DNA of 64,000 bases from Cyanobacteria bacterium P01_F01_bin.150 (GTDB lineage Bacteria; Cyanobacteriota; Cyanobacteriia; CAKZMO01). The position numbers and the translations under genes are program-made. Shown here piece after piece: positions 1 through 64,000 of the stretch. A model generated the notes under the pieces. That model was not told the DNA's origin. It searched no databases and saw only the letters and a list, made by a program, of their open reading frames with translations. The stretch lies in NCBI GenBank assembly GCA_039189765.1, contig JBCCYL010000001.1:125020-189019 (forward strand), in the 5' to 3' direction. The first letter of the stretch is position 1; each line of letters opens with the position of its first letter.

Positions 1-294
1 ATAGCAGGCGGCGGCGGTGACGATACCCTTTTAGGAGGCGGTGGCAGCGATACAATTGTTGGTGGCGGTGGTAACGATATTTATGTTTTGGAACGAAAGT
101 CAGGCCAGGATACGTTTAGAGGCTTTAGAGTCGGTCAAGATCAGTTGGGGTTGTCAAACAATTTAACGTTTGATGGGTTGACTATCACTGCCCAGGGAAA
201 CAATACCCTGATTCGAGCTGGTAGCAACTCCCTGGCAATTCTACAAGGTATACAGCCAGATGCCTTGTCCGAAGCTGACTTTATAGTCGTTTAA
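1..294 (+). CDS. C-terminal end of an RTX-type calcium-binding repeat protein (5' part lies upstream of the window)
   Basis: In-frame from nt 1, stop at 292-294. The translation IAGGGGDDTLLGGGGSDTIVGGGGNDIYV shows GGxGxD nonapeptide repeats. The acidic tail ...LSEADFIVV* parallels the C-terminus of the next gene. Confidence 0.6.
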   Translation: MAGGGGDDTLLGGGGSDTIVGGGGNDIYVLERKSGQDTFRGFRVGQDQLGLSNNLTFDGLTITAQGNNTLIRAGSNSLAILQGIQPDALSEADFIVV

Positions 295-342
295 TCTACT
301 ATTTGAATTCATTAGAAAACGATAGACGAGTACTCACCAGCT

Positions 343-1740
343 ATGCCAGAACTTAGTATTACAGCCGATCCTTTAATTCTTATTGAAGATGAAGGAACCA
401 CAACAACCATTACCATCAGTTCCAATGAGCCGCTGCCAGAAGGCGGTCTGACTGTTTTAATTGAAACCGGTAAGCCATTTGCGCTGGGAGACTTTAATGC
501 CTTTCAAGCTTCCTTTTCTGGGGGAGTTTTGATCAGAGGCTTATTAGATAATAGCGGCCTTGAGTTTCGCTTGACGAACCAAACGGCAACAATCACCCTT
601 CCGGTATTTGACGATCCGGATCGAACAGCAGATGGAGCCGTAACCGATCCATCAGGTCCGTTAAGAAACGACGATCAGGGCGAAGAACAAACCACTATCT
701 CCATTGGCTCAGGAGAGGGATACACGGTCAGTCCAACAGCAGGTAGCATCACTCTCACCTTTTTTGATACCGCTCCGCCTGCCTCCACGCCTACGCCCGC
801 CCCTACGCCTACACCAGACCCCATATCTACGCCCGCCCCCACACCTACGCCAGACTCTACTCCAGAGCTTAGTATTAGTGCCGATATTCTTACCCTCTTG
901 GAAAATGAGGGCACGGAAACGACGTTTACGATTACGTCTAGTGAGCCGCTACCAGAGGGTGGCTTAGTGATTTCGCTTGAAACCAATAAGCTAGGTGCCC
1001 TAGATGACTTTGTTGGGTTTACCACATCTTCTCAGCTTTCAACCACTGGGGGGGCCGTAATAGAGGTTGCCCAGGATGGCAGCGACTTTACCTTCCGTCT
1101 AGATTCGCAAACGGCAACCATTCGCCTCCCCATTGATAATGATAACGATACGGGGAAAGAGCAGACCACTTTTTCTATTGCTACAGGAGACGGGTATACC
1201 GTTAGTCAAACCTCTGGAGCGGTTACCCTTACCCTTCTAGACATTAATCCACCCACAAATGGAGCCGATCGCATTCGAGGTTCAGACACTGCGGATACGA
1301 TTAGTGGAAATGGCGGTAGAGATATTTTAATTGGCCTTGCTGGCGATGATACGATTACTGGCGGTGCTGGTAGAGACTCTGTAAGGGGCGGACGCGGCAA
1401 AGATTCTCTTTTTGGCAATGGCGGCAACGACAAAATATTTGGTGGTCAGGGGAACGACACCATGTTTGGAGGTGGCGGTAGCGATATTATTGTCGGAAAT
1501 AGAGGTCGTGACACGTTTGTGTTGGAGCAAAAGTCAGGTCGTGACACCTTTAGAGACTTTACAGATAGTCAAGATCGGCTAGGTCTATCTGACGGTCTTG
1601 AATTTGATGATTTAAGCTTTATCGATCGAGGAAAGAATGTTCTGATTAGATCTGGTAATAATGCACTGGCTCTAGTGCGAGGCATCAATGCAGATCAGCT
1701 AACCGAGGCTGACTTTGTAGATGTTGAGAGTCCAATATAA
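343..1740 (+). CDS. Secreted-type repeat protein: two Calx-beta-like modules, Pro/Thr linker, C-terminal RTX (hemolysin-type Ca-binding) nonapeptide repeats; T1SS-substrate-like
   Basis: 465-aa ORF. Modules LIEDEGTTTTITISSNEPLPEGGLTV...TATITLPVFDD occur twice. The linker is PASTPTPAPTPTPDPISTPAPTPTPDSTP. RTX repeats read GGAGRDSVRGGRGKDSLFGNGGNDKIFGGQGNDTMFGGGGSDIIVG. There is no N-terminal signal peptide and the tail ...EADFVDVESPI* is acidic. Confidence 0.75.
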   Translation: MPELSITADPLILIEDEGTTTTITISSNEPLPEGGLTVLIETGKPFALGDFNAFQASFSGGVLIRGLLDNSGLEFRLTNQTATITLPVFDDPDRTADGAVTDPSGPLRNDDQGEEQTTISIGSGEGYTVSPTAGSITLTFFDTAPPASTPTPAPTPTPDPISTPAPTPTPDSTPELSISADILTLLENEGTETTFTITSSEPLPEGGLVISLETNKLGALDDFVGFTTSSQLSTTGGAVIEVAQDGSDFTFRLDSQTATIRLPIDNDNDTGKEQTTFSIATGDGYTVSQTSGAVTLTLLDINPPTNGADRIRGSDTADTISGNGGRDILIGLAGDDTITGGAGRDSVRGGRGKDSLFGNGGNDKIFGGQGNDTMFGGGGSDIIVGNRGRDTFVLEQKSGRDTFRDFTDSQDRLGLSDGLEFDDLSFIDRGKNVLIRSGNNALALVRGINADQLTEADFVDVESPI

Positions 1741-1811
1741 TACCCCATTGGTTATCCCAGCCAATATCGGTTCCCTGTCCCTGATGGGGAACTGTATGGT
1801 TGTCGAGTAAG

Positions 1812-2882
1812 TTACCGCTGGACTGAACCTACAGTTAAGCCAGAAGCCGCGATCGCCCTTTTGCAGTACTCAGGCCGCTGGTCCCCTGCAAATACCTGAC
1901 GATTGAGTCGGTGAGCGACAGCCAGCATCTCAGCATTAGGGAGCCAGGGAAAAATAATGGCGTCATTCGGTTTGGAATAGAGCTTGATCGTCTGTTCCAA
2001 CGATTGTCCCTGAAGCATCGCTTCTGGAAGGATTAAAACCGTTGTCGCCGCATCCACTAACCAGTCATGGTCCCAATCATCGGCAGTAGCAGCAAGGGCA
2101 AAGGCTGCGTCTGGAATCATATTGTAAAATTCGGGGGACGCGGTGTCACCGCAAAATATAAAGTGGCGATCGCCCAATAAGTACCAGCCAGATTGAATAG
2201 CTTTGATCTGAATCGATGGCTGAGGAACTGGGGTTACCTGAGAAGCTAGCGTAGTCTCTATCAGCACATTGCCAACGGCGGCTTCCGAAGCGTGTGGCTG
2301 CGGCTTTGTATCCTGCTGTTGAGTTTTCTTATGGGGTATGACCGCAACGATCTCCGGCTTAGCCGCTGCATGGCTAGATGTGGAGGTTTTGCTATCTTTT
2401 GATATAGGCTGATTTTTCTGAGCGTCTGTCTTCTTTACCTTCTTCTCGCGCAGGGCTTGCCTCAAGTCTTTGTGGGTCAGCTTTTTACCGGATTGGGCCT
2501 TTTCCAGATACTCCTGTCTAACCGTTGGGGGCGTTGAAGGAGCCGCTAACAGATATAGTGCCGACGTAGCAATGTCTAGTTCCTCTAGAGTAGCCTGTTC
2601 GCCAAAGCTCTCATATACATTAATAAAATTGTAAGCAGTGCGTCGACTCCAGCCAAATTCAGCTTTTAGCCAAACGTCAAACTGACCATATTGCAAATGA
2701 TCACGCACACTGGCTAACCGCTTGCCGATTTCCCAAATATCCTGAGCGGTGCGGCGTAATCGATCCTGAATTTCGCCCGTATGCTGACGCACTAAAGCAC
2801 GCTGTGTAGGCTCTAATACCTCATAGTTGAAGTGTGTCACAATGTCTTTGCCACTATTCGCGTTAGTCACGGCCCCTCCCAA
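1812..2882 (-). CDS. Hypothetical protein with N-terminal DUF3102-like domain
   Basis: 356-aa ORF, convergent with the upstream RTX gene. The N-terminal segment (...RLRRTAQDIWEIGKRLASVRDHLQYGQFDVWLKAEFGWSRRTAYNFINVYESFG) matches the DUF3102 pattern as I recall it. The C-terminal part is unassigned. Confidence 0.5.
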   Translation of the reverse strand: MGGAVTNANSGKDIVTHFNYEVLEPTQRALVRQHTGEIQDRLRRTAQDIWEIGKRLASVRDHLQYGQFDVWLKAEFGWSRRTAYNFINVYESFGEQATLEELDIATSALYLLAAPSTPPTVRQEYLEKAQSGKKLTHKDLRQALREKKVKKTDAQKNQPISKDSKTSTSSHAAAKPEIVAVIPHKKTQQQDTKPQPHASEAAVGNVLIETTLASQVTPVPQPSIQIKAIQSGWYLLGDRHFIFCGDTASPEFYNMIPDAAFALAATADDWDHDWLVDAATTVLILPEAMLQGQSLEQTIKLYSKPNDAIIFPWLPNAEMLAVAHRLNRQVFAGDQRPEYCKRAIAASGLTVGSVQR

Positions 2883-3243
2883 TGTCTTCCTAAATTAAGT
2901 TCTACAGATTTTCTTAACCTGACTTTGTAGGTCCCATTGTGTTCTATATATGCATGACTACTGTCCTAAGCGTGTCCAGTCCAGACATATGCTCAACATC
3001 TTCATAATCATCATACCCAAAATGAAGAGTTGACAAAATATACACTCTTGTTGGTTAATGAGAACAATTGCCATCTATCAAGAGTGACGTACATATAATA
3101 GTTAGCGAACAATCGAGGGGAGTTTAAATGGTGAAATTACGGAGTTTAGAGGGAAAAGAGATAAATTTCAGGATAGAGCAAAGTAACTATTTCCCATCTA
3201 ATCCCACTCCCAAACTTGTTTAAATCCGACTGTTTGTTAGCAC

Positions 3244-4008
3244 TTGTTATCTTTTGGCAACCATTTATGTGTGGTGAAACTTGAGTCTATGATCACCCAA
3301 TCTTCTGTTACTGTTGGAGACTTATTGCTAGAGATTGATCACATTTTTATCTGTGTTGATGCTGAACCCGATCCAGGGGCCTTTGCACGACTTGGCCTTA
3401 TATGTTCTGACCAAGTGGTTCGTCGTGAGCAACAGGGCATAGCATCACGCCTCGTTTTCTTTAACAACGTCTACCTTGAGTTTGTGTGGGTAGAGGATGC
3501 CGAACAGGCTGAGATTTATGCCATGCGTTCTGGAATTGACTACCTATCCCGTGCTCAGTGGAAAGTGTCCCAGTATTGTCCATTAGGGGTTGCATTACGA
3601 CACTGTAATGTGAACGACCCAGATCCAGACTTAAATGTTTTTAATCATACGTCAAATGTCGCTGATGGGGTAATCCGACTAGAAGCCAGTAACTTAGTTG
3701 CTCAGTGGGAGCCATTTTGCTACATAATTCCGTCGGCGATCGCCCTCACGACGCTTTTTGCACGCTCTCGTACCATGCAGGGGCAGCTTACTAATCACGC
3801 CTTAGGCATTCAGCGATTGACCCATGCTCACATGTCAATGGAGCATGAGGGACCCTTGACGCCGCCCATGTCCATGCTAGAGAAGGTTGGCATTGTTGAG
3901 TTAACTCAGAATCAGCAATTTGAGCTTATCTTGACCTTTGATCAGCATCGACAAGGACGGTGTCTAGATCTGGTATCTTTAGATATTCCGGTTATCTTGA
4001 GATACTAA
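3244..4008 (+). CDS. Hypothetical protein, glyoxalase-like (VOC-fold) domain
   Basis: 254-aa ORF. The segment LLEIDHIFICVDAEPDPGAFARLGL...GIASRLVFFNNVYLEFVWVED resembles the Glyoxalase_3-type pattern DH...lGF...G.aNrlvfF.n.YLElv.v.d. The start is uncertain; the alternative is ATG 3289 (MITQSS). Confidence 0.45.
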   Translation: MLSFGNHLCVVKLESMITQSSVTVGDLLLEIDHIFICVDAEPDPGAFARLGLICSDQVVRREQQGIASRLVFFNNVYLEFVWVEDAEQAEIYAMRSGIDYLSRAQWKVSQYCPLGVALRHCNVNDPDPDLNVFNHTSNVADGVIRLEASNLVAQWEPFCYIIPSAIALTTLFARSRTMQGQLTNHALGIQRLTHAHMSMEHEGPLTPPMSMLEKVGIVELTQNQQFELILTFDQHRQGRCLDLVSLDIPVILRY

Positions 4009-4011
4009 AGC

Positions 4012-6024
4012 GTGGGGTTTCGTTTTCAGTCTAAACAGAATAATGGTGTTGTGGGTGGGTCGCGTCCACGGCACTCGCCTAAAGCCGATCCCAAAAGCAT
4101 GGATAGGATCGGGTTAATACTGTGGCGATCGCTTCGGCCCTATTGGCTTGATACAGCACAACGATGGTCAGCCTGGGGCCTACTGTTCTTGTTATTACTG
4201 TTATCCATCGGTAGCAGCGCTGCTTTAATTTGGGAAACGATTGAACGGGGCAATATTTTATCTGCCCTAGCGGCCCAAGATGGGCAAAGATTTGCCAGCT
4301 CCATCATCATCTTTATTGGCTTGTTAATTGCGAGTGTTCTGCTTTTATCGTTCAAAACTTACGTGCAAGAACGTTTAGGGTTGAACTGGCGCAACTGGCT
4401 AACGCGACAAACCCTGAGCCAATATCTACAGCCCTATAAGTTCTATCAGCTTCAATATCCCATTGACAATCCTGATCAGCGTATTTCTGATGACCTTAAG
4501 ACGGTCTGTCAGGATTCACTAATGTTTCTCACGATTCTGTTCGACTCAGTGGTCCAGCTTATTGGCTTTGGCAGTGTTTTATGGCTAATTTCTAAGCCAT
4601 TGATGGGAATTTTAGTCACCTATGCAATAGCTGGTACCGTTGTCACTACCCTGATATTTGGTAGAGTCCTACTGGGCATCAACCGTCAGCGATTACAGCA
4701 GGAAGCTGATTTTCGCTATGGATTGATTCGAGTGAAAGAACAGGCAGAGGCGATCGCGTTTTATCAAGGTGCCTCAAACGAGTATGGTCAGGCTAAAATC
4801 CGTTTCCTAAATGCGTATCAAACAGTTCAGCGGCTCATTCGCTGGCAGTTTGGGCTAACCATTTTTCAAAATGGCTACCAGTACTTGACGTTTATTTTGC
4901 CGTTTATCATTCTAGCTCCTCAAATTTTTGCTGGGAACCAGGAAATCGGCACAGTGGTACAGTCCCAAGCCGCATTTGAGCGCATCGGCTTTGCCCTGGG
5001 CTTAGTCATCACCCAATTTGACAAGCTAAGTGCATTTGGAGCCGCAGTTAAGCGCTTAGATGGACTAAACAAAGGTTTAGAAAAGGCAGAAATAAAGGCA
5101 GAAATAAAGGCAGAAATAAAGGCAGAAGGCAGAAGGCAGAAGGCAGAAGAACCCACCCCTAGCCCCTCCCAGGAGGGGGACCGGAGTAGCCCAACGCCCC
5201 AACGCCCAACGCCCAACGCTCAACTCTCCAACTCTCCAACTCTCCAACTTCCCAACTTCCCAACGCCCCAGCTCTCCAACGCCCCAACGCCTCAACGCCC
5301 TATCCAAAATCTAAAATCTAAAGTTATTTCCTTTCAAAATTTAACGTTGACGACGTCGGCTAAAACGCTGGTGCGTGATTTATCCTTTGAGGTTGCGGAA
5401 GGGCGATCGCTTCTTATCACTGGAGCCAGTGGTGTGGGTAAAAGCTCATTGGTGAGGGCGATCGCAGGGTTATGGCAGTCAGGGGAAGGAGTGATCGGGG
5501 TTCCGCCCCGAGAGCAGCTCTTGTTTTTACCCCAGCGCCCCTATATGCCGTTGGGTGATTTGCGCTATCAGCTACATTATCCCCATCACCATGTTCAAAA
5601 ACAGACTGAGACATTTGACATCCGGTTATCGAACAAGCAGCTATCTAACGAGCAAATATCTAACCAGCGATTAAAAGATATTCTTGTTCAAGTTAATTTA
5701 GCCCATCTAACTGATTATTTAGGCAGTACAAATTCCGTATCTGCCCAAGAGTACGAGGATATGGACTGGTCACAAGTTCTTTCGCTTGGCGAACAACAAC
5801 GTCTTGCCATTGCCCGTGTTGTCCTTAATCCTCCGGTCTATGCCATCCTCGATGAAGCCACCAGTGCCCTCGACGAAGCCAACGAAGCCAACGTCTACCA
5901 GCTTCTGCAAACTCTCCCTACTACGCTTATCAGCATTGGTCATCGCCCCTCACTCACTGCTTATCACCAAACCCTCCTCACCCTCAACCCAGACGCTACC
6001 TGGACCTTAAAATCTATCCCGTAG
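4012..6024 (+). CDS. ABC transporter ATP-binding/permease protein, TMD-NBD half-transporter of the SbmA/BacA/ABCD (ABC_membrane_2) type
   Basis: 670-aa ORF. The N-terminal region contains hydrophobic, transmembrane-like stretches (LLFLLLLLSIGSSAALIW, IIIFIGLLIASVLLL). Walker A is GASGVGKSS, the ABC signature LSLGEQQRLAIARVVL, Walker B AILDEATSALD and the H-loop IGHRPSL. Its paralogous relationship to the next gene supports a start at ATG 4099 (MDRIGLILW...) rather than 4012. Confidence 0.85.
   Translation: MGFRFQSKQNNGVVGGSRPRHSPKADPKSMDRIGLILWRSLRPYWLDTAQRWSAWGLLFLLLLLSIGSSAALIWETIERGNILSALAAQDGQRFASSIIIFIGLLIASVLLLSFKTYVQERLGLNWRNWLTRQTLSQYLQPYKFYQLQYPIDNPDQRISDDLKTVCQDSLMFLTILFDSVVQLIGFGSVLWLISKPLMGILVTYAIAGTVVTTLIFGRVLLGINRQRLQQEADFRYGLIRVKEQAEAIAFYQGASNEYGQAKIRFLNAYQTVQRLIRWQFGLTIFQNGYQYLTFILPFIILAPQIFAGNQEIGTVVQSQAAFERIGFALGLVITQFDKLSAFGAAVKRLDGLNKGLEKAEIKAEIKAEIKAEGRRQKAEEPTPSPSQEGDRSSPTPQRPTPNAQLSNSPTLQLPNFPTPQLSNAPTPQRPIQNLKSKVISFQNLTLTTSAKTLVRDLSFEVAEGRSLLITGASGVGKSSLVRAIAGLWQSGEGVIGVPPREQLLFLPQRPYMPLGDLRYQLHYPHHHVQKQTETFDIRLSNKQLSNEQISNQRLKDILVQVNLAHLTDYLGSTNSVSAQEYEDMDWSQVLSLGEQQRLAIARVVLNPPVYAILDEATSALDEANEANVYQLLQTLPTTLISIGHRPSLTAYHQTLLTLNPDATWTLKSIP
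5077..5310. repeat. In-frame block of heptamer/octamer/12-mer tandem repeats (STRR-like) inside the ABC transporter linker
   Basis: GCAGAAATAAAG occurs 3 times, GGCAGAA 4 times, CCCAACG-type and CAACTCTC/CAACTTCC units follow, plus a ~58-nt unit (5145-5202) nearly identical to 6026-6083. The block translates as EIKAEIKAEIKAEGRRQKAEEPTPSPSQEGDRSSPTPQRPTPNAQLSNSPTLQLPNFPTPQLSNAPTPQRP without breaking the frame. Confidence 0.7.
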
Positions 6025-6184
6025 ACAGAAGAACCCACCCCTAGCCCCTCCAAGGAGGGGGACCGGAGTAGCCCAACTCCCCAGTTTTTCCGCTCCCCAA
6101 CTCCCCAACTCCCCAACTCCCCAACTCCCCAACTTCAAAATCCAAAATCCAAAATCCAAAATCCAAAATCGACCCAACCCTCCC
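6025..6184. repeat. Intergenic STRR-like tandem repeats (CCCCAACT x5, AAAATCC x5) plus second copy of the ~58-nt GAAGAACCCACCCCTAGCCCCTCC.AGGAGGGGGACCGGAGTAGCCCAAC unit
   Basis: Read directly from the sequence. The unit contains the hairpin CCCCTCC(NAGG)AGGGGG. Heptameric short tandemly repeated repetitive (STRR) sequences are characteristic of cyanobacteria. Confidence 0.7.
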
Positions 6185-8056
6185 ATGACTCATCCCCACC
6201 GCCAACCCTTCAAGCTTCAATTTCTTCAACGGCTATGGCAAGTGGCTCGGCCCTACTGGACCTCCTCCGAAAAATGGCGGGCATGGGGCTTACTTTTACT
6301 TTTGCTTTTACTATCTATTGTCAGTGCCGGGCTATTGGTTGTTGTTAGTATTTTTCTAGGGGATGTCACCTCTGCATTGGTGGCCCAGGATAGCGATCGC
6401 TTTTGGCAATCGGTTTTTATATTTATCGGTGTCATCCTAGTTGGCGTGCCACTTTTATCACTAAAAATCTTTGTTCAAGCCCAGCTCAGTTTGTATTGGC
6501 GTCGGTGGCTTACCCAAGAAATGCTACAGCGGTACTTTAGCAATCGCCAATTCTATAAACTCAGCCAGGTCAATCATCACTACGATCGCACCTCTTCTGA
6601 TATTGCGGCCAATATTGACAATCCTGATCAGCGCATTGCTGAAGACATTAATACATTTACAGAACAAGCCCTATTTTTTCTAATTGCTTTTCTGGACTCA
6701 TGCCTCCAGCTTATGGCCTTTGTGGGTGTACTCTGGGCAATTTCTAAACCGTTAATGGCCTTTTTAGTCGCCTATGCAATGGGGGGAACGATGATTACAG
6801 GCCTTGTTTTTGGCCGTAAACTAATCTATCTCAATGTGGAGCAGCTAAAACGAGAGGCTAATTTTCGTTTTGGGCTGGTGCGAGTGCGTGAAAATACGGA
6901 GGCGATCGCCCTTTACGACGGTCAAGCCCAGGAGCTATCTATCCTCCAACAGCGATTCCAGTCGCTATTTGATAATTTTAATCATCTAATCCGCTGGCAG
7001 CTGGGTCTCAACTTTTTTCAAAACGGCTACCAGTATCTAACGTTCCTTCTTCCTGCCCTAATTCTGTCTGGCCCCATCCTGAATGGCACGATGGAAGTGG
7101 GCGTACAGTCTCAAGCGGTGATTGCCTTCCGCAGCATTCTGATTGCCCTTGCGGTTATTATTCAACAGTTTGAGAAGCTAGCAGAATTTATGGCTAGGGG
7201 CGATCGCCTCCACGCGTTTCGGAACGCTATGCTCCCACCTCATCTGTCCTTCCCTATAAGTCCTTCGGACCGGCAGATAGGGGATCGGCAAACAGAGGAC
7301 TCGGAGAAACTGGAGATTCGTCATAAGCCCAGCCGAACGGAGGTCATCCAAACGATTGAAGCTCCCTATATCGCCCTTGACCATCTCACGCTTTACACGC
7401 CCGATCGCTCTACCGAACTGATTACCGATTTATCACTCACCGTGGAACCGGGGCAATCGTTGCTTGTTCAGGGTCCCAGTGGTGTGGGTAAAAGTTCATT
7501 ACTGCGGGCGATTGCAGGGCTTTGGGAGACGGGATCAGGGACGATTAGAAGACCGCCTTTAGACCAAATCGTCTTTTTACCCCAGCGACCCTACATGGCA
7601 TTGGGAACCCTGCGCCAACAGTTGATGTATCCTGTCACTCCATCTGCTTTAACTGGGGATGAATCTGTGGATGAAGAGCTGCTCCAGCATATTCTTGAGC
7701 AGGTGAACCTACCATTTCTAAAAAAGCAGTATGATGGATGGGACTCTATTGAGAACTGGTCGCAGATATTATCGGTGGGTGAGCAGCAACGGTTGGCGAT
7801 CGCTCGTCTTCTCGTAACACGATCTTTACAAACTTCAATCCCAACCGACAATCAGACTAAGTCTCTGATATCACCAATAGTTACCAGCACCTATGCGATT
7901 TTAGATGAGGCCACCAGCGCCCTGGATCAAGACAATGAAGATCGACTCTATCAGACTCTATTTGAGCATTCCATTACATATATAAGCGTAGGACATCGGC
8001 CTAATTTACAGCGCTATCATCACCATATTTTGACGTTGGATAGGCAAGAACCCTAA
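6185..8056 (+). CDS. ABC transporter ATP-binding/permease protein, paralog of the preceding gene (likely heterodimer partner)
   Basis: 623-aa ORF with the same architecture. Walker A is GPSGVGKSS, the signature LSVGEQQRLAIARLLV, Walker B AILDEATSALD and the H-loop VGHRPNL. It has an unusual ~26-aa insertion (TRSLQTSIPTDNQTKSLISPIVTSTY) between the signature and Walker B, and a long linker insertion between the TMD and NBD. Confidence 0.85.
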   Translation: MTHPHRQPFKLQFLQRLWQVARPYWTSSEKWRAWGLLLLLLLLSIVSAGLLVVVSIFLGDVTSALVAQDSDRFWQSVFIFIGVILVGVPLLSLKIFVQAQLSLYWRRWLTQEMLQRYFSNRQFYKLSQVNHHYDRTSSDIAANIDNPDQRIAEDINTFTEQALFFLIAFLDSCLQLMAFVGVLWAISKPLMAFLVAYAMGGTMITGLVFGRKLIYLNVEQLKREANFRFGLVRVRENTEAIALYDGQAQELSILQQRFQSLFDNFNHLIRWQLGLNFFQNGYQYLTFLLPALILSGPILNGTMEVGVQSQAVIAFRSILIALAVIIQQFEKLAEFMARGDRLHAFRNAMLPPHLSFPISPSDRQIGDRQTEDSEKLEIRHKPSRTEVIQTIEAPYIALDHLTLYTPDRSTELITDLSLTVEPGQSLLVQGPSGVGKSSLLRAIAGLWETGSGTIRRPPLDQIVFLPQRPYMALGTLRQQLMYPVTPSALTGDESVDEELLQHILEQVNLPFLKKQYDGWDSIENWSQILSVGEQQRLAIARLLVTRSLQTSIPTDNQTKSLISPIVTSTYAILDEATSALDQDNEDRLYQTLFEHSITYISVGHRPNLQRYHHHILTLDRQEP

Positions 8057-8704
8057 AGGAAAAGAGAGTAAAAGAAGGTGCCATCAGCTGTTTTTCTCCC
8101 AAAAAAATGTTATTTAATTTACATATTCTTTAAAAAGGGGACTTCCTCCCAGGAAATACGGATGTTATCATGATCCTCAGCAACATGATTGGTAGTGATT
8201 CTCAGTAAGAATCACTTTTAGAGAGGTATCGATCGCTTTTTCCGAGCTTTTTTGTAGTTCTCGTATATGTGGAAGGCTTACTCAGGCAGTTTATCTACCT
8301 GCTCTAGCTCTTTATTTATGCTTGGTACTTGTAAGAGCAAAAGAATGAGCTTTGAATGAGCGCTAATGGGATCGGATAGTTTGTTATCCCCAAATCGGAG
8401 GAACGTTGTTTTTTCCGAACCGTCATCCTTGAGAGAGTAGAGCGCGGTGAAAATGGATTGTATCTGTTGATGCTTATGTCCGAGTGTCGCAGTGTAATGG
8501 CGTGTGTCTGAGAAGATATCGCGCTGTTTGACATATTTAGTTCTTGGGAATAAGGTCTGCGAGCTCTGGTGGCGTCCTTAGTTTGAACGCTTCTGATGGC
8601 TGTGTGTGTCTGGAGCAATCGCCTCGTCATCACTAATCCCCCAAGAAGCATTAGAGGTCCGAGTATCAGTTCAGATTTGTGTTATTGCAAGAATAGGAGT
8701 AGCA

Positions 8705-11700
8705 ATGCCAGTCGTTAGTTTAAGTACAAGTACCAATTTCAGCGGGTCAGAAAACGCCCTAATTGAAAATGAAGGTACAGAGCTAACTCTCACATTTAGC
8801 CTTGATGAGCCAGCGCCTGCTGGAGGGCTAAAGGTCTACGTTGACAGTGATGTTCCAGAAATCCTAAATCGCCTCAATCTAATTTTGTTGGCGTTTGACC
8901 CTTCCAGATTATCTAATCTGACTGCCAGTCAAGCAGCCTTTACAGATTTTTCTAACAGTGGATTCACCGCCACCATTAATGCGGGTGCCACTGAAGCTTC
9001 GGTCACTGTTCCGGTTTTCGATACAAATGAGTCGACCCCTGATCCCTTTTTCCCGGATACTTATGACGGATTAACGACAGCGACCTTTACGCTTAAGACG
9101 CGAGACCAGATCGACTCCGTTGACGAAACAAGTCCCAGAGGGAATACCGGAAACGATTTGGCGGCGATAGAGAACGATGGCGTTCCCGTAAGTGACTACA
9201 CCATTGGTACCGCGTCCAGCACCGTTCTATTTGTAGATGATGTCAGTCAGCTGCCTTCTGACCCCACACCCACACCCCCTCCCACACCCCCTCCCACACC
9301 CCCTTCGCCAGCGAACGGCTACGATGAAGCGACCAGTGGCGATATTTCTGATAATCCTTCTAATCCCATTGAGCTGGATCTTGCAGAAGGAACGACTCAA
9401 TTGTCTGCAACGACAGGCGGTGGTGATCAGGAATATGTAACCGTAACGGTTCCTGATGGCACTCAGCTTGATTCCATTACCGTGGACTCCTATTCCACTG
9501 GGGATGTGGCCTTTATCGGTGTTCAGGAAGGCAGCACCTTTACTGAGCCACTAGATAATAGTGCTGATGTGGGTGAGCTGCTTGGCTATGCCTTGTTTGA
9601 TAATGGCGACGAAGGGACTGACATTCTAGACAACATCGGTAGAGGTGATGGCGCAGAAGGGTTCACAGGTCCTTTGCCCAGCGGTACCTACACGTTTGCC
9701 CTTCAACAGTTGGGTGCCAGCAGCGACTACACTCTAGACTTTAATGTCTCTGAAGCGTCTGCTCCAACCCCCACTCCTCCTCCCACTCCAACCCCTACCC
9801 CTCCTCCTTCTGGTCCTCCGGTCGTCAGCTTTGAAGCTGTCCCGGCAACGATTTCTGAAGAAGCCCCCGCTGAGGATCGGCTGCTAAGGCTGGAGTTTTC
9901 TGTTGCTGGAGAAATTCCTGAAGGTGGTCTAGTAGTTCTCTTCGAAAACCTCTTTGGCATTACCGATCAGGCCGATAGCGAAGCTGAAGGAGCCGCCTTT
10001 GAAGGTTTAGGTCTAGCACCACCTTTTGACCAGGAAAATAATATTATCGGTATTCGCCTATTAGAAAACCAAGCTGCAATCCAGCTACCGATGATTAACG
10101 ACTTGGTTGAGGAGACAACCACGTTTGACTTCCGCTTGCTTGAGGGCGAGGGCTATGAGCTTGATCCGGACCAGAATGCAACGCTGTTCACCATCACTGA
10201 CGACAATGGTGGTCCCGGTGTTGGTCCGACCATCGGCTTATCGGTATCTGAAACCAACCTGGCAGAAGGTGATACCTTTACGGTCAACTTTGCAGTTGAT
10301 GGCACGATCCCAGCCGGGGGCATTGATGTCCTAGTAACAAGCGATGAAAGTGTTGCGGGTCCCCTTGGGCAGTTTGAATTGTCTAATCTTGAGACACTAC
10401 AGCTCTCTGGTGTTAGCAACCTGCGCCCCGGAGACGACCGTGGTCAAAGCTTTATTGCCACTATCACTGAGGCTAATGCATCAATTACCCTATCTGTCTT
10501 TGATGACATTATTGCAGAGGAACCGGTTGACATTCCATTTATTTTAGCCAACGGTGAGCTTTACGAAGTAGACCCCAACGCGGCTGACGTAACCCTAACC
10601 ATTTCTGATGAACCCCAACCCGTTGGTCCTACGGTTGGTATTTCCCTTGACAAGACCGACGCAGTTGAAGGGGATTCAGTCACTCTATCGTTCAATGTTG
10701 AAGGGGATATTCCTGACGGCGGCCTTACGGTTCTAGTTAACGACACCACTAGTGCTCGCACTGGTGCCAGAAGTCTAACTGAATTTGATATTGCCGGAGT
10801 TCAGCTCAGTGATGGCATTGATGGATTCCCCATTGCGGCTGAAGGCGACAGCGGTTTCTTCGTTACGTTAACTGCTGCAAATGCCAGCATCACTCTACCC
10901 GTAATTGATGACGGTGCAGATGAGGATGAGGCGCTAGAGATGTTCACCTTTGAGGTCATTGATGGTGAAGCCTATGAAGTCAGTGCTGATGCGGGTAGCG
11001 TAACGCTAAATATCAGCGATGCGGCACCTGTTGCCCCAACGGTCAGCCTGAGCACTGATGTGACTACGCTGATTGAATCCGAAGGGACGATTGTCACCTT
11101 TACCCTAGAAACATCCGGCACTCTTCCTGAGGTTGTCCTGGATGAGGATGGTGACTATGTCTCCGGTGGGTTACCTGTAACATTGCAGATTGATTCGGCT
11201 CAACTTGAGTGGTTCTTTGACTTTGACAACAACAGCCGTCCACGGACAAACGCTGAAACTGGTAGCTTCAATGAGGTTCTAGTCCTTGGCGATAACTCCA
11301 CAGGTATTGCTGGCGGTCGCTTGATTGGTACATTGCTGCCACCCGATTTCAACACGGTGGAGCTGACTCTCACAGAGAGCACTGCGTCCTTCCAGTTTGA
11401 AGTCTTTGACGACGTATTTGCTGAAGCGAATGAGGACATTACGTTCACCTTGTTGGGTGGTGATGGCTACGAAGTCGCAGCAGACGCCACTCCTGTAACC
11501 CTGACCCTACAGGATAGTCCTGATGGAACAATTGACGGCACGACTCCTGTTGTTAGCCTATCCGTCGATAGCACTACTGTTGCAGAGGGAGACGCTCTAA
11601 CGGTTACCTTTAACGTGACTGGCGATATTCCTGACGGCGGTCTTCTTGTCTTTGTTGACAGTAATGCCTCTGGAGTACTGGGTGAGTTTAATCCAGACGA

Positions 11701-14700
11701 AGTTGTATTCACAGGCTTGGCGGCACCTCCAGGACCGGATACAGACGCGGGGGGTTTTGCTGCATTGATCAGTGAGAGCACCGCAACAATTACCCTACCG
11801 GTCTTTAAGGATGGTTTGGGAGAAGGGGTAGAGACTTACACCTTCAACATTGTGGATGGTGAAGCCTACGATCCCGATCCGGCAGCTAGCGAAGTGACTC
11901 TTTCCATTGAAGAGACACCTCCAGTGATTTCCGTTGATTTAGTGGGCGGCGTATTTGACGGCAGTGATTTGCTGACGCCTAATCTGGTTGAGGCTCCCGA
12001 AGCAGGCACACCCGTTTTGAGCGTTGTGGTTCAGTCTGATGCGCCTATCCCTGAAGAAGGATTGGTTGTTGATATCAATACTGATCTTGCCGATATCACT
12101 GAATTTGTTGAAGGCTCTAACTTTGTCCCCACAGCCTTTGGTGGCGAAGTCCTCGGTGCTATTTATGATGCCGACGGCAATGCAACTGGCTTGACGGTCA
12201 GAATGGATGCGTTTAATACCGTTATTAACTTTGTCGGTGGCTTAGGCCTAGAGGGCGACGGCCCCCACGAGGTTAACTTCTCTGTGGAGCCAGGCGCAGG
12301 CTATACTCCGGCGGCTGATAGTGCTGGCATTACGGTCTATGACACGATTGACCAGGTTCCAGCGGTTACATCAGTTCCTGAAGTTGGCATCAATATTGCG
12401 GAGCAGCGTCGTCCCCTTTCCGAAGGTAGCGGTGCAATTACCGTGGACTTCACCGTTACCGGTGACATTCCTGATGAGGGCGTTATCGTTTATGTCAGCA
12501 CTGGAGAACGTGCTGGATTGGGCGATTTTGACTTGCTAAATGCAGGGGTTGTTGGCGGTACGTTCCCACCTCCCGATGGAAATGCAGGCGGCTTTTACTT
12601 CAAGATCACCGAGCCGACAGCTAGCATCACCTTGCAAGCGGCTGTGGATGATGAGATTGAAGGGATTGAAGACGTTAACATTGCGATTCAGCCTCTATCT
12701 GGCTACACCATTGCTGATGGTGCGGGTGAAGCAACTGCACTGCTTCGCGAGGGCCGAGGCTCTGAGATTCAGATCAGCCTGGACGGGTCTCCCGATGTTC
12801 TGGTTGAGGAAGAGGGCACGGTTGCAACCGTTGAGCTGAGCTTGAGTGCTCCCCCTCCTGCGGAAGGGATAGAGGTCACGATTGATGCGGCTGAAATGAT
12901 TGAGTTTGATCCTCAGACTCTAACCGTATCAGATGGTGTGATTCCGGTAAGCGCAAATGAAGACAACACTAGCTTCACTATTCTTGTCCAGCAGCAGGAC
13001 GTTAGCCTGAGCGTTGCGATCGCCAACGACGGTGAAGCAGAAGGTCTTGAAACCGCCACCTTTAGTTTGGCAGAGGGAGAGGATTATCAAATCGATCCCG
13101 AGGCTGGGTCCAGCACCTTTACCATTGTGGATACTGCCGCTGATATTCCGGCTGCGCCTATCACTGAGAGCACCCGTAGCTCCCGTGATTCCATTGGTGA
13201 CACCATTGCAGAGGCTGAATCCACTGGTTTAAGTGCTGACAACAGCCGCGTCACGGTTCAAGCCGCTATTAACGGTAACTTCTTTAATGGCGATCGGGTT
13301 CGCACCGATACCACTGAAGATGTGGATATGTATTCGGTGGAGCTATCTGCGGGTGATGTATTGCGTCTTGATATTGATGCTCAAATCAACAGTGATGAAT
13401 CTCCGGATACGGTGCTGCGGCTATTTGACGCCGATGGAAACCAGCTTGCTCAGAGCGATGATGATTTTGCTCCCGATGAGCTGTTTGCTCCTGGTCGTCG
13501 CGATTCCTACATCGAGTTTACGGCTGAAACTGCTGGAACTTACTATGTGGGCGTCAGCAGCTTTGGTAATGGTCTCTTTGACTTCTGGACTAACGACGAC
13601 GGCACGTTTGACAACGATTTCTACGATCCAAACGTAGCGGGTAGTGGTGCCGGTCGTAGCGACGGTCCATACACCCTAAATCTGTCCCTTAATGAAGCAC
13701 CTAATGCAGCAGAAACTGAGATTCCTGCCAGCACGGGTGAAGGGCCAACGGTTTCTCTCTCAGCCACAGCTGCCACCTATGACAGCAGCGACAATCTGAT
13801 TGCTAGCACTTTGGTTCAGTACACGCCGGAATTTAGAAACGCCTCTATTTTGACCCTGAGTCTTGATGTTGATGGTGAAATCCCTGAAGGCGGTGTTGAG
13901 ACCTACATAACCACTGACGTTGACCTTTCTACCCTCTTTAGTACTAGCCAACCCTTCAGCTCAGAGGGCGTAGAAGTGCTTGGGGCAGTGTACGACGATG
14001 CAGGTGCCCCCGTTGGCTTGAAGGTGAATCTCACCACGGCAAGTGGCTTTATTAACCTCAACCTCATTGATCCTGAGGAAGCACCCACCGATGGTGAAGG
14101 GACGATTACCGTTACCCTGGAGCCTGCAGCTGGCTATACCGTGGGTGAAGGGACCTTCTCTGCCACTATCTACGACACGCTAGACGATGTACCTGATTTG
14201 CCAACGGTACCCACGGTTAGTATCTCCGTTAGTGAGACAACGTTAATTGAGTCTGAGGGCAATACTACAACCCTTACTTTTGAACTCAATGAGGCACCTC
14301 CAGCGGGTGGATTGACGATCAACGTCGACAGCGGTGTGCGTGCAGCCTTGGGTGAGTTTGACGTGTTTAATGCTGAGATTGAGGGCGGTAATTTCCCCTC
14401 CCCCAACTTCCGCGCCAGCGGTTTCTTCTTCACCATGACGGAGCAAACCGCAACTATCACCCTAGCCGCCTTTGACGAAACCACTAATCCAGAAATCTCG
14501 GCTGAAAATGCACTAGAAGGAATTGATGAGTTTACGTTTACCGTGCAGCCAGGTGCTGGCTATGCCATTGCTCCCAATTCCAATGCGGTGACCGTAACCA
14601 TCGCGGATAATCCTGACTCGGTTGTCCTGCCTGATGACGATGGTAACGACGACGGTGGCTCTGATGCTGGCGGTTTGACTGAGAGCGAATTTAACGACAC

Positions 14701-17700
14701 CATTGCAGATGCGATGGACACTGGTCTTAGCTCGACGAGCCCAATCTTTAGAGTTAATGGTGAGATTGATAACAGTCGTCAGACTCGCAACTTTGTTGAT
14801 GCTACTGAGGACGTTGATATCTACGCCATCACTCTAGAGGCTGGCCAAGTGGTCATTCTAGACGTAGATGGCGGCGGTACTGGCGATGCGGGTGTAGAAG
14901 GGTCCTTGCTTGATAACATCCTGCGGGTGTTTGATGCAGATGGCAACGAAGTCGCTATCAATGAAAATGGTGGTGCACCAGATGAAGTCTTCCAAGCTAA
15001 CGGTGATGCTTATCTGGAGTTTGAAGCACCTGCGGCGGGTACCTACTATGTGGGAATTAGCAACCTAGGTAACAACTTCTACGACCCCAACGTTCAAGCT
15101 AGCGGCAGCGGCTGGGAGTTTGAAGATCGCTTTGAGCCTGGTCCTTACAGATTTACGGCAACTCTGAAAGGGGCTGTTGCTAATGATAACGACAGCGTTA
15201 GCGGCAACGATGACACCATCGCCAACGCTCAGACTCTAGACCTAACGGCAGACAACCCCAACATCTTGGTTGAAGCGGCGTTTGAACAGCGCTATTTGGA
15301 TCGTAGCAACACCGTGGATGCCACTGAAGATGTGGATATGTTTGCGGTCCAGCTACAAGCGGGTGATGTTATCACTGTCGATGCGGACTCTGTACTGGTT
15401 GACTTTGACGGCTTCCCCTCCGGCCCTGCTCCTGATATCACTATCTTTGACGCCAATGGCGACAGAGTGGTAATTGGTCAAGATGAGAATGGTGAAGATA
15501 TCGTTGCTTACTCCCGTATCGGTGGTGCTCCTGATGAGGCCTTTATTGCTGGACGCGATGGCTATATCGAGTTCACAGCCCCTGAAACCGGCACGTACTA
15601 CATCGGTGCATCCCAGTATCGTAACGATAGCTACGATGCAAACGTGGTAGGCAGTGGTTCCGGTGCGGTCTTTAGTCCTCGTTTCGGCGTTCTAGCGGGT
15701 GGTGAATACACTCTAAACATTCAGCTCAACCCCGAAGGGTTTACGGGTGACGTGTACGAAGCATTCGACGGTACCCCTGCGGATGATGCACCTACGGTAA
15801 GTTTCACGACGACTGGTGGAACCTTTGCCCGTGGTGATGTCCTTGTCTCTGACCAGATTATTGAGTCTGAGGATGCGGGTACGGCAATCCTTGACTTTAC
15901 CTTCAATGTGGATGGTGAAATCCCTGAAGGTGGTCTAGAGGTGTTCGTCACTAGCGACACTGACATGACTACCTACTTCGAGGGATTGTCTTCTAACCCA
16001 CGGGTGGCAGTCGGTGGGGAAATCACTGGTGGTCTGTACAACACGGCAGGCGAACTGATTGGCTTCAAGGCAGTATTAACGGCCAGCAATGCCCGGTTCC
16101 CCTACAATGCGGCCCATCGTGAAGATGATGACCCTACGGCACCAGAGACGCTGACCTTCTCCTTGGCAAGTGGTCCTGCTTACCAGGTAGATGACTCCTC
16201 TTCCTCTTCTGCGGTTACCTTCTACGACGACCTGACGCAAGTTCAGGCCAGTGGTGGCCCTGTCCCTGAAGTGGCGATCGCGGTCGATACCAACGAACTG
16301 ATTGAGTCCGAAGGCACAGAATTGACGCTGACGGTGAACGTCACAGGCGACATTCCTGCCGAAGGTTTGTTGATCGCCATGGACGGTCAAGTCCCTGGCA
16401 CAGAAGATTCAGCACGTGGCTTCCTGGGTGAGTTCGACGTATTCAACGCCGAAGTAACTGGTGGTCCATTCCCATCTCCCAACGGCAGCGCCAGCGGCTT
16501 CTTCTTCCGCGTCTTTGAGAACACTGCAACGATTAAGCTACAGGTATTTGATGAGACCACCAATGATCAGATTGCACCGGAAGATGCCCTGGAGGGTGTA
16601 GAGGACTTCACCTTCTCTGTATTGGCAAGCGATGCTTACACCATCGACGCAACCGCCAGTTCGGTAGACATCACCATCAAGGACAACCCTGATTCTGTGC
16701 CTTTGACAGATGATGGTGGCGATGGTGGCAACGGTGGTGACGGTGGTGCAACCGATGGTCCTATCACCGATAACGATGGTCGTAGCACTATTGATGACAC
16801 CATTGAGACCGCTAATCCGACTGGTTTGAGTCCAAATCAGACTGAGGTTAGTATTGAAGGCTCCATTGCTGTTCGCTGGCGGAATGCGGCGGAACAACGG
16901 GCTGACAACACTGAAGACGTGGATATGTACTCCTTCGACTTGGCTGCGGGTGAAACCGTATCCATCGATGCGATGTCTGTACCGTTTGAGCTAGATGGCA
17001 CCACCCAAGTGACGGCTCCTACGCTGCGAGTATTCAACGCTGCAGGTGAAGAGCTGGCCATCAGCGGTAGTGAAGTAGGTGGTCCTGTGGTAGCAGACCC
17101 CTCCCTTGAGTTCACTGCAACTGAAGCGGGTACCTACTATGTGGGTGTCTCCCAGTATCTGAACGATAACTATGATCCAGCTGTAAATGCCAGTGGTGAT
17201 GGTGTTCAGTTAGTGGATGAAGGCATTAGTCCTGGAGAATACACGCTCAATCTGTCATTGACCACTGATCAGCCAGCGGTTCCTGTTATCAGCATCAACA
17301 TTGAGCCAGACGTGCTGTCTGAGGAAGATGCCGATGATACGTTGGTTAGCGTCGGATTTAACGTTGATGGCGAGATTCCAGAGGGTGGCCTATCGGTGCT
17401 TGTTACCGGCAGCGTCAATATCCTTGACCAGGCAGATGGCGCACGGGACATCGTGTTTGATAATGCGGTTCTTGGTGAGTTCTTCGATCCTGCTACTGGT
17501 ACTTTTGAAGTCATTGTTTCCGATAACAGTGGAGCAATCATTCTGCCTATCTTGAACGACATTATTCAGGAAGCGGATGAGGATTATACCTTCACCATCA
17601 TTGAGAACGATGGGTCCATCGACTCCACCTATGCGGTCGATGCAGATGCTAGCACTGATACCTTCACATTGATTGATGGTAACGGTGGCCCTGGCGTTGG

Positions 17701-19315
17701 ACCTACGGTTGGTCTCTCACTCAGTGACACTGAGCTAACGGAAGGTGATGGATTTACCATCAACTTTGATGTGGATGGCGAGATTCCTGCTGAAGGATTG
17801 ACTATTCTGGTGGATAGCCCAACTGTCTTTGCCTTGAGCGAATTCAATATCTTTGATGCGGATGGTAATCCTGCCTTTGAGTCCACTGGTATTGCAGGTG
17901 TACCTCTTGTTGGCGATACCGGAGCGAGCAGCTTCTTGGTAACGTTGACGGAGCCAGATGCCAGTATTACCATCACGACCTTTGAAGATGGTCCAAACGA
18001 AGGACTAGAGGAATTCAGCTACAGCATCGTAGATGGAGAAGTTTACGAGGTATCTGCTGATGCGGGTGAAGTATCCTTCACGATTGATGATGGCGGAACG
18101 CCTGAGCCAGAGCCTCCGACGGATTCCATTGAAGTTGTAGTTACTGTCGAAAACTTATCTCCCAATGCAGGAACGTTTATAACCCCACTTTGGGTCGGCT
18201 TCCACAACGGTGAATTTGATATTTACAATCGCGGGGAAGCGGCTACTCCAGGGTTGGAAAGCCTAGCTGAAGACGGAAGTGCCGATCTTCTATCCGCAGA
18301 TTTCGTCAATAGTGGGTTTGGTGCAGTGGATGGCGTTATTATTGGCCCTGAGGGATTGGGTGGTCCAATCGACCCAGGTGAAGTGACGTCTGCAACCTTT
18401 ACCCTCGATCTAACTGCTGACAATAGCCAGTTCTTTAGCTATGCATCGATGATTCTGCCATCGAATGACGCCTTTATTGCCAATGGCGACCCGATGATTC
18501 ATAGCCTATTTGATGAAGAGGGTAACTTTGTTGGTGTAGATTTCATTGTTGCAGGCAGTGAGGTTCTCGATGCAGGGACCGAGGTCAATGACGAATTGGC
18601 TGAGACGACGGCATTCTTCTCTCAAGCGGCACCGAACACGGGTGCAGATGAAAATGGAGTTGTCGAACTCCATCCAGGCTTTATTGAAGGAGGTAGAATC
18701 CTAAGCGAAGATGGCAGCACGGAGGGGGCACCAGCGGCCTTTACCAATGCTGACTTTACCGCAGAGGGCTATCAGGTTGTTCGAATCACGGTAGAGGCAG
18801 TGACGTCTGAGCCTCCTGTGCCCCCTGCGCCTAGCACCAGCATCGACTTTGAGGATGATACTTTAGACGTTGGCGAAGTGGTCACCGACCAGTTTGACGG
18901 ATTAAGCGTGTCCGTTGCAGGCGATTTGGAGGCTATGATCTTTGACACGGCTAATCCAACTGGCGGAGATTACGACCTTCGCAGTGATGATTTAGGTAAG
19001 GTCTTGATCATCTCTGAGGATGGTGACTCCACTGACCCGGATGACAATATCAGGGGTGGTAAAGTGGAGTTTGATTGGAACAGCGGAGTCAGCCTTGATA
19101 GCATTGGCTTGCTTGATATGGAAGAGTCCGGTAGCACTATCACTCTGTTTGCTACTGATGACACGACAGTGTTGGCAACGATCGAGATTCCAACCCTCGG
19201 CGACAACAGCTACCAGAGCCTTGACCTTGGTGTTGATGGCGTGGGTAAGATGGACGTCTACTTGGCCGGTAGTGGCGCGATCACCGAAATCATTGTTAGC
19301 GATAGCAATGCGTAA
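8705..19315 (+). CDS. Giant (~3536 aa) acidic multidomain exoprotein/adhesin-like protein: shared N-terminal domain, many Calx-beta-like modules, 4 PPC-type domains, spondin-N-like domain, conserved family C-terminal domain
   Basis: The ORF is open from 8606, but ATG 8705 is preceded by AGGAG (8695-8699) and aligns with the paralog start MVQVNLATSTNFSG. The repeated module is TVGLSVSETNLAEGDTFTVNF.V.G.IP.GG..V.V.S....LGEF......ASITL.VFDD...E..E..TF.L..GE.YEV. PPC motifs read EDVDMYSVELSAGDVLRLDIDA...TYYVGVS. The tail ...AGSGAITEIIVSDSNA* is shared with 7 other genes. Confidence 0.85.
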   Translation: MPVVSLSTSTNFSGSENALIENEGTELTLTFSLDEPAPAGGLKVYVDSDVPEILNRLNLILLAFDPSRLSNLTASQAAFTDFSNSGFTATINAGATEASVTVPVFDTNESTPDPFFPDTYDGLTTATFTLKTRDQIDSVDETSPRGNTGNDLAAIENDGVPVSDYTIGTASSTVLFVDDVSQLPSDPTPTPPPTPPPTPPSPANGYDEATSGDISDNPSNPIELDLAEGTTQLSATTGGGDQEYVTVTVPDGTQLDSITVDSYSTGDVAFIGVQEGSTFTEPLDNSADVGELLGYALFDNGDEGTDILDNIGRGDGAEGFTGPLPSGTYTFALQQLGASSDYTLDFNVSEASAPTPTPPPTPTPTPPPSGPPVVSFEAVPATISEEAPAEDRLLRLEFSVAGEIPEGGLVVLFENLFGITDQADSEAEGAAFEGLGLAPPFDQENNIIGIRLLENQAAIQLPMINDLVEETTTFDFRLLEGEGYELDPDQNATLFTITDDNGGPGVGPTIGLSVSETNLAEGDTFTVNFAVDGTIPAGGIDVLVTSDESVAGPLGQFELSNLETLQLSGVSNLRPGDDRGQSFIATITEANASITLSVFDDIIAEEPVDIPFILANGELYEVDPNAADVTLTISDEPQPVGPTVGISLDKTDAVEGDSVTLSFNVEGDIPDGGLTVLVNDTTSARTGARSLTEFDIAGVQLSDGIDGFPIAAEGDSGFFVTLTAANASITLPVIDDGADEDEALEMFTFEVIDGEAYEVSADAGSVTLNISDAAPVAPTVSLSTDVTTLIESEGTIVTFTLETSGTLPEVVLDEDGDYVSGGLPVTLQIDSAQLEWFFDFDNNSRPRTNAETGSFNEVLVLGDNSTGIAGGRLIGTLLPPDFNTVELTLTESTASFQFEVFDDVFAEANEDITFTLLGGDGYEVAADATPVTLTLQDSPDGTIDGTTPVVSLSVDSTTVAEGDALTVTFNVTGDIPDGGLLVFVDSNASGVLGEFNPDEVVFTGLAAPPGPDTDAGGFAALISESTATITLPVFKDGLGEGVETYTFNIVDGEAYDPDPAASEVTLSIEETPPVISVDLVGGVFDGSDLLTPNLVEAPEAGTPVLSVVVQSDAPIPEEGLVVDINTDLADITEFVEGSNFVPTAFGGEVLGAIYDADGNATGLTVRMDAFNTVINFVGGLGLEGDGPHEVNFSVEPGAGYTPAADSAGITVYDTIDQVPAVTSVPEVGINIAEQRRPLSEGSGAITVDFTVTGDIPDEGVIVYVSTGERAGLGDFDLLNAGVVGGTFPPPDGNAGGFYFKITEPTASITLQAAVDDEIEGIEDVNIAIQPLSGYTIADGAGEATALLREGRGSEIQISLDGSPDVLVEEEGTVATVELSLSAPPPAEGIEVTIDAAEMIEFDPQTLTVSDGVIPVSANEDNTSFTILVQQQDVSLSVAIANDGEAEGLETATFSLAEGEDYQIDPEAGSSTFTIVDTAADIPAAPITESTRSSRDSIGDTIAEAESTGLSADNSRVTVQAAINGNFFNGDRVRTDTTEDVDMYSVELSAGDVLRLDIDAQINSDESPDTVLRLFDADGNQLAQSDDDFAPDELFAPGRRDSYIEFTAETAGTYYVGVSSFGNGLFDFWTNDDGTFDNDFYDPNVAGSGAGRSDGPYTLNLSLNEAPNAAETEIPASTGEGPTVSLSATAATYDSSDNLIASTLVQYTPEFRNASILTLSLDVDGEIPEGGVETYITTDVDLSTLFSTSQPFSSEGVEVLGAVYDDAGAPVGLKVNLTTASGFINLNLIDPEEAPTDGEGTITVTLEPAAGYTVGEGTFSATIYDTLDDVPDLPTVPTVSISVSETTLIESEGNTTTLTFELNEAPPAGGLTINVDSGVRAALGEFDVFNAEIEGGNFPSPNFRASGFFFTMTEQTATITLAAFDETTNPEISAENALEGIDEFTFTVQPGAGYAIAPNSNAVTVTIADNPDSVVLPDDDGNDDGGSDAGGLTESEFNDTIADAMDTGLSSTSPIFRVNGEIDNSRQTRNFVDATEDVDIYAITLEAGQVVILDVDGGGTGDAGVEGSLLDNILRVFDADGNEVAINENGGAPDEVFQANGDAYLEFEAPAAGTYYVGISNLGNNFYDPNVQASGSGWEFEDRFEPGPYRFTATLKGAVANDNDSVSGNDDTIANAQTLDLTADNPNILVEAAFEQRYLDRSNTVDATEDVDMFAVQLQAGDVITVDADSVLVDFDGFPSGPAPDITIFDANGDRVVIGQDENGEDIVAYSRIGGAPDEAFIAGRDGYIEFTAPETGTYYIGASQYRNDSYDANVVGSGSGAVFSPRFGVLAGGEYTLNIQLNPEGFTGDVYEAFDGTPADDAPTVSFTTTGGTFARGDVLVSDQIIESEDAGTAILDFTFNVDGEIPEGGLEVFVTSDTDMTTYFEGLSSNPRVAVGGEITGGLYNTAGELIGFKAVLTASNARFPYNAAHREDDDPTAPETLTFSLASGPAYQVDDSSSSSAVTFYDDLTQVQASGGPVPEVAIAVDTNELIESEGTELTLTVNVTGDIPAEGLLIAMDGQVPGTEDSARGFLGEFDVFNAEVTGGPFPSPNGSASGFFFRVFENTATIKLQVFDETTNDQIAPEDALEGVEDFTFSVLASDAYTIDATASSVDITIKDNPDSVPLTDDGGDGGNGGDGGATDGPITDNDGRSTIDDTIETANPTGLSPNQTEVSIEGSIAVRWRNAAEQRADNTEDVDMYSFDLAAGETVSIDAMSVPFELDGTTQVTAPTLRVFNAAGEELAISGSEVGGPVVADPSLEFTATEAGTYYVGVSQYLNDNYDPAVNASGDGVQLVDEGISPGEYTLNLSLTTDQPAVPVISINIEPDVLSEEDADDTLVSVGFNVDGEIPEGGLSVLVTGSVNILDQADGARDIVFDNAVLGEFFDPATGTFEVIVSDNSGAIILPILNDIIQEADEDYTFTIIENDGSIDSTYAVDADASTDTFTLIDGNGGPGVGPTVGLSLSDTELTEGDGFTINFDVDGEIPAEGLTILVDSPTVFALSEFNIFDADGNPAFESTGIAGVPLVGDTGASSFLVTLTEPDASITITTFEDGPNEGLEEFSYSIVDGEVYEVSADAGEVSFTIDDGGTPEPEPPTDSIEVVVTVENLSPNAGTFITPLWVGFHNGEFDIYNRGEAATPGLESLAEDGSADLLSADFVNSGFGAVDGVIIGPEGLGGPIDPGEVTSATFTLDLTADNSQFFSYASMILPSNDAFIANGDPMIHSLFDEEGNFVGVDFIVAGSEVLDAGTEVNDELAETTAFFSQAAPNTGADENGVVELHPGFIEGGRILSEDGSTEGAPAAFTNADFTAEGYQVVRITVEAVTSEPPVPPAPSTSIDFEDDTLDVGEVVTDQFDGLSVSVAGDLEAMIFDTANPTGGDYDLRSDDLGKVLIISEDGDSTDPDDNIRGGKVEFDWNSGVSLDSIGLLDMEESGSTITLFATDDTTVLATIEIPTLGDNSYQSLDLGVDGVGKMDVYLAGSGAITEIIVSDSNA

Positions 19316-19455
19316 TTGAGCTGCATTCCATTTCAGCTCACTGTGCTTTGCAGATGGAACAGACTTGACTGGGGTTATCTAAATGTCCTTTGCATTAAAT
19401 AGCCTGAGTCAGACTGAACAACCCTCTGCCTAGCATCGTAATAACCACATTAGCT

Positions 19456-19501
19456 GGGACGTTTTTGCAGGGGGTGCCCCTTGCAGAAACGTCCCTATTT
19501 T
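19456..19501 (+). terminator. Rho-independent terminator downstream of the giant gene at 8705
   Basis: GGGACGTTTTTGCAGGGG-GTGC-CCCTTGCAGAAACGTCCC forms an ~18-bp perfect inverted repeat, followed by TATTTT. Confidence 0.6.
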
Positions 19502-20201
19502 AATGATAGGTCTACGGCTATAACCCTTTCACTTGTGAAAAATTTGCACAAATGATACCAGTCGTCACACCCATAAGTATTGTTACGTAGGTTAAAATAG
19601 TATCCAAGAATTAGAAATCAGCTTTCTCAGTTGGAGCTCAGCAAACGCTAAGGTGGTTTCTAATATATATATGCAAAACTGTGGTACCGGCGATCGCTCC
19701 TTCCCTTTACAAATGGCCATTAGACCTGATACCTACAAATGGCTGGCGATCGCTCCCATACCCAAAGTCTTTTGTTCTTGGCAATTGTTTCAAGAGCAAG
19801 ACTCAGGCATGTACTCCTAAGATTTTTATTCTCTCTCAGTATTTTTACCAGCTTCATAGTCTCTTTAAATAAAAAGCATCATCTTGCCAATTCAGTGATG
19901 CTACTATATTCAGTGCAACACTATTGATAACGTTATTTCTCAGATAGATTTTGATATTCGTCAATCTCTTATAAACGTTCTCCTAGATCCCAGCCGAACC
20001 TAGTGGCTACCCCCCTGGCAGAATAAACTTTAGTCTGCCGGATTAATTGGCCGTAAAGCGATTGGCAAGTGGGAGACGAAAAGCTGCTAGTTTGTACTGC
20101 GCCAGCATGGGTTTATATGTATGGCGCTAGGCTGATTCGTCAAGCCGTATTGAAGTGGAAAAGTGTTTTTGCAATCTTGCATATTGGAGCAATAGCAGTA
20201 G

Positions 20202-23200
20202 ATGACAATAATTAATCTGAGCGCAAGTCCTACAACCCTAATTGAAGACCAGGGGACGCGAGTTACCTTTCAAATCTCTTTGAGTGAGGCACCTCCTACT
20301 AATGGTTTACAGGTTAACTTTGGGACAGGTAAGGACAGAGGATTAGCGGACTTTTTGGTACTTCCTGCGGATGGTGCAGTATATGACGGAGCTTTCCCAG
20401 TTGCGTCTTTTCCCGATTTAAGTGGGGTTACTCTTCTGATTACCTCACAAAATCCGACTATTTCATTCAACATTTTTGATGATGCTGATCTTCCGGCTGA
20501 TGATCCAAATGCAACCGTCAATGATGATGTTGGAGAAGAGCAGACTACCTTCTCTATTTTGCCTGGTGATGGCTACACCGTTGGTGATAATGGCTCCGTA
20601 ACGCTAACGCTTCTAGATACGGAAGGTGCTGAAGGCGGTGAAGGTGCTGAAGGCGGTGAAGGTGCTGAAGGCGGTGAAGGTGCTGAAGGCGGTGAAGGTG
20701 CTGAAGGCGGTGAAGGTGCTGAAGGCGGCGAAGGTGCTGAAGGCGGCGAAGGTGCTGAAGGCGGTGAAGGTGCTGAAGGCGGTGAAGGTGCTGAAGGCGG
20801 CGAAGGTGCTGAAGGCGGCGAAGGTGCTGAAGGCGGTGAAGGCGGTGAAGGTGCTGAAGGCGGTGAAGGTGCTGAAGGCGGTGAAGGTGCTGAAGGCGGC
20901 GACGTCACCGTTAGCTTTAGTACGACCTCTGGTACCCTCAGCGAAGTCGATGGCCCTGCACTGGTACTCAACTTCAGTGTGGATGGCGAAATCCCTGAAG
21001 GTGGCATCACAGTCAACCTGGAAGGAGATACTGCCGAGATTCTCCAGCAGTTCTTGGCTCCAGATGGCGATGGTGCAGTCCAAACTCGAGTTACCGAAGA
21101 AGGCACTACCCTTTATCGCTTTGACACGTCGTTTGTCCCTGGCGCGGGAATTGAAGGCGGAACACTGGATGTGTTCTCCCTGGAAGATGGCGACCCAGCA
21201 GAAGACAACTCTAACCCAGCAGCAGCAGGGACTGGCTTCTTAAGCAACTTTAGCTTCACCATCACCGAATCGACAGCTAGTATTACCTTGCCAGTGTCTG
21301 ATGACATTGTCCAAGAGGCGGACCAAACTTTCAGCTACACACTTGTAGCAGGGGATGGTTACACCGTAGACCCAACTCAAAACTCAGGTACATTCACCGT
21401 AACGGATGGGGTCACTCCTGCCACATCCCCAACCGTTGGTGTTGTAGTTAGTGAAACCAACCTAGTCGAAGAAGAGCAAACCAGAACAACGCTTACCTTC
21501 ACCACAGCGGGAGACATCCCTGCTGAAGGACTGTTGGTTCAGTTGCAAGGACCAACCAGGGCCGTCGCTGAATTTGACGTTAATGGCACGAATAATACCC
21601 AGCCTCGTTTGCCGGAAGATGAATTAGAGGTAACTGGTCCGGTTGTCACCGGCGGTAATATCGCTGGTACCGATGAAGTAGCCGGTTCGGTATTCTTCCG
21701 AATTGCAGAACCCACAGCATCTATAGATATCGCTGTCTTTGATGATGATGTGATTGAAGGCACTGAAAATCTGACCTTCACCCTAGTTGATGGCGAAGCC
21801 TATGAAGTTGACTCTGCGGCCAGCTCCATTGCAGTGACTATTACTGATAGTGATGGTTTTGAAGGTTACCAGCCTGGTGATGCAGCTAGATTAGTAACTC
21901 CCCCTGCTCCTGCTCCAACCAATCCTGGAGAACAAGCTAATGCTGACTTTGTAGATCAGCTTGAAGGTGAGGAACTTCTTGACGAACTACAAGACGGTGG
22001 TTATGTAATCTACTTCCGTCATGCCATGACCGAGCGCGACTTCGCGGATCAAGTCACAGCAGATGTTAACGATTTTTCCACTCAGAGGGTACTGAGTGAG
22101 TTTGGTATACAACAATCCCTCGCTATCGGTGAAGGTTTTGAACTAGCTGAAATTCCTGTTGGCTCTGTAACCACTAGTGATTATGGCCGTGCTGTTAAGA
22201 CTGCTGCGATCGCATTTGGTGAGTACCAGAAAGACTCTGCGCTGAACTTCCTGCCATTTGAAGACTACACCGATGCACAAATCGAAGAGATGCGGGCTAA
22301 TGTACTGCCTTTCTTGACTACAGAACCAGAAGCTGGAGAAAACAGCGTCATCGTTGGTCACGATGATCTCTTTGAGGCTGGAACGGGCATTTATCCTGAT
22401 CCACAGGGTATTGCTTATATTCTTGACCCAGACGGTATGGGTGGTTTCGAAATTGTTGCTAACCTACTGCCTGAGGAATGGGTTGAGCTAGCTGAAGGCG
22501 GCGAAGGTGCTGAAGGTGGCGAAGGTGCTGAAGGTGGCGAAGGTGCTGAAGGTGGCGAAGGTGCTGAAGGTGGCGAAGGTGCTGAAGGCGGCGAAGGTGC
22601 TGAAGGCGGCGAAGGTGCTGAAGGCGGCGAAGGTGCTGAAGGTGGCGAAGGTGCTGAAGGTGGCGAAGGTGCTGAAGGTGGCGAAGGTGCTGAAGGTGGC
22701 GAAGGTGCTGAAGGTGGCGAAGGTGCTGAAGGTGGCGAAGGTGCTGAAGGCGGCGAAGGTGCTGAAGGCGGTGAAGGTGCTGAAGGCGGTGAAGGTGCTG
22801 AAGGCGGCGAAGGTGCTGAAGGTGGCGAAGGTGCTGAAGGCGGCGAAGGTGCTGAAGGCGGCGAAGGTGCTGAAGGCGGCGAAGGTGCTGAAGGCGGTGA
22901 AGGTGCTGAAGGCGGTGAAGGTGCTGAAGGCGGCGAAGGTGCTGAAGGCATCACCGTAGACATTAGCAGCAGTCCAAATGTTTTAGTTGAGGAAGATGGC
23001 ACAAACCTAACTGTATCCTTTGAACTAAGTGAAGCGGCTCCAGCGGGTGGTCTACGGGTGTTCGTGGATAGCGATATTCCAGGAATCGTCAGCCGATTGA
23101 ATCTACCTTTCTTTGCCTTTAACCCTCAGGTGGAGAATGTCGATCCGTCATCCTTCGTCACATCCTTTGATAACTCTGGATTTGCCCTCACTATTGATGA

Positions 23201-26200
23201 AGGATCAACTGGAGCATCTTTTACTATTCCAGTCTTCGATAATGCTGAGCCTGCTGATATAGCCCCTGAAGTGTTCGATGGGCTAGTTGAAGCTACGTTC
23301 ACGCTGCAAACAGAGGTCAGCACTGAAGATCAGACTGATGTTGGTACTCTAGGTGATTACAGTGTTGGCGATGGAGTAACAGCCGTTGTTTTCGCAGACA
23401 CAGCTAGTCAGCTTGAAGGCGCTGAAGGCGGTGAAGGTGCTGAAGGCGGTGAAGGTGCTGAAGGCGGTGAAGGTGCTGAAGGCGGTGAAGGCGGTGAAGG
23501 TGCTGAAGGCGGTGAAGGTGCTGAAGGCGGCGAAGGTGCTGAAGGCGGCGAAGGTGCTGAAGGCGGCGAAGGTGCTGAAGGCGGCGAAGGTGCTGAAGGC
23601 GGCGACGTCACCGTTAGCTTTAGTACTACCTCTGGTACCCTCAGCGAAGTAGATGGTCCCGCACTGGTATTGAACTTCAGTGTGGATGGCGAAATCCCTG
23701 AAGATGGCGTTACAGTCAACATAGAAGGGGATACTGTAGAGATTCTTCAACAGTTCTTGGCTCCAGATGGCGATGGTGCAGTGCAAACTCGGGTTACCGA
23801 TCAGGGCACTACCCTTTATCGTTTTGACACTTCCTTCGGTCCTGATGCGGGACTTGAAGGTGGAACGCTGGATGTATTCTCCCTGGAAGATGGCGACCCA
23901 GCGGAAGACAACTCCGACCCAGCGGCAGCCGGAACAGGTTTCTTGAGCAACTTTAGCTTCACCATCACCGAATCGACAGCTAGCATTACCTTGCCAGTGT
24001 CTGATGATATTGTTCAAGAGGCAGACCAGACCTTTAGCTACACACTTGTAGAAGGGGATGGTTACACCGTAGACCCAACTCAAAACTCAGGTACATTCAC
24101 CGTCACCGATGGAGTCACTCCTGCTACATCACCAACCGTTGGTGTTACAGTCAGTGAAGCCAACCTAGTCGAAAACGAGCAAACCAGAACAACACTTACC
24201 TTCACTACTGAGGGGGATATCCCTGCTGAAGGGCTGCTGGTTCAGCTACAAGGATCGGCCAGAGCCGTTGCTGAGTTTGACGTGAATGGCACGAATAATA
24301 CCCAACCTCGTTTGCCGGAAGATGAGTTAGAGGTAACAGGTCCTATTGTCACAGGCGGTAACATTGCTGGTACCGATGAGGTAGCCGGTTCGGTATTCTT
24401 CCGAATTACAGAACCTACAGCAACCATAGATATCGCTGTCTTCGATGATATTGTGGCTGAAGGCACTGAGAACTTGACCTTCAACCTAGTTGATGGCGAA
24501 GCCTATGAGGTTGACTCTGCAGCTAGCTCCATTGATGTGACTATCGTTGATGACAACGGCGACCTTGACGACGTCACCGTTAGCTTTAGCACCACTTCTG
24601 GCATCCTTAGTGAAGTCGATGGCCCTGCCTTGGTGCTGAACTTCAGTGTGGATGGCGAAATCCCTGACGGTGGTGTCACAGTCAACCTGGAAGGGGACAC
24701 TGCAGAAATTCTGCAGCAGTTCTTGGCTCCGGATGGCGATGGTGCGGTTCAAACTCGGGTTACCGATGAAGGCACTACCCTTTATCGCTTTGATACCTCC
24801 TTTGGCCCTGATGCGGGACTTGTAGGTGGAACACTGGACGTATTCTCCCTAGAAGATGGTGACCCAGCGGAAGACAACTCTGATCCAGCGGCAGCCGGAA
24901 CAGGCTTCTTGAGCAACTTTAGCTTCACTATCACTGAGGCAACAGCCAGCATTACCTTGCCAGTGTCGGATGACATTGTTCAAGAGGCGGACCAAACCTT
25001 TAGCTACACACTCGTAGCAGGGGATGGTTACATCGTAGACCCAACTCAAAATTCAGGGACATTCACCGTCACTGATGGGGTCACTCCTGCCACATCGCCA
25101 ACCGTCGGTGTTGCAATCAGTGAAACCAACTTAGTTGAAGACGAGCAAACCAGAACAACGATTACCTTCACCACAGAAGGAGACATCCCTGCCGAAGGAC
25201 TGTTGGTTCAGCTGCAGGGTTCTGCCAGAGCCATCGCTGAGTTTGATGTGAATGGCACAAATAACACCCAGCCTCGTTTGCCAGAAGGCGAATTAGAGGT
25301 AACGGGTCCTGTTGTCACAGGCGGTAATATCGCTGGTACTGACGAAGTAGCCGGTTCAGTGTTCTTCCGAATTACAGAATCTACAGCATCAATAGACGTC
25401 GCTGTCTTTGATGATGATGTGGAAGAAGGCACTGAGAATCTGACCTTTACACTAGTGGATGGTGAAGCCTATGAGGTTGACTCTGCGGCCAGCTCCATTG
25501 CAGTGACTATCGAGGATGGTGATAGCTTTGAGGGTTACCAGCCTGGTGACGCTGCTAGATTAGTCACTCCTCCTGCTCCTGCTCCAACAAATGAGGGAGA
25601 GCAAGCTAATGCTGACTTTGTCGATGTATTAGAAGGTGAAGAACTCCTGGATGAGCTACAAGACGGTGGGTACGTAATCTACTTCCGTCATGCCATGACA
25701 GAGCGCGACTTCGCGGATCAGGTCACAGCAAATGTCGATGACTTCTCTACTCAAAGGGTTGTCAGTGAATTCGGAGTCCAGCAATCCCTGGCCATTGGCG
25801 AAGGATTTGAGGCAGCCGAGATTCCCGTTGGTTCTGTAACCACCAGTGACTATGCTCGTGCAATTGAAACTGCGGCGATCGCGTTCGGTGAGTATCAGAA
25901 GGATTCTGCACTGAACTTCCTGCCGTTTGAGGACTACACTGATGCGCAAATCGAAGAGATGCGGGCTAATGTGCTGCCTTTCTTAACGGCGGAACCAGAA
26001 GCCGGTACAAACAGCGTCATCGTTGGTCACGACGATCTCTTTGAAGCTGGAACGGGCATCTATCCTGATCCTCAGGGTATTGCTTACGTTCTTGACCCCG
26101 ATGGTGACGGTGGTTTTGAGATTGTTGCCAACCTATTGCCTGAAGAGTGGATTGAACTGGCTGAATTTGATGGAGGCGACGCTCCTGCTGACATCGACTT

Positions 26201-26669
26201 TGACGAGGTCTTGGAAGTGGGTGATGTGGTCACAGACCAATTTGAGGGTCTAACCATTTCAACGCCTAACAACGAATTTGGTGCGATGATCTTCGACAGT
26301 GCTAACCCCACAGGCGGAGACAAGGACCTCTTAGCACCTGAATTGGGCAACGTTCTGATCATCTCTGAGGATGGTGACAGTGCTGATCCGGACGACAACA
26401 TGAGAGGTGGTACGCTGAGCTTCGATTGGGATGACCTAGTCAATGTTGACAAGGTTGGTTTCCTCGATATCGAAGAGCAGGGCGGCTCTATCAAGCTGTA
26501 CGGCGTTGACGATGTCCTCATTCAGGAAATTGCTATTCCTGGTATGGGCGATAACAGCATCCAAGACGTATCCATCGGCGTATCTGGTGTATCTCGTATG
26601 GATGTCATGCTTGCCGGTAGTGGAGCATTAACTGACATCAGCTTCCTCAGCTCAACAGATGCTGCATAG
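20202..26669 (+). CDS. Giant (2155 aa) modular protein: Calx-beta-like N-terminus, three GEGAEG tandem-repeat arrays, internally triplicated ~1-kb module, two embedded histidine-phosphatase-like domains, family C-terminal domain
   Basis: Single uninterrupted ORF. The N-terminus (LIEDQGTRVTFQISLSEAPPTNGLQVNF...) resembles the gene at 343. The segment DVTVSFSTTSG(T/I)LSEVDGPALVLNFSVDGEIP... occurs 3 times. FRHAMTERD...VIVGHDDLF occurs twice. The tail is ...LAGSGALTDISFLSSTDAA*. Confidence 0.85.
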   Translation: MTIINLSASPTTLIEDQGTRVTFQISLSEAPPTNGLQVNFGTGKDRGLADFLVLPADGAVYDGAFPVASFPDLSGVTLLITSQNPTISFNIFDDADLPADDPNATVNDDVGEEQTTFSILPGDGYTVGDNGSVTLTLLDTEGAEGGEGAEGGEGAEGGEGAEGGEGAEGGEGAEGGEGAEGGEGAEGGEGAEGGEGAEGGEGAEGGEGAEGGEGGEGAEGGEGAEGGEGAEGGDVTVSFSTTSGTLSEVDGPALVLNFSVDGEIPEGGITVNLEGDTAEILQQFLAPDGDGAVQTRVTEEGTTLYRFDTSFVPGAGIEGGTLDVFSLEDGDPAEDNSNPAAAGTGFLSNFSFTITESTASITLPVSDDIVQEADQTFSYTLVAGDGYTVDPTQNSGTFTVTDGVTPATSPTVGVVVSETNLVEEEQTRTTLTFTTAGDIPAEGLLVQLQGPTRAVAEFDVNGTNNTQPRLPEDELEVTGPVVTGGNIAGTDEVAGSVFFRIAEPTASIDIAVFDDDVIEGTENLTFTLVDGEAYEVDSAASSIAVTITDSDGFEGYQPGDAARLVTPPAPAPTNPGEQANADFVDQLEGEELLDELQDGGYVIYFRHAMTERDFADQVTADVNDFSTQRVLSEFGIQQSLAIGEGFELAEIPVGSVTTSDYGRAVKTAAIAFGEYQKDSALNFLPFEDYTDAQIEEMRANVLPFLTTEPEAGENSVIVGHDDLFEAGTGIYPDPQGIAYILDPDGMGGFEIVANLLPEEWVELAEGGEGAEGGEGAEGGEGAEGGEGAEGGEGAEGGEGAEGGEGAEGGEGAEGGEGAEGGEGAEGGEGAEGGEGAEGGEGAEGGEGAEGGEGAEGGEGAEGGEGAEGGEGAEGGEGAEGGEGAEGGEGAEGGEGAEGGEGAEGGEGAEGGEGAEGITVDISSSPNVLVEEDGTNLTVSFELSEAAPAGGLRVFVDSDIPGIVSRLNLPFFAFNPQVENVDPSSFVTSFDNSGFALTIDEGSTGASFTIPVFDNAEPADIAPEVFDGLVEATFTLQTEVSTEDQTDVGTLGDYSVGDGVTAVVFADTASQLEGAEGGEGAEGGEGAEGGEGAEGGEGGEGAEGGEGAEGGEGAEGGEGAEGGEGAEGGEGAEGGDVTVSFSTTSGTLSEVDGPALVLNFSVDGEIPEDGVTVNIEGDTVEILQQFLAPDGDGAVQTRVTDQGTTLYRFDTSFGPDAGLEGGTLDVFSLEDGDPAEDNSDPAAAGTGFLSNFSFTITESTASITLPVSDDIVQEADQTFSYTLVEGDGYTVDPTQNSGTFTVTDGVTPATSPTVGVTVSEANLVENEQTRTTLTFTTEGDIPAEGLLVQLQGSARAVAEFDVNGTNNTQPRLPEDELEVTGPIVTGGNIAGTDEVAGSVFFRITEPTATIDIAVFDDIVAEGTENLTFNLVDGEAYEVDSAASSIDVTIVDDNGDLDDVTVSFSTTSGILSEVDGPALVLNFSVDGEIPDGGVTVNLEGDTAEILQQFLAPDGDGAVQTRVTDEGTTLYRFDTSFGPDAGLVGGTLDVFSLEDGDPAEDNSDPAAAGTGFLSNFSFTITEATASITLPVSDDIVQEADQTFSYTLVAGDGYIVDPTQNSGTFTVTDGVTPATSPTVGVAISETNLVEDEQTRTTITFTTEGDIPAEGLLVQLQGSARAIAEFDVNGTNNTQPRLPEGELEVTGPVVTGGNIAGTDEVAGSVFFRITESTASIDVAVFDDDVEEGTENLTFTLVDGEAYEVDSAASSIAVTIEDGDSFEGYQPGDAARLVTPPAPAPTNEGEQANADFVDVLEGEELLDELQDGGYVIYFRHAMTERDFADQVTANVDDFSTQRVVSEFGVQQSLAIGEGFEAAEIPVGSVTTSDYARAIETAAIAFGEYQKDSALNFLPFEDYTDAQIEEMRANVLPFLTAEPEAGTNSVIVGHDDLFEAGTGIYPDPQGIAYVLDPDGDGGFEIVANLLPEEWIELAEFDGGDAPADIDFDEVLEVGDVVTDQFEGLTISTPNNEFGAMIFDSANPTGGDKDLLAPELGNVLIISEDGDSADPDDNMRGGTLSFDWDDLVNVDKVGFLDIEEQGGSIKLYGVDDVLIQEIAIPGMGDNSIQDVSIGVSGVSRMDVMLAGSGALTDISFLSSTDAA
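20626..20897. repeat. Perfect 18-nt tandem repeat array encoding (GEGAEG)n, ~15 units
   Basis: GGTGAAGGTGCTGAAGGC units with synonymous GGC/GGT variation and one 9-nt half unit. The array is in frame inside the gene at 20202. Confidence 0.9.
21985..22440 (+). other. Embedded histidine phosphatase (PGAM/SixA-superfamily)-like domain, copy 1, within gene 20202
   Basis: The N-terminal catalytic-His motif reads YVIYFRHAMTERDF (RH[G/A]xT). The C-terminal His motif reads SVIVGHDDLF about 120 aa downstream, with SDYGRAVKTA in between. Confidence 0.5.
22489..22950. repeat. Perfect 18-nt tandem repeat array encoding (GEGAEG)n, ~26 units
   Basis: GGCGAAGGTGCTGAAGGT/GGC units, in frame inside the gene at 20202. 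Confidence 0.9.
23413..23610. repeat. Perfect 18-nt tandem repeat array encoding (GEGAEG)n, ~11 units
   Basis: Same unit as the arrays at 20626 and 22489, and it contains the same 9-nt half-unit irregularity as the first array. Confidence 0.9.
25655..26110 (+). other. Embedded histidine phosphatase-like domain, copy 2, within gene 20202
   Basis: Near-identical duplicate of copy 1 (YVIYFRHAMTERDF ... SVIVGHDDLF). Confidence 0.5.
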
Positions 26670-26702
26670 GATAGCTAACTAGTACCGCGTCAGCTTTATT
26701 TT

Positions 26703-26740
26703 GAGGGAAAATCCCGTAGGGATTTTCCCCTCATTTATTT
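26703..26740 (+). terminator. Rho-independent terminator downstream of gene 20202
   Basis: GAGGGAAAATCCC-GTA-GGGATTTTCCCCTC hairpin followed by ATTTATTT. Confidence 0.55.
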
Positions 26741-26957
26741 CCTGACAGAGTACTAGCATATTGCAACTATTTGCCAGTACTCTGGCTAGCTGCAATGGCT
26801 ACCAATCAGAGGGGCTGATCAACCTTCTAATATGGAGGTCTTGATCAGTCTCTTTATTTTTTTATAAAGCGATCGCCTTTTTACCTATTAAGGTGACAAA
26901 TTGAACGACACTATAATGTAGGACTATTATTTACAACCACTCTATATGTGAAGAAAT

Positions 26958-27620
26958 ATGATTGTTGAAATTCCTAATGTTTTTTCTCAAAATGAAGTAA
27001 AAGATATTGTTGATAAACTTTCTGCCTCAGAATTTATTGATGGAAAGAAAACGGCGGGTTGGAATGCTCGGGCTGTTAAGAATAATGAGCAGCTCAAAGC
27101 CAGTGATCCTGCTGCTGCTGCTCTCAAGGAGATGGTGAAAACGAAGCTCAACAAAAACTTTCGTTTTCAGTCAACGGTTCGCCCAAAGAATATCCATACT
27201 CTGCTGTTTAGTCGGTACGAAGTCGGCATGTCCTATGGGCGACATAATGACAATGCAATGATGTCGGGGAAATGGCGAACTGATGTTTCCTTCACCATCT
27301 GGCTAACTGCCCCTGAAACCTACAAGGGAGGAGACTTAGTTATTGAAGGCCCAAGTCGTGAATCATCCTATCGTTTAGCCGCAGGGTCAGCCATTACCTA
27401 TCCATCCTCAACTCTCCACCGTGTTGATCCAATTACTGAGGGAAGTCGATGGGCGATCGTAGGCTGGGTCCAGAGTTGGATAAGAGACCCGGCCCATCGC
27501 GAAATTCTATATGATTTGGATACAGCTCGTCGCTCCATTTTTGATACCCATGGCAAAAATAAAGAATTTGATTTGGTGTCTAAGAGCTTAACTAATCTAC
27601 TGCGTAGCTGGATGGAGTAA
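26958..27620 (+). CDS. PKHD-type hydroxylase, Fe(II)/2-oxoglutarate-dependent dioxygenase (YbiX/PiuC family, prolyl-4-hydroxylase-related)
   Basis: 220-aa ORF. The HxD motif reads YGRHNDNA and the distal His is in SSTLHRVDP. Overall length and layout match the ~225-aa YbiX family. Confidence 0.7.
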   Translation: MIVEIPNVFSQNEVKDIVDKLSASEFIDGKKTAGWNARAVKNNEQLKASDPAAAALKEMVKTKLNKNFRFQSTVRPKNIHTLLFSRYEVGMSYGRHNDNAMMSGKWRTDVSFTIWLTAPETYKGGDLVIEGPSRESSYRLAAGSAITYPSSTLHRVDPITEGSRWAIVGWVQSWIRDPAHREILYDLDTARRSIFDTHGKNKEFDLVSKSLTNLLRSWME

Positions 27621-27775
27621 AACTAAACCAAAACGCAACTTAATCCCTGATCCCTGAGCTTTTTATCAGCTTTGGGGTTTTTTAATATGGCCGTAAGCAC
27701 TGATGCAAAATTTGCACAAGTGATACTGCCATCTTCTTAAGGCATCGAAATCACTGAATGAGTAATATTTAGGCA

Positions 27776-27850
27776 GGTGGTGTGGGCGCGTTGGCTTGCT
27801 TACCTCCGCTTTGCCCATAGTGACCTAACCACCGCCTAAAGTTGATCCCC
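27776..27850. repeat. Conserved palindromic intergenic element, copy 1 (GGTGGTGTGGGCGCG...GCCCA...ACCACCGCCTAAAGTTGATCCCC)
   Basis: Shares the GTGTGGGCGCG/GCCCACAC stem and the 3' motif CTAAAGTTGATCCCC with the elements at 38842, 46364 and 55243. This copy has extra loop sequence. Confidence 0.5.
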
Positions 27851-28471
27851 GTTACATTAAAAGAGTGGAAACAATAGATAAGCTTCCAAGTAGATTAAGT
27901 AATATCACCAATGATCACTATAGGAAAAAAAGAGTGTTCAATCTTTATGGGCAATGTTAATATACTAACGAGCTATTGCAATATAGTCTCAATAATTTTG
28001 TCTTTAAACAGGTTTAACTATTCTGGTCATAAGCTTTCTTCTGTTGTAAGCTAAACTGAATTGCTTTTTGATTGTGCAACGCCAGAATTCAGTAATGAGA
28101 GACGAGTTCAGACGATAAAAAGAGGGTTTGAGGGTTCTCAAGTATGACGGGACAAAGATGTAAATAGTTAGTGGCCTTTATAGTCATTTGCTGTTTTAAT
28201 TTTGTCTTAATTTTATATTGCTATTGCCAGTAGCCTATCCAACGGTTTTCTAACTTAATTGATCCTTTTGGCTTTCGAGTCATGCGGAGGGATCCTGTTG
28301 TGGCTGGTGCTGCATTTGTGGCGGTGTGATAGCAAGTATGTCGTTAGTCGTGGAACAGCATTCAACGTTGAGGAAGAGTATTCTTTCTCAATTTGTTTAA
28401 TGCAATGTTCTATTTGTGATGCTCTACCCTATCTTGTGGCCAGCTAGACAATATCGGAGATAGTCCAAACT

Positions 28472-31400
28472 ATGGTACAAGTCAATTTAGCGACTTCAAC
28501 GAACTTTAGCGGTGATGCTAATGCCGTTATTGAGGATCAAGGCAATGAGCTAACGTTTGAATTTAGCCTAGATGAGGCAGCCCCTGCAGGAGGCTTAAAG
28601 GTTTATGTTGATAGCAATGTTCCGGAGATCTTAAATCGATTTAATCTACTAGCGTTAGCCTTTGACCCTTCTAGGTTTTCCAATCTAACAACCAACCAGG
28701 AGTCGTTCACCGATTTCTCCAACAGTGGTTTCTCGGTGACCATTAACGCTGGTGCAACGGAAGCCTCAGTCACTATTCCGATTTTTGACACTGATGAGTC
28801 AATCCCCGATCCGTTCTTCCCAGAGACCTATGATGGATTGACAACGACAACGTTTACCCTCAAGACGCGAGATCAAATTGACTCTGCCGATGAGACAAGC
28901 CCCAGGGGGAGCACAGGAAATGATTTGGACTCCGTAGAAGGTGATGGTGTCCAGATTAGCGACTACACCATTGGTACCGCTTCAAGTACCGTTCTGATTG
29001 CAGATACGGTCAGTCAGTTACCTGGGCCTGTACCAACCGATGGCTATGACGAAGCTGTTAGTGGAGACATTTCAAACGATCCCAGCAGCCCTCTTAGCTT
29101 GCCTTTAGCTGAAGGGACGACAAGTCTGTCGGCAACCACAGGTAACGCAGACCAGGAGTATGTAACCGTCACGGTTCCAGATGGCTTTGAACTTGAATCG
29201 TTAGTGCTTGAGTCTTACTCCCCATCCGATGTTTCCTTTATTGGCGTGCAAGAAGGCACAACCTTTACCGAGCCACTGGACAACAGCGCAACGCTTAGCG
29301 AATTTTTAGGCTACACCCTATTTGGCATTAGTGCTATTGGCACTGACATTCTAGACAATATTGGCAACGGCTCCAATGGTGCAAACTTTGGTGGGCAGGG
29401 ATTTGAAGGGCCACTACCTTCCGGTGACTATACGTTTGCCATACAGCAGCTTGGTGGTCCTAGCGATTACGAATTAAGCTTCAATATTGCTGCTGTTGAT
29501 GACGGCGATGGCGGCGGCGATGGCGGCGATGGCGGCGGCGATGGCGGCGATGGCGGCGGTGGTGACGGCGGCGGTAACGATGGGCCTCCCGTAGTTAGCT
29601 TTGAAGTGGTGCCAAACACCTTCTCAGAAGAGTCCGCAAACAATTTAGTCGAATGGAAGTGGACCGTTACCGGTGAGTTCCCCGAAGATGGCCTCATCGT
29701 CAACCTCGATACCTCTGGAGGAGATGAACCCTTTGCCTTTACTGGACAATTTGCCGCTCAACCCGAACCCGAATTTATCAACGCAGACATCGTTGATTTT
29801 GACTTTAGCGGCAGACTCAATATTCAGCTATCCGAGCCTGAAGCATCATTTAAGCTCTACTTTATTGACGACATCATTGAAGAAGGCACCCAAACCTTTG
29901 AATTCCGACTTGTAGATGGCGAAGGCTACACCGTAGACTCAGCCCTCAACGGCAGTGTCTTTACCATTACTGATGATAATGGGGGTCCCGGTTTCGGTCC
30001 CACCGTTGGTCTGTCCGTGTCCGAGACGGACTTGGCCGAAGGCGACCCTCTAACCGTTACCTTTACGACTGAAGGTGATATTCCTGATGACGGGGTACAG
30101 GTCCTGGTTCAAAGTGATGTATTTGGTGCTCTGGGGCAATTTGAGCTAGCCGACCTAAACAACATCACCACCACTGGCATTGCAGGCTTGCCTGAAGTCG
30201 GTGACGGGGGCGGCAGTAGTTTCTTGGTCACCATCACCGACCCCATCGCAACAATTGATCTAAGCGTCTTTGATGACATCTTGTCGGAAGACCCTCTCGA
30301 TATCGCATTCACTCTGGCCAATGGTGAAGAATATGAGGTAGACCCTGACGCTGCCGGTGTGACCCTAACCATTTCCGATGAAGTTCAGCCTGCCGGACCG
30401 ACGGTTGGGCTGAGCGTTGATAAAACCACCGTAGTAGAAGGTGAGGCATTGACCCTCACTATTGCCGTGGACGGAGAGATTCCTCCAGAGGGATTACAGG
30501 TTCTGATTAATGATGTGGACAGCGTGCAAAATCAAGTCAGAAGTCTGACTGAGTTTGATATTGCCAGCGTGCAAACGGAAGGGATTGATGGGTTCCCCAT
30601 CCCTGCAGAGGGCGACAGCGGGTTCTTTGTAACAGTCACTGAACCTACGGCTACGATTACGCTAAATGCATTTGATGAGGGTGCGGACGAAGACGAAGCG
30701 GCTGAATCATTTACCTTTGCGGTGATTGATGGAGAAGCCTATGAGGTAGACCCAGATGCCAGCGGTGTCACGGTCAACATTGTTGACGTAGCTGACGCTT
30801 CAGAGACGCCCGTCGTCACTCTCACCGTAACGCCGCTTGCTAGTGAAGATGACAATCAAACCATAACTCTTACTTTCAATGTTGAAGGGGAAATCCCAAC
30901 AGATGGGCTACCCATTACAATTGAGGGTGACTTTCTAACCCTGTTTGATCCACAACTTCGCCTGCTTAATCAAAATATTCCTTTGGCAATTGAACCAGCG
31001 ACCGGTCTTGTCCCCATCGCCAATCGAGGCAGCGAATTTGATATTGCGCTTACAGCGCCGGAAGTAACCGTTTCTGTTGTCCTCTTTGATGACATCCTTG
31101 AAGAAGAAGCTCTGGAACTAAGTTTCGCGGTATCAGAAGGAGATGGCTATATTGTTGGTGGAGATGGCCCAGCAACCGTTACCATTGTGGACGGTGATAG
31201 TGTGACTCCTGGCAGCGGTCCAACTGTTAGCCTCTCGGTCACCAACACTAGTGTGGCAGAAGGTGATGAGCTTACAGTTAACTTTGATGTGGATGGTGCC
31301 ATCCCGGATAGCGGTCTTACTGTTTTTGTAGATGGTCCTCCTGCGGCAATCGGCGAATTCGCAATCTTTGATGAGAACAACAATCCATTGGTTACGACTG

Positions 31401-34357
31401 ATGGCGTTGCTGGTTTTCCAGTACCAGATAACGACGCAGGTGGTTTCTTTGTAACCCTTGTGGAAGAGCAAGCTTCGCTGACTCTCTCAGTCTTTGAAGA
31501 TGGCCCTGGCGAAGGTGAGGAAAGCCTGACTTTTGACTTAATTGATGGTGAAGCATACGAAGTATTAGAATCGGCATCATCCGTTGATCTCACCATTACG
31601 AACGACACCCCCGAAGGCACAGCAATCGTCGGCGTAACGTTAGACCCCGCAGTGGTTTCTGAAGAGGGTGATGCACCTGCATTTACGGCAACCTTTACTG
31701 TTACTAATGCTGAGATTCCTCCAGTCGAATTGGATGCCGATGGCAACTATGTCTCTGGCGGACTATCGGTGTTCGTGAATGGTGGTCTTGATATCATCAA
31801 TATTTTTGATGATGCGACTGGGCTTCAAATCCTTGATGGCATTGCCCTGGGCTCTTTCTTTGATCCTGAACAGCCCGGCCTTGTGGAGTTTATTCTGCTA
31901 GAGCCTACTTCTACCGCGACCCTCAATATCCTTAATGACGTGATTGAAGAGGGCAATGAGGACTTTACATTCTCCCTCGTCAATGACGATGCGGGTGTGC
32001 TGGGTTCCTCCTACGCCGTTAGTCCAGACGCTGCTAGCATTACCGTCACGATCGCGGATGATAACGGTGGTCCAGGGGTTGGACCCACTGTTGGCATCAC
32101 CGTAACTGACACTGAGTTGGTTGAAGGCGAAGAATTTACGCTCAACTTTACCCTTGAGGGGGATGATGTACCATCTGCGGATAACCCTTTAACCGTTTTG
32201 GTTGATAGCCCAACCTTTGCCGCTTTGGGTGAGTTTTTGTTGTTCGATGAAAATGGGACTCCCCTCTTTAGCACTACTGGTATTGATGGTGTTCCCGTTG
32301 TGGGTGATACCGGAGCGAGCAGCTTCTTGGTTGACCTAATTGACTCGACTGCCAGCATCACGCTTTCTGTTTTCGATGATGGCCCAGATGAAGGACTGGA
32401 GACGCTCACATTTGATGTGGTGAACGGAGAGGAGTACGAAGTATCTGAAACTAACAGTTCTGTTACCGTTAACATAAACGATGCTGAATCAACTCTGCCA
32501 GTTGTTTCCTTCGTTACGACAACTCCGGTGGTAACTGAAGATGAGCAACCAGTAGCAGAATTTGTATTCACTATCGACGGTGACATTCCTGACGATGACC
32601 AAGGGTTGGTCGTTACCGTTGGTGGTGACGGGATTGAAAAGCTGTTTGCGCCTCGCTTCCTTGATGGCAGTGTTCCCTTGGCGTTTGATCCAGCAGATGG
32701 CGTCATTCCGATTGGCTTTACGGGAACAGAAGTGATCCTCGGGTTTACCGCATCAGAGGTTACCTCCGCAGCAACCATTTTCAATGACATTGTCGAAGAA
32801 GAATCCGATGTCTTAACCTTCGAGATCTTGCCAGCAGACGGTTACACCATTGGTCAAGGAACGGCTAGCGTTACCGTTGAGGATGGCCCTAGTGCGACCC
32901 CTGGAGAGGGTCCAACCGTAAGCCTGTCTGTAAGCGATTCGGACTTGTTCGAAGGAGATGAATTCACCGTTAACATTACCGTGGATGAGACGACTGGAGC
33001 CATCCCAGAAGGTGGTCTGGAACTCTTTATTGATGGTGGACCCACTGATTTAGGAGAGTTCAACATCTTTGGTGAAAACGGAATCGACCCTGACACTGAT
33101 TTAGTTGGGTTAGCTGGATTCCCAGAACAGGGTGATGATCTTGGTGGCTTCTTCGTGACTGTAGTAGAACCCCAAGCCTCTATTACCTTATCAGTGTTTG
33201 AAGATGGCCCCACCGAAGGTCAAGAGCTGCTTACCTTTGAACTAGCCAATGGTGAACTCTATGAAGTGGCGGCGGATGCCGGTAGCGTGGACTTGACGAT
33301 CAATGATGGCGGTGAGGATGCAGTCTTTGCGGCTAAGTCAGGCGTTACTAGCGTATTCCTTGACTTCGCTCTGTTGGAGGACGTCGCAGGCCTAACTCTC
33401 GTCAGTGCGGATAGTGATGCCGTCCCAGCGACTCGCCCCTCCTTTCTAGATCCGTTCCAAGTTGGATTTGCCATCACTGATGACACCGACTTTACCTTTG
33501 CCCCTGCGCCGTTTACGCCCCTGGGTGGCACCATTGAGCACTCTGGCACCATTACCCTGGGATTGGGTGGCGCTGAAGCAACCATCGGTGAGTTTTCCAT
33601 TGGCTTTGATCCGGCGCGGGCGTCCGATACCGCCAGCGGTTTCTTTGTCGCTGATACATTGGATGACGCTTTGGGTCTAGAGGTGCTGTTTGATATCAGC
33701 GCCCCTGGAACAGTTATTACCTCTGGTGGCAACCTGGAAATTAGTGCCGCCGATCTGCTGCTTGCGCCAGAATTGGCTGGGGCATTGGGACTGGATGATT
33801 TGGCTGGAGCCGATGTGGGTGATGCCCAAATTGATGCAGTTGTTGCACTTACTGATGCCCCAGCGCCTAGCGCTAGCCTTGACTTCGAGGGGGATGCCCT
33901 AGAGGTTGGGGATGTGGTGACTGACCAGTTTGATGGCTTGACCATTGCGGTTGAAGGCGAGTTGGAGGCGATGATCTTTGATACGGCTAATCCAACCGGA
34001 GGCGATTACGACCTTCGCAGTGATGATCTGGGTCAAGTGTTGATTATCTCTGAAGACGGTGACTCTGCTGATCCGGATGACAACATCAGAGGCGGGACCT
34101 TGATGTTTAATTGGGATGGCGGAGTTAGTCTTGAGAGCATTGGTCTGCTTGATATTGAAGAGTCAGGCGGTGTCGTCACGATCTACGGTGAAGATGATAT
34201 GACCGTGTTGGCCACTGTTGATATTCCTGGATTGGAAAACAATAGTTACCAGAGCCTCAGCATCGGAACTGATGCTGTCGGCAAGATTGATGTATCGCTA
34301 GTGGGCAGTGGTGCCATCACGGAAATTATCCTTGGCGATACCGAAGCTGCATCATAG
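28472..34357 (+). CDS. Giant (1961 aa) family paralog: shared N-terminal domain, (GDGG)n linker, Calx-beta-like modules, unrecognised 'domain X', family C-terminal domain
   Basis: ATG 28472 has GGAGA 12 nt upstream. The N-terminus MVQVNLATSTNFSGDANAVIEDQGNELTFEFSLDEAAPAGGLKVYVDSNVPEILNRFNLL is near-identical to the gene at 8705. The tail is ...VGSGAITEIILGDTEAAS*. Confidence 0.85.
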   Translation: MVQVNLATSTNFSGDANAVIEDQGNELTFEFSLDEAAPAGGLKVYVDSNVPEILNRFNLLALAFDPSRFSNLTTNQESFTDFSNSGFSVTINAGATEASVTIPIFDTDESIPDPFFPETYDGLTTTTFTLKTRDQIDSADETSPRGSTGNDLDSVEGDGVQISDYTIGTASSTVLIADTVSQLPGPVPTDGYDEAVSGDISNDPSSPLSLPLAEGTTSLSATTGNADQEYVTVTVPDGFELESLVLESYSPSDVSFIGVQEGTTFTEPLDNSATLSEFLGYTLFGISAIGTDILDNIGNGSNGANFGGQGFEGPLPSGDYTFAIQQLGGPSDYELSFNIAAVDDGDGGGDGGDGGGDGGDGGGGDGGGNDGPPVVSFEVVPNTFSEESANNLVEWKWTVTGEFPEDGLIVNLDTSGGDEPFAFTGQFAAQPEPEFINADIVDFDFSGRLNIQLSEPEASFKLYFIDDIIEEGTQTFEFRLVDGEGYTVDSALNGSVFTITDDNGGPGFGPTVGLSVSETDLAEGDPLTVTFTTEGDIPDDGVQVLVQSDVFGALGQFELADLNNITTTGIAGLPEVGDGGGSSFLVTITDPIATIDLSVFDDILSEDPLDIAFTLANGEEYEVDPDAAGVTLTISDEVQPAGPTVGLSVDKTTVVEGEALTLTIAVDGEIPPEGLQVLINDVDSVQNQVRSLTEFDIASVQTEGIDGFPIPAEGDSGFFVTVTEPTATITLNAFDEGADEDEAAESFTFAVIDGEAYEVDPDASGVTVNIVDVADASETPVVTLTVTPLASEDDNQTITLTFNVEGEIPTDGLPITIEGDFLTLFDPQLRLLNQNIPLAIEPATGLVPIANRGSEFDIALTAPEVTVSVVLFDDILEEEALELSFAVSEGDGYIVGGDGPATVTIVDGDSVTPGSGPTVSLSVTNTSVAEGDELTVNFDVDGAIPDSGLTVFVDGPPAAIGEFAIFDENNNPLVTTDGVAGFPVPDNDAGGFFVTLVEEQASLTLSVFEDGPGEGEESLTFDLIDGEAYEVLESASSVDLTITNDTPEGTAIVGVTLDPAVVSEEGDAPAFTATFTVTNAEIPPVELDADGNYVSGGLSVFVNGGLDIINIFDDATGLQILDGIALGSFFDPEQPGLVEFILLEPTSTATLNILNDVIEEGNEDFTFSLVNDDAGVLGSSYAVSPDAASITVTIADDNGGPGVGPTVGITVTDTELVEGEEFTLNFTLEGDDVPSADNPLTVLVDSPTFAALGEFLLFDENGTPLFSTTGIDGVPVVGDTGASSFLVDLIDSTASITLSVFDDGPDEGLETLTFDVVNGEEYEVSETNSSVTVNINDAESTLPVVSFVTTTPVVTEDEQPVAEFVFTIDGDIPDDDQGLVVTVGGDGIEKLFAPRFLDGSVPLAFDPADGVIPIGFTGTEVILGFTASEVTSAATIFNDIVEEESDVLTFEILPADGYTIGQGTASVTVEDGPSATPGEGPTVSLSVSDSDLFEGDEFTVNITVDETTGAIPEGGLELFIDGGPTDLGEFNIFGENGIDPDTDLVGLAGFPEQGDDLGGFFVTVVEPQASITLSVFEDGPTEGQELLTFELANGELYEVAADAGSVDLTINDGGEDAVFAAKSGVTSVFLDFALLEDVAGLTLVSADSDAVPATRPSFLDPFQVGFAITDDTDFTFAPAPFTPLGGTIEHSGTITLGLGGAEATIGEFSIGFDPARASDTASGFFVADTLDDALGLEVLFDISAPGTVITSGGNLEISAADLLLAPELAGALGLDDLAGADVGDAQIDAVVALTDAPAPSASLDFEGDALEVGDVVTDQFDGLTIAVEGELEAMIFDTANPTGGDYDLRSDDLGQVLIISEDGDSADPDDNIRGGTLMFNWDGGVSLESIGLLDIEESGGVVTIYGEDDMTVLATVDIPGLENNSYQSLSIGTDAVGKIDVSLVGSGAITEIILGDTEAAS

Positions 34358-34542
34358 GATCCTAGACCTTGTTCAAGCTTTCTAGGAAGATTAGAATGTC
34401 AGGATGAAGAGCATTTTAGGGTCTTCTAGCCCCTTTCCTAATATTCTCTTTACCTCTTGTAAGTTTGACGACTGAGTCAGGAAGATTTCAACGGGATACT
34501 GCGGTCTTTGCTACAGTATCCCGCTTTAAAGTAAAAACCTTA

Positions 34543-34690
34543 TGAATCAACCATTTGTTAGTTTGAGTGCAAAGCCAGATTCAGCTTTAGAAGGCGATCG
34601 CACCACAGTTACCCTAACGTTTAGCCTAAATATTATTCCTCCAGAGTCGAGTCTAACCCTCTAAGGTAGACAGCCCAGACTTGGGGGAAT
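34543..34690 (+). pseudogene. Decayed remnant of a Calx-beta-like module (frameshifted) immediately upstream of gene 34733
   Basis: ATG 34543 translates as MNQPFVSLSAKPDSALEGDRTTVTLTFSLNIIPPESSLTL*, which has the module pattern VSLS..EGD..TVTF. One frame over, 34660-34698 encodes VDSPDLGEFDVY*, matching the family motif VDS....LGEFDVFNAE. The module is split by a stop and a frameshift. Confidence 0.45.
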
Positions 34691-34732
34691 TTGACGTTTA
34701 TTGATTCTAGTAATTTACAGGACCCTACTTCC

Positions 34733-35790
34733 ATGACCCTACCCGATCGCGTGATTGACGCCCTTGATACGGCCCTTGCGGAAAACCTGCCCCCAGAAGT
34801 CCCTGGTGCTGCCGTCGCTATCCTTACCCCTGAAGGGGAATGGTTTGGTGCTGCTGGGCTATCAGATTTAGAAAACAATGTTGCTTTAGCACCGGACGAT
34901 CGCTTCGAGGCAGGCAGCATCACCAAAACCTTTGTCGCCACTACGCTACTGCAGCTCGTTGAAGAAAATCAACTTGAACTAGACGACACCCTGACCGAGT
35001 GGCTGCCACCCACGATTACCGATCTGGTTCCCAACGCCAGCGATATTACCATTGAGCAAATTTTGGGTCACACCAGCGGCATTGCCGATTATTTGGATGG
35101 TTTGACCGCCCAAGCTACCCTTAACCCAACCCTGTTTTTACAACAGTGGGAACCCGAACAGCTTATTAGCTTTATTGATGGCGTCGATCCATTATTCGAT
35201 CCGGGAACGTCTTGGGAATATTCCAACACCAATTATATTTTGGCTGGGGAAGTTATTGAGGCGGTGACTGGGAATAGCTATGGGCAGGAGATCCGCGATC
35301 GCATCCTCGACCCCGTCGGTCTCGACAACACCTTTGTATTTGGGGAAGAAGACATTCCTGGCGACTACATTAGAGGGTACTGGGACTTTAACGGTGACGG
35401 CACCCTGGATAACCTACGCGTTACTGACCTGTCCTGGACCGGATCGGCGGGGTCGATTATTTCCAACACTGAAGACCTGGCTGACTTCTTTGAGGCGTTA
35501 CTGGTGGACCAGACATTACTCCAGGACGAGACCCTGGACGAAATGCTGGATACCATTCCCGTTAACTCCCCCAACTATGATTCCTATGGTTTAGGGATTG
35601 GAACGTTGGAGTCACGGAACCGCTTCTGGTACGTTCACCGGGGGCAGACGTTAGCGTTTCGTTCTAATCTTTGGTATTCTCCTCTGGAAGACATTACCTA
35701 TGTGGAGCTGCTGAATGGTCGCTCCAGCAGTAATTTAGTCAGCGATCTGCTGCCCACCTATCGCCGCACCATTCAGCCTCCCACCCCCGA
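34733..35790 (+). other. Beta-lactamase-family (PF00144-type, class C/esterase/DD-peptidase-like) domain
   Basis: SITK (SxxK active-site serine), YSN (YxN) and TGS box motifs sit at the appropriate spacing. Confidence 0.6.
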
Positions 35791-38743
35791 TATCATCACC
35801 TACGACTTTTCATGGACAGGGCAGATTGCTGGATTCTCGGTTGAAGGGGAATTTAGCTACGATTTAAACCAGTCCTACGAGGACGGGATTGTGAGGGAGG
35901 AGAATTTGGAATCCTTTGATATCACATTCTTTGATCCGGCTGGAAACTTACTCAGAACCTACGAAGATAATCATTTAACCTTTCCTGAATTTAACTTTGC
36001 GTTTGATACTAATACCCAAGAAATTCTCCAAGACGGGTTTTTCCTGGGGTCCGATGGCTTTAATTTTGGTGAAAAGACCGCTGTGGGCGATGGGTTTACG
36101 GGGCTTAACTTCTGGTCCCGCCCTGAGTTTAATTCCCAGGGCGAGGTTCCGCCTCCCCACCTCCATATTGATGATTGGGCCGATGAGTTTGGGTTCCCCT
36201 TGGGCTTTAGCTCCCATGAAGACGTGGCATTCTTTACCCGAACTACGGCGGACCTGATTGCCACAGGACGCACGGGCGATGCCTATGTAGATAATCCCGT
36301 CGCTGGTTTGGATGAATTTGGCGATCGCATCGTCGTTTCCGTTCCCGCTAACCAGGACGGAACATTTGAGGTCGAGGCGGGGGTAACGAGCCTATTCCTG
36401 AATTTCTCTCTCTTTGAATCCGCAGGGCTAGTTATTCAGGACGCCACACCCACTGCAACCCCATTTTCCAATGAGTTCCAGCTTGCCTTTGAAGTGAGTG
36501 GTGCTGATTTTAGCTTTGAATCTGTTCCCTTTGCGCCGTTGGGCGGCAGCATTTTCCACACTGGAGATATTACATTTTTAGTCGGTGGTGATACGCTCCT
36601 TACCATTGGTGATTTCTCCGTCGGCTTTGACGCTAGCCGAGTCAGCGATACCACCAGCGGCTTCTTTGTTGCCGATACCCTAGAGGATGGACTAGGTATT
36701 GATGTTCTTTTTGACGTCAGTAATCCAGACCGCCTGATTGTGGCTGACGATGAGTTGACCATCGCAGATGCAGATTTATTGTTAGCACCTGAACTGGCGG
36801 AAATCTTGGGGATAAATGACGCTATTGGCGCGGATGTTGGCGACGTTCGCATTGATGCTGCGCTGATGGACATTTCTGATCCGCCGCCGCCCCCTCCCAC
36901 CGATACGCCCGTTATCAGCATTTCTGTGGAACCCAGCGTGGTGGCTGAAGAGGGCGATACGACTTTCTTCGAGTTTATCTTAAACGTGGATGGGGAGATT
37001 CCTCCACCGGAATTTGATGCAGACGGCAACCTGATTTCCGGTGGATTGCCCTTCTTCTTTGATAGCAGCGTTGGTGCCATTTTTGAGGAAATTGAGGGTG
37101 GCCCGATTATCAACGGCTTTACCTTTGGCTCTGTTACTACAGAAACGGGAGGGCTGGAATTTATTCTGCTGGAAGATGGTGCAACCTCTGGCTTTAATAT
37201 CTTCAATGACCTGATTGAGGAAGAGGAACAGTTTACTTTTAGCATCTTTAACGATGATGAGGGGCTGCTTAACTCCAACTACACGGTTAATCCTGAGGCG
37301 TCCAGCGCGACGGTGACCATCATTGATAATAATGGTGGTCCTGGGGTGGGTCCTACTGTCAGCCTGTCGGTCAGCGAGTCAAATTTGGTGGAGGGCGATC
37401 GCTTCACCGTCAATTTCGATGTCGAGGGTGACTTGCCCGAGGGTGGCCTTGACGTCCTTGTGACTAGCGATATGGAAGGGGCCATTGGTGAGTTTGTTAT
37501 TTTTGACGAAAACAACAATTTGGCGGTTGAAACAAACGGTATTGCCGGAGTTCCCATCGCGGGAGACGGTACGGGCAGCAGCTTTGTGGTGACGTTGGTT
37601 GCCCCAGAGGCATCCCTAACCCTTGATGTCTTTGATGATGGTCCAGGAGAGGGGCTGGAGAGCATTGTGTTTGAGGTCGCCAATGGTGAACTCTATGAAA
37701 TCACAGAACTCACCAGTGCTGTAGAGCTGATGATAGACGATGCCACGAGCGTTCCTCCCCCCGAAGCAGTGGTCACCGTTGACTTTAGTACAACGACATT
37801 TATTGAAGAACTAGGCACGCCGTTCCCTGGTGAAGTAGAAAATCCTCAAACCCTTACGGTCACCTTTACCGTGGAGGGAGAACTGCCAGACGGTGTATCT
37901 CCCGTGGTGAATTTTGCCTCTAGCGAACCCGACGGTTTGACTCGCTTCTCTTTAACAGAGGCCCAGACGGACGGTTTAATTGCCGTGGCTGATGTTATTA
38001 ACTTTGAGTTTACCGACGCCCAAATTACCCTGCTGGAACCCACGTCTTCATTGACCCTTCCTGTCTTTAATCTGCCCGATGATAGGGACTTAGATAGTGA
38101 CGGCATCATCGAAGACTTTGCGGGGCAAACGGAGATGGTTGACTTTACTATTACCTCTTTGACGGATGGCGTAACCATTAATCCTGACACGCAGGTCATT
38201 ACAGGTACCTTCTTTGAGACTATCGCCGATGCCTCACCGACTCCGTCGGCTAGCATTGACTTTGAATCAGGTAGCGCCGGAGCACTCAGTGCAGGGGATG
38301 TGGTGACCAATCAGATTGACGGTCTCTCCATTGAGGCGGCTGATGATTTGGCGGTGATGATTTTCGATAGTGAGAATCCAACCGGAGGCGATAAGGATTT
38401 GGCTAGTTCCACCCTGGGCAATGTCCTGATTATTTCTGAGGATGGTGATTCCGCAGATCCTGACGACAACGCAAAGGGCGGCACCCTTATGTTTGACTGG
38501 GATGGCACCGTAAGCGTGGCGAGCTTAGGTCTGTTAGATATTGAGGAAACTGGCGGTAGTGTTACTCTGTATAGTTCGGATGACACCACTGTTCTGGCAA
38601 CCATTGATATTCCTGGATTGGGTGATAACAGTATTCAGTCCCTCGATATTGGTACTGCTGATGTCGGCAAAATGGATGTCTTCTTAGTCGGTAGTGGAGC
38701 CATCACGGAAATTATCCTAGCGGAGGACAGCAGCATCGCTTAG
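34733..38743 (+). CDS. Family paralog (~1336 aa) with N-terminal beta-lactamase-fold serine hydrolase domain, 'WTGQIAGFSVEG' domain, domain X, Calx-beta-like modules, family C-terminal domain
   Basis: The ORF track starts at TTG 34691; the first ATG is 34733 (MTLPDRVIDALD). The SxxK motif is GSITKTF, YxN is YSNTNY and the KTG-like box is WTGSAGS. The tail is ...VGSGAITEIILAEDSSIA*. Confidence 0.8.
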   Translation: MTLPDRVIDALDTALAENLPPEVPGAAVAILTPEGEWFGAAGLSDLENNVALAPDDRFEAGSITKTFVATTLLQLVEENQLELDDTLTEWLPPTITDLVPNASDITIEQILGHTSGIADYLDGLTAQATLNPTLFLQQWEPEQLISFIDGVDPLFDPGTSWEYSNTNYILAGEVIEAVTGNSYGQEIRDRILDPVGLDNTFVFGEEDIPGDYIRGYWDFNGDGTLDNLRVTDLSWTGSAGSIISNTEDLADFFEALLVDQTLLQDETLDEMLDTIPVNSPNYDSYGLGIGTLESRNRFWYVHRGQTLAFRSNLWYSPLEDITYVELLNGRSSSNLVSDLLPTYRRTIQPPTPDIITYDFSWTGQIAGFSVEGEFSYDLNQSYEDGIVREENLESFDITFFDPAGNLLRTYEDNHLTFPEFNFAFDTNTQEILQDGFFLGSDGFNFGEKTAVGDGFTGLNFWSRPEFNSQGEVPPPHLHIDDWADEFGFPLGFSSHEDVAFFTRTTADLIATGRTGDAYVDNPVAGLDEFGDRIVVSVPANQDGTFEVEAGVTSLFLNFSLFESAGLVIQDATPTATPFSNEFQLAFEVSGADFSFESVPFAPLGGSIFHTGDITFLVGGDTLLTIGDFSVGFDASRVSDTTSGFFVADTLEDGLGIDVLFDVSNPDRLIVADDELTIADADLLLAPELAEILGINDAIGADVGDVRIDAALMDISDPPPPPPTDTPVISISVEPSVVAEEGDTTFFEFILNVDGEIPPPEFDADGNLISGGLPFFFDSSVGAIFEEIEGGPIINGFTFGSVTTETGGLEFILLEDGATSGFNIFNDLIEEEEQFTFSIFNDDEGLLNSNYTVNPEASSATVTIIDNNGGPGVGPTVSLSVSESNLVEGDRFTVNFDVEGDLPEGGLDVLVTSDMEGAIGEFVIFDENNNLAVETNGIAGVPIAGDGTGSSFVVTLVAPEASLTLDVFDDGPGEGLESIVFEVANGELYEITELTSAVELMIDDATSVPPPEAVVTVDFSTTTFIEELGTPFPGEVENPQTLTVTFTVEGELPDGVSPVVNFASSEPDGLTRFSLTEAQTDGLIAVADVINFEFTDAQITLLEPTSSLTLPVFNLPDDRDLDSDGIIEDFAGQTEMVDFTITSLTDGVTINPDTQVITGTFFETIADASPTPSASIDFESGSAGALSAGDVVTNQIDGLSIEAADDLAVMIFDSENPTGGDKDLASSTLGNVLIISEDGDSADPDDNAKGGTLMFDWDGTVSVASLGLLDIEETGGSVTLYSSDDTTVLATIDIPGLGDNSIQSLDIGTADVGKMDVFLVGSGAITEIILAEDSSIA

Positions 38744-38773
38744 GCTATTTCTATTTCTAAGTGATTGACCTCG

Positions 38774-38808
38774 AACGGTCTGTGGCTGCGGCTGTAGACC
38801 GTTTTTTT
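38774..38808 (+). terminator. Putative rho-independent terminator after gene 34733
   Basis: ACGGTCT...AGACCGT stem followed by TTTTTTTG. The stem is imperfect. Confidence 0.4.
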
Positions 38809-38841
38809 GTAAAAAGTATGGCCAATGCAACGATGGTCCTG

Positions 38842-38904
38842 TTGGTTAAGACGTTTTTGTGGAGGCACGTCGCGCTCCCATTAACCAACCACAGTTGATA
38901 CCCC
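38842..38904. repeat. Conserved palindromic intergenic element, copy 2
   Basis: TTGGTTAAGACG...GTGGAGGCACGTCGCGCTCCCA...TTAACCAACCACAGTTGATACCCC. The core GCGCGACGTGCC is in the opposite orientation relative to copy 4, and the 3' AGTTGATACCCC motif is shared. Confidence 0.45.
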
Positions 38905-39840
38905 ATTAATAAAATATTTTTTTAATAAATACAGCGAGTTAATGCCCTAAATTCTGCTACAAAAAACAGGTGATTCTGATAGCAAATACGAAAGGAAAAC
39001 GATTACAGAATGAGTGATGCTTCTTCACATAAAATTTATCAAACTAGCCCATATTGACCCAGGTCAGTGATGCTACTATGAACTCATGTTTACTTAGTGC
39101 AATTAGATATCAATAAGCTTTCGTAAATGCTACTGAGGCATTGGCGATCGCACCAATCTTGAGAATATGTCGCTGTCTTGAGCGACTAGTCAAAAGGGTC
39201 TAAAGGTATGTGCCCCTTGTAAGCAGTTTTGCCCCCATTAATTAACAGGAACTCATTTGATTCTCTAGTTCCTGTCGTATTCTACGTAGAGCCATTTATT
39301 TTAGTAGATACCGCCGGTTGAAACATGCGGCAACATGTCTCAACCAGCTCCCTATGTACTGGGGCGATATCCGCAACAGTATTGCTCACCACAAGAAACC
39401 AGGGTAACCAATCATGCCTATGCCAACTGTAGCATTGTTGACCGTTTCATTGACATCGGATGGTATTCGTAGTGAAGGTTGCGATCGCGCTTCTCCAAAA
39501 CCTTTAATTCCCAGCGTAGGCGACATGGTGTAGATTGTCTCCGGTTTAAATGAGCTTACTATCGTTTTCGCTGTGTTTGTATTTCCACAAGCTCTGACTT
39601 TGTATTCAATATTCGTAGTTTTCAATCCTTCCTTCTCCGATTGGAGAGAGAGACTAGAGGTTATTTTGCAGCCCATACATTAGAGGCCACTGCGTTTTAC
39701 CTAACAATTGATGGCTTTTGATGGTTTTGCCCTTAGCTTTGTCCTTAACCTTCCACAGCAACGTTGAAGGCAAAGCCCAGATCAACCGAGAGATGTTGTT
39801 GGCAGCTCAAATCGTTCCAATTATTTGAGGAATTTGTTTT

Positions 39841-42800
39841 ATGTACTCAGAATCAGTTAGTGGCGACATTACTAACAATCCCAATGATCCCCTGGCTTTG
39901 CCCCTTGAAGAGGGAGCCAATTCTCTCTCTGCAACAACTGGAAATGGTGACCAAGAATACGTTACTGTTACGGTCCCAGCGGGATTTGAGCTTGAGTCAC
40001 TGACCCTAAGCTCATTCTCTTCCGGCGGCGATTCAGCCTTTATTGGAGTTCAATCCGGGACTACTTTTACAGAGCCGCTGGAAGATGGTGCTAACGTTGG
40101 CAATATTTTAGGTTATGCCCTCTTTTCTGGGGGACAGGTTGGCACAAATATCCTCGACAACATCGGTAACGGAGCAGGGGCGATCGGGTTTGATGGTACT
40201 CTACCGGCTGGAGAGTACACCTTTGCCCTACAGCAGCTTAGTGGTCCTACTGATTACGAGCTAACCTTCAATGTTGCCGCTGTGGATGAGGGCGGTGACG
40301 GTGGCGATGGCGGTGACGGTGGTGATGGCGGCGATGGCGGCGATGGCGGCGGGGGCTTACCTGTAGTCAGCTATGAAGCAGTACCTGCTGTATTCTCAGA
40401 AGAGGCAGACAATAATTTAGTCGAATATAAGTTCTCAGTGGATGGTGAGCTTCCGGAAGGGGGGCTTGTTATTAAGTTCAAGTCATTTGGCAATAACGAC
40501 TTTATTGAATGGTCAAATCAGTTTGCAGCGGCCCCTGGTCCAGAACTCGTAAACCTAGAGTTTGCAGATTTTACGTTTAATCCAGAGACTGGACTACTAG
40601 ATGATTTTGATCTACTAATAACGGACACCGAAGCATCGTTTCAGATTTATCTGATTAATGACATCGTGGAAGAAGGCTCCCAGGTGTTTGACTTCCGCGT
40701 TGTCGAGGGAGAGGGCTACATCGTTGATCCAAATCAATCGCCTTTATTTACGATCAATGATGATAATGGTGGCCCTGGCGTTGGTCCCACCATCGGCCTG
40801 TCGGTATCTGAAACAAATCTGGCTGAGGCGGATAGCCTTACCGTTACCTTTGATGTGGATGGAGATATTCCACCCGAAGGGGTACAGGTGCTGGTTCAAA
40901 GCGACGTTGGTGGCTCCCTTGGTCAGTTTGATTTAGCAAATCTGAACAATATCACCACCACTGGGATTGAAGGATTACCTGAAGTGGGGGATGCAGGGGG
41001 CGGTAGCTTCTTTGCCACGCTTACGGCATCGACTGCCACCATTACCCTGGATGTCTTTGATGACATTGTGGCTGAGGACCCTTTAGACATTACTTTTACC
41101 CTGGCTAACGGTGAGGTTTACGAAGTGGACCCCGATGCCGCTAGCGCAACCCTAACGATTTCTGACCAGGAACAGCCCGCAGGTCCCACTGTAAGCCTAA
41201 GCGTAGACAACACTGATTTAGTAGAAGGGGGTGACCCAGTTACCCTCTCTATCGCTGTGGATGGAGCCATCCCTGACGGTGGGTTGCCAGTGCTCATTAA
41301 TGATGTCACCAGCGCTCAGTCAGGAGTCAGAAGTCTGACTGAATTTGACGTGGCGAATGTTATTACGGCTGGTCTTAGCGGCTTTCCTGAACCGGCGGAA
41401 GGAGACAGCGGTTTCTTTGTCACGGTTGTTGAGTCCTCAGCGACTATTACCCTTGGGGCTATTGATGAAGGCGCGGATGAGGATGAATCGCTGGAAAACT
41501 TTACCTTTGAGGTGATTGATGGTGAAGCCTATGAGGTGGATGCAGATGCCGGTAGCGTAACGGTTAGCATTACCGATGCTGCTGATGCTGGCGACGGTGG
41601 CTCTGGCGGTGGTGATGGCATAATGCGTCAAATTGTTGACGGTAACACAAGTATCTCCCTCGATTTGGATGCCTTGGGATTAACCCTAGTGTCTGAGGAT
41701 AGTAGCGGTACCCCCGCCGATGGCTTTGCCCTGGGGTTCGATATCCTGGATGACGAAACTACGTTTGAAATTGCCACAGATCCAGTTGCCTTTGACAGCG
41801 GCACAATCGAGCACTTTGGCTCCGTTACCCTGGGATTGGGGGATGCGGAAGTTACCATCGGAGATTTTTCCATTGGTTTTGATCCCGCGCGAGTATCCGA
41901 TACGGCCAGCGGCTTCTTTGTCTCCGATACCCTTGAGGACGATTTAGGGCTAGAGGTCTTGTTTGATCTGGGTAACCCAGCCATCAGTTTATCTGAGGAT
42001 CAAACCACGCTGGATGTGGGCGGAGATCTGCTCCTTTCTCCAGAACTTGCGTCAGCCCTAGGCTTAGAGGCTGGCATTGATGTGGGTGATGCCTTAGTCG
42101 AGAGTCTGGTCAGAGATCCAGCCGAGACTCCAGTGATATCCATCAGTTTTGTCCCTGCGTCTGAAATCGATCCAGATACGGGGGATACAGTCATTAACGA
42201 AGACGATGGCCGAGAGGTGGCACTGCGGCTATCCTATGATGCGGGTGTCATTCCTCCCGGTGGATATGCTGTTGCTTGGATTCTGGATGTAGACGATTTA
42301 TTTGCTGTTCCTGGCCTCTTTGATGGCAATCGTCCTGCTGGGTTCGAAGAGAATGCCTATCGACTTATTGAACCCCGTGATGACGAGAACGACCCCGGTG
42401 GCACTAAATTCGTGCTTGCACCCCGACAGCTAGAATCCGATCTGTTCTTCTCCATTTTTGACGACATTATTGAAGAAGAACCCATTACTTTAAATCTGGG
42501 CCTCCAGGCAGAAGAAGAGGGCTATGAACTCGGGACGTCGCTTGTAACGATCAGACTCCAAGATGGGCCTAGTGCAACCCCTGGTGAGGGACCAACCGTT
42601 GACCTCTCTGTCGATAGTACAGAAGTTGATGAAGGCGGTGAGTTTACGGTCAACTTTGATGTGGAGGGTGCGATTCCCGATGGTGGTCTCACTGTCTTTG
42701 TCGATGGGCCGCCTGCGGCGTTAAGTGAATTTAATATCTTTGGTGACGATGGGATTGACCCAGAAACAGATATAGTTGGACTCGCTGGCTTCCCCGAGGC

Positions 42801-45800
42801 GGATGGAGATGCAGGCGGATTCTTTGCAACCATCACCGAAAATCAGGCGTCAATCACTCTATCTGTGTTTGAGGATGGTCCTGGGGAAGGGGAAGAAACG
42901 CTCACCTTTGAGCTAGCCGATGGTGAATTGTATGAGGTCGCAAATTCATCGGTTGATCTCACCATCAATAGCGACACTCCAGAGGGAACCGCGATCGTTG
43001 GCATAACCCTAGAACCCACATTTGTATCTGAAGAAGACGAGGGTGCGTCCTTTACCGCAACGTTTACGGTTACGAATGCTGACATTCCTGCGGTGGAATT
43101 TGATGCGGATGGCAACTATGTTTCTGGTGGACTATCGGTTCTGGTTGATGGAGCAGATATTACGCCCATCTTTGATGAGATTACCGGCGGTCCGATTCTT
43201 GATGGACTTGCGATCGGGTCTTTCTTTGACCCCGATCAGCCTAATCTTATTGAATTTGTGCTGTTGCAGGAAGATTCCACGGGAACGCTCAACATCGTTA
43301 ATGATGTCATCGAAGAAGAGAATCAAGACTACACGTTCACAATCTTAAATGACGAAAACGATCTGCTTGGTTCTAACTATGTGGTCAATCCGGATACCGC
43401 CAGTGCGACGGTCACATTATCTGATGGTAATGGCGGGCCTGGGGTTGGTCCCACAGTCGGCATCACGGTAGACAAAGACACCGTGGCCGAAGGAGAGACC
43501 GTCACTCTTAACTTTACGGTCGATGGTGAGATTCCGGATGAGGGGCTTGAAGTCTTAGTTCAGAGTCCGACCCCTGGGGCGATCGGCGAATTTAGTATCT
43601 TTGACGCGGACGGCAACTTCCTAATTGAGACCACTGGCATGGCGGGTTTCCCCATCTCCGCTGATGGGATTGGCAGCAGCTTCTTGGCGACGATTACCGA
43701 GCCAACTGCCAGCATTACCCTCTCTGCGTTTGATGATGGTCCTGACGAAGGAGTAGAGTCCTTGACCTTTGACATTGTCAATGGTGAGGTTTACGAAGTA
43801 TCGGAAATTGAAGGCTCTGTTACCGTAGATATTGTTGATACGGTGTCTGCTCTTCCCACTGTTTCGATTTCTACACCAACTCCAGTGGTCAGTGAAGATA
43901 GCGATCCAACCTTGACCGTCGTCTTTACCGTCGATGGTGAGATTCCTGAGGGTGGCGTGCCCATTAGCATCGGTGGTGATCTAACCAGCCTGTTTGACCC
44001 TGAACTGCGACTACTGGTTCAGGCACCCTTTATCGTCGAACCAGAGACCGGTCTAATTCCCGTGGCCAACCGCGACCCCGAATTTGATATTGCCTTGACG
44101 GCTCCTGAGGTCAGCGTTAGCTTTGAGCTGTTTGACGATATCCTCGAAGAAGAGCCTCTATCCCTTGACTTTGAGCTGTTTGAAGGGGATGGCTACATTG
44201 TCGGCGATACCGTTGCCACGGTCACCCTGGTGGATGGCGATAGTGTGACGCCCGACAGTGGTCCCACCGTGAGCCTGTCGGTTGATGATTCTGACCTTGC
44301 GGAAGGGGATGAATTCACCGTTAACTTTGACGTTGATGGCGATATTCCTGAGGGGGGTCTCACCGTCTTTGTCGATGGACCCCCTGCGGCCATCAGCGAG
44401 TTCAATATCTTTGGTGATGACGGGATTGACCCGGCCACTGATTTAGCGGGTATCGAAGGCTTCCCCGTTGCAGATAATGATGCGGGTGGCTTCTTCGTTA
44501 CTCTAGTTGAAAATCAGGCATCTATTACCCTATCGGTGTTTGATGATGGACCCACTGAAGGACCGGAGTCGATCACCTTTGAGCTGATTGACGGTGAAGA
44601 GTACGAGGTCACGTCCGTTGTGACCCGCGAGTTTAGCTGGACGGGCCAAATTGCTGGATTTAGCGTCGAGGGTGACTTTAGCTACGATGCCAGCCAGACC
44701 TACGAAGCGGGTATTGTGCGGGAGCAGGATCTGCTGTCATTCAATGTGTCTTTCTTTGACCCGGATGGCAATCTGCTACGCACCTACGAAGACAACCAGG
44801 ATTTGAGTCAGTATCCGACGTTTAACTTTGCCTTTGACACCCAAACCCAAGAGATTTTGCAGGATGGCACCTGGAATGTGGATGACAACGTCGATTTAAC
44901 CAGAAACGGCTTTATGATCGGCGAGGGGAATCCGGATCTCAGAGGCGACATCGGCGTGCAGTCGGGACTTGCCTTCTGGTCACGCCCCGCAGATGACAAG
45001 CTACCACACCTGCATGTGGATGACTGGGATAACGAACTTGGCTTCCCCATTGGCTACAGCAGCCATGAAGATGTTTCGTTCCCCACCCAAACCATTGCTG
45101 AACTGATTGAGACGGGCAAAGTGGGTGAAACCTACCTTGAGTCTGCTCAAGCCAGACCAGAGGAACTGGGTGCTCCTGTCGAGGTCTCGGTATCCGGTAA
45201 CGGTTCGGGGGGCGTGGTTGAACTCACCATCAATGATGGCGGTGAGGATGCAGTGTTTGCAGCTGAGTCTGGCGTTACTAGCGTGTTCCTCGACTTTGTG
45301 CTGTTGGAGGAAGTTGCAGGACTGACCCTAGTTAGTGCGGATAGCGATGCAACTCCAGCAGAGCGACCTTCTTTCCTAGACCCATTCCAGGTTGGATTTG
45401 CGATCGCCGACACCACTGACTTCACCTATGCCCCCGCACCCTTTACACCCCTGGGTGGCACCATTGAGCACTCTGGCACCATTACCCTTGGCTTAGGCGG
45501 TGCTGAAGCAACCATTGGTGAATTCTCCATTGGCTTTGATCCAGCTCGGGCGTCTGACACTGCCAGCGGCTTCTTTGTCGCCGATACGCTGGATGACCCA
45601 CTGGGTCTAGAGGTGCTGTTTGATATCAGCGCTCCTGGAACTGTTATCACCTCCGGCGGCAGTCTGGAAATTAGTAACGCTGACCTGCTGCTTGCGCCTG
45701 AATTGGCTGGAGCGTTGGGACTGGCTGACTTGGCTGGAGCCGATGTGGGTGATGCCCAAATTGATGCAGTTGTTGCTCTTACTGATGCACCAGCGCTTAG

Positions 45801-46287
45801 CACTAGCATTGACTTCGAGGGTGATGCCCTAGAGGTTGGGGATGTGGTGACTGACCAGTTTGATGGTTTGACCGTTGCTGTTGAAGGTGAGTTGGAAGCG
45901 ATGATCTTTGATACGGCCAATCCAACCGGAGGCGATTACGACCTCCGCAGTGATGATCTGGGCAAGGTGTTGATTATCTCTGAGGACGGTGACTCTGCTA
46001 ATCCGGATGACAACCTCAGAGGCGGCACCCTAATGTTTGATTGGGACGGTGAGGTCAGCCTTGCCAGCATCGGTCTACTAGATATTGAGGAGTCCGGCGG
46101 TACCGTTACGCTCTATGGCGCAGATGACATGACGGTGTTGACCACTATTGATATTCCTGCGTTGGATGACAACAGCTATCAAAGCCTCAGTATTGGAGCT
46201 GATGCTGTCGGCAAGATGGATGTGTTGCTAGCAGGCAGTGGTGCCATCACCGAAATCATTGTGGGTGAGGATAGCGGCATCGCGTAA
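39841..46287 (+). CDS. Giant (2148 aa) family paralog: N-terminus begins inside a module that is internal in other paralogs; Calx-beta-like modules, two domain-X copies, WTGQIAGFSVEG domain, family C-terminal domain
   Basis: The start MYSESVSGDITNNPNDPL aligns with the internal GYDEA(T/V)SGDIS.(N/D)PS.P of genes 8705 and 28472. The (DGG)n linker is at aa ~150. The tail is ...AGSGAITEIIVGEDSGIA*. Confidence 0.85.
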   Translation: MYSESVSGDITNNPNDPLALPLEEGANSLSATTGNGDQEYVTVTVPAGFELESLTLSSFSSGGDSAFIGVQSGTTFTEPLEDGANVGNILGYALFSGGQVGTNILDNIGNGAGAIGFDGTLPAGEYTFALQQLSGPTDYELTFNVAAVDEGGDGGDGGDGGDGGDGGDGGGGLPVVSYEAVPAVFSEEADNNLVEYKFSVDGELPEGGLVIKFKSFGNNDFIEWSNQFAAAPGPELVNLEFADFTFNPETGLLDDFDLLITDTEASFQIYLINDIVEEGSQVFDFRVVEGEGYIVDPNQSPLFTINDDNGGPGVGPTIGLSVSETNLAEADSLTVTFDVDGDIPPEGVQVLVQSDVGGSLGQFDLANLNNITTTGIEGLPEVGDAGGGSFFATLTASTATITLDVFDDIVAEDPLDITFTLANGEVYEVDPDAASATLTISDQEQPAGPTVSLSVDNTDLVEGGDPVTLSIAVDGAIPDGGLPVLINDVTSAQSGVRSLTEFDVANVITAGLSGFPEPAEGDSGFFVTVVESSATITLGAIDEGADEDESLENFTFEVIDGEAYEVDADAGSVTVSITDAADAGDGGSGGGDGIMRQIVDGNTSISLDLDALGLTLVSEDSSGTPADGFALGFDILDDETTFEIATDPVAFDSGTIEHFGSVTLGLGDAEVTIGDFSIGFDPARVSDTASGFFVSDTLEDDLGLEVLFDLGNPAISLSEDQTTLDVGGDLLLSPELASALGLEAGIDVGDALVESLVRDPAETPVISISFVPASEIDPDTGDTVINEDDGREVALRLSYDAGVIPPGGYAVAWILDVDDLFAVPGLFDGNRPAGFEENAYRLIEPRDDENDPGGTKFVLAPRQLESDLFFSIFDDIIEEEPITLNLGLQAEEEGYELGTSLVTIRLQDGPSATPGEGPTVDLSVDSTEVDEGGEFTVNFDVEGAIPDGGLTVFVDGPPAALSEFNIFGDDGIDPETDIVGLAGFPEADGDAGGFFATITENQASITLSVFEDGPGEGEETLTFELADGELYEVANSSVDLTINSDTPEGTAIVGITLEPTFVSEEDEGASFTATFTVTNADIPAVEFDADGNYVSGGLSVLVDGADITPIFDEITGGPILDGLAIGSFFDPDQPNLIEFVLLQEDSTGTLNIVNDVIEEENQDYTFTILNDENDLLGSNYVVNPDTASATVTLSDGNGGPGVGPTVGITVDKDTVAEGETVTLNFTVDGEIPDEGLEVLVQSPTPGAIGEFSIFDADGNFLIETTGMAGFPISADGIGSSFLATITEPTASITLSAFDDGPDEGVESLTFDIVNGEVYEVSEIEGSVTVDIVDTVSALPTVSISTPTPVVSEDSDPTLTVVFTVDGEIPEGGVPISIGGDLTSLFDPELRLLVQAPFIVEPETGLIPVANRDPEFDIALTAPEVSVSFELFDDILEEEPLSLDFELFEGDGYIVGDTVATVTLVDGDSVTPDSGPTVSLSVDDSDLAEGDEFTVNFDVDGDIPEGGLTVFVDGPPAAISEFNIFGDDGIDPATDLAGIEGFPVADNDAGGFFVTLVENQASITLSVFDDGPTEGPESITFELIDGEEYEVTSVVTREFSWTGQIAGFSVEGDFSYDASQTYEAGIVREQDLLSFNVSFFDPDGNLLRTYEDNQDLSQYPTFNFAFDTQTQEILQDGTWNVDDNVDLTRNGFMIGEGNPDLRGDIGVQSGLAFWSRPADDKLPHLHVDDWDNELGFPIGYSSHEDVSFPTQTIAELIETGKVGETYLESAQARPEELGAPVEVSVSGNGSGGVVELTINDGGEDAVFAAESGVTSVFLDFVLLEEVAGLTLVSADSDATPAERPSFLDPFQVGFAIADTTDFTYAPAPFTPLGGTIEHSGTITLGLGGAEATIGEFSIGFDPARASDTASGFFVADTLDDPLGLEVLFDISAPGTVITSGGSLEISNADLLLAPELAGALGLADLAGADVGDAQIDAVVALTDAPALSTSIDFEGDALEVGDVVTDQFDGLTVAVEGELEAMIFDTANPTGGDYDLRSDDLGKVLIISEDGDSANPDDNLRGGTLMFDWDGEVSLASIGLLDIEESGGTVTLYGADDMTVLTTIDIPALDDNSYQSLSIGADAVGKMDVLLAGSGAITEIIVGEDSGIA

Positions 46288-46302
46288 AAAGCTTTCGATA
46301 AG

Positions 46303-46329
46303 AGCGGGGGGCTACCTCCCGCTTTTTTT
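46303..46329 (+). terminator. Rho-independent terminator after gene 39841
   Basis: AGCGGGGGG-CTAC-CTCCCGC followed by TTTTTTT. The same AAAAGCGGGAG/CTCCCGCTTTT design follows genes 46466 and 55391. Confidence 0.6.
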
Positions 46330-46363
46330 CGATGGGTTTCGTTCTAATGCGAAACAAAATTAA

Positions 46364-46414
46364 CGGTGATGTGGGAGCGACGCGCCCACATCATTCGATT
46401 AAAGTTGATACCCG
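46364..46414. repeat. Conserved palindromic intergenic element, copy 3, flanked by 9-bp direct repeat GAAACAAAA
   Basis: GAAACAAAA[TTAACGGTGATGTGGGAGCGACGCGCCCACATCATTCGATTAAAGTTGATACCCGC]GAAACAAAA. The stem is GATGTGGG/CCCACATC. Confidence 0.5.
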
Positions 46415-46465
46415 CGAAACAAAACTAATTGATGTTTCAACCATTAAAAATTGAGGAGATAGTGT

Positions 46466-49400
46466 ATGTATTCAGAATCAGTCAGCGGCGATATTACAAA
46501 CAATCCTAATGACCCCTTAGCCCTCCCTCTTGAAGAGGGGGCTAATTCCCTTTCTGCAACAACTGGAAATGGTGACCAAGAATACGTTACTGTTACGGTC
46601 CCAGCAGGATTTGAGCTTGAGTCATTGACCCTGAGTTCATTCTCTTCCGGCGGCGATTCAGCCTTTATTGGAGTTCAATCTGGGACTACTTTTACAGAGC
46701 CGCTGGAAGATGGTGCTAACGTTGGCAACATTTTGGGATATGCTCTCTTTTCTGGGGGCCAGGTTGGCACAAATATCCTCGACAATATCGGTAACGGAGC
46801 AGGGGCGATCGGGTTTGATGGTGCCCTATCCGCTGGAGACTACACCTTTGCCCTACAGCAGCTTAGTGGTCCCACCGACTACGAACTAAACTTCAACGTC
46901 GCTGCTGTTGAGGATGGCGGTGACGGTGGTGATGGCGGTGACGGTGGTGATGGCGGTGACGGCGGCGATGGCGGTGACGGCGGTGATGGCGGCGGTGGCC
47001 TACCCGTGGTCAGCTATGAAGCAGTACCTGCCGTCTTCTCAGAAGAGGCAGAGAATAATTTAGTCGAGTATAAGTTCACGGTGGATGGTGAACTTCCTGA
47101 AGGCGGCCTTGTCATTAAATTTAAGTCATTTGGCGACAACGACTTTATTGAATGGTCTAATCAGTTTGCAGGGGACCCTGCTCCAGAGCTTGTGAACCTA
47201 GAGTTTGCAGATTTTACCTTCAATCCAGAGACTGGACTGCTCGATGATTTTGACCTGTTGGTGACGGACACCGAAGCATCGTTTCAGATTTACCTGATTA
47301 ATGACATCGTGGAAGAAGGCTCCCAGGTCTTCGATTTTCGCGTTGTAGAGGGTGAGGGCTACATCGTTGATCCGAATCAATCGCCTCTATTTACGATCAA
47401 TGATGACAATGGTGGCCCTGGCATTGGCCCCACCATCGGTCTGTCAGTATCTGAAACGAATTTGGCTGAAGCGGATAGCCTTACCGTTACCTTTGACGTG
47501 GATGGAGATATTCCACCAGAAGGAGTACAGGTCCTGGTACAGAGTGATGTTGATGGCTCCCTTGGTCAGTTTGACCTGGCTGATCTGGGCAACATTACTA
47601 CCACAGGCATTGCAGGATTGCCTGAAGTCGGCGATGTATTGGGCCGTAGCTTCTTTGCCACGATTACAGAATCAACCGCGACCATCACTCTAAATGTCTT
47701 TGATGACATTATTGCTGAAGAACCCTTGGATATTACCTTTACGCTAGCCAATGGTGAAGTGTATGAGGTGGACCCAGATGCCGCGAGTACAACCCTAACA
47801 ATTTCTGACCAGGTTCAGCCCGCCGGTCCCACTGTAAGTCTAAGCGTGGATAACACCGATTTAGTGGAAGGCGGTGACCCGGTTACCCTCTCTATTTCTG
47901 TGGATGGAGCCATTCCTGACGGTGGGTTGCCGGTGCTAATCAATGATCTCGCCAGCGCTCAGTCTGGGGTAAGGAGTCTCACTGAGTTTGACGTGGCGAA
48001 TGTAACCACGACGGGTATTGATGGCTTTCCATCACCTGCTGAGGGGGACAGCGGCTTCTTTGTAACCGTAACTGACTCGAACGCCACGGTTACCCTAGCT
48101 GCGTTTGATGAGGGCGCGGATGAGGATGAAGCCTCAGAGATCTTTACCTTCGAGGTCGTTGATGGAGAAGCCTACGAGGTGGATGCGGACGCAGGCAGTG
48201 TGACGGTTAGTATTACTGATTCGTCCGACGCGGGTGGTGGAGATTTGCCTGTCCTGAGCTTTACCGCATCCACTGACACCCTTAGTGAAGCAGAAGGGAC
48301 AAGTCTGACGTTCAACTTCTCTGTTGAAGGTGCATTCCCGGATGAAGGCGTCGTTGTTCGCTTTGACGAAAACTTCTTTGATACGGGCGATCAGATTAAC
48401 TTCAATATTTTTGATTTGGAGAATCTGGAGTTCTTCGATTTTGAAGAAACCTCTCCTGGCCTCTTTACCGTTGACTATTTATTGTCTGCGCCCGAAGGCT
48501 CATTGACGACAGGCGTCTTTGATGACAACGTGGCGGAAGCTGAATTTATCTACAATCCCAGCATCTTACCCATCCCTGATGCCAACTACACCATTAATCC
48601 TGATGCGAGTTCCGTTAGCATCTCCATTGTGGATGGTGTGGATAGCACGGGTGGTCCAGTTATCAGTCTTGACATCACTCCTACCGATGTAGCAGAAGGC
48701 GATACCCTCACCCTCACCTTTACTGCAGAGGGCACCATTCCCGATGGCGGCGTTGAAATAAATGTCGATACCGGCGTTGGTGTTGCCTTGGGTGACTTTA
48801 TTAGCACTGATGAGAACGGTATTCCCAACATTACAGTCACTGGATTTGCGGGGCTACCTGCATCCAATGGTGCAGCCAGCGGCTTTAGTGCCTTTATGGT
48901 AGATAGCACTGCCACTATCACCCTTGATGTGGTGAATGATGGCTTTGGCGAAGGGACCGAGACGTTTGATGTCGCCCTGCTAGATGGAGAAAACTATGAT
49001 GTGGCATCCACTGATGCCATTTCTGTGAGCATTAGCGACGCCGATCCTTCCTTACCTGTAGTAGGTCTAGAGGTTTCTCCCACCGAGAAAACCGAAGCTG
49101 ATGATGGCCCTGAAATCACGCTTACCTTTACCGTTGAGGGTGAAATTCCCGCTGTGGAGCTTGATGCTGAAGGTGCGTATGTCTCCGGTGGATTGCCCAT
49201 TGAATTTGACGGTAGCGATGTAATTGCCATCTTTGAACAGATTACTGGGGGAGCTATTCCTGATGGCTTGGAGGTGACTCGTTTCCCGGCAGACGAGACC
49301 GACACTACCTATGAATTTACCCTGCTGCAAAACACCGCAACGGTTTCAGTGACGCTTCTAGATGATGTTATCCAAGAAGAGGCACAAAACTTCTCGTTTA

Positions 49401-51967
49401 ACCTAATTCCTAGCCCTGATGGACCCTATGCGGTTAACCCTGAGGCGATTGGCGGTACGGTAACGGTGACAGACGGTATCGGTGGTCCTGGGGTTGGCCC
49501 CACGGTTGGCATCACGGTAACTGAAACTGCCTTGACAGAAGGGGATACGGTCACCCTCAACTTTACAGTCGATGGTGATATTCCTGATGGGGGTCTTGAG
49601 ATCCTAGTTCAGAGTCCGACTCCTGGAGCGATTGGTGAGTTTAACATCTTTGACGCGGATGGCAATTTTGTCATTGAGACCACTGGACTGGCGGGTTTCC
49701 CCATCTCTGCGGATGGTCAGGGAAGCAGCTTCCTGGCTACGATCACGGAGCCAAATGCAAGTGTCACTCTGTCTGTATTTGATGACGGTCCGAATGAAGG
49801 TTCGGAAGAGTTAAGCTTCAACATCGTTGATGGTGAGGTTTATGAAGTCTCAGAAACTGAGGGTTCTATTACCATCAATATTGATGATGGTGGTCCTATA
49901 GCTCCCGACCCCATTGAGGTTGTTGTTACTGTAGAAAACTTGGCCCCCGACGCAGGAACGTTTATTACTCCGCTTTGGGTCAGCTTCCACAACGGTGAAT
50001 TTGATATTTACAATCGAGGAGAAGCGGCAACGCCAGGGTTGGAAAGCATTGCTGAAGATGGAAGTGCAGCGCTCCTTGCTGAAGAGTTCATCAATAGCGG
50101 GTTTGGTGCAGTTGAAGGCGTCATTATTGGTCCTGAGGGATTGGGTGGTCCAATCGATCCGGGCGAAGTTGCCTCAGCAACATTCACCATCGATCCAAGT
50201 GCTGATAATAGTCAGTTCTTTAGCTATGCGGCGATGATTCTTCCCTCCAATGATGCCTTTATCGCTAATGGCGATCCGATGGTTCATAGCCTGTTTGATG
50301 CGGATGGCAATTTTGTTGGAGCTGACTTCATCGTTGCGGGGGGTGAAGTGTTAGATGCAGGCACCGAGGTCAATGATGAGCTCGCTGAAACTACTGCTTT
50401 CTTCTCGCAAGCCGCTCCAAATACTGGTGACGACGAGAACGGCACCGTTGAACTTCATCCAGGGTTTATTGAAGGCGGTCGCATCCTCAGCGAAGATGGC
50501 ACCACAGAGGGGGCACCTGCTGCTTTCACTAGCGCTGACTTTACTGCTGATGGATATCAGGTTGTTCGGATTACGGTAGAAGAGACGACTCCTCCTCCTA
50601 CAGGTGATGCCCCTGTCGTCAGCTTTAACATTGAGCCAGATGTGGTGATTGAAGAAGACGGTGCAGACGCTGTCTTTAGCCTCAACTTTGCGGTAGATGG
50701 AGAAATCCCAACCCCTGAGTTTGATGAGGACGGTAACTATGTTTCCGGCGGTCTGTCTGTTCTCTTACGAGTCAATGATGCTGAGGTATTTGGACAGTTT
50801 GGTAATGATTTCAGCATAGAAGGTCTGACCTTTGGGGAGTTTAGTGAAGTTGGCGGAACCGTGTTCCCACCTGATTTCTTTATCCAAGAGTTTATTCTGT
50901 TGGAAGAGACTGCTAATCTTACTCAAAACATCGCCAACGATATTCTTGAGGAAGAGCCTGCATCGTTCAACTTTGAGCTGATTGAAGCGGGTGGCCTAAT
51001 TGACTCAAACTACACCATCAATCCAGATGAGTTCACCGATACATTCTCCATTGAAGATGGCAACGGTGGTCCTGGTGTAGGCCCCACAGTTGGTATTTCG
51101 GTAACTGAGACCGAGCTGTTTGAGGGAGACCAAGTTACTCTAAACTTCACCACTGAAGGTGATATTCCAGCGGAAGGGGTGCAGGTACTGGTTCAAAGTC
51201 CAAACGATGCAGCGGTTGGTGAGTTTGTCATCTTTAATGAAGACGGTAGCCCTGCCATCGAGCTGGAGGGCATTGCAGGCTTCCCTGAAGGCGATGGCAA
51301 CAGCTTCTTGCTCACCATTACCGAGCCGGATGCAAGCATCACGCTTTCCGTGTTTGATGATGGTCCAAATGAAGGGCTAGAACCATTGACCTTTGAGGTG
51401 GTCAATGGGGAAGAGTACGAAGTTGCGGCGGATGCTGGCAGCGTGGAGCTGACCATCGATGATGGCGGACCAATACCTGGCGGTAGCATTGACTTCGAGG
51501 GTGATGCCCTAGAGGTTGGTGATGTGGTCAACGACCAGTTTGATGGTTTGACCGTTGCGGTTGAAGGTGAGTTGGAGGCGATGATTTTTGATACGGCCAA
51601 TCCCACCGGAGGGGATTACGACCTGCGCAGTGATGATCTGGGTCAGGTGTTGATTATCTCTGAGGACGGCGACTCTGCTGACCCAGATGACAATATTAGA
51701 GGCGGCACCCTGATGTTTGATTGGGATGGTGGGGTCAGTCTTGAGAGCATTGGTCTGCTTGATATTGAAGAGTCAGGCGGCATGGTCACTCTGTATGGGG
51801 TAGATGACACCACTGTGCTAGCGACCTTTGATATTCCGGCATTGGGCGACAACAGCCTCCAGTCCATCGATATCGGCACTGCTGATGTCGGCAAGATGAA
51901 TGTGCTGTTAGCCGGTAGTGGCGCTATTACCGAAATTGTCCTTGCTGAGGATAGCAGCATCGCATAA
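46466..51967 (+). CDS. Giant (1833 aa) family paralog, recent duplicate of gene 39841 over its first ~600 codons; Calx-beta-like modules, spondin-N-like domain, family C-terminal domain
   Basis: ATG 46466 has GAGGAG upstream. The N-terminal ~600 aa is above 90% identical to the gene at 39841. The spondin-N-like domain TVENLAPDAGTFITPLWVSFHNGEFDIYN is at ~49905-50580. The tail is ...AGSGAITEIVLAEDSSIA*. Confidence 0.85.
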   Translation: MYSESVSGDITNNPNDPLALPLEEGANSLSATTGNGDQEYVTVTVPAGFELESLTLSSFSSGGDSAFIGVQSGTTFTEPLEDGANVGNILGYALFSGGQVGTNILDNIGNGAGAIGFDGALSAGDYTFALQQLSGPTDYELNFNVAAVEDGGDGGDGGDGGDGGDGGDGGDGGDGGGGLPVVSYEAVPAVFSEEAENNLVEYKFTVDGELPEGGLVIKFKSFGDNDFIEWSNQFAGDPAPELVNLEFADFTFNPETGLLDDFDLLVTDTEASFQIYLINDIVEEGSQVFDFRVVEGEGYIVDPNQSPLFTINDDNGGPGIGPTIGLSVSETNLAEADSLTVTFDVDGDIPPEGVQVLVQSDVDGSLGQFDLADLGNITTTGIAGLPEVGDVLGRSFFATITESTATITLNVFDDIIAEEPLDITFTLANGEVYEVDPDAASTTLTISDQVQPAGPTVSLSVDNTDLVEGGDPVTLSISVDGAIPDGGLPVLINDLASAQSGVRSLTEFDVANVTTTGIDGFPSPAEGDSGFFVTVTDSNATVTLAAFDEGADEDEASEIFTFEVVDGEAYEVDADAGSVTVSITDSSDAGGGDLPVLSFTASTDTLSEAEGTSLTFNFSVEGAFPDEGVVVRFDENFFDTGDQINFNIFDLENLEFFDFEETSPGLFTVDYLLSAPEGSLTTGVFDDNVAEAEFIYNPSILPIPDANYTINPDASSVSISIVDGVDSTGGPVISLDITPTDVAEGDTLTLTFTAEGTIPDGGVEINVDTGVGVALGDFISTDENGIPNITVTGFAGLPASNGAASGFSAFMVDSTATITLDVVNDGFGEGTETFDVALLDGENYDVASTDAISVSISDADPSLPVVGLEVSPTEKTEADDGPEITLTFTVEGEIPAVELDAEGAYVSGGLPIEFDGSDVIAIFEQITGGAIPDGLEVTRFPADETDTTYEFTLLQNTATVSVTLLDDVIQEEAQNFSFNLIPSPDGPYAVNPEAIGGTVTVTDGIGGPGVGPTVGITVTETALTEGDTVTLNFTVDGDIPDGGLEILVQSPTPGAIGEFNIFDADGNFVIETTGLAGFPISADGQGSSFLATITEPNASVTLSVFDDGPNEGSEELSFNIVDGEVYEVSETEGSITINIDDGGPIAPDPIEVVVTVENLAPDAGTFITPLWVSFHNGEFDIYNRGEAATPGLESIAEDGSAALLAEEFINSGFGAVEGVIIGPEGLGGPIDPGEVASATFTIDPSADNSQFFSYAAMILPSNDAFIANGDPMVHSLFDADGNFVGADFIVAGGEVLDAGTEVNDELAETTAFFSQAAPNTGDDENGTVELHPGFIEGGRILSEDGTTEGAPAAFTSADFTADGYQVVRITVEETTPPPTGDAPVVSFNIEPDVVIEEDGADAVFSLNFAVDGEIPTPEFDEDGNYVSGGLSVLLRVNDAEVFGQFGNDFSIEGLTFGEFSEVGGTVFPPDFFIQEFILLEETANLTQNIANDILEEEPASFNFELIEAGGLIDSNYTINPDEFTDTFSIEDGNGGPGVGPTVGISVTETELFEGDQVTLNFTTEGDIPAEGVQVLVQSPNDAAVGEFVIFNEDGSPAIELEGIAGFPEGDGNSFLLTITEPDASITLSVFDDGPNEGLEPLTFEVVNGEEYEVAADAGSVELTIDDGGPIPGGSIDFEGDALEVGDVVNDQFDGLTVAVEGELEAMIFDTANPTGGDYDLRSDDLGQVLIISEDGDSADPDDNIRGGTLMFDWDGGVSLESIGLLDIEESGGMVTLYGVDDTTVLATFDIPALGDNSLQSIDIGTADVGKMNVLLAGSGAITEIVLAEDSSIA

Positions 51968-51979
51968 AGCGTTCGAGAA

Positions 51980-52010
51980 AAGCGGGAGGTGATTAATCTC
52001 CCGCTTTTGC
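51980..52010 (+). terminator. Rho-independent terminator after gene 46466
   Basis: AGCGGGAG-GTGATTAAT-CTCCCGCT followed by TTTGC. Confidence 0.55.
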
Positions 52011-52094
52011 AATTTCCTCGTTCCCAGCGTCTCGCCTGGAACATCGTGTTTCTTATAACGTTGCACTATTTTGGATTCTGGAGAAAATCAATTT

Positions 52095-54872
52095 ATGGTA
52101 CAGATTAGTCTGTCCACATCAACCACATTTGATGGTGATCTGAATGCTCTCGTTGAAGATCAAGGGACATTGTTAACAGTTCGATTCGACTTGGATGACG
52201 CTGCCCCTGCGGATGGGTTAAGAGTCTTCTTGGATAGTGAGGTTCCAGGCATCCTTAATCGTCTCGATTTTGCCGCATTGGTAGCAAATCCCCAGCTTGA
52301 AAATATTGATTTTTTCCCACTTCCTCAGAGAAATGATGACCGATCCGGTGTTGCACTCACCATTTCTCCGGGGGCAGAATTTGCCACGTTTACCATTAAT
52401 ATCCGCGATGATGAAGACACGGTACCGCCGCAGGAACTTTTCGATGGCTTGGTAGAAGCAGAATTTTCAGTGATTACGGCGGACCAAATCCTGCCTGAAG
52501 ATCAAGCCTCCATTGTTGGCATTAGTGACTACACGGTCGATGCCAATGCGGCCAGCAGTACGGTACTGTTTGTCGATACGGAGAGTCAGCTACCAGGTAA
52601 TTCGCCTGAACCGCCTGATTCGCCTGAGCCACCTGAGCCACCCACACCACCCACACCGCCTGAGGCACCGAGCAACGTGGACCCTGTGGCGAATAATGAT
52701 GCCTACAGTGCAACAGCGGGTGAAACCCTAGTCGTTGATGCGGTGACGGGCCTGCTAGCCAACGACAGCGATGGGGATGGGGATAGTTTAACGGTGGCGA
52801 TCGCCTCCGATGCCACCAACGGCAGCGTTTCCCTCAACGATGACGGCTCCTTTAGCTACACCCCCAATGCTGACGTTGTCGGCGTTGACCGCTTTAGCTA
52901 CACCGTTAGCGATGGCAACGGCGGCAACGATACCGCTGATGTGTCCATTAACGTTATGGCCGAACCAAGTGAGCCACCCGGCGGTAGCTTGGAGACACCT
53001 CCGGGCATTCTTCTTTCTGTAAATCCTGATAATCCAACACCTCCTGGTCCTGAATTTAGTGGGTCTCCTGCTGAATATGCAACGGCATTGGTTGCCAAGG
53101 AGATCTCGACTCGAGTGTTCGGGGCAAATGGGGATATCCAACCCACTCTCGCGACCGAAGTCACACTGCTGGGGCTTGCAGCTTCAGGATTCAATCCCAG
53201 TCTTATAGAAGTAACCATAGACGAGATCCAACAGACCGTAACCGTCTCCCATCCAGGCCTACCAGACCGCACCGCCATCTATACTGAATCCCAGGGGTCT
53301 ATCATCTTACCGGTCGGCGTGAACGACCTTGCCTTCACGCCCCAGACCATTGAGTGGTTAGGACCCCCTGAAGATGCCCTCTGGCCGTTGGGAGAGACCA
53401 TCGTCGAGGGCGACAGTCTGATCGATACAGCAGCTCTGGAGGCAGCGCTCGATACCCACATAGAACGGACAGGAATACGGGCGATCGCCGTAGTCCATGA
53501 AGGAGAGCTAGTGGGGGAGCGGTACGCACCAGGATACGGTCCATTTGTTCCACAACGTGCCTGGTCCACGGGCAAGAGTGTGGTCGCTACGGCCATTGGC
53601 CGCCTGATTGACCAGGGATATCTCGACCTCGATCAAACGGTTCCAGTCGAAGCGTGGGCGAACGACGAGCGCCAAGAGATTACCCTTCGCAATTTGCTGA
53701 ACATGTCCAGTGGGCTTGATCAACAGTTCGACCGAAGTTTAACTGCCTTTTTCTCTCCCGACAACGAGCATACGTTTATTTACAGCGAAGGATTTGACAC
53801 CGTCGCTGATGCGGTAGAAGTTCAGCCAGGCGCATTTGCTCCCGGTACCGAATACGCCTACCGCAACGCCAATCCGCTGATTGCCACCGCTGTTGCCCGT
53901 CTTGTCTTTGCCGAAGCGACGTCCCAGGATGAGTTGGCTTTCTTTGCCCGTGAAGTCTTTGAACCCCTGGGCATGCGGTCGTCTTTTATTGAGACGGATC
54001 TCCACGGCAACTTCCTCTCCTCAGGCGCATTCTTTTCAACCGCCCGCGATCTGGCACGGCTGGCGCTGGTGCATTTGCAAGAGGGCGAGTTTGGGGGAAC
54101 CCAAGTATTGTCCGAGGAGTGGACTAACTTTGTATATCAACCCTCACCCGGTCGTGAGGACTTTGGTGCCTATTGGCGAAACAATATCAATGGTGCATTG
54201 GATTTGCCCACCGATGCCTTCTTTGCCAGCGGTGGTTTTGGACAGAGGGCGATCGCCATCCCCAGCCGGGATTTGGTGATCTCTCAGCTTGCCTTTGATC
54301 CGTTTACGGATGATCAAAATTTTGAGCTTTTCGTAAATGAAGTTGTGGGCATTGTTGATGCGATCGCTCCTATCGATGAAGTTGTGTACGACTTCGAAAC
54401 CAGTAGCCAGGGAGAACTGAAATCAGGAGATGTGGTAACAGATCAATTTGAGGGTCTAACCATTGAAGCGGCCGATGACCTATCTGCCATGATTTTTGAT
54501 AGCGCAAATCCCACCGGAGGCGATCAGGATTTGGCCAGTTCAACCTTGGGCAATATCCTGATCATCTCTGAAGATGGTGACTCTGCCGACCCAGACGATA
54601 ATGCCAAGGGAGGGACCCTGATGTTTGACTGGGATGGGGTAGTAAATATAGAGAGTCTTGGCCTCCTGGATATTGAGGAGTCAGGCGGTACCGTTACCCT
54701 GTATGGAGTCGATGATGCCACGGTGCTAGCAACGATTGATATTCCTGGACTGGACGATAATAGTTTCCAATCCCTCGATATCGGTACCGCTGATGTGGGC
54801 AAGATGGACGTATTTATGGTGGGTAGTGGAGCTATTACCGATATTCTAATAGCGGAAGATAGTGCTTCGTAA
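52095..54872 (+). CDS. Family paralog (~925 aa): shared N-terminal domain, cadherin-like/Big domain, beta-lactamase-fold serine hydrolase domain, family C-terminal domain
   Basis: The ORF is open from 52071, but ATG 52095 (MVQISLSTSTTFDGD) aligns with the paralog starts and has GGAG upstream. The cadherin-like segment is NVDPVANNDAYSATAGETLVVDAV...DRFSYTVSDGNGGNDTADVSINV. SxxK is WSTGKS and YxN is YRN. The tail is ...VGSGAITDILIAEDSAS*. Confidence 0.8.
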   Translation: MVQISLSTSTTFDGDLNALVEDQGTLLTVRFDLDDAAPADGLRVFLDSEVPGILNRLDFAALVANPQLENIDFFPLPQRNDDRSGVALTISPGAEFATFTINIRDDEDTVPPQELFDGLVEAEFSVITADQILPEDQASIVGISDYTVDANAASSTVLFVDTESQLPGNSPEPPDSPEPPEPPTPPTPPEAPSNVDPVANNDAYSATAGETLVVDAVTGLLANDSDGDGDSLTVAIASDATNGSVSLNDDGSFSYTPNADVVGVDRFSYTVSDGNGGNDTADVSINVMAEPSEPPGGSLETPPGILLSVNPDNPTPPGPEFSGSPAEYATALVAKEISTRVFGANGDIQPTLATEVTLLGLAASGFNPSLIEVTIDEIQQTVTVSHPGLPDRTAIYTESQGSIILPVGVNDLAFTPQTIEWLGPPEDALWPLGETIVEGDSLIDTAALEAALDTHIERTGIRAIAVVHEGELVGERYAPGYGPFVPQRAWSTGKSVVATAIGRLIDQGYLDLDQTVPVEAWANDERQEITLRNLLNMSSGLDQQFDRSLTAFFSPDNEHTFIYSEGFDTVADAVEVQPGAFAPGTEYAYRNANPLIATAVARLVFAEATSQDELAFFAREVFEPLGMRSSFIETDLHGNFLSSGAFFSTARDLARLALVHLQEGEFGGTQVLSEEWTNFVYQPSPGREDFGAYWRNNINGALDLPTDAFFASGGFGQRAIAIPSRDLVISQLAFDPFTDDQNFELFVNEVVGIVDAIAPIDEVVYDFETSSQGELKSGDVVTDQFEGLTIEAADDLSAMIFDSANPTGGDQDLASSTLGNILIISEDGDSADPDDNAKGGTLMFDWDGVVNIESLGLLDIEESGGTVTLYGVDDATVLATIDIPGLDDNSFQSLDIGTADVGKMDVFMVGSGAITDILIAEDSAS
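53380..54370 (+). other. Beta-lactamase-family serine hydrolase-like domain inside gene 52095
   Basis: STGK (SxxK), YAYRNAN (YxN) and GGFGQRAIAIPSRDLV (the C-terminal strand typical of the family). The third box is degenerate, so it may be catalytically altered. Confidence 0.5.
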
Positions 54873-55242
54873 CACGATCTATTGGCCTGATATTCAGCTA
54901 TTCTACAGAGGAGAATTCTAATCGTTTTGCAACTGATGACCGTTTCCATGCTCTTGATCTAAATAGAAAATGGTAAAAGCTGTTTGTCTTGACCTTCAAG
55001 AGCCATCCCCCTATAAGCAGTCTCAGAGTACTTAACGATGATGGTATTGAGCAGACTAGCAAAACACTCACTGGGCAAAGTATTTCCTGTGCAAAATACT
55101 TGCTGTGCAAAAAGATCATATAAACGCATTAGTTAAGCGTAGCTTTATTGTTTCTGATCGGTCTGATTTATCTTGGGCGATCGCACTGTCCTGACTCTAA
55201 TTTGAAAACTGGAACTGTTCAGTAAAAGAAGTTTACTGTAAG

Positions 55243-55300
55243 GCGAAACAAGATGAACGGTGGTGTGGGCGCGACGTGCCCACACCACTCGCCTAAGTTC
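55243..55300. repeat. Conserved palindromic intergenic element, copy 4
   Basis: GCGAAACAAGATGAACGGTGGTGTGGGC-GCGACGT-GCCCACACCACTCGCCTAAGTTCGATCCCCCC has a perfect 11-bp stem. Its left end (GCGAAACAA.AT.AACGGTG) matches copy 3. Confidence 0.5.
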
Positions 55301-55390
55301 GATCCCCCCTAGCGACTCGCTTAAAAACTCCGTTAGAAACAGCGTAAAGCTGCCCGAAACACATGCAACTGTTTAGTAATAAGGACGTCC

Positions 55391-58300
55391 TTGATAATGA
55401 CAGACGCTCAAAATTCTGAATCTACAGGTGGTCGCAATCTTTCCGGAGCGCTCTATGTTGCGGACCAAACATTAGACACCCTATTGCTGGTTCAAGACTT
55501 AAATGGTGACGGTGATGCCAACGATCCGTCGGAAGCAACCGTGTATTTTGATGGCACAAATGCGTCGGGACTTTTAGAGCCAACGGGCAATATTTTTACA
55601 GTCCTACAGGCCGCAGATGGTTCTGTACTCTATGGTGACGGCGATAGTGATACTGTTTATCGGTTGACCGATACTAACCGTGATGGTGATGCTCTAGATG
55701 CGGACGAGGCCACGGTTTGGTTCTCCTCAGACAATGCAGAGGGTCTGCCGTTGCTGACCCCCAACGGTTTAGCCACAGGTCCCGATGGCGCAGTTTACAT
55801 CACAGAAGCCGATACAGTCGCCACGCCCAATGGTGATTTTATCTATCGCACCGAGGATTTGAACGGTGATGGCGACGCCAATGATGCAGATGAAGCGAGG
55901 GTCTGGTTAGATTTAAAGGCCCTAAATCCTAACTCCTCAGCGTTTGAAATTACCTTTATCGGAGATGTTGCCTACATTATCGATAGTGCAGGTGGTGACC
56001 CCAACGTACTTTATCGAGCGGAAGATGCAAACGGCGACGGAACCATTGACACAAGCGAAGCATCGGTGCTGGTGGACGAAACCATTGTTCCCGTTGATTT
56101 TGGCCTTGCAAGTGACAGTCAAAGTCTTTATGTGGTGGAGCTTTTAGATTTCTCAGAGGCGCAATCTGTCTTTAGAATTGACGACAATAACGGCAGTGCC
56201 ACGGTCACTGAAGTGTGGAACAATACGGCAGTGCCTGATGGCTACCTGTCCTCCGTTGCCTTCTCCATCGCTGCCAGTGATAACGGCATGCTAGCAATCA
56301 CCTCCAACGGTGTTGATCCTAACGAGGACAATATTTTTCAACTAACGGACCTTAACGGCGACGGTGATTACTTTGATGAGGGTGAGACCGTGCCCTTTCT
56401 CTCTCGCCTAGATACTGACACTGTTCCCGAACGACCAAGGGTGGTGGAGTATGCGGCGAATCCCACGCCAATAGTTCCTGGCATTGTTCTTACGGCAACC
56501 GATGCTTACTATACATTCAGCGGTAGTATTAGCTCAAATAGCACTCGCCTGCTGGGGGATAAAGCAACGGCTATTGGGCTGGAGGGATTGGACACTATTT
56601 CGTTTCTACAGTTTGATCCAATGGCGCTACCAGAAACGCTGCTAGACCAGGCATTTAGCGCAACTCTGACCCTAGAGCATGACGCATCTTTGGCTGATTC
56701 GCTAATTCCCGCCACCGACGATCGCCCGGTTATTCTCAGCATCTATGATCTGGATGCACCCTTTGATGACACCAAGCCCGGTGGTAATCTGGCTGACATT
56801 GACTATGGGGAGAATGGGGCAAATGCGATCGCCGTTACATCAGTCGGTGATGATGGCCTATACAGTTGGGATGTCACGGAACTGATAGCAGAATGGGCCG
56901 TTGACACAACTCAAAATGACGGCTTGGCCATTAGCGGGATCTTTGGCAACGAAAACCTGGATGATCGCAACAGCTACGGCATTTTCCACACCGTTGGCTC
57001 TACGGATGGACTCGTGCCGACTTTAACGATCACCCCAAAAGAAGACGATTTGCAAGTTAGTCTATCCACGTCCACCACGTTTGAAGGTGACCTTAATGCT
57101 CTGGTGGAAAATCAAGGAACAGCCATCACCTTTCGCTTTGACTTGAGTGGGCCTGCCCTGGCAGGTGGCCTGACTTTATTTGTTGATGCAGACGTCGAGC
57201 AAATGTTGAATCGGCTGGATTTGCCCACGTTTGCATTTAACCCCATCACTGAAAATATTGACTTTAGAAGCGTTATTCCCAATCGTGACAGCTCCGGCTT
57301 TGTCCTGACTATTGATGAAGGAGCCACTTTTGGCACTGCAACGCTTAACATCTTTGACAATAACGAACCTGAGCCAACCCTTCCCGAGACCTTTGATGGC
57401 CGCGTCGATGCAACCTTCTCCCTAGTTACGGAGGACCAAGTCGATCGCGATATCGAAGGACCGATTCCGACCTTAAGCGACTATACGATCGATCCAGCCG
57501 CCGCCACCAGCGTTGTTATTTTTGCAGACGATATTAGCCAACTTGAAGATCCGACCGATCCTCAGCCTCCCACACCGGGTGACGGCCTCCAGGTTAGCCT
57601 CTTTACCGGGCCAAATTACCTGATTGAAGATGAGGGCACCGTGAGCGCCCATGCCTTTAACGTCACTGGAGGCGTTATCCCTGAGGGTGGCCTGGTGGTT
57701 GCAGTAGACGCCCCCAACCTCAACGAGTTTGATCTAGCAGCGATCTCAGTGGAAGGCGGTTCCATTGAAGCAGTGCGCGATGGCGGCTTTGATTTGCGGA
57801 TGACCGAGTACACGACTCTGGTCAACCTCCCCATTGCCAATGATGGTGAAATTGAAATTGGTGAAACCGCCAGCTTTAGCTTGGCTGCGGGAGATGGCTA
57901 CAACATTGTCGCCGACTACAGCGGCGGCAGCTTTGGCTTGGTGGATACGCGATTGGACATTCCCATGGGCGTGATCAATGAACCCAATAATGCGATCGCC
58001 TTTGCCACCGAGACCCAAATCAGCCCTGAAAACCCCACCTTTTTGGGCACGGATTCAATCTATTTTGATATCGGTAACCGCTATCTTAACGACGATGGCA
58101 CCTACACCTATATCGACTACAGCGAGGACGTAGACGTCTTCAAAGTTGATTTAACCGCTGGGCAGACTATTACCATTGAGACCTTCGACTTTGACACCAA
58201 CGTTGACGAATTTGGCGTCGGTTTTGCCATTAACGCCTTTGTCTACGATGCTGAAGGTAACCAGCTTCAGGACTATATCAATACGGGCTTTGATCCGGCG

Positions 58301-61300
58301 GCGGCCCCCGACAAGCTGTTTGGTGGCCTTGGTCCCTTTGATGTGAATGAAACCGACAGCTACGACGAATTTACTGCGCCCGCAGACGGCTCCTACTTTA
58401 TTGCTGTCGGTGATGATGGCCAGGTGCAGAACTTCTGGGATGTGGTGGCCCCGTTCTATGATCCCAACGTACCGGGTTCCGGTAACGGTAATCGCTCCAT
58501 CTTTGGTGATTACAGCATTGAAATTAATTTAATCACCGACGACAATCCCCGCAAAGTCGGTACCCCCACCCCGCCGGTGAGCAACCCTGGTGTAACGAAT
58601 CCTCCCACCCTGTCCCTAAGCGCGAATCCCACCACCACCAATGGAGACGGCAACTTTATTAATGCGGTGGTGGAACATGTAGACGTGGGTGGTGTGTCCA
58701 GCGTTACCTTTACGATTCAGGCTGAGGGAGAAATTCCGGACGGTGGTATTGAGTTTGTTCTTAATAGCGATGCCAATCTGTTTGATTACGTATCATATTT
58801 AGGCCAAAGCGCCCTGCCCAGCACCATTGGTGGTCAGTCCCTAGGCGCTTACTACAACGCAGACGGCATTCCCACGGGCATCCGGCTGCTGATTGATGAG
58901 CCCTTGATGACCGTCACCTATGAATCGGCCAATAATCAGCCCTGGTTCCCCACTTTCTACGGCAATATTGTGGATCGGTATGAGCCGTTGGAAACTGATG
59001 GTGCAGAGGACGTGACCTTCTTCCTCCAGCCCGGTGAAGGCTATACCATTGATGCTGATGCCGGATCAACCGAGGTCACTTACTATGATTCCGTGGCCGA
59101 TGTGCCCCCTCCCACTACCCCTGGAGGCACGGTGCCTGAAGTGGGGATTACGGTCAGTGAAACAACTCTGATTGAAACCGAACAGACTGAAACAACCTTG
59201 ACCTTTAGCCTCTCTGAAGCACCTCCCGCAGAAGGGCTAACCATCTTTGTTGATAGTGACGACGAGCCTGTGGTGGGGAGTCCCCTCAGCCAGTTTGCCG
59301 TGCTAGAGGCAGAGGTCAGCGGAGGAAACTTCCCGATTCCCAATGCTGATTCTTCAGGCTTCTTTTTCACGGTCACTGAACAAACCGCCTCCATTACCCT
59401 CGCTGTTTTTGATGAGCTAACGGTTCCCAATATTGATCCGCTGACGGTTCAAGAAGGAATCGTTGCCCTTAACTTTGCCCTCCAGCCATTGGCAGGCTAC
59501 ACCATTGATCCAGATGCCAGTGACGTTGGCCTAACGATCGCCGACAATCCCGACTCTGGCATTCAGGTCAGCTTGACGGGTTCCCCAGACACCCTGATTG
59601 AATCAGAGGGGACTGCAGGAGTCCATACCTTTAGCTTGAGTACGCCTCCATCCGCCGAGGGATTAACGGTGAGCGTCAGTGCATCGGCGTTGGATGAGTT
59701 TGATTTGGATGCGATCGCCGTCGAAGGCGGCTCCATTGCAGCCGTGAGCACCGATGGGTTTGACCTTACGATTACCGAGCAGACCGCCACCATTAGCCTG
59801 CCAGTACTCAACGATGGTGTGGATGAAGGGAGTGAAACCGCAAGCTTTGCCCTAGAGGCCAGCGATGACTATGAGCTTAACGCCGCCTTTAATGAAGCCA
59901 CCTTTACCCTAGCGGATACCCTAGACCAGGCGACTGTTTCAGTGGAGAGTGAGCTAATTGGCGATGAAATTAGCAACAGCACAATTCCCGAGGCAAATGC
60001 ATTAAGCGTCAGCAGCAGTAATCCCACCGTATCCATCAATGGTCTGATTGGTGAAAGCTTTAGCGACCTTCCAGAGGACGTTGATTTCTTCTCCTTCGAT
60101 TTGGACGCTGGGCAAACCATTAGTTTAGATATTGACACTGAGGAAATTCTGCCCAACACGATTAACTTCCGGCAGGTCGTGTATCCAGCATTGGCCAATA
60201 TCCTGCAGAAGCCTGATACTGAACTGCGGCTATTTGATGCCCAGGGCAATGAACTGGCATCCAACAATGACGGAGCCGCTGAGGATGAAGACTTCTCCCG
60301 CGATCCCTTCCTTGAGTACACGGCCACGTCTGCGGGCACCTATTATGTAGGGGTTAGCCAGCTTGGTAACCGCAACTACGACCCCTTTGTGTCACGGAGC
60401 GGTAGCGGCTGGACCTTCCCTGAGATTGGCGTAAACAATGGGTTTTATGAGCTGACCGCCACCCTGGAAGATAGCGATTTGGAGCCAGGCCCCTTTGAAA
60501 ACTTGGTTATTTTTGGCGATAGTCTTTCCGATGCAGGCAACGCCTTCCAGATCTCAGACGGTGCAGTTCCTCCATCTCCGCCTTATGTTAACGGACGTTT
60601 TTCAAACGGTGATTTAATCGTAGATTTTATTGCCGAGGCCCTGGGGTTACCCGAAAATGAAAGCTATCTTTTAGGCGGCAGTAATTATGCCTTTGGTGGT
60701 GCCCAGACTGGTGAAGGAACGTCATTTACAGGTACGTTGGAAGGTCTACTTAATCCGGTAGAGGTTCCCAATATTGCCCAGCAAATTGATCTTTACCTGG
60801 CCGATCAGACACCCGCCAACACCGACTTATTCTTTATCTACGGTGGTGGTAATGACTTTATCGCGCCCTTAGCTGCGGGCCAAGGAATACCCACGCCAGA
60901 ATCAGTCGTTGGCAATATTACTGCCCACATTACAGAACTGGCAGAAGCGGGGGCAACAACCTTTGTGGTGCCAAATCTCCCATCCCCAGGCATTAGTCCT
61001 CTATTTGCGGGTCAGCCGCCAGAAGTAAGGGGGCTTCTCAATAATGCAACCGATGCGTTTAATCAACTGCTGGATGTGGAATTGGATGCGATCGCCTCAG
61101 ACCTAGATGTGACGATTCTTGAGCCTGACTTCAACGGCATTGTGGATGATATACTCGCCAATCCCAGTCAGTTTGGTCTGACCAATGTCACTGATTCCGT
61201 GATCGACTTTAGTAGCGGCACCCTGATTGGCAATCCTGATGAATTTTTCTTCTGGGACTTCGTTCATTCCACAACCGCTGCCAACGATATCATTGCGGAT

Positions 61301-62398
61301 GAAGCGATCGAGCTACTATTGGATAACCCTGATCCGGGTCCACCGGCAGGCTTTACGGTCTTTGACTTTGAATGGACTGGCCAAATTGCTGGGTTCAGCG
61401 TGGAGGGTACTTTCAGCTATGATGCAACCCAAACCTTCACCGACGATATTGTTCGCGAAGAGGATCTGCTTGGATTTGATATCTCTTTCTTTGACCCCGA
61501 TGGTAATCTACTGCGGACCTACGAAAATAACCATCTCACGTTCTCTGAGTTCAACTTTGCCTTCGATATCAATAATCAGCAAATTCTGACCGATGGTATC
61601 TTTACCGAACCCGATGGCTTAAACGTTGGGGAGAAGACCGCTGTGGGCGATGGCTTTACGGGGTTAAATCTCTGGAGTAAGTCCAAAGAAACCTCCTCTT
61701 CGCTGATTCATGTAGATGACTGGTCCGATGAATTTGGTTTCCCCTTGGGCTACAGCAGTCACGAAGATATTGCCTTCTTGACCCTGACCACGGCAGAGCT
61801 AATTGAAACGGGCAAGGTGGGTGAAACCTATCTGGATGATATCCAAGATACTCTGACCGAATTGGGCCAGCCGATTCGGGTGGTTCCCGACGGCGGGTTA
61901 GAGGCTGATAGCCTTGATTTTGAATCCAACTTCCAGGGAGAGCTAAGCGCTGGGGATGTGATTACCGATCAGTTTGACGATCTCACCATCGAGGTAGCGG
62001 GTGATTTAACGGCCATGATTTTTGATAGCGCCAACCCAACCGGAGGCGATTACGACCTGCGTAGCGATACGCTGGGTAATGTTTTAATCATCTCTGAAGA
62101 TGGCGACTCAGCAGACCCCGACGATAACGCCAAGGGCGGTACCCTAATGTTTGATTGGGACGGGACGGTAAGCGTGGAGAGCCTCGGTCTTCTCGACATT
62201 GAAGAATCGGGCGGCATGGTTACGCTGTACGGAGCCGATGACAATGCGGTGTTGGCAACTATCGATATTCCTGGATTAGGAGACAATAGCCTCCAGTCTC
62301 TCGATATCGGTATCGCTGATATCGGCAAGATGGACGTATTTCTGGCTGGCAGTGGAGCCATTACTGAAATAATCCTAGCGGAGGACAGCATCGCATAA
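55391..62398 (+). CDS. Giant (2335 aa) family paralog: FG-GAP-like Ca-binding repeats, DNRLRE-like domain, internal copy of the family N-terminal domain, PPC-type domains, embedded GDSL/SGNH esterase-lipase domain, WTGQIAGFSVEG domain, family C-terminal domain
   Basis: DLNGDGDANDPSEATVYF-type repeats occur 4-5 times. The GDSL blocks are FGDSLSDAGN, GRFSNG, GGGNDF and DFVHST (DxxH). The PPC motif is EDVDFFSFDLDAGQTISLDID...TYYVGVSQLGN. The tail is ...AGSGAITEIILAEDSIA*. Confidence 0.85.
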   Translation: MIMTDAQNSESTGGRNLSGALYVADQTLDTLLLVQDLNGDGDANDPSEATVYFDGTNASGLLEPTGNIFTVLQAADGSVLYGDGDSDTVYRLTDTNRDGDALDADEATVWFSSDNAEGLPLLTPNGLATGPDGAVYITEADTVATPNGDFIYRTEDLNGDGDANDADEARVWLDLKALNPNSSAFEITFIGDVAYIIDSAGGDPNVLYRAEDANGDGTIDTSEASVLVDETIVPVDFGLASDSQSLYVVELLDFSEAQSVFRIDDNNGSATVTEVWNNTAVPDGYLSSVAFSIAASDNGMLAITSNGVDPNEDNIFQLTDLNGDGDYFDEGETVPFLSRLDTDTVPERPRVVEYAANPTPIVPGIVLTATDAYYTFSGSISSNSTRLLGDKATAIGLEGLDTISFLQFDPMALPETLLDQAFSATLTLEHDASLADSLIPATDDRPVILSIYDLDAPFDDTKPGGNLADIDYGENGANAIAVTSVGDDGLYSWDVTELIAEWAVDTTQNDGLAISGIFGNENLDDRNSYGIFHTVGSTDGLVPTLTITPKEDDLQVSLSTSTTFEGDLNALVENQGTAITFRFDLSGPALAGGLTLFVDADVEQMLNRLDLPTFAFNPITENIDFRSVIPNRDSSGFVLTIDEGATFGTATLNIFDNNEPEPTLPETFDGRVDATFSLVTEDQVDRDIEGPIPTLSDYTIDPAAATSVVIFADDISQLEDPTDPQPPTPGDGLQVSLFTGPNYLIEDEGTVSAHAFNVTGGVIPEGGLVVAVDAPNLNEFDLAAISVEGGSIEAVRDGGFDLRMTEYTTLVNLPIANDGEIEIGETASFSLAAGDGYNIVADYSGGSFGLVDTRLDIPMGVINEPNNAIAFATETQISPENPTFLGTDSIYFDIGNRYLNDDGTYTYIDYSEDVDVFKVDLTAGQTITIETFDFDTNVDEFGVGFAINAFVYDAEGNQLQDYINTGFDPAAAPDKLFGGLGPFDVNETDSYDEFTAPADGSYFIAVGDDGQVQNFWDVVAPFYDPNVPGSGNGNRSIFGDYSIEINLITDDNPRKVGTPTPPVSNPGVTNPPTLSLSANPTTTNGDGNFINAVVEHVDVGGVSSVTFTIQAEGEIPDGGIEFVLNSDANLFDYVSYLGQSALPSTIGGQSLGAYYNADGIPTGIRLLIDEPLMTVTYESANNQPWFPTFYGNIVDRYEPLETDGAEDVTFFLQPGEGYTIDADAGSTEVTYYDSVADVPPPTTPGGTVPEVGITVSETTLIETEQTETTLTFSLSEAPPAEGLTIFVDSDDEPVVGSPLSQFAVLEAEVSGGNFPIPNADSSGFFFTVTEQTASITLAVFDELTVPNIDPLTVQEGIVALNFALQPLAGYTIDPDASDVGLTIADNPDSGIQVSLTGSPDTLIESEGTAGVHTFSLSTPPSAEGLTVSVSASALDEFDLDAIAVEGGSIAAVSTDGFDLTITEQTATISLPVLNDGVDEGSETASFALEASDDYELNAAFNEATFTLADTLDQATVSVESELIGDEISNSTIPEANALSVSSSNPTVSINGLIGESFSDLPEDVDFFSFDLDAGQTISLDIDTEEILPNTINFRQVVYPALANILQKPDTELRLFDAQGNELASNNDGAAEDEDFSRDPFLEYTATSAGTYYVGVSQLGNRNYDPFVSRSGSGWTFPEIGVNNGFYELTATLEDSDLEPGPFENLVIFGDSLSDAGNAFQISDGAVPPSPPYVNGRFSNGDLIVDFIAEALGLPENESYLLGGSNYAFGGAQTGEGTSFTGTLEGLLNPVEVPNIAQQIDLYLADQTPANTDLFFIYGGGNDFIAPLAAGQGIPTPESVVGNITAHITELAEAGATTFVVPNLPSPGISPLFAGQPPEVRGLLNNATDAFNQLLDVELDAIASDLDVTILEPDFNGIVDDILANPSQFGLTNVTDSVIDFSSGTLIGNPDEFFFWDFVHSTTAANDIIADEAIELLLDNPDPGPPAGFTVFDFEWTGQIAGFSVEGTFSYDATQTFTDDIVREEDLLGFDISFFDPDGNLLRTYENNHLTFSEFNFAFDINNQQILTDGIFTEPDGLNVGEKTAVGDGFTGLNLWSKSKETSSSLIHVDDWSDEFGFPLGYSSHEDIAFLTLTTAELIETGKVGETYLDDIQDTLTELGQPIRVVPDGGLEADSLDFESNFQGELSAGDVITDQFDDLTIEVAGDLTAMIFDSANPTGGDYDLRSDTLGNVLIISEDGDSADPDDNAKGGTLMFDWDGTVSVESLGLLDIEESGGMVTLYGADDNAVLATIDIPGLGDNSLQSLDIGIADIGKMDVFLAGSGAITEIILAEDSIA
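60500..61330 (+). other. GDSL/SGNH hydrolase (lipase/esterase) domain inside gene 55391
   Basis: Block I is LVIFGDSLSD, block II GRFSNGDL, block III YGGGNDF and block V FWDFVHST, all in canonical order. Confidence 0.7.
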
Positions 62399-62410
62399 AG
62401 CCTTTGAAAA

Positions 62411-62438
62411 AAGCGGGAGTTGAATCTCCCGCTTTTTG
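62411..62438 (+). terminator. Rho-independent terminator after gene 55391
   Basis: AGCGGGAG-TTGAAT-CTCCCGCT followed by TTTTGCAT. Confidence 0.6.
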
Positions 62439-62480
62439 CATATTTAGTTCAATTAAATTAGCAGTAGGAGAAATCAAAGA

Positions 62481-64000
62481 ATGGTACAAGTTAGCCTTTT
62501 TACGGGTCCCGACTATCTAATTGAAAATGAAAGTACGATTAGCGCCCACGCCTTTCTTGCCACTGACGGCATCATTCCCGCAGGTGGCCTGGTGGTCTCG
62601 GTGGATGCGCCTAGCCTCAGCGAGTTTGACCTTGCAAGCATCTCTGTCGAGGGGGGCGAAATTGTCGCCGTGCGCGATGGCGGCTTTGACCTACGGATGG
62701 ACGAATACACCACCCTGGTGAATCTGCCCATTGCCGATGATGGCGAAGTGGAAATTGGCGAAACAGCTACCTTTAGTCTGGCCACAGGTGAAGGCTACGA
62801 TACCGTTGCCGATTTTAGTGGCGGTACCTTTGAATTGGTAGATACACGAGCCGATATTCCTCAGGGCGTGATTACTGAACCAAATAATATTGCTATTGTC
62901 GCTACCGATACGCAGATTACCCCGGAAAACCCCTCCTTTGTGGGCAGAGATTCTATCTATTTTGATATCGGCAATCGCTACCTTAACGACGACGGCACCT
63001 TTACCTATATCGATTACTTCGAGGATGTCGATCTCTACAAGCTGGATTTAAGTGCAGGTAATACGGTTGCGGTTGAAATCTTTGAGGTTGAAGGCAACTT
63101 ACCCATTGGTATAGCGGAAGGCTTGGCCGTCTTTAATGCCGATGGCGACAAACTGGTTGCCACTTCGGTTATAACCCCTGCTGCTCCCGATAAGCTATTT
63201 GGTGCGGGCGGTAGTCCCATATCTGCATTTAATGAAGATGGTACGGTCAATCTAGATGAAACGGAAAATTATCTAGAATTTACGGCTCCCGAAGATGGGA
63301 TTTACTACGTGGGGGTCTCTAACCTTGCGTCTTCTGTAGTTGAGTACATTGGCGTAAATCGCGAGTACGATATCAATATTCCCGGTTCGGGAGGGTCCAA
63401 TTTAGGCACTTTTGGCAACTACGATATTGAGATTGATCTGCTGACCCCCGATAATCTCCGCAAGACAGGAACGCCAACCCCGCCGGTCAGTAACCCCAAT
63501 GTGACCAATCCCCCCACCTTTTCTTTGGCCGCTACCCCTAACACGGTAGATAGTGACGGCAACTTAATCAATGGCGTCGTCGAAACCGTAGATCCAGGCA
63601 GCGTTTCGACGGTTAATTTCACGATTCGAGCTGAAGGAGACATTCCAGACGATGGCATTGAATTTGTGCTTAACAGTAACGCCAATCTGTTTGACTATGT
63701 TTCATTTCTGGGTCAAGAAAGACTGCCCCAAACCATTGGGGGCCAATCTTTAGGTGCGTTTTATAATGCCGAGGGAATTCCTACCGGAATTCGACTGCGA
63801 ATCGATGAACCGACGATGACAGTCGCCTTTGAAGCGGCTAATCGGAACGAACGATTTATTGACCTGCTTGGCCTCAATGTCACGATCGATGTCTACGAGG
63901 CTTTAGAAACCGATGGCCCAGAAGATGTCACCTTCTTTATCCAGTCAGGAGAAGGCTATGAGATTGCTGCCGATGGGGGCACCGTAGATGTCACCTACTA
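62481..64000 (+). CDS. 5' part of a further family paralog (runs off the window end)
   Basis: ATG 62481 has AGGAG at 62466-62470. MVQVSLFTGPDYLIENESTISAHAF... is near-identical to the internal segment LQVSLFTGPNYLIEDEGTVSAHAF of gene 55391. It continues with a PPC-type motif (FEDVDLYKLDLSAGNTVAVEI) and the SLSANPTT.. module. There is no stop before nt 64000. Confidence 0.8.
   Translation, partial: MVQVSLFTGPDYLIENESTISAHAFLATDGIIPAGGLVVSVDAPSLSEFDLASISVEGGEIVAVRDGGFDLRMDEYTTLVNLPIADDGEVEIGETATFSLATGEGYDTVADFSGGTFELVDTRADIPQGVITEPNNIAIVATDTQITPENPSFVGRDSIYFDIGNRYLNDDGTFTYIDYFEDVDLYKLDLSAGNTVAVEIFEVEGNLPIGIAEGLAVFNADGDKLVATSVITPAAPDKLFGAGGSPISAFNEDGTVNLDETENYLEFTAPEDGIYYVGVSNLASSVVEYIGVNREYDINIPGSGGSNLGTFGNYDIEIDLLTPDNLRKTGTPTPPVSNPNVTNPPTFSLAATPNTVDSDGNLINGVVETVDPGSVSTVNFTIRAEGDIPDDGIEFVLNSNANLFDYVSFLGQERLPQTIGGQSLGAFYNAEGIPTGIRLRIDEPTMTVAFEAANRNERFIDLLGLNVTIDVYEALETDGPEDVTFFIQSGEGYEIAADGGTVDVTY

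Follow-up and report, generated by a model that had tools for sequence, protein, structure and literature searches.

Trace-metal capture by cyanobacteria beyond the outer membrane is poorly understood, and it was with ZepA (2024) that involvement of an extracellular protein was first shown. This PEP-CTERM exoprotein, which has a new fold and a zinc site made of three histidines, serves metal uptake (PMC10957091). Cyanobacterial AraC/PchR-like regulators of the IutR type adjoin TBDT genes and switch on iron uptake (PMC11221513), and the metallophore clusters of marine Leptolyngbyaceae contain AraC, TBDT, and RTX genes (PMC11240249). Here, we describe a small extracellular domain of a cyanobacterial giant-gene array that may have a comparable task, and we compare it with these systems.

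The domain was originally predicted, as a recurrent, unrecognized unit of ~170 aa, in three paralogs encoded by a 64-kb stretch of DNA from a marine cyanobacterium (hereafter, the window). When each copy was compared with the whole window by tblastn, three copies were recovered, with pairwise identities of 54-64% and mutual matches at E 1e-59 to 1e-73 (1e-62 to 1e-73 for copy A against the other two). No fourth or degenerate copy was found in the window, where the next-best score was only E 0.18. Since the mutual matches are so strong and the remainder no better than this, there are exactly three copies and their likeness is far above chance. The copies, the genes that carry them, and the adjoining modules are as follows:

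34691-38743, + strand: gene A, ORF with annotated start at 34733; carries copy A
34799..35728, + strand: PF00144 beta-lactamase-family serine hydrolase domain of gene A (aa 37-346; Pfam E 5e-57)
35789..36343, + strand: copy A, 'short' subtype (aa 367-551; HMM score 261, E 1e-81)
36371..36880, + strand: unnamed 'FSIGFD' module after copy A (blastp between genes)
38258-38731: C-terminal module (CTD) of gene A
39841-46287, + strand: gene B; carries copy B
44614..45192, + strand: copy B, 'long-insert' subtype (aa 1592-1784; HMM score 279, E 3e-87)
45265..45774, + strand: 'FSIGFD' module after copy B, 54% identical to that of gene A (blastp)
45811-46275: CTD of gene B
55391-62398, + strand: gene C; carries copy C
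60503..61303, + strand: GDSL/SGNH lipase-acylhydrolase domain of gene C (aa 1705-1971; PF00657 E 9e-21)
61349..61888, + strand: copy C, 'short' subtype (aa 1987-2166; HMM score 256, E 4e-80)
61916..62395, + strand: CTD, ~160 aa, at the end of gene C (blastp)

Recurrence in three paralogs was therefore upheld, and the motifs on which the prediction was based (WTGQIAGFSVEG, FFDPxGNLLRTYE, FNFAFD, H(V/I)DDW, and SSHED) were all seen at their predicted places in the translated ORFs. The HMM envelopes of the three copies showed the domain to be slightly longer than first thought (~180-193 aa), and while its location was correct, its right-hand ends run ~50-60 nt further. In a neighbor-joining tree, copies A and C fell in the 'short' subtype and copy B in the long-insert clade, which, copy B aside, is mostly non-cyanobacterial. 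The three copies are not products of recent duplication.

In gene A, whose product is named 'serine hydrolase domain-containing protein' by NCBI, copy A lies directly downstream of the PF00144 domain, from which it is separated by a Pro-rich linker of ~20 aa. In gene C, copy C directly follows the GDSL domain (~15 aa between), which also matched a PlaA-like NCBIfam model (E 2e-33). Pfam thus bore out the enzyme-then-module order predicted for these two genes. Copy B is preceded by Calx-beta-like repeats and no enzyme, and the modules surrounding the copies in these giant, secreted surface proteins are of Calx-beta-like, PPC, cadherin-like, and RTX types. The FSIGFD module (36371..36880) had no Pfam match; the order domain-FSIGFD was found again in 15 species loci. 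The same CTD ends genes A, B, and C plus five other giant genes (62-82% identity by blastp among the eight proteins) and had no match in Pfam or NCBIfam. Since it closes all eight giant proteins, the earlier remark that the domain always lies N-terminal to it holds but is trivial.

Searches of isolated copies against Pfam gave no matches at E <= 10, and the whole proteins matched only PF00144, GDSL, PPC, BatD, and DNRLRE in Pfam/NCBIfam, none of them within the domain. When 58 family members were searched, Pfam returned PEP-CTERM or RTX and noise, with no CBM or lectin family. NCBIfam models matched PEP-CTERM tails only, the globular part reaching at best 19 bits vs. a cut-off of 60 (the 'cistern' family). 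Among PDB sequences, the best matches (E 0.011-0.045), obtained by phmmer with one copy and hmmsearch with the family profile, were to unrelated proteins. A model of copy C was predicted with high confidence (pLDDT 95.2) and is mostly beta, and Foldseek comparison with solved structures gave a best E of 0.13 with TM <= 0.25, i.e., no structural neighbor. The TLDc domain (PF07534; PEP-CTERM-anchored bacterial TLD proteins, NF038124) was tried as a candidate and rejected, with neither a PF07534 match nor a clear fold match. As originally stated, then, the domain is not assignable to a known family, and no Pfam, NCBIfam, or PDB-sequence match covers it. It is a member of an unnamed protein family, with a confidently predicted fold for which solved structures offer no match.

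With 195 cluster representatives, the family is a small one, hosted chiefly by marine or benthic filamentous cyanobacteria, with some Proteobacteria and Myxococcota; it is common in metallophore-producing marine benthic cyanobacteria. Members are currently annotated as 'PEP-CTERM sorting domain-containing', 'serine hydrolase domain-containing', or 'hypothetical'. About half are stand-alone exported proteins in which the domain is the only globular part. In 58 stand-alone homologs the signal peptide is cleaved just before the domain; 18 of these have a PEP-CTERM end, and in 25 there is a Cys on either side. Other architectures include fusion behind PF00144 (13 species loci, 6 cluster representatives), RTX tails (T1SS), two to three tandem copies, and PPC or DNRLRE partners. 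Across the family, the fusion partners are PF00144, GDSL (in this window only), His_Phos_1 (one case), PPC, DNRLRE, DUF4114, and RTX. The fused enzymes are of esterase, peptidase, or phosphatase types, and among the architectures surveyed none joined the domain to a glycoside hydrolase or polysaccharide lyase, which argues against a carbohydrate-binding role. Fusions to hydrolases and adhesin-like repeats are also no obvious design for metal uptake.

This survey altered the original view of the domain as a binding or regulatory module paired with hydrolases. Co-occurrence with hydrolases was recovered, both in the recurrent PF00144-domain order and in the single His-phosphatase fusion. However, an appendage of hydrolases would not be expected to stand alone in about half of the members, or to occur without an enzyme in others (tandem, RTX-only, PPC, and DNRLRE forms). 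Nor is the association specific, since g52071, in the same window, carries PF00144 without the domain and the GDSL fusion was not seen elsewhere. Binding is still the best guess, while a hydrolase-specific regulatory function was not sustained.

Conservation was assessed over 103 non-redundant domains. G11, Q12, G20, F22, N69, G83, G90, G94, H121, and H138 were invariant; D123, D124, W125, E139, and D140 were 95-99% conserved, and H119 was 90% conserved. The resulting family motifs are [PS]-H-[LV]-H-[VIF]-D-D-W and, at least 17 residues on, S-S-H-E-D, which contains the third invariant His. In copy C, as in its subclade, Leu replaces the first His of the PHxH motif (H119), a substitution that speaks against a metal role. 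A predicted strand (119-124) bears H-x-H-x-D-D-W, and S-S-H-E-D opens the next predicted strand. Since positions 119, 121, and 123 alternate on the modeled strand, they should face one side, and we infer that the conserved His, Asp, and Glu residues lie near one another in space. The first ~110 residues form a scaffold common with a sister PEP-CTERM family (see below), on which Q12, N69, and D73 are also conserved; the last ~70 are family-specific and hold polar invariant residues.

Gene neighborhoods provided a second line of evidence. At ~25% of loci, irrespective of architecture, neighbors included an AraC regulator (PchR/IutR-like) and/or a TonB-dependent siderophore receptor, FecB-type proteins, or EntS-type MFS transporters, although this enrichment is only a rough estimate from raw counts, many of the cyanobacterial loci being related to each other. 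An AraC-family regulator was present at 18/76 loci. Among the 65 loci whose downstream sequence was long enough, 10 had it starting <400 bp behind the gene on the same strand; the pattern was alike in stand-alone, triple-tandem, and PF00144-fusion genes, and the AraC proteins concerned were only ~34% identical to one another. TonB-dependent receptors lay within 5 kb (<=5 kb) at 12 independent loci in two phyla, and two of the neighboring receptors passed the TIGR01783 siderophore-receptor cut-off. FecB/FhuD-type binding proteins also occurred among the neighbors, as did EntS-type MFS transporters. In a Chromatiales genome, the family gene is divergent to a TBDT within a FecI/FecR/TBDT island, and at one locus (L030) a Fur-box match of 18/19, the only strong one found, precedes the start codon by 45 nt. 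Roughly three in four loci (e.g., Moorena, L085, and L086) had no metal-related neighbor <=5 kb away, and no universal partner gene was found beside stand-alone copies. An enriched upstream 8-mer, AAATCTCC, was considered as a regulatory site and rejected when it proved to be conserved Shine-Dalgarno context.

The window itself contains no AraC, TBDT, or FecB gene, and a scan with the Fur consensus found no Fur box in it. A TonB-dependent receptor and an MFS_3 transporter lie 1-4.7 kb before its start, and the giant-gene array begins just after. The receptor is 39% identical to the receptors beside family genes described above and the transporter 67% identical to its counterpart at another family locus (L033); a PiuC/YbiX-type Fe2+ dioxygenase gene lies within the array. 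With 37 kb or more between the receptor and gene A downstream of it, the window's tie to metal uptake is indirect.

Taking conservation, architecture, and synteny together, we propose, with a probability of roughly 40%, that the domain acts as an autonomous module, binds an extracellular ligand, and is connected with the acquisition of metals or metallophores. The conserved polar cluster would form a pocket for a metal, either as the ion or in chelated form (metallophore), and the module would catch this ligand outside the cell. Stand-alone forms may act at or near the cell surface, either PEP-CTERM-anchored or released as soluble, disulfide-stapled proteins. Fused behind serine hydrolases or a GDSL esterase, or set in giant adhesin-like proteins, the module could supply the enzyme, or the cell surface, with the same ligand or substrate. 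The ligand might be handed over to a TonB-dependent receptor. A bolder and more doubtful version of this proposal is that the domain is a new-fold extracellular metal/metallophore trap that feeds TonB-dependent receptors under PchR/IutR-type control and that, in marine filaments, became fused to esterases, peptidases, and matrix proteins. Cyanobacteria and some Proteobacteria would present such a trap at their surface. It would do the work of hemophores and of ZepA without being related to either, and could, in its fused forms, free or concentrate organic-matter-bound metals at the cell surface.

In our estimate, it is rather unlikely that the domain binds carbohydrate or exopolysaccharide in the manner of a CBM or lectin, perhaps with Ca2+ in a structural role, and in this way fastens secreted enzymes and surface proteins to the sheath or matrix. 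Like CBM and lectin accessory modules, which are beta-rich units of ~150-200 aa found behind catalytic domains, in tandem, or as stand-alone surface proteins, the domain has a beta-rich predicted fold, an accessory position behind enzymes, and two to three tandem copies; it also has conserved aromatics (W9, F16, F22, F47, Y58, F70, W109, W125, and F143), and PEP-CTERM proteins are typical of exopolysaccharide producers (PMC1569441). However, it matches such modules in neither sequence nor fold, with no Pfam CBM or lectin hit in any of the 58 members, and its partners are never glycoside hydrolases or polysaccharide lyases. An invariant His is atypical of CBMs, and the AraC/TBDT/FecB synteny would be left unexplained.

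We consider it improbable that the domain is instead a small metal-dependent enzyme, with HxHxDD...HED as its active site, working alone on the surface or beside the fused hydrolases. The unusually large number of invariant polar residues (Q12, R36, N61, N69, D73, H121, D123, D124, H138, E139, and D140) would suit catalysis, as would its being the only globular domain in about half of members. Tandem triplication and a C-terminal accessory place, however, typify binding modules rather than catalytic domains, no enzyme fold or family resembles it, and H119 is dispensable in one subclade. Less probable again is a structural, adhesive, or protein-protein unit of the surface matrix without a small-molecule ligand, or, as a variant, an inhibitor/immunity-like beta barrel. 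The setting of the copies among repeat modules of giant surface proteins fits such a unit, and an LprI fusion occurs in two distant relatives, but a spacer would hardly be expected to keep its His, Asp, Glu, and Gln residues invariant from phylum to phylum, and the LprI fusions are confined to the sister family that lacks the His motif. In the PF00144 enzymes D-aminopeptidase DAP and Pab87, C-terminal beta-barrel domains help to form the entrance to the active site. A 'lid' that regulates the preceding hydrolase or sets its specificity, in line with the regulatory role of the original prediction, would recall the beta domain that directly follows the serine hydrolase in DAP and Pab87, and the domain does follow PF00144 by a ~20-aa linker at the 13 loci and GDSL here, but this is the least probable of the alternatives, since most members have no enzyme partner, the partner enzymes are of unrelated folds, g52071 does without the domain, and Pro-rich linkers suggest independent modules.

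Whatever its function, the family merits its own database entry, having a high-confidence model, clear boundaries, and about 200 cluster representatives. Since small, soluble stand-alone members exist, that function is directly testable.

Two further points of comparison are the sister family and ZepA. The sister family (alignment A2, e.g., P0115 and P0212) consists of unnamed cyanobacterial PEP-CTERM proteins of ~190-230 aa that no Pfam or NCBIfam model matches. Its first ~110 residues are homologous to those of the domain (hhalign 99.6%, E 1e-24), with W.G, G.FS(Y/F)D, SFFDP.G, NFNFDT, and LQ.G as common motifs, and it has the same signal peptide/PEP-CTERM layout as the stand-alone relatives. 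Its C-terminal half differs, since it contains paired Cys residues and LD.GG but neither HxHxDDW nor SSHED. At two loci examined it had no TonB or AraC context, and one of its genes lies between PhoX and PhoD. That this distant sister lacks both the His motif and a TonB context is an observation against a metal role.

Homology to ZepA was considered and rejected, since the family profile (A1) aligned with ZepA at only 0.1% probability in hhalign; the sister-family alignment matched ZepA in the PEP-CTERM tail only. The likeness is one of design. ZepA (All3515, Anabaena), like the stand-alone relatives, has a signal peptide, a globular part, and PEP-CTERM (PMC10957091), a layout shared in full by the 18/58 relatives with a PEP-CTERM end. 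The window copies depart from it, being built into giant proteins that have another CTD. Both have an H-x-H element, which in ZepA belongs to a His-based metal site; part of ZepA was reported as a new fold; and both show a patchy spread over Cyanobacteria and Proteobacteria. ZepA is linked to uptake through outer-membrane receptors, as the gene neighborhoods at ~25% of loci hint for the family. In contrast, the motif of ZepA is H-X2-9-H-[FY]-H, whereas that of the domain is [PS]-H-[LV]-H-x-D-D-W ... S-S-H-E-D, and metal binding, which has been demonstrated for ZepA, is for the domain what we infer from its conserved residues and gene context. ZepA has two domains (~27 kDa mature) and has not been reported within multidomain proteins, while the domain described here is single (~20 kDa) and is found in them. 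If it does bind metals or metallophores, it would represent a second class of extracellular protein for this task, unrelated to ZepA and more modular, occurring by itself, as tandem copies, and in hydrolase fusions.

The window, from a marine cyanobacterial MAG, holds eight very large genes, all co-oriented, and the motifs originally quoted for a recurrent module (hereafter, the domain) were found in the translations of three of them, 34691-38743 (gene A), 39841-46287 (gene B), and 55391-62398 (gene C). A tblastn search of the complete window with each copy showed 54-64% mutual identity (E 1e-59 to 1e-73) and no copy beyond these three, the next match having an E-value of 0.18. Profile envelopes placed the copies as follows:

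35789-36343, + strand, domain copy A
44614-45192, + strand, domain copy B
61349-61888, + strand, domain copy C

Therefore, the original prediction was right as to the existence and placement of the domain and short as to its length, which is ~180-193 aa by these envelopes and not ~170 aa. An enzyme does directly precede it in two cases, a PF00144 serine-hydrolase domain for copy A and a GDSL domain for copy C, each joined by a short, Pro-rich linker; copy B is preceded by Calx-beta-like repeats. Public annotation leaves the module unnamed, as the NCBI names, 'serine hydrolase domain-containing' for gene A and 'SGNH/GDSL hydrolase family' for gene C, cover the hydrolases. An NJ tree placed copies A and C in a 'short' clade and copy B in a 'long-insert' clade with non-cyanobacterial stand-alone proteins, so the three are ancient paralogs and not recent duplicates.

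After the domain in genes A and B lies a second unnamed module of ~170 aa ('...IGDFSIGFD..R.SDT.SGFFV.DTL...LFD...'; FSIGFD), which also occurs in g28472, follows the domain at 15 species loci, and has no Pfam match. All eight giant + strand proteins end in a C-terminal domain (CTD) of ~160 aa, with 62-82% mutual identity and no match in Pfam or NCBIfam. These modules map to:

33335-33844, FSIGFD module
36371-36880, FSIGFD module
41641-42117, FSIGFD module
45265-45774, FSIGFD module
18863-19303, + strand, CTD
26211-26639, + strand, CTD
33881-34351, + strand, CTD
38258-38731, + strand, CTD
45811-46275, + strand, CTD
51494-51955, + strand, CTD
54390-54863, + strand, CTD
61916-62395, + strand, CTD

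Since none of the eight giant proteins has an obvious N-terminal signal peptide, the CTD may serve in secretion or sorting. In its place, relatives from other genomes have RTX/T1SS-type tails or other conserved C-termini. A (GGD)n run lies near aa 150-172 of gene B, and the resemblance of gene B to neighbouring giant gene 46466 (39841-41600 vs. 46466-48240; first 119 residues identical, 91% identity over ~590 aa) indicates recent duplication or recombination between the two.

That the domain could not be assigned to a known family was borne out. Pfam gave no match to isolated copies A, B, and C at E ≤ 10, nothing covering the domain was found by Pfam and NCBIfam on whole proteins or by Pfam on all 58 aligned family members, and PDB sequences returned only noise with a single copy and with the family profile. 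AlphaFold2 (alignment of 58 sequences) predicted about 14 beta strands and two short helices (pLDDT 95.2, pTM 0.90), and Foldseek of this model against 350,542 chains gave a best E of 0.13 and TM ≤ 0.25. The predicted model is confident and has no PDB neighbour; the family is nameless in Pfam (2025 copy) and NCBIfam (June 2026), and the domain falls outside every family tested here. The type of object is already familiar, i.e., a modular extracellular binding domain or PEP-CTERM surface protein.

Clusters with the domain numbered 55 in a word-indexed search. When 1.84 billion representatives were searched exhaustively with a profile, 195 matched at E ≤ 1e-3, 96 of them at ≤ 1e-10 and 43 at ≤ 1e-30; a scan of one genome per species gave 79 domain loci. 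Carriers are mainly marine or benthic filamentous cyanobacteria (Leptolyngbya, Phormidesmis, Rivularia, Calothrix, Moorena, Okeania, Dapis, Acaryochloris, Halomicronema, Waterburya, Oscillatoria), together with Rhodospirillaceae, Geminicoccaceae, Chromatiales, Competibacteraceae, Arenicellales, and Myxococcota. The architectures were:

Signal peptide + domain + PEP-CTERM, cyanobacteria, ~23 non-duplicate loci
Signal peptide + Cys + domain + basic Cys tail, non-cyanobacteria, ~10 loci
PF00144 (one or two copies) + domain + FSIGFD module + RTX or other tail, 13 loci
PPC + domain, 4 loci
~390-aa N-terminal region + domain + RTX, 5 loci
Domain + DNRLRE + RTX, 2 loci
His_Phos_1 + domain + RTX, 1 representative
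Domain + DUF4114, 1 representative
Tandem domain copies, x2 in L006 and P0057, x3 in L009 and P0056

Among these, the GDSL fusion occurred in the window only, and 25/58 stand-alone proteins had Cys on both flanks of the domain. Since signal-peptide cleavage falls 2-4 residues ahead of the domain's first conserved strand and its last strand is followed by the PEP-CTERM or Cys tail, the boundaries are those of an autonomous, exported domain. At L054 3828-6946 (Leptolyngbya sp. SIOISBB), a break inside the domain divides a PF00144-domain-FSIGFD gene into overlapping ORFs of 542 and 552 aa, which makes it a frameshift pseudogene unless the assembly is in error; downstream of it are an LCM methyltransferase gene and two AraC genes. 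Around stand-alone P0047 (L005, ENA contig ctg3402l, 1.65 Mb), 12 kb had only 50-165-aa genes called, with no Pfam match, which is unusual for a bacterial contig.

The weaker profile-search matches were ~190-230-aa cyanobacterial PEP-CTERM proteins that aligned only over the domain's first ~110 residues, and profile-profile comparison found this sister family homologous over 111 columns (99.6%, E 1e-24). The window domain therefore consists of a shared scaffold and a family-specific C-terminal part. Sister-family members P0122 and P0130 (N-terminal scaffold only) are fused to an LprI lysozyme-inhibitor domain (PF07007), and a Nostoc member lies between PhoX and PhoD phosphatase genes (L090 6335-8615).

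Among 103 domains non-redundant at 90% identity, G11, Q12, G20, F22, N69, G83, G90, G94, H121, and H138 were invariant, and W9, A14, F16, R36, L40, F47, P50, Y58, N61, F70, D73, W109, D123, D124, W125, E139, D140, and F143 were at least 95% conserved; H119 is conserved in 90%, with Leu in its place in the subclade that includes copy C. One strand of the predicted model spans residues 119-124, which should put positions 119, 121, and 123 on one side of it, and H138-E139-D140 start the next strand, past a loop of variable length.

Single-locus look-ups revealed no universal neighbour of domain genes. When all flanking ORFs of 76 non-duplicate loci were clustered, many of the cyanobacterial loci being phylogenetically related, the neighbour families were:

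AraC-family regulator, 18/76 loci
LCM-type methyltransferase, 10/76 loci
AMIN-Plug-TonB-dependent receptor (TBDT), 7/76 loci
MFS transporter, 6/76 loci
Peripla_BP_2 binding protein, 4/76 loci

The AraC gene typically lies directly 3' of the domain gene on the same strand (gap 110-280 bp), an arrangement common to stand-alone PEP-CTERM, triple-tandem, and PF00144-fusion genes; a typical order (e.g., L056) is TBDT, FecB, domain gene, AraC, TBDT, FecB. Among 65 loci with enough downstream sequence, the AraC start was <400 bp downstream in 10 and further downstream in 14, and the neighbouring AraC proteins had a median identity of only 34%. Two receptor neighbours passed the NCBIfam 'TonB-dependent siderophore receptor' cut-off, neighbouring binding proteins were FecB-, FepB-, and FhuD-like, and the MFS proteins were EntS-like. 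By a more sensitive scan, receptors lay ≤5 kb from a domain gene at 12 independent loci, 5 of which are among the ~15 non-cyanobacterial loci, and in a Chromatiales genome the domain gene is divergent to a receptor within a FecI/FecR/TBDT island. At L030, a Fur box (GATTATGATAATCATTATC, 18/19 consensus match) lies some 45-65 nt ahead of a gene that starts at 4910; the gene, from a Waterburya MAG, encodes a 397-aa domain + RTX protein. About three quarters of loci had no metal-type neighbours. In a single cyanobacterial clade, about 15 stand-alone PEP-CTERM genes (e.g., L056 ~4900) share the strongly conserved ribosome-binding context TTTTGGAGATTT-N5-ATG, and a semi-conserved TTGAC.ACATG.CAGTT ~45-60 nt upstream may be a promoter or operator.

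Inside the 64-kb window, genes for AraC, TBDT, and FecB were absent, as was a Fur box. Just upstream, on the contig of the same organism (L089; window position 1 = L089 6914), lie:

Within 1-5975, - strand, fatty-acyl-AMP-ligase-like gene
2250-4643, TonB-dependent receptor, 39% identical to receptors near domain loci
4656-5975, EntS-type MFS_3 transporter, 67% identical to the transporter beside the L033 domain gene

This suggests that the window start adjoins a metallophore-type transport and biosynthesis locus. An RTX protein gene comes after the MFS_3 transporter. Between two giant genes, 26958-27620 (+) encodes a PiuC/YbiX-type Fe2+-dependent (PKHD) dioxygenase (291 bits vs. NF003974 cut-off 143), a family that in enterobacteria and Pseudomonas is classically under Fur control and associated with receptor genes. 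The giant-gene array is preceded by a tandem pair of ABC transporter genes, both of ABC_membrane_2/SbmA-BacA type (PF06472 + PF00005; 4012-6024 and 6185-8056, +); the first starts 3 nt after the end of g3244 (254 aa, no family).

Of the readings considered, the one that fits most of this evidence is a module that would bind a metal ion or metal chelate as its ligand outside the cell, a tentative reading to which we give a probability of roughly 40%. The module is exported, self-contained, and mobile between architectures, has invariant His, Asp, Glu, Gln, and Asn residues on a conserved scaffold, and is often encoded within PchR/IutR-type AraC and siderophore-receptor loci. Binding of a glycan or exopolysaccharide is possible at clearly longer odds; the fused enzymes are of esterase, peptidase, or phosphatase types and never carbohydrate-active. 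It is doubtful that the domain, with its conserved His and acidic residues, is a small metalloenzyme, and a little more doubtful that it is a structural, adhesive, or inhibitor-like unit. Least likely is the hydrolase-specific regulatory lid first proposed, since many family members have no enzyme and g52071 (52071-54872, +; 933 aa; cadherin-like/Big_9 + PF00144 + CTD) has PF00144 and lacks the domain, and therefore the pairing is not obligatory even in this locus.

For the metal-ligand reading, the connection with metal uptake is new, can be tested, and is based on partial synteny. Cyanobacterial AraC/PchR-like IutR regulators adjoin TBDT genes and activate iron-uptake genes (PMC11221513), and metallophore clusters of marine Leptolyngbyaceae include AraC, TBDT, and RTX genes (PMC11240249); this published work fits the domain-gene neighbourhoods. 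A role in binding a metal ligand would also have a parallel in ZepA, the PEP-CTERM zinc exoprotein of Anabaena (PMC10957091); comparison of the domain with the ZepA sequence showed no homology (0.1% probability), so the parallel is one of analogy only.
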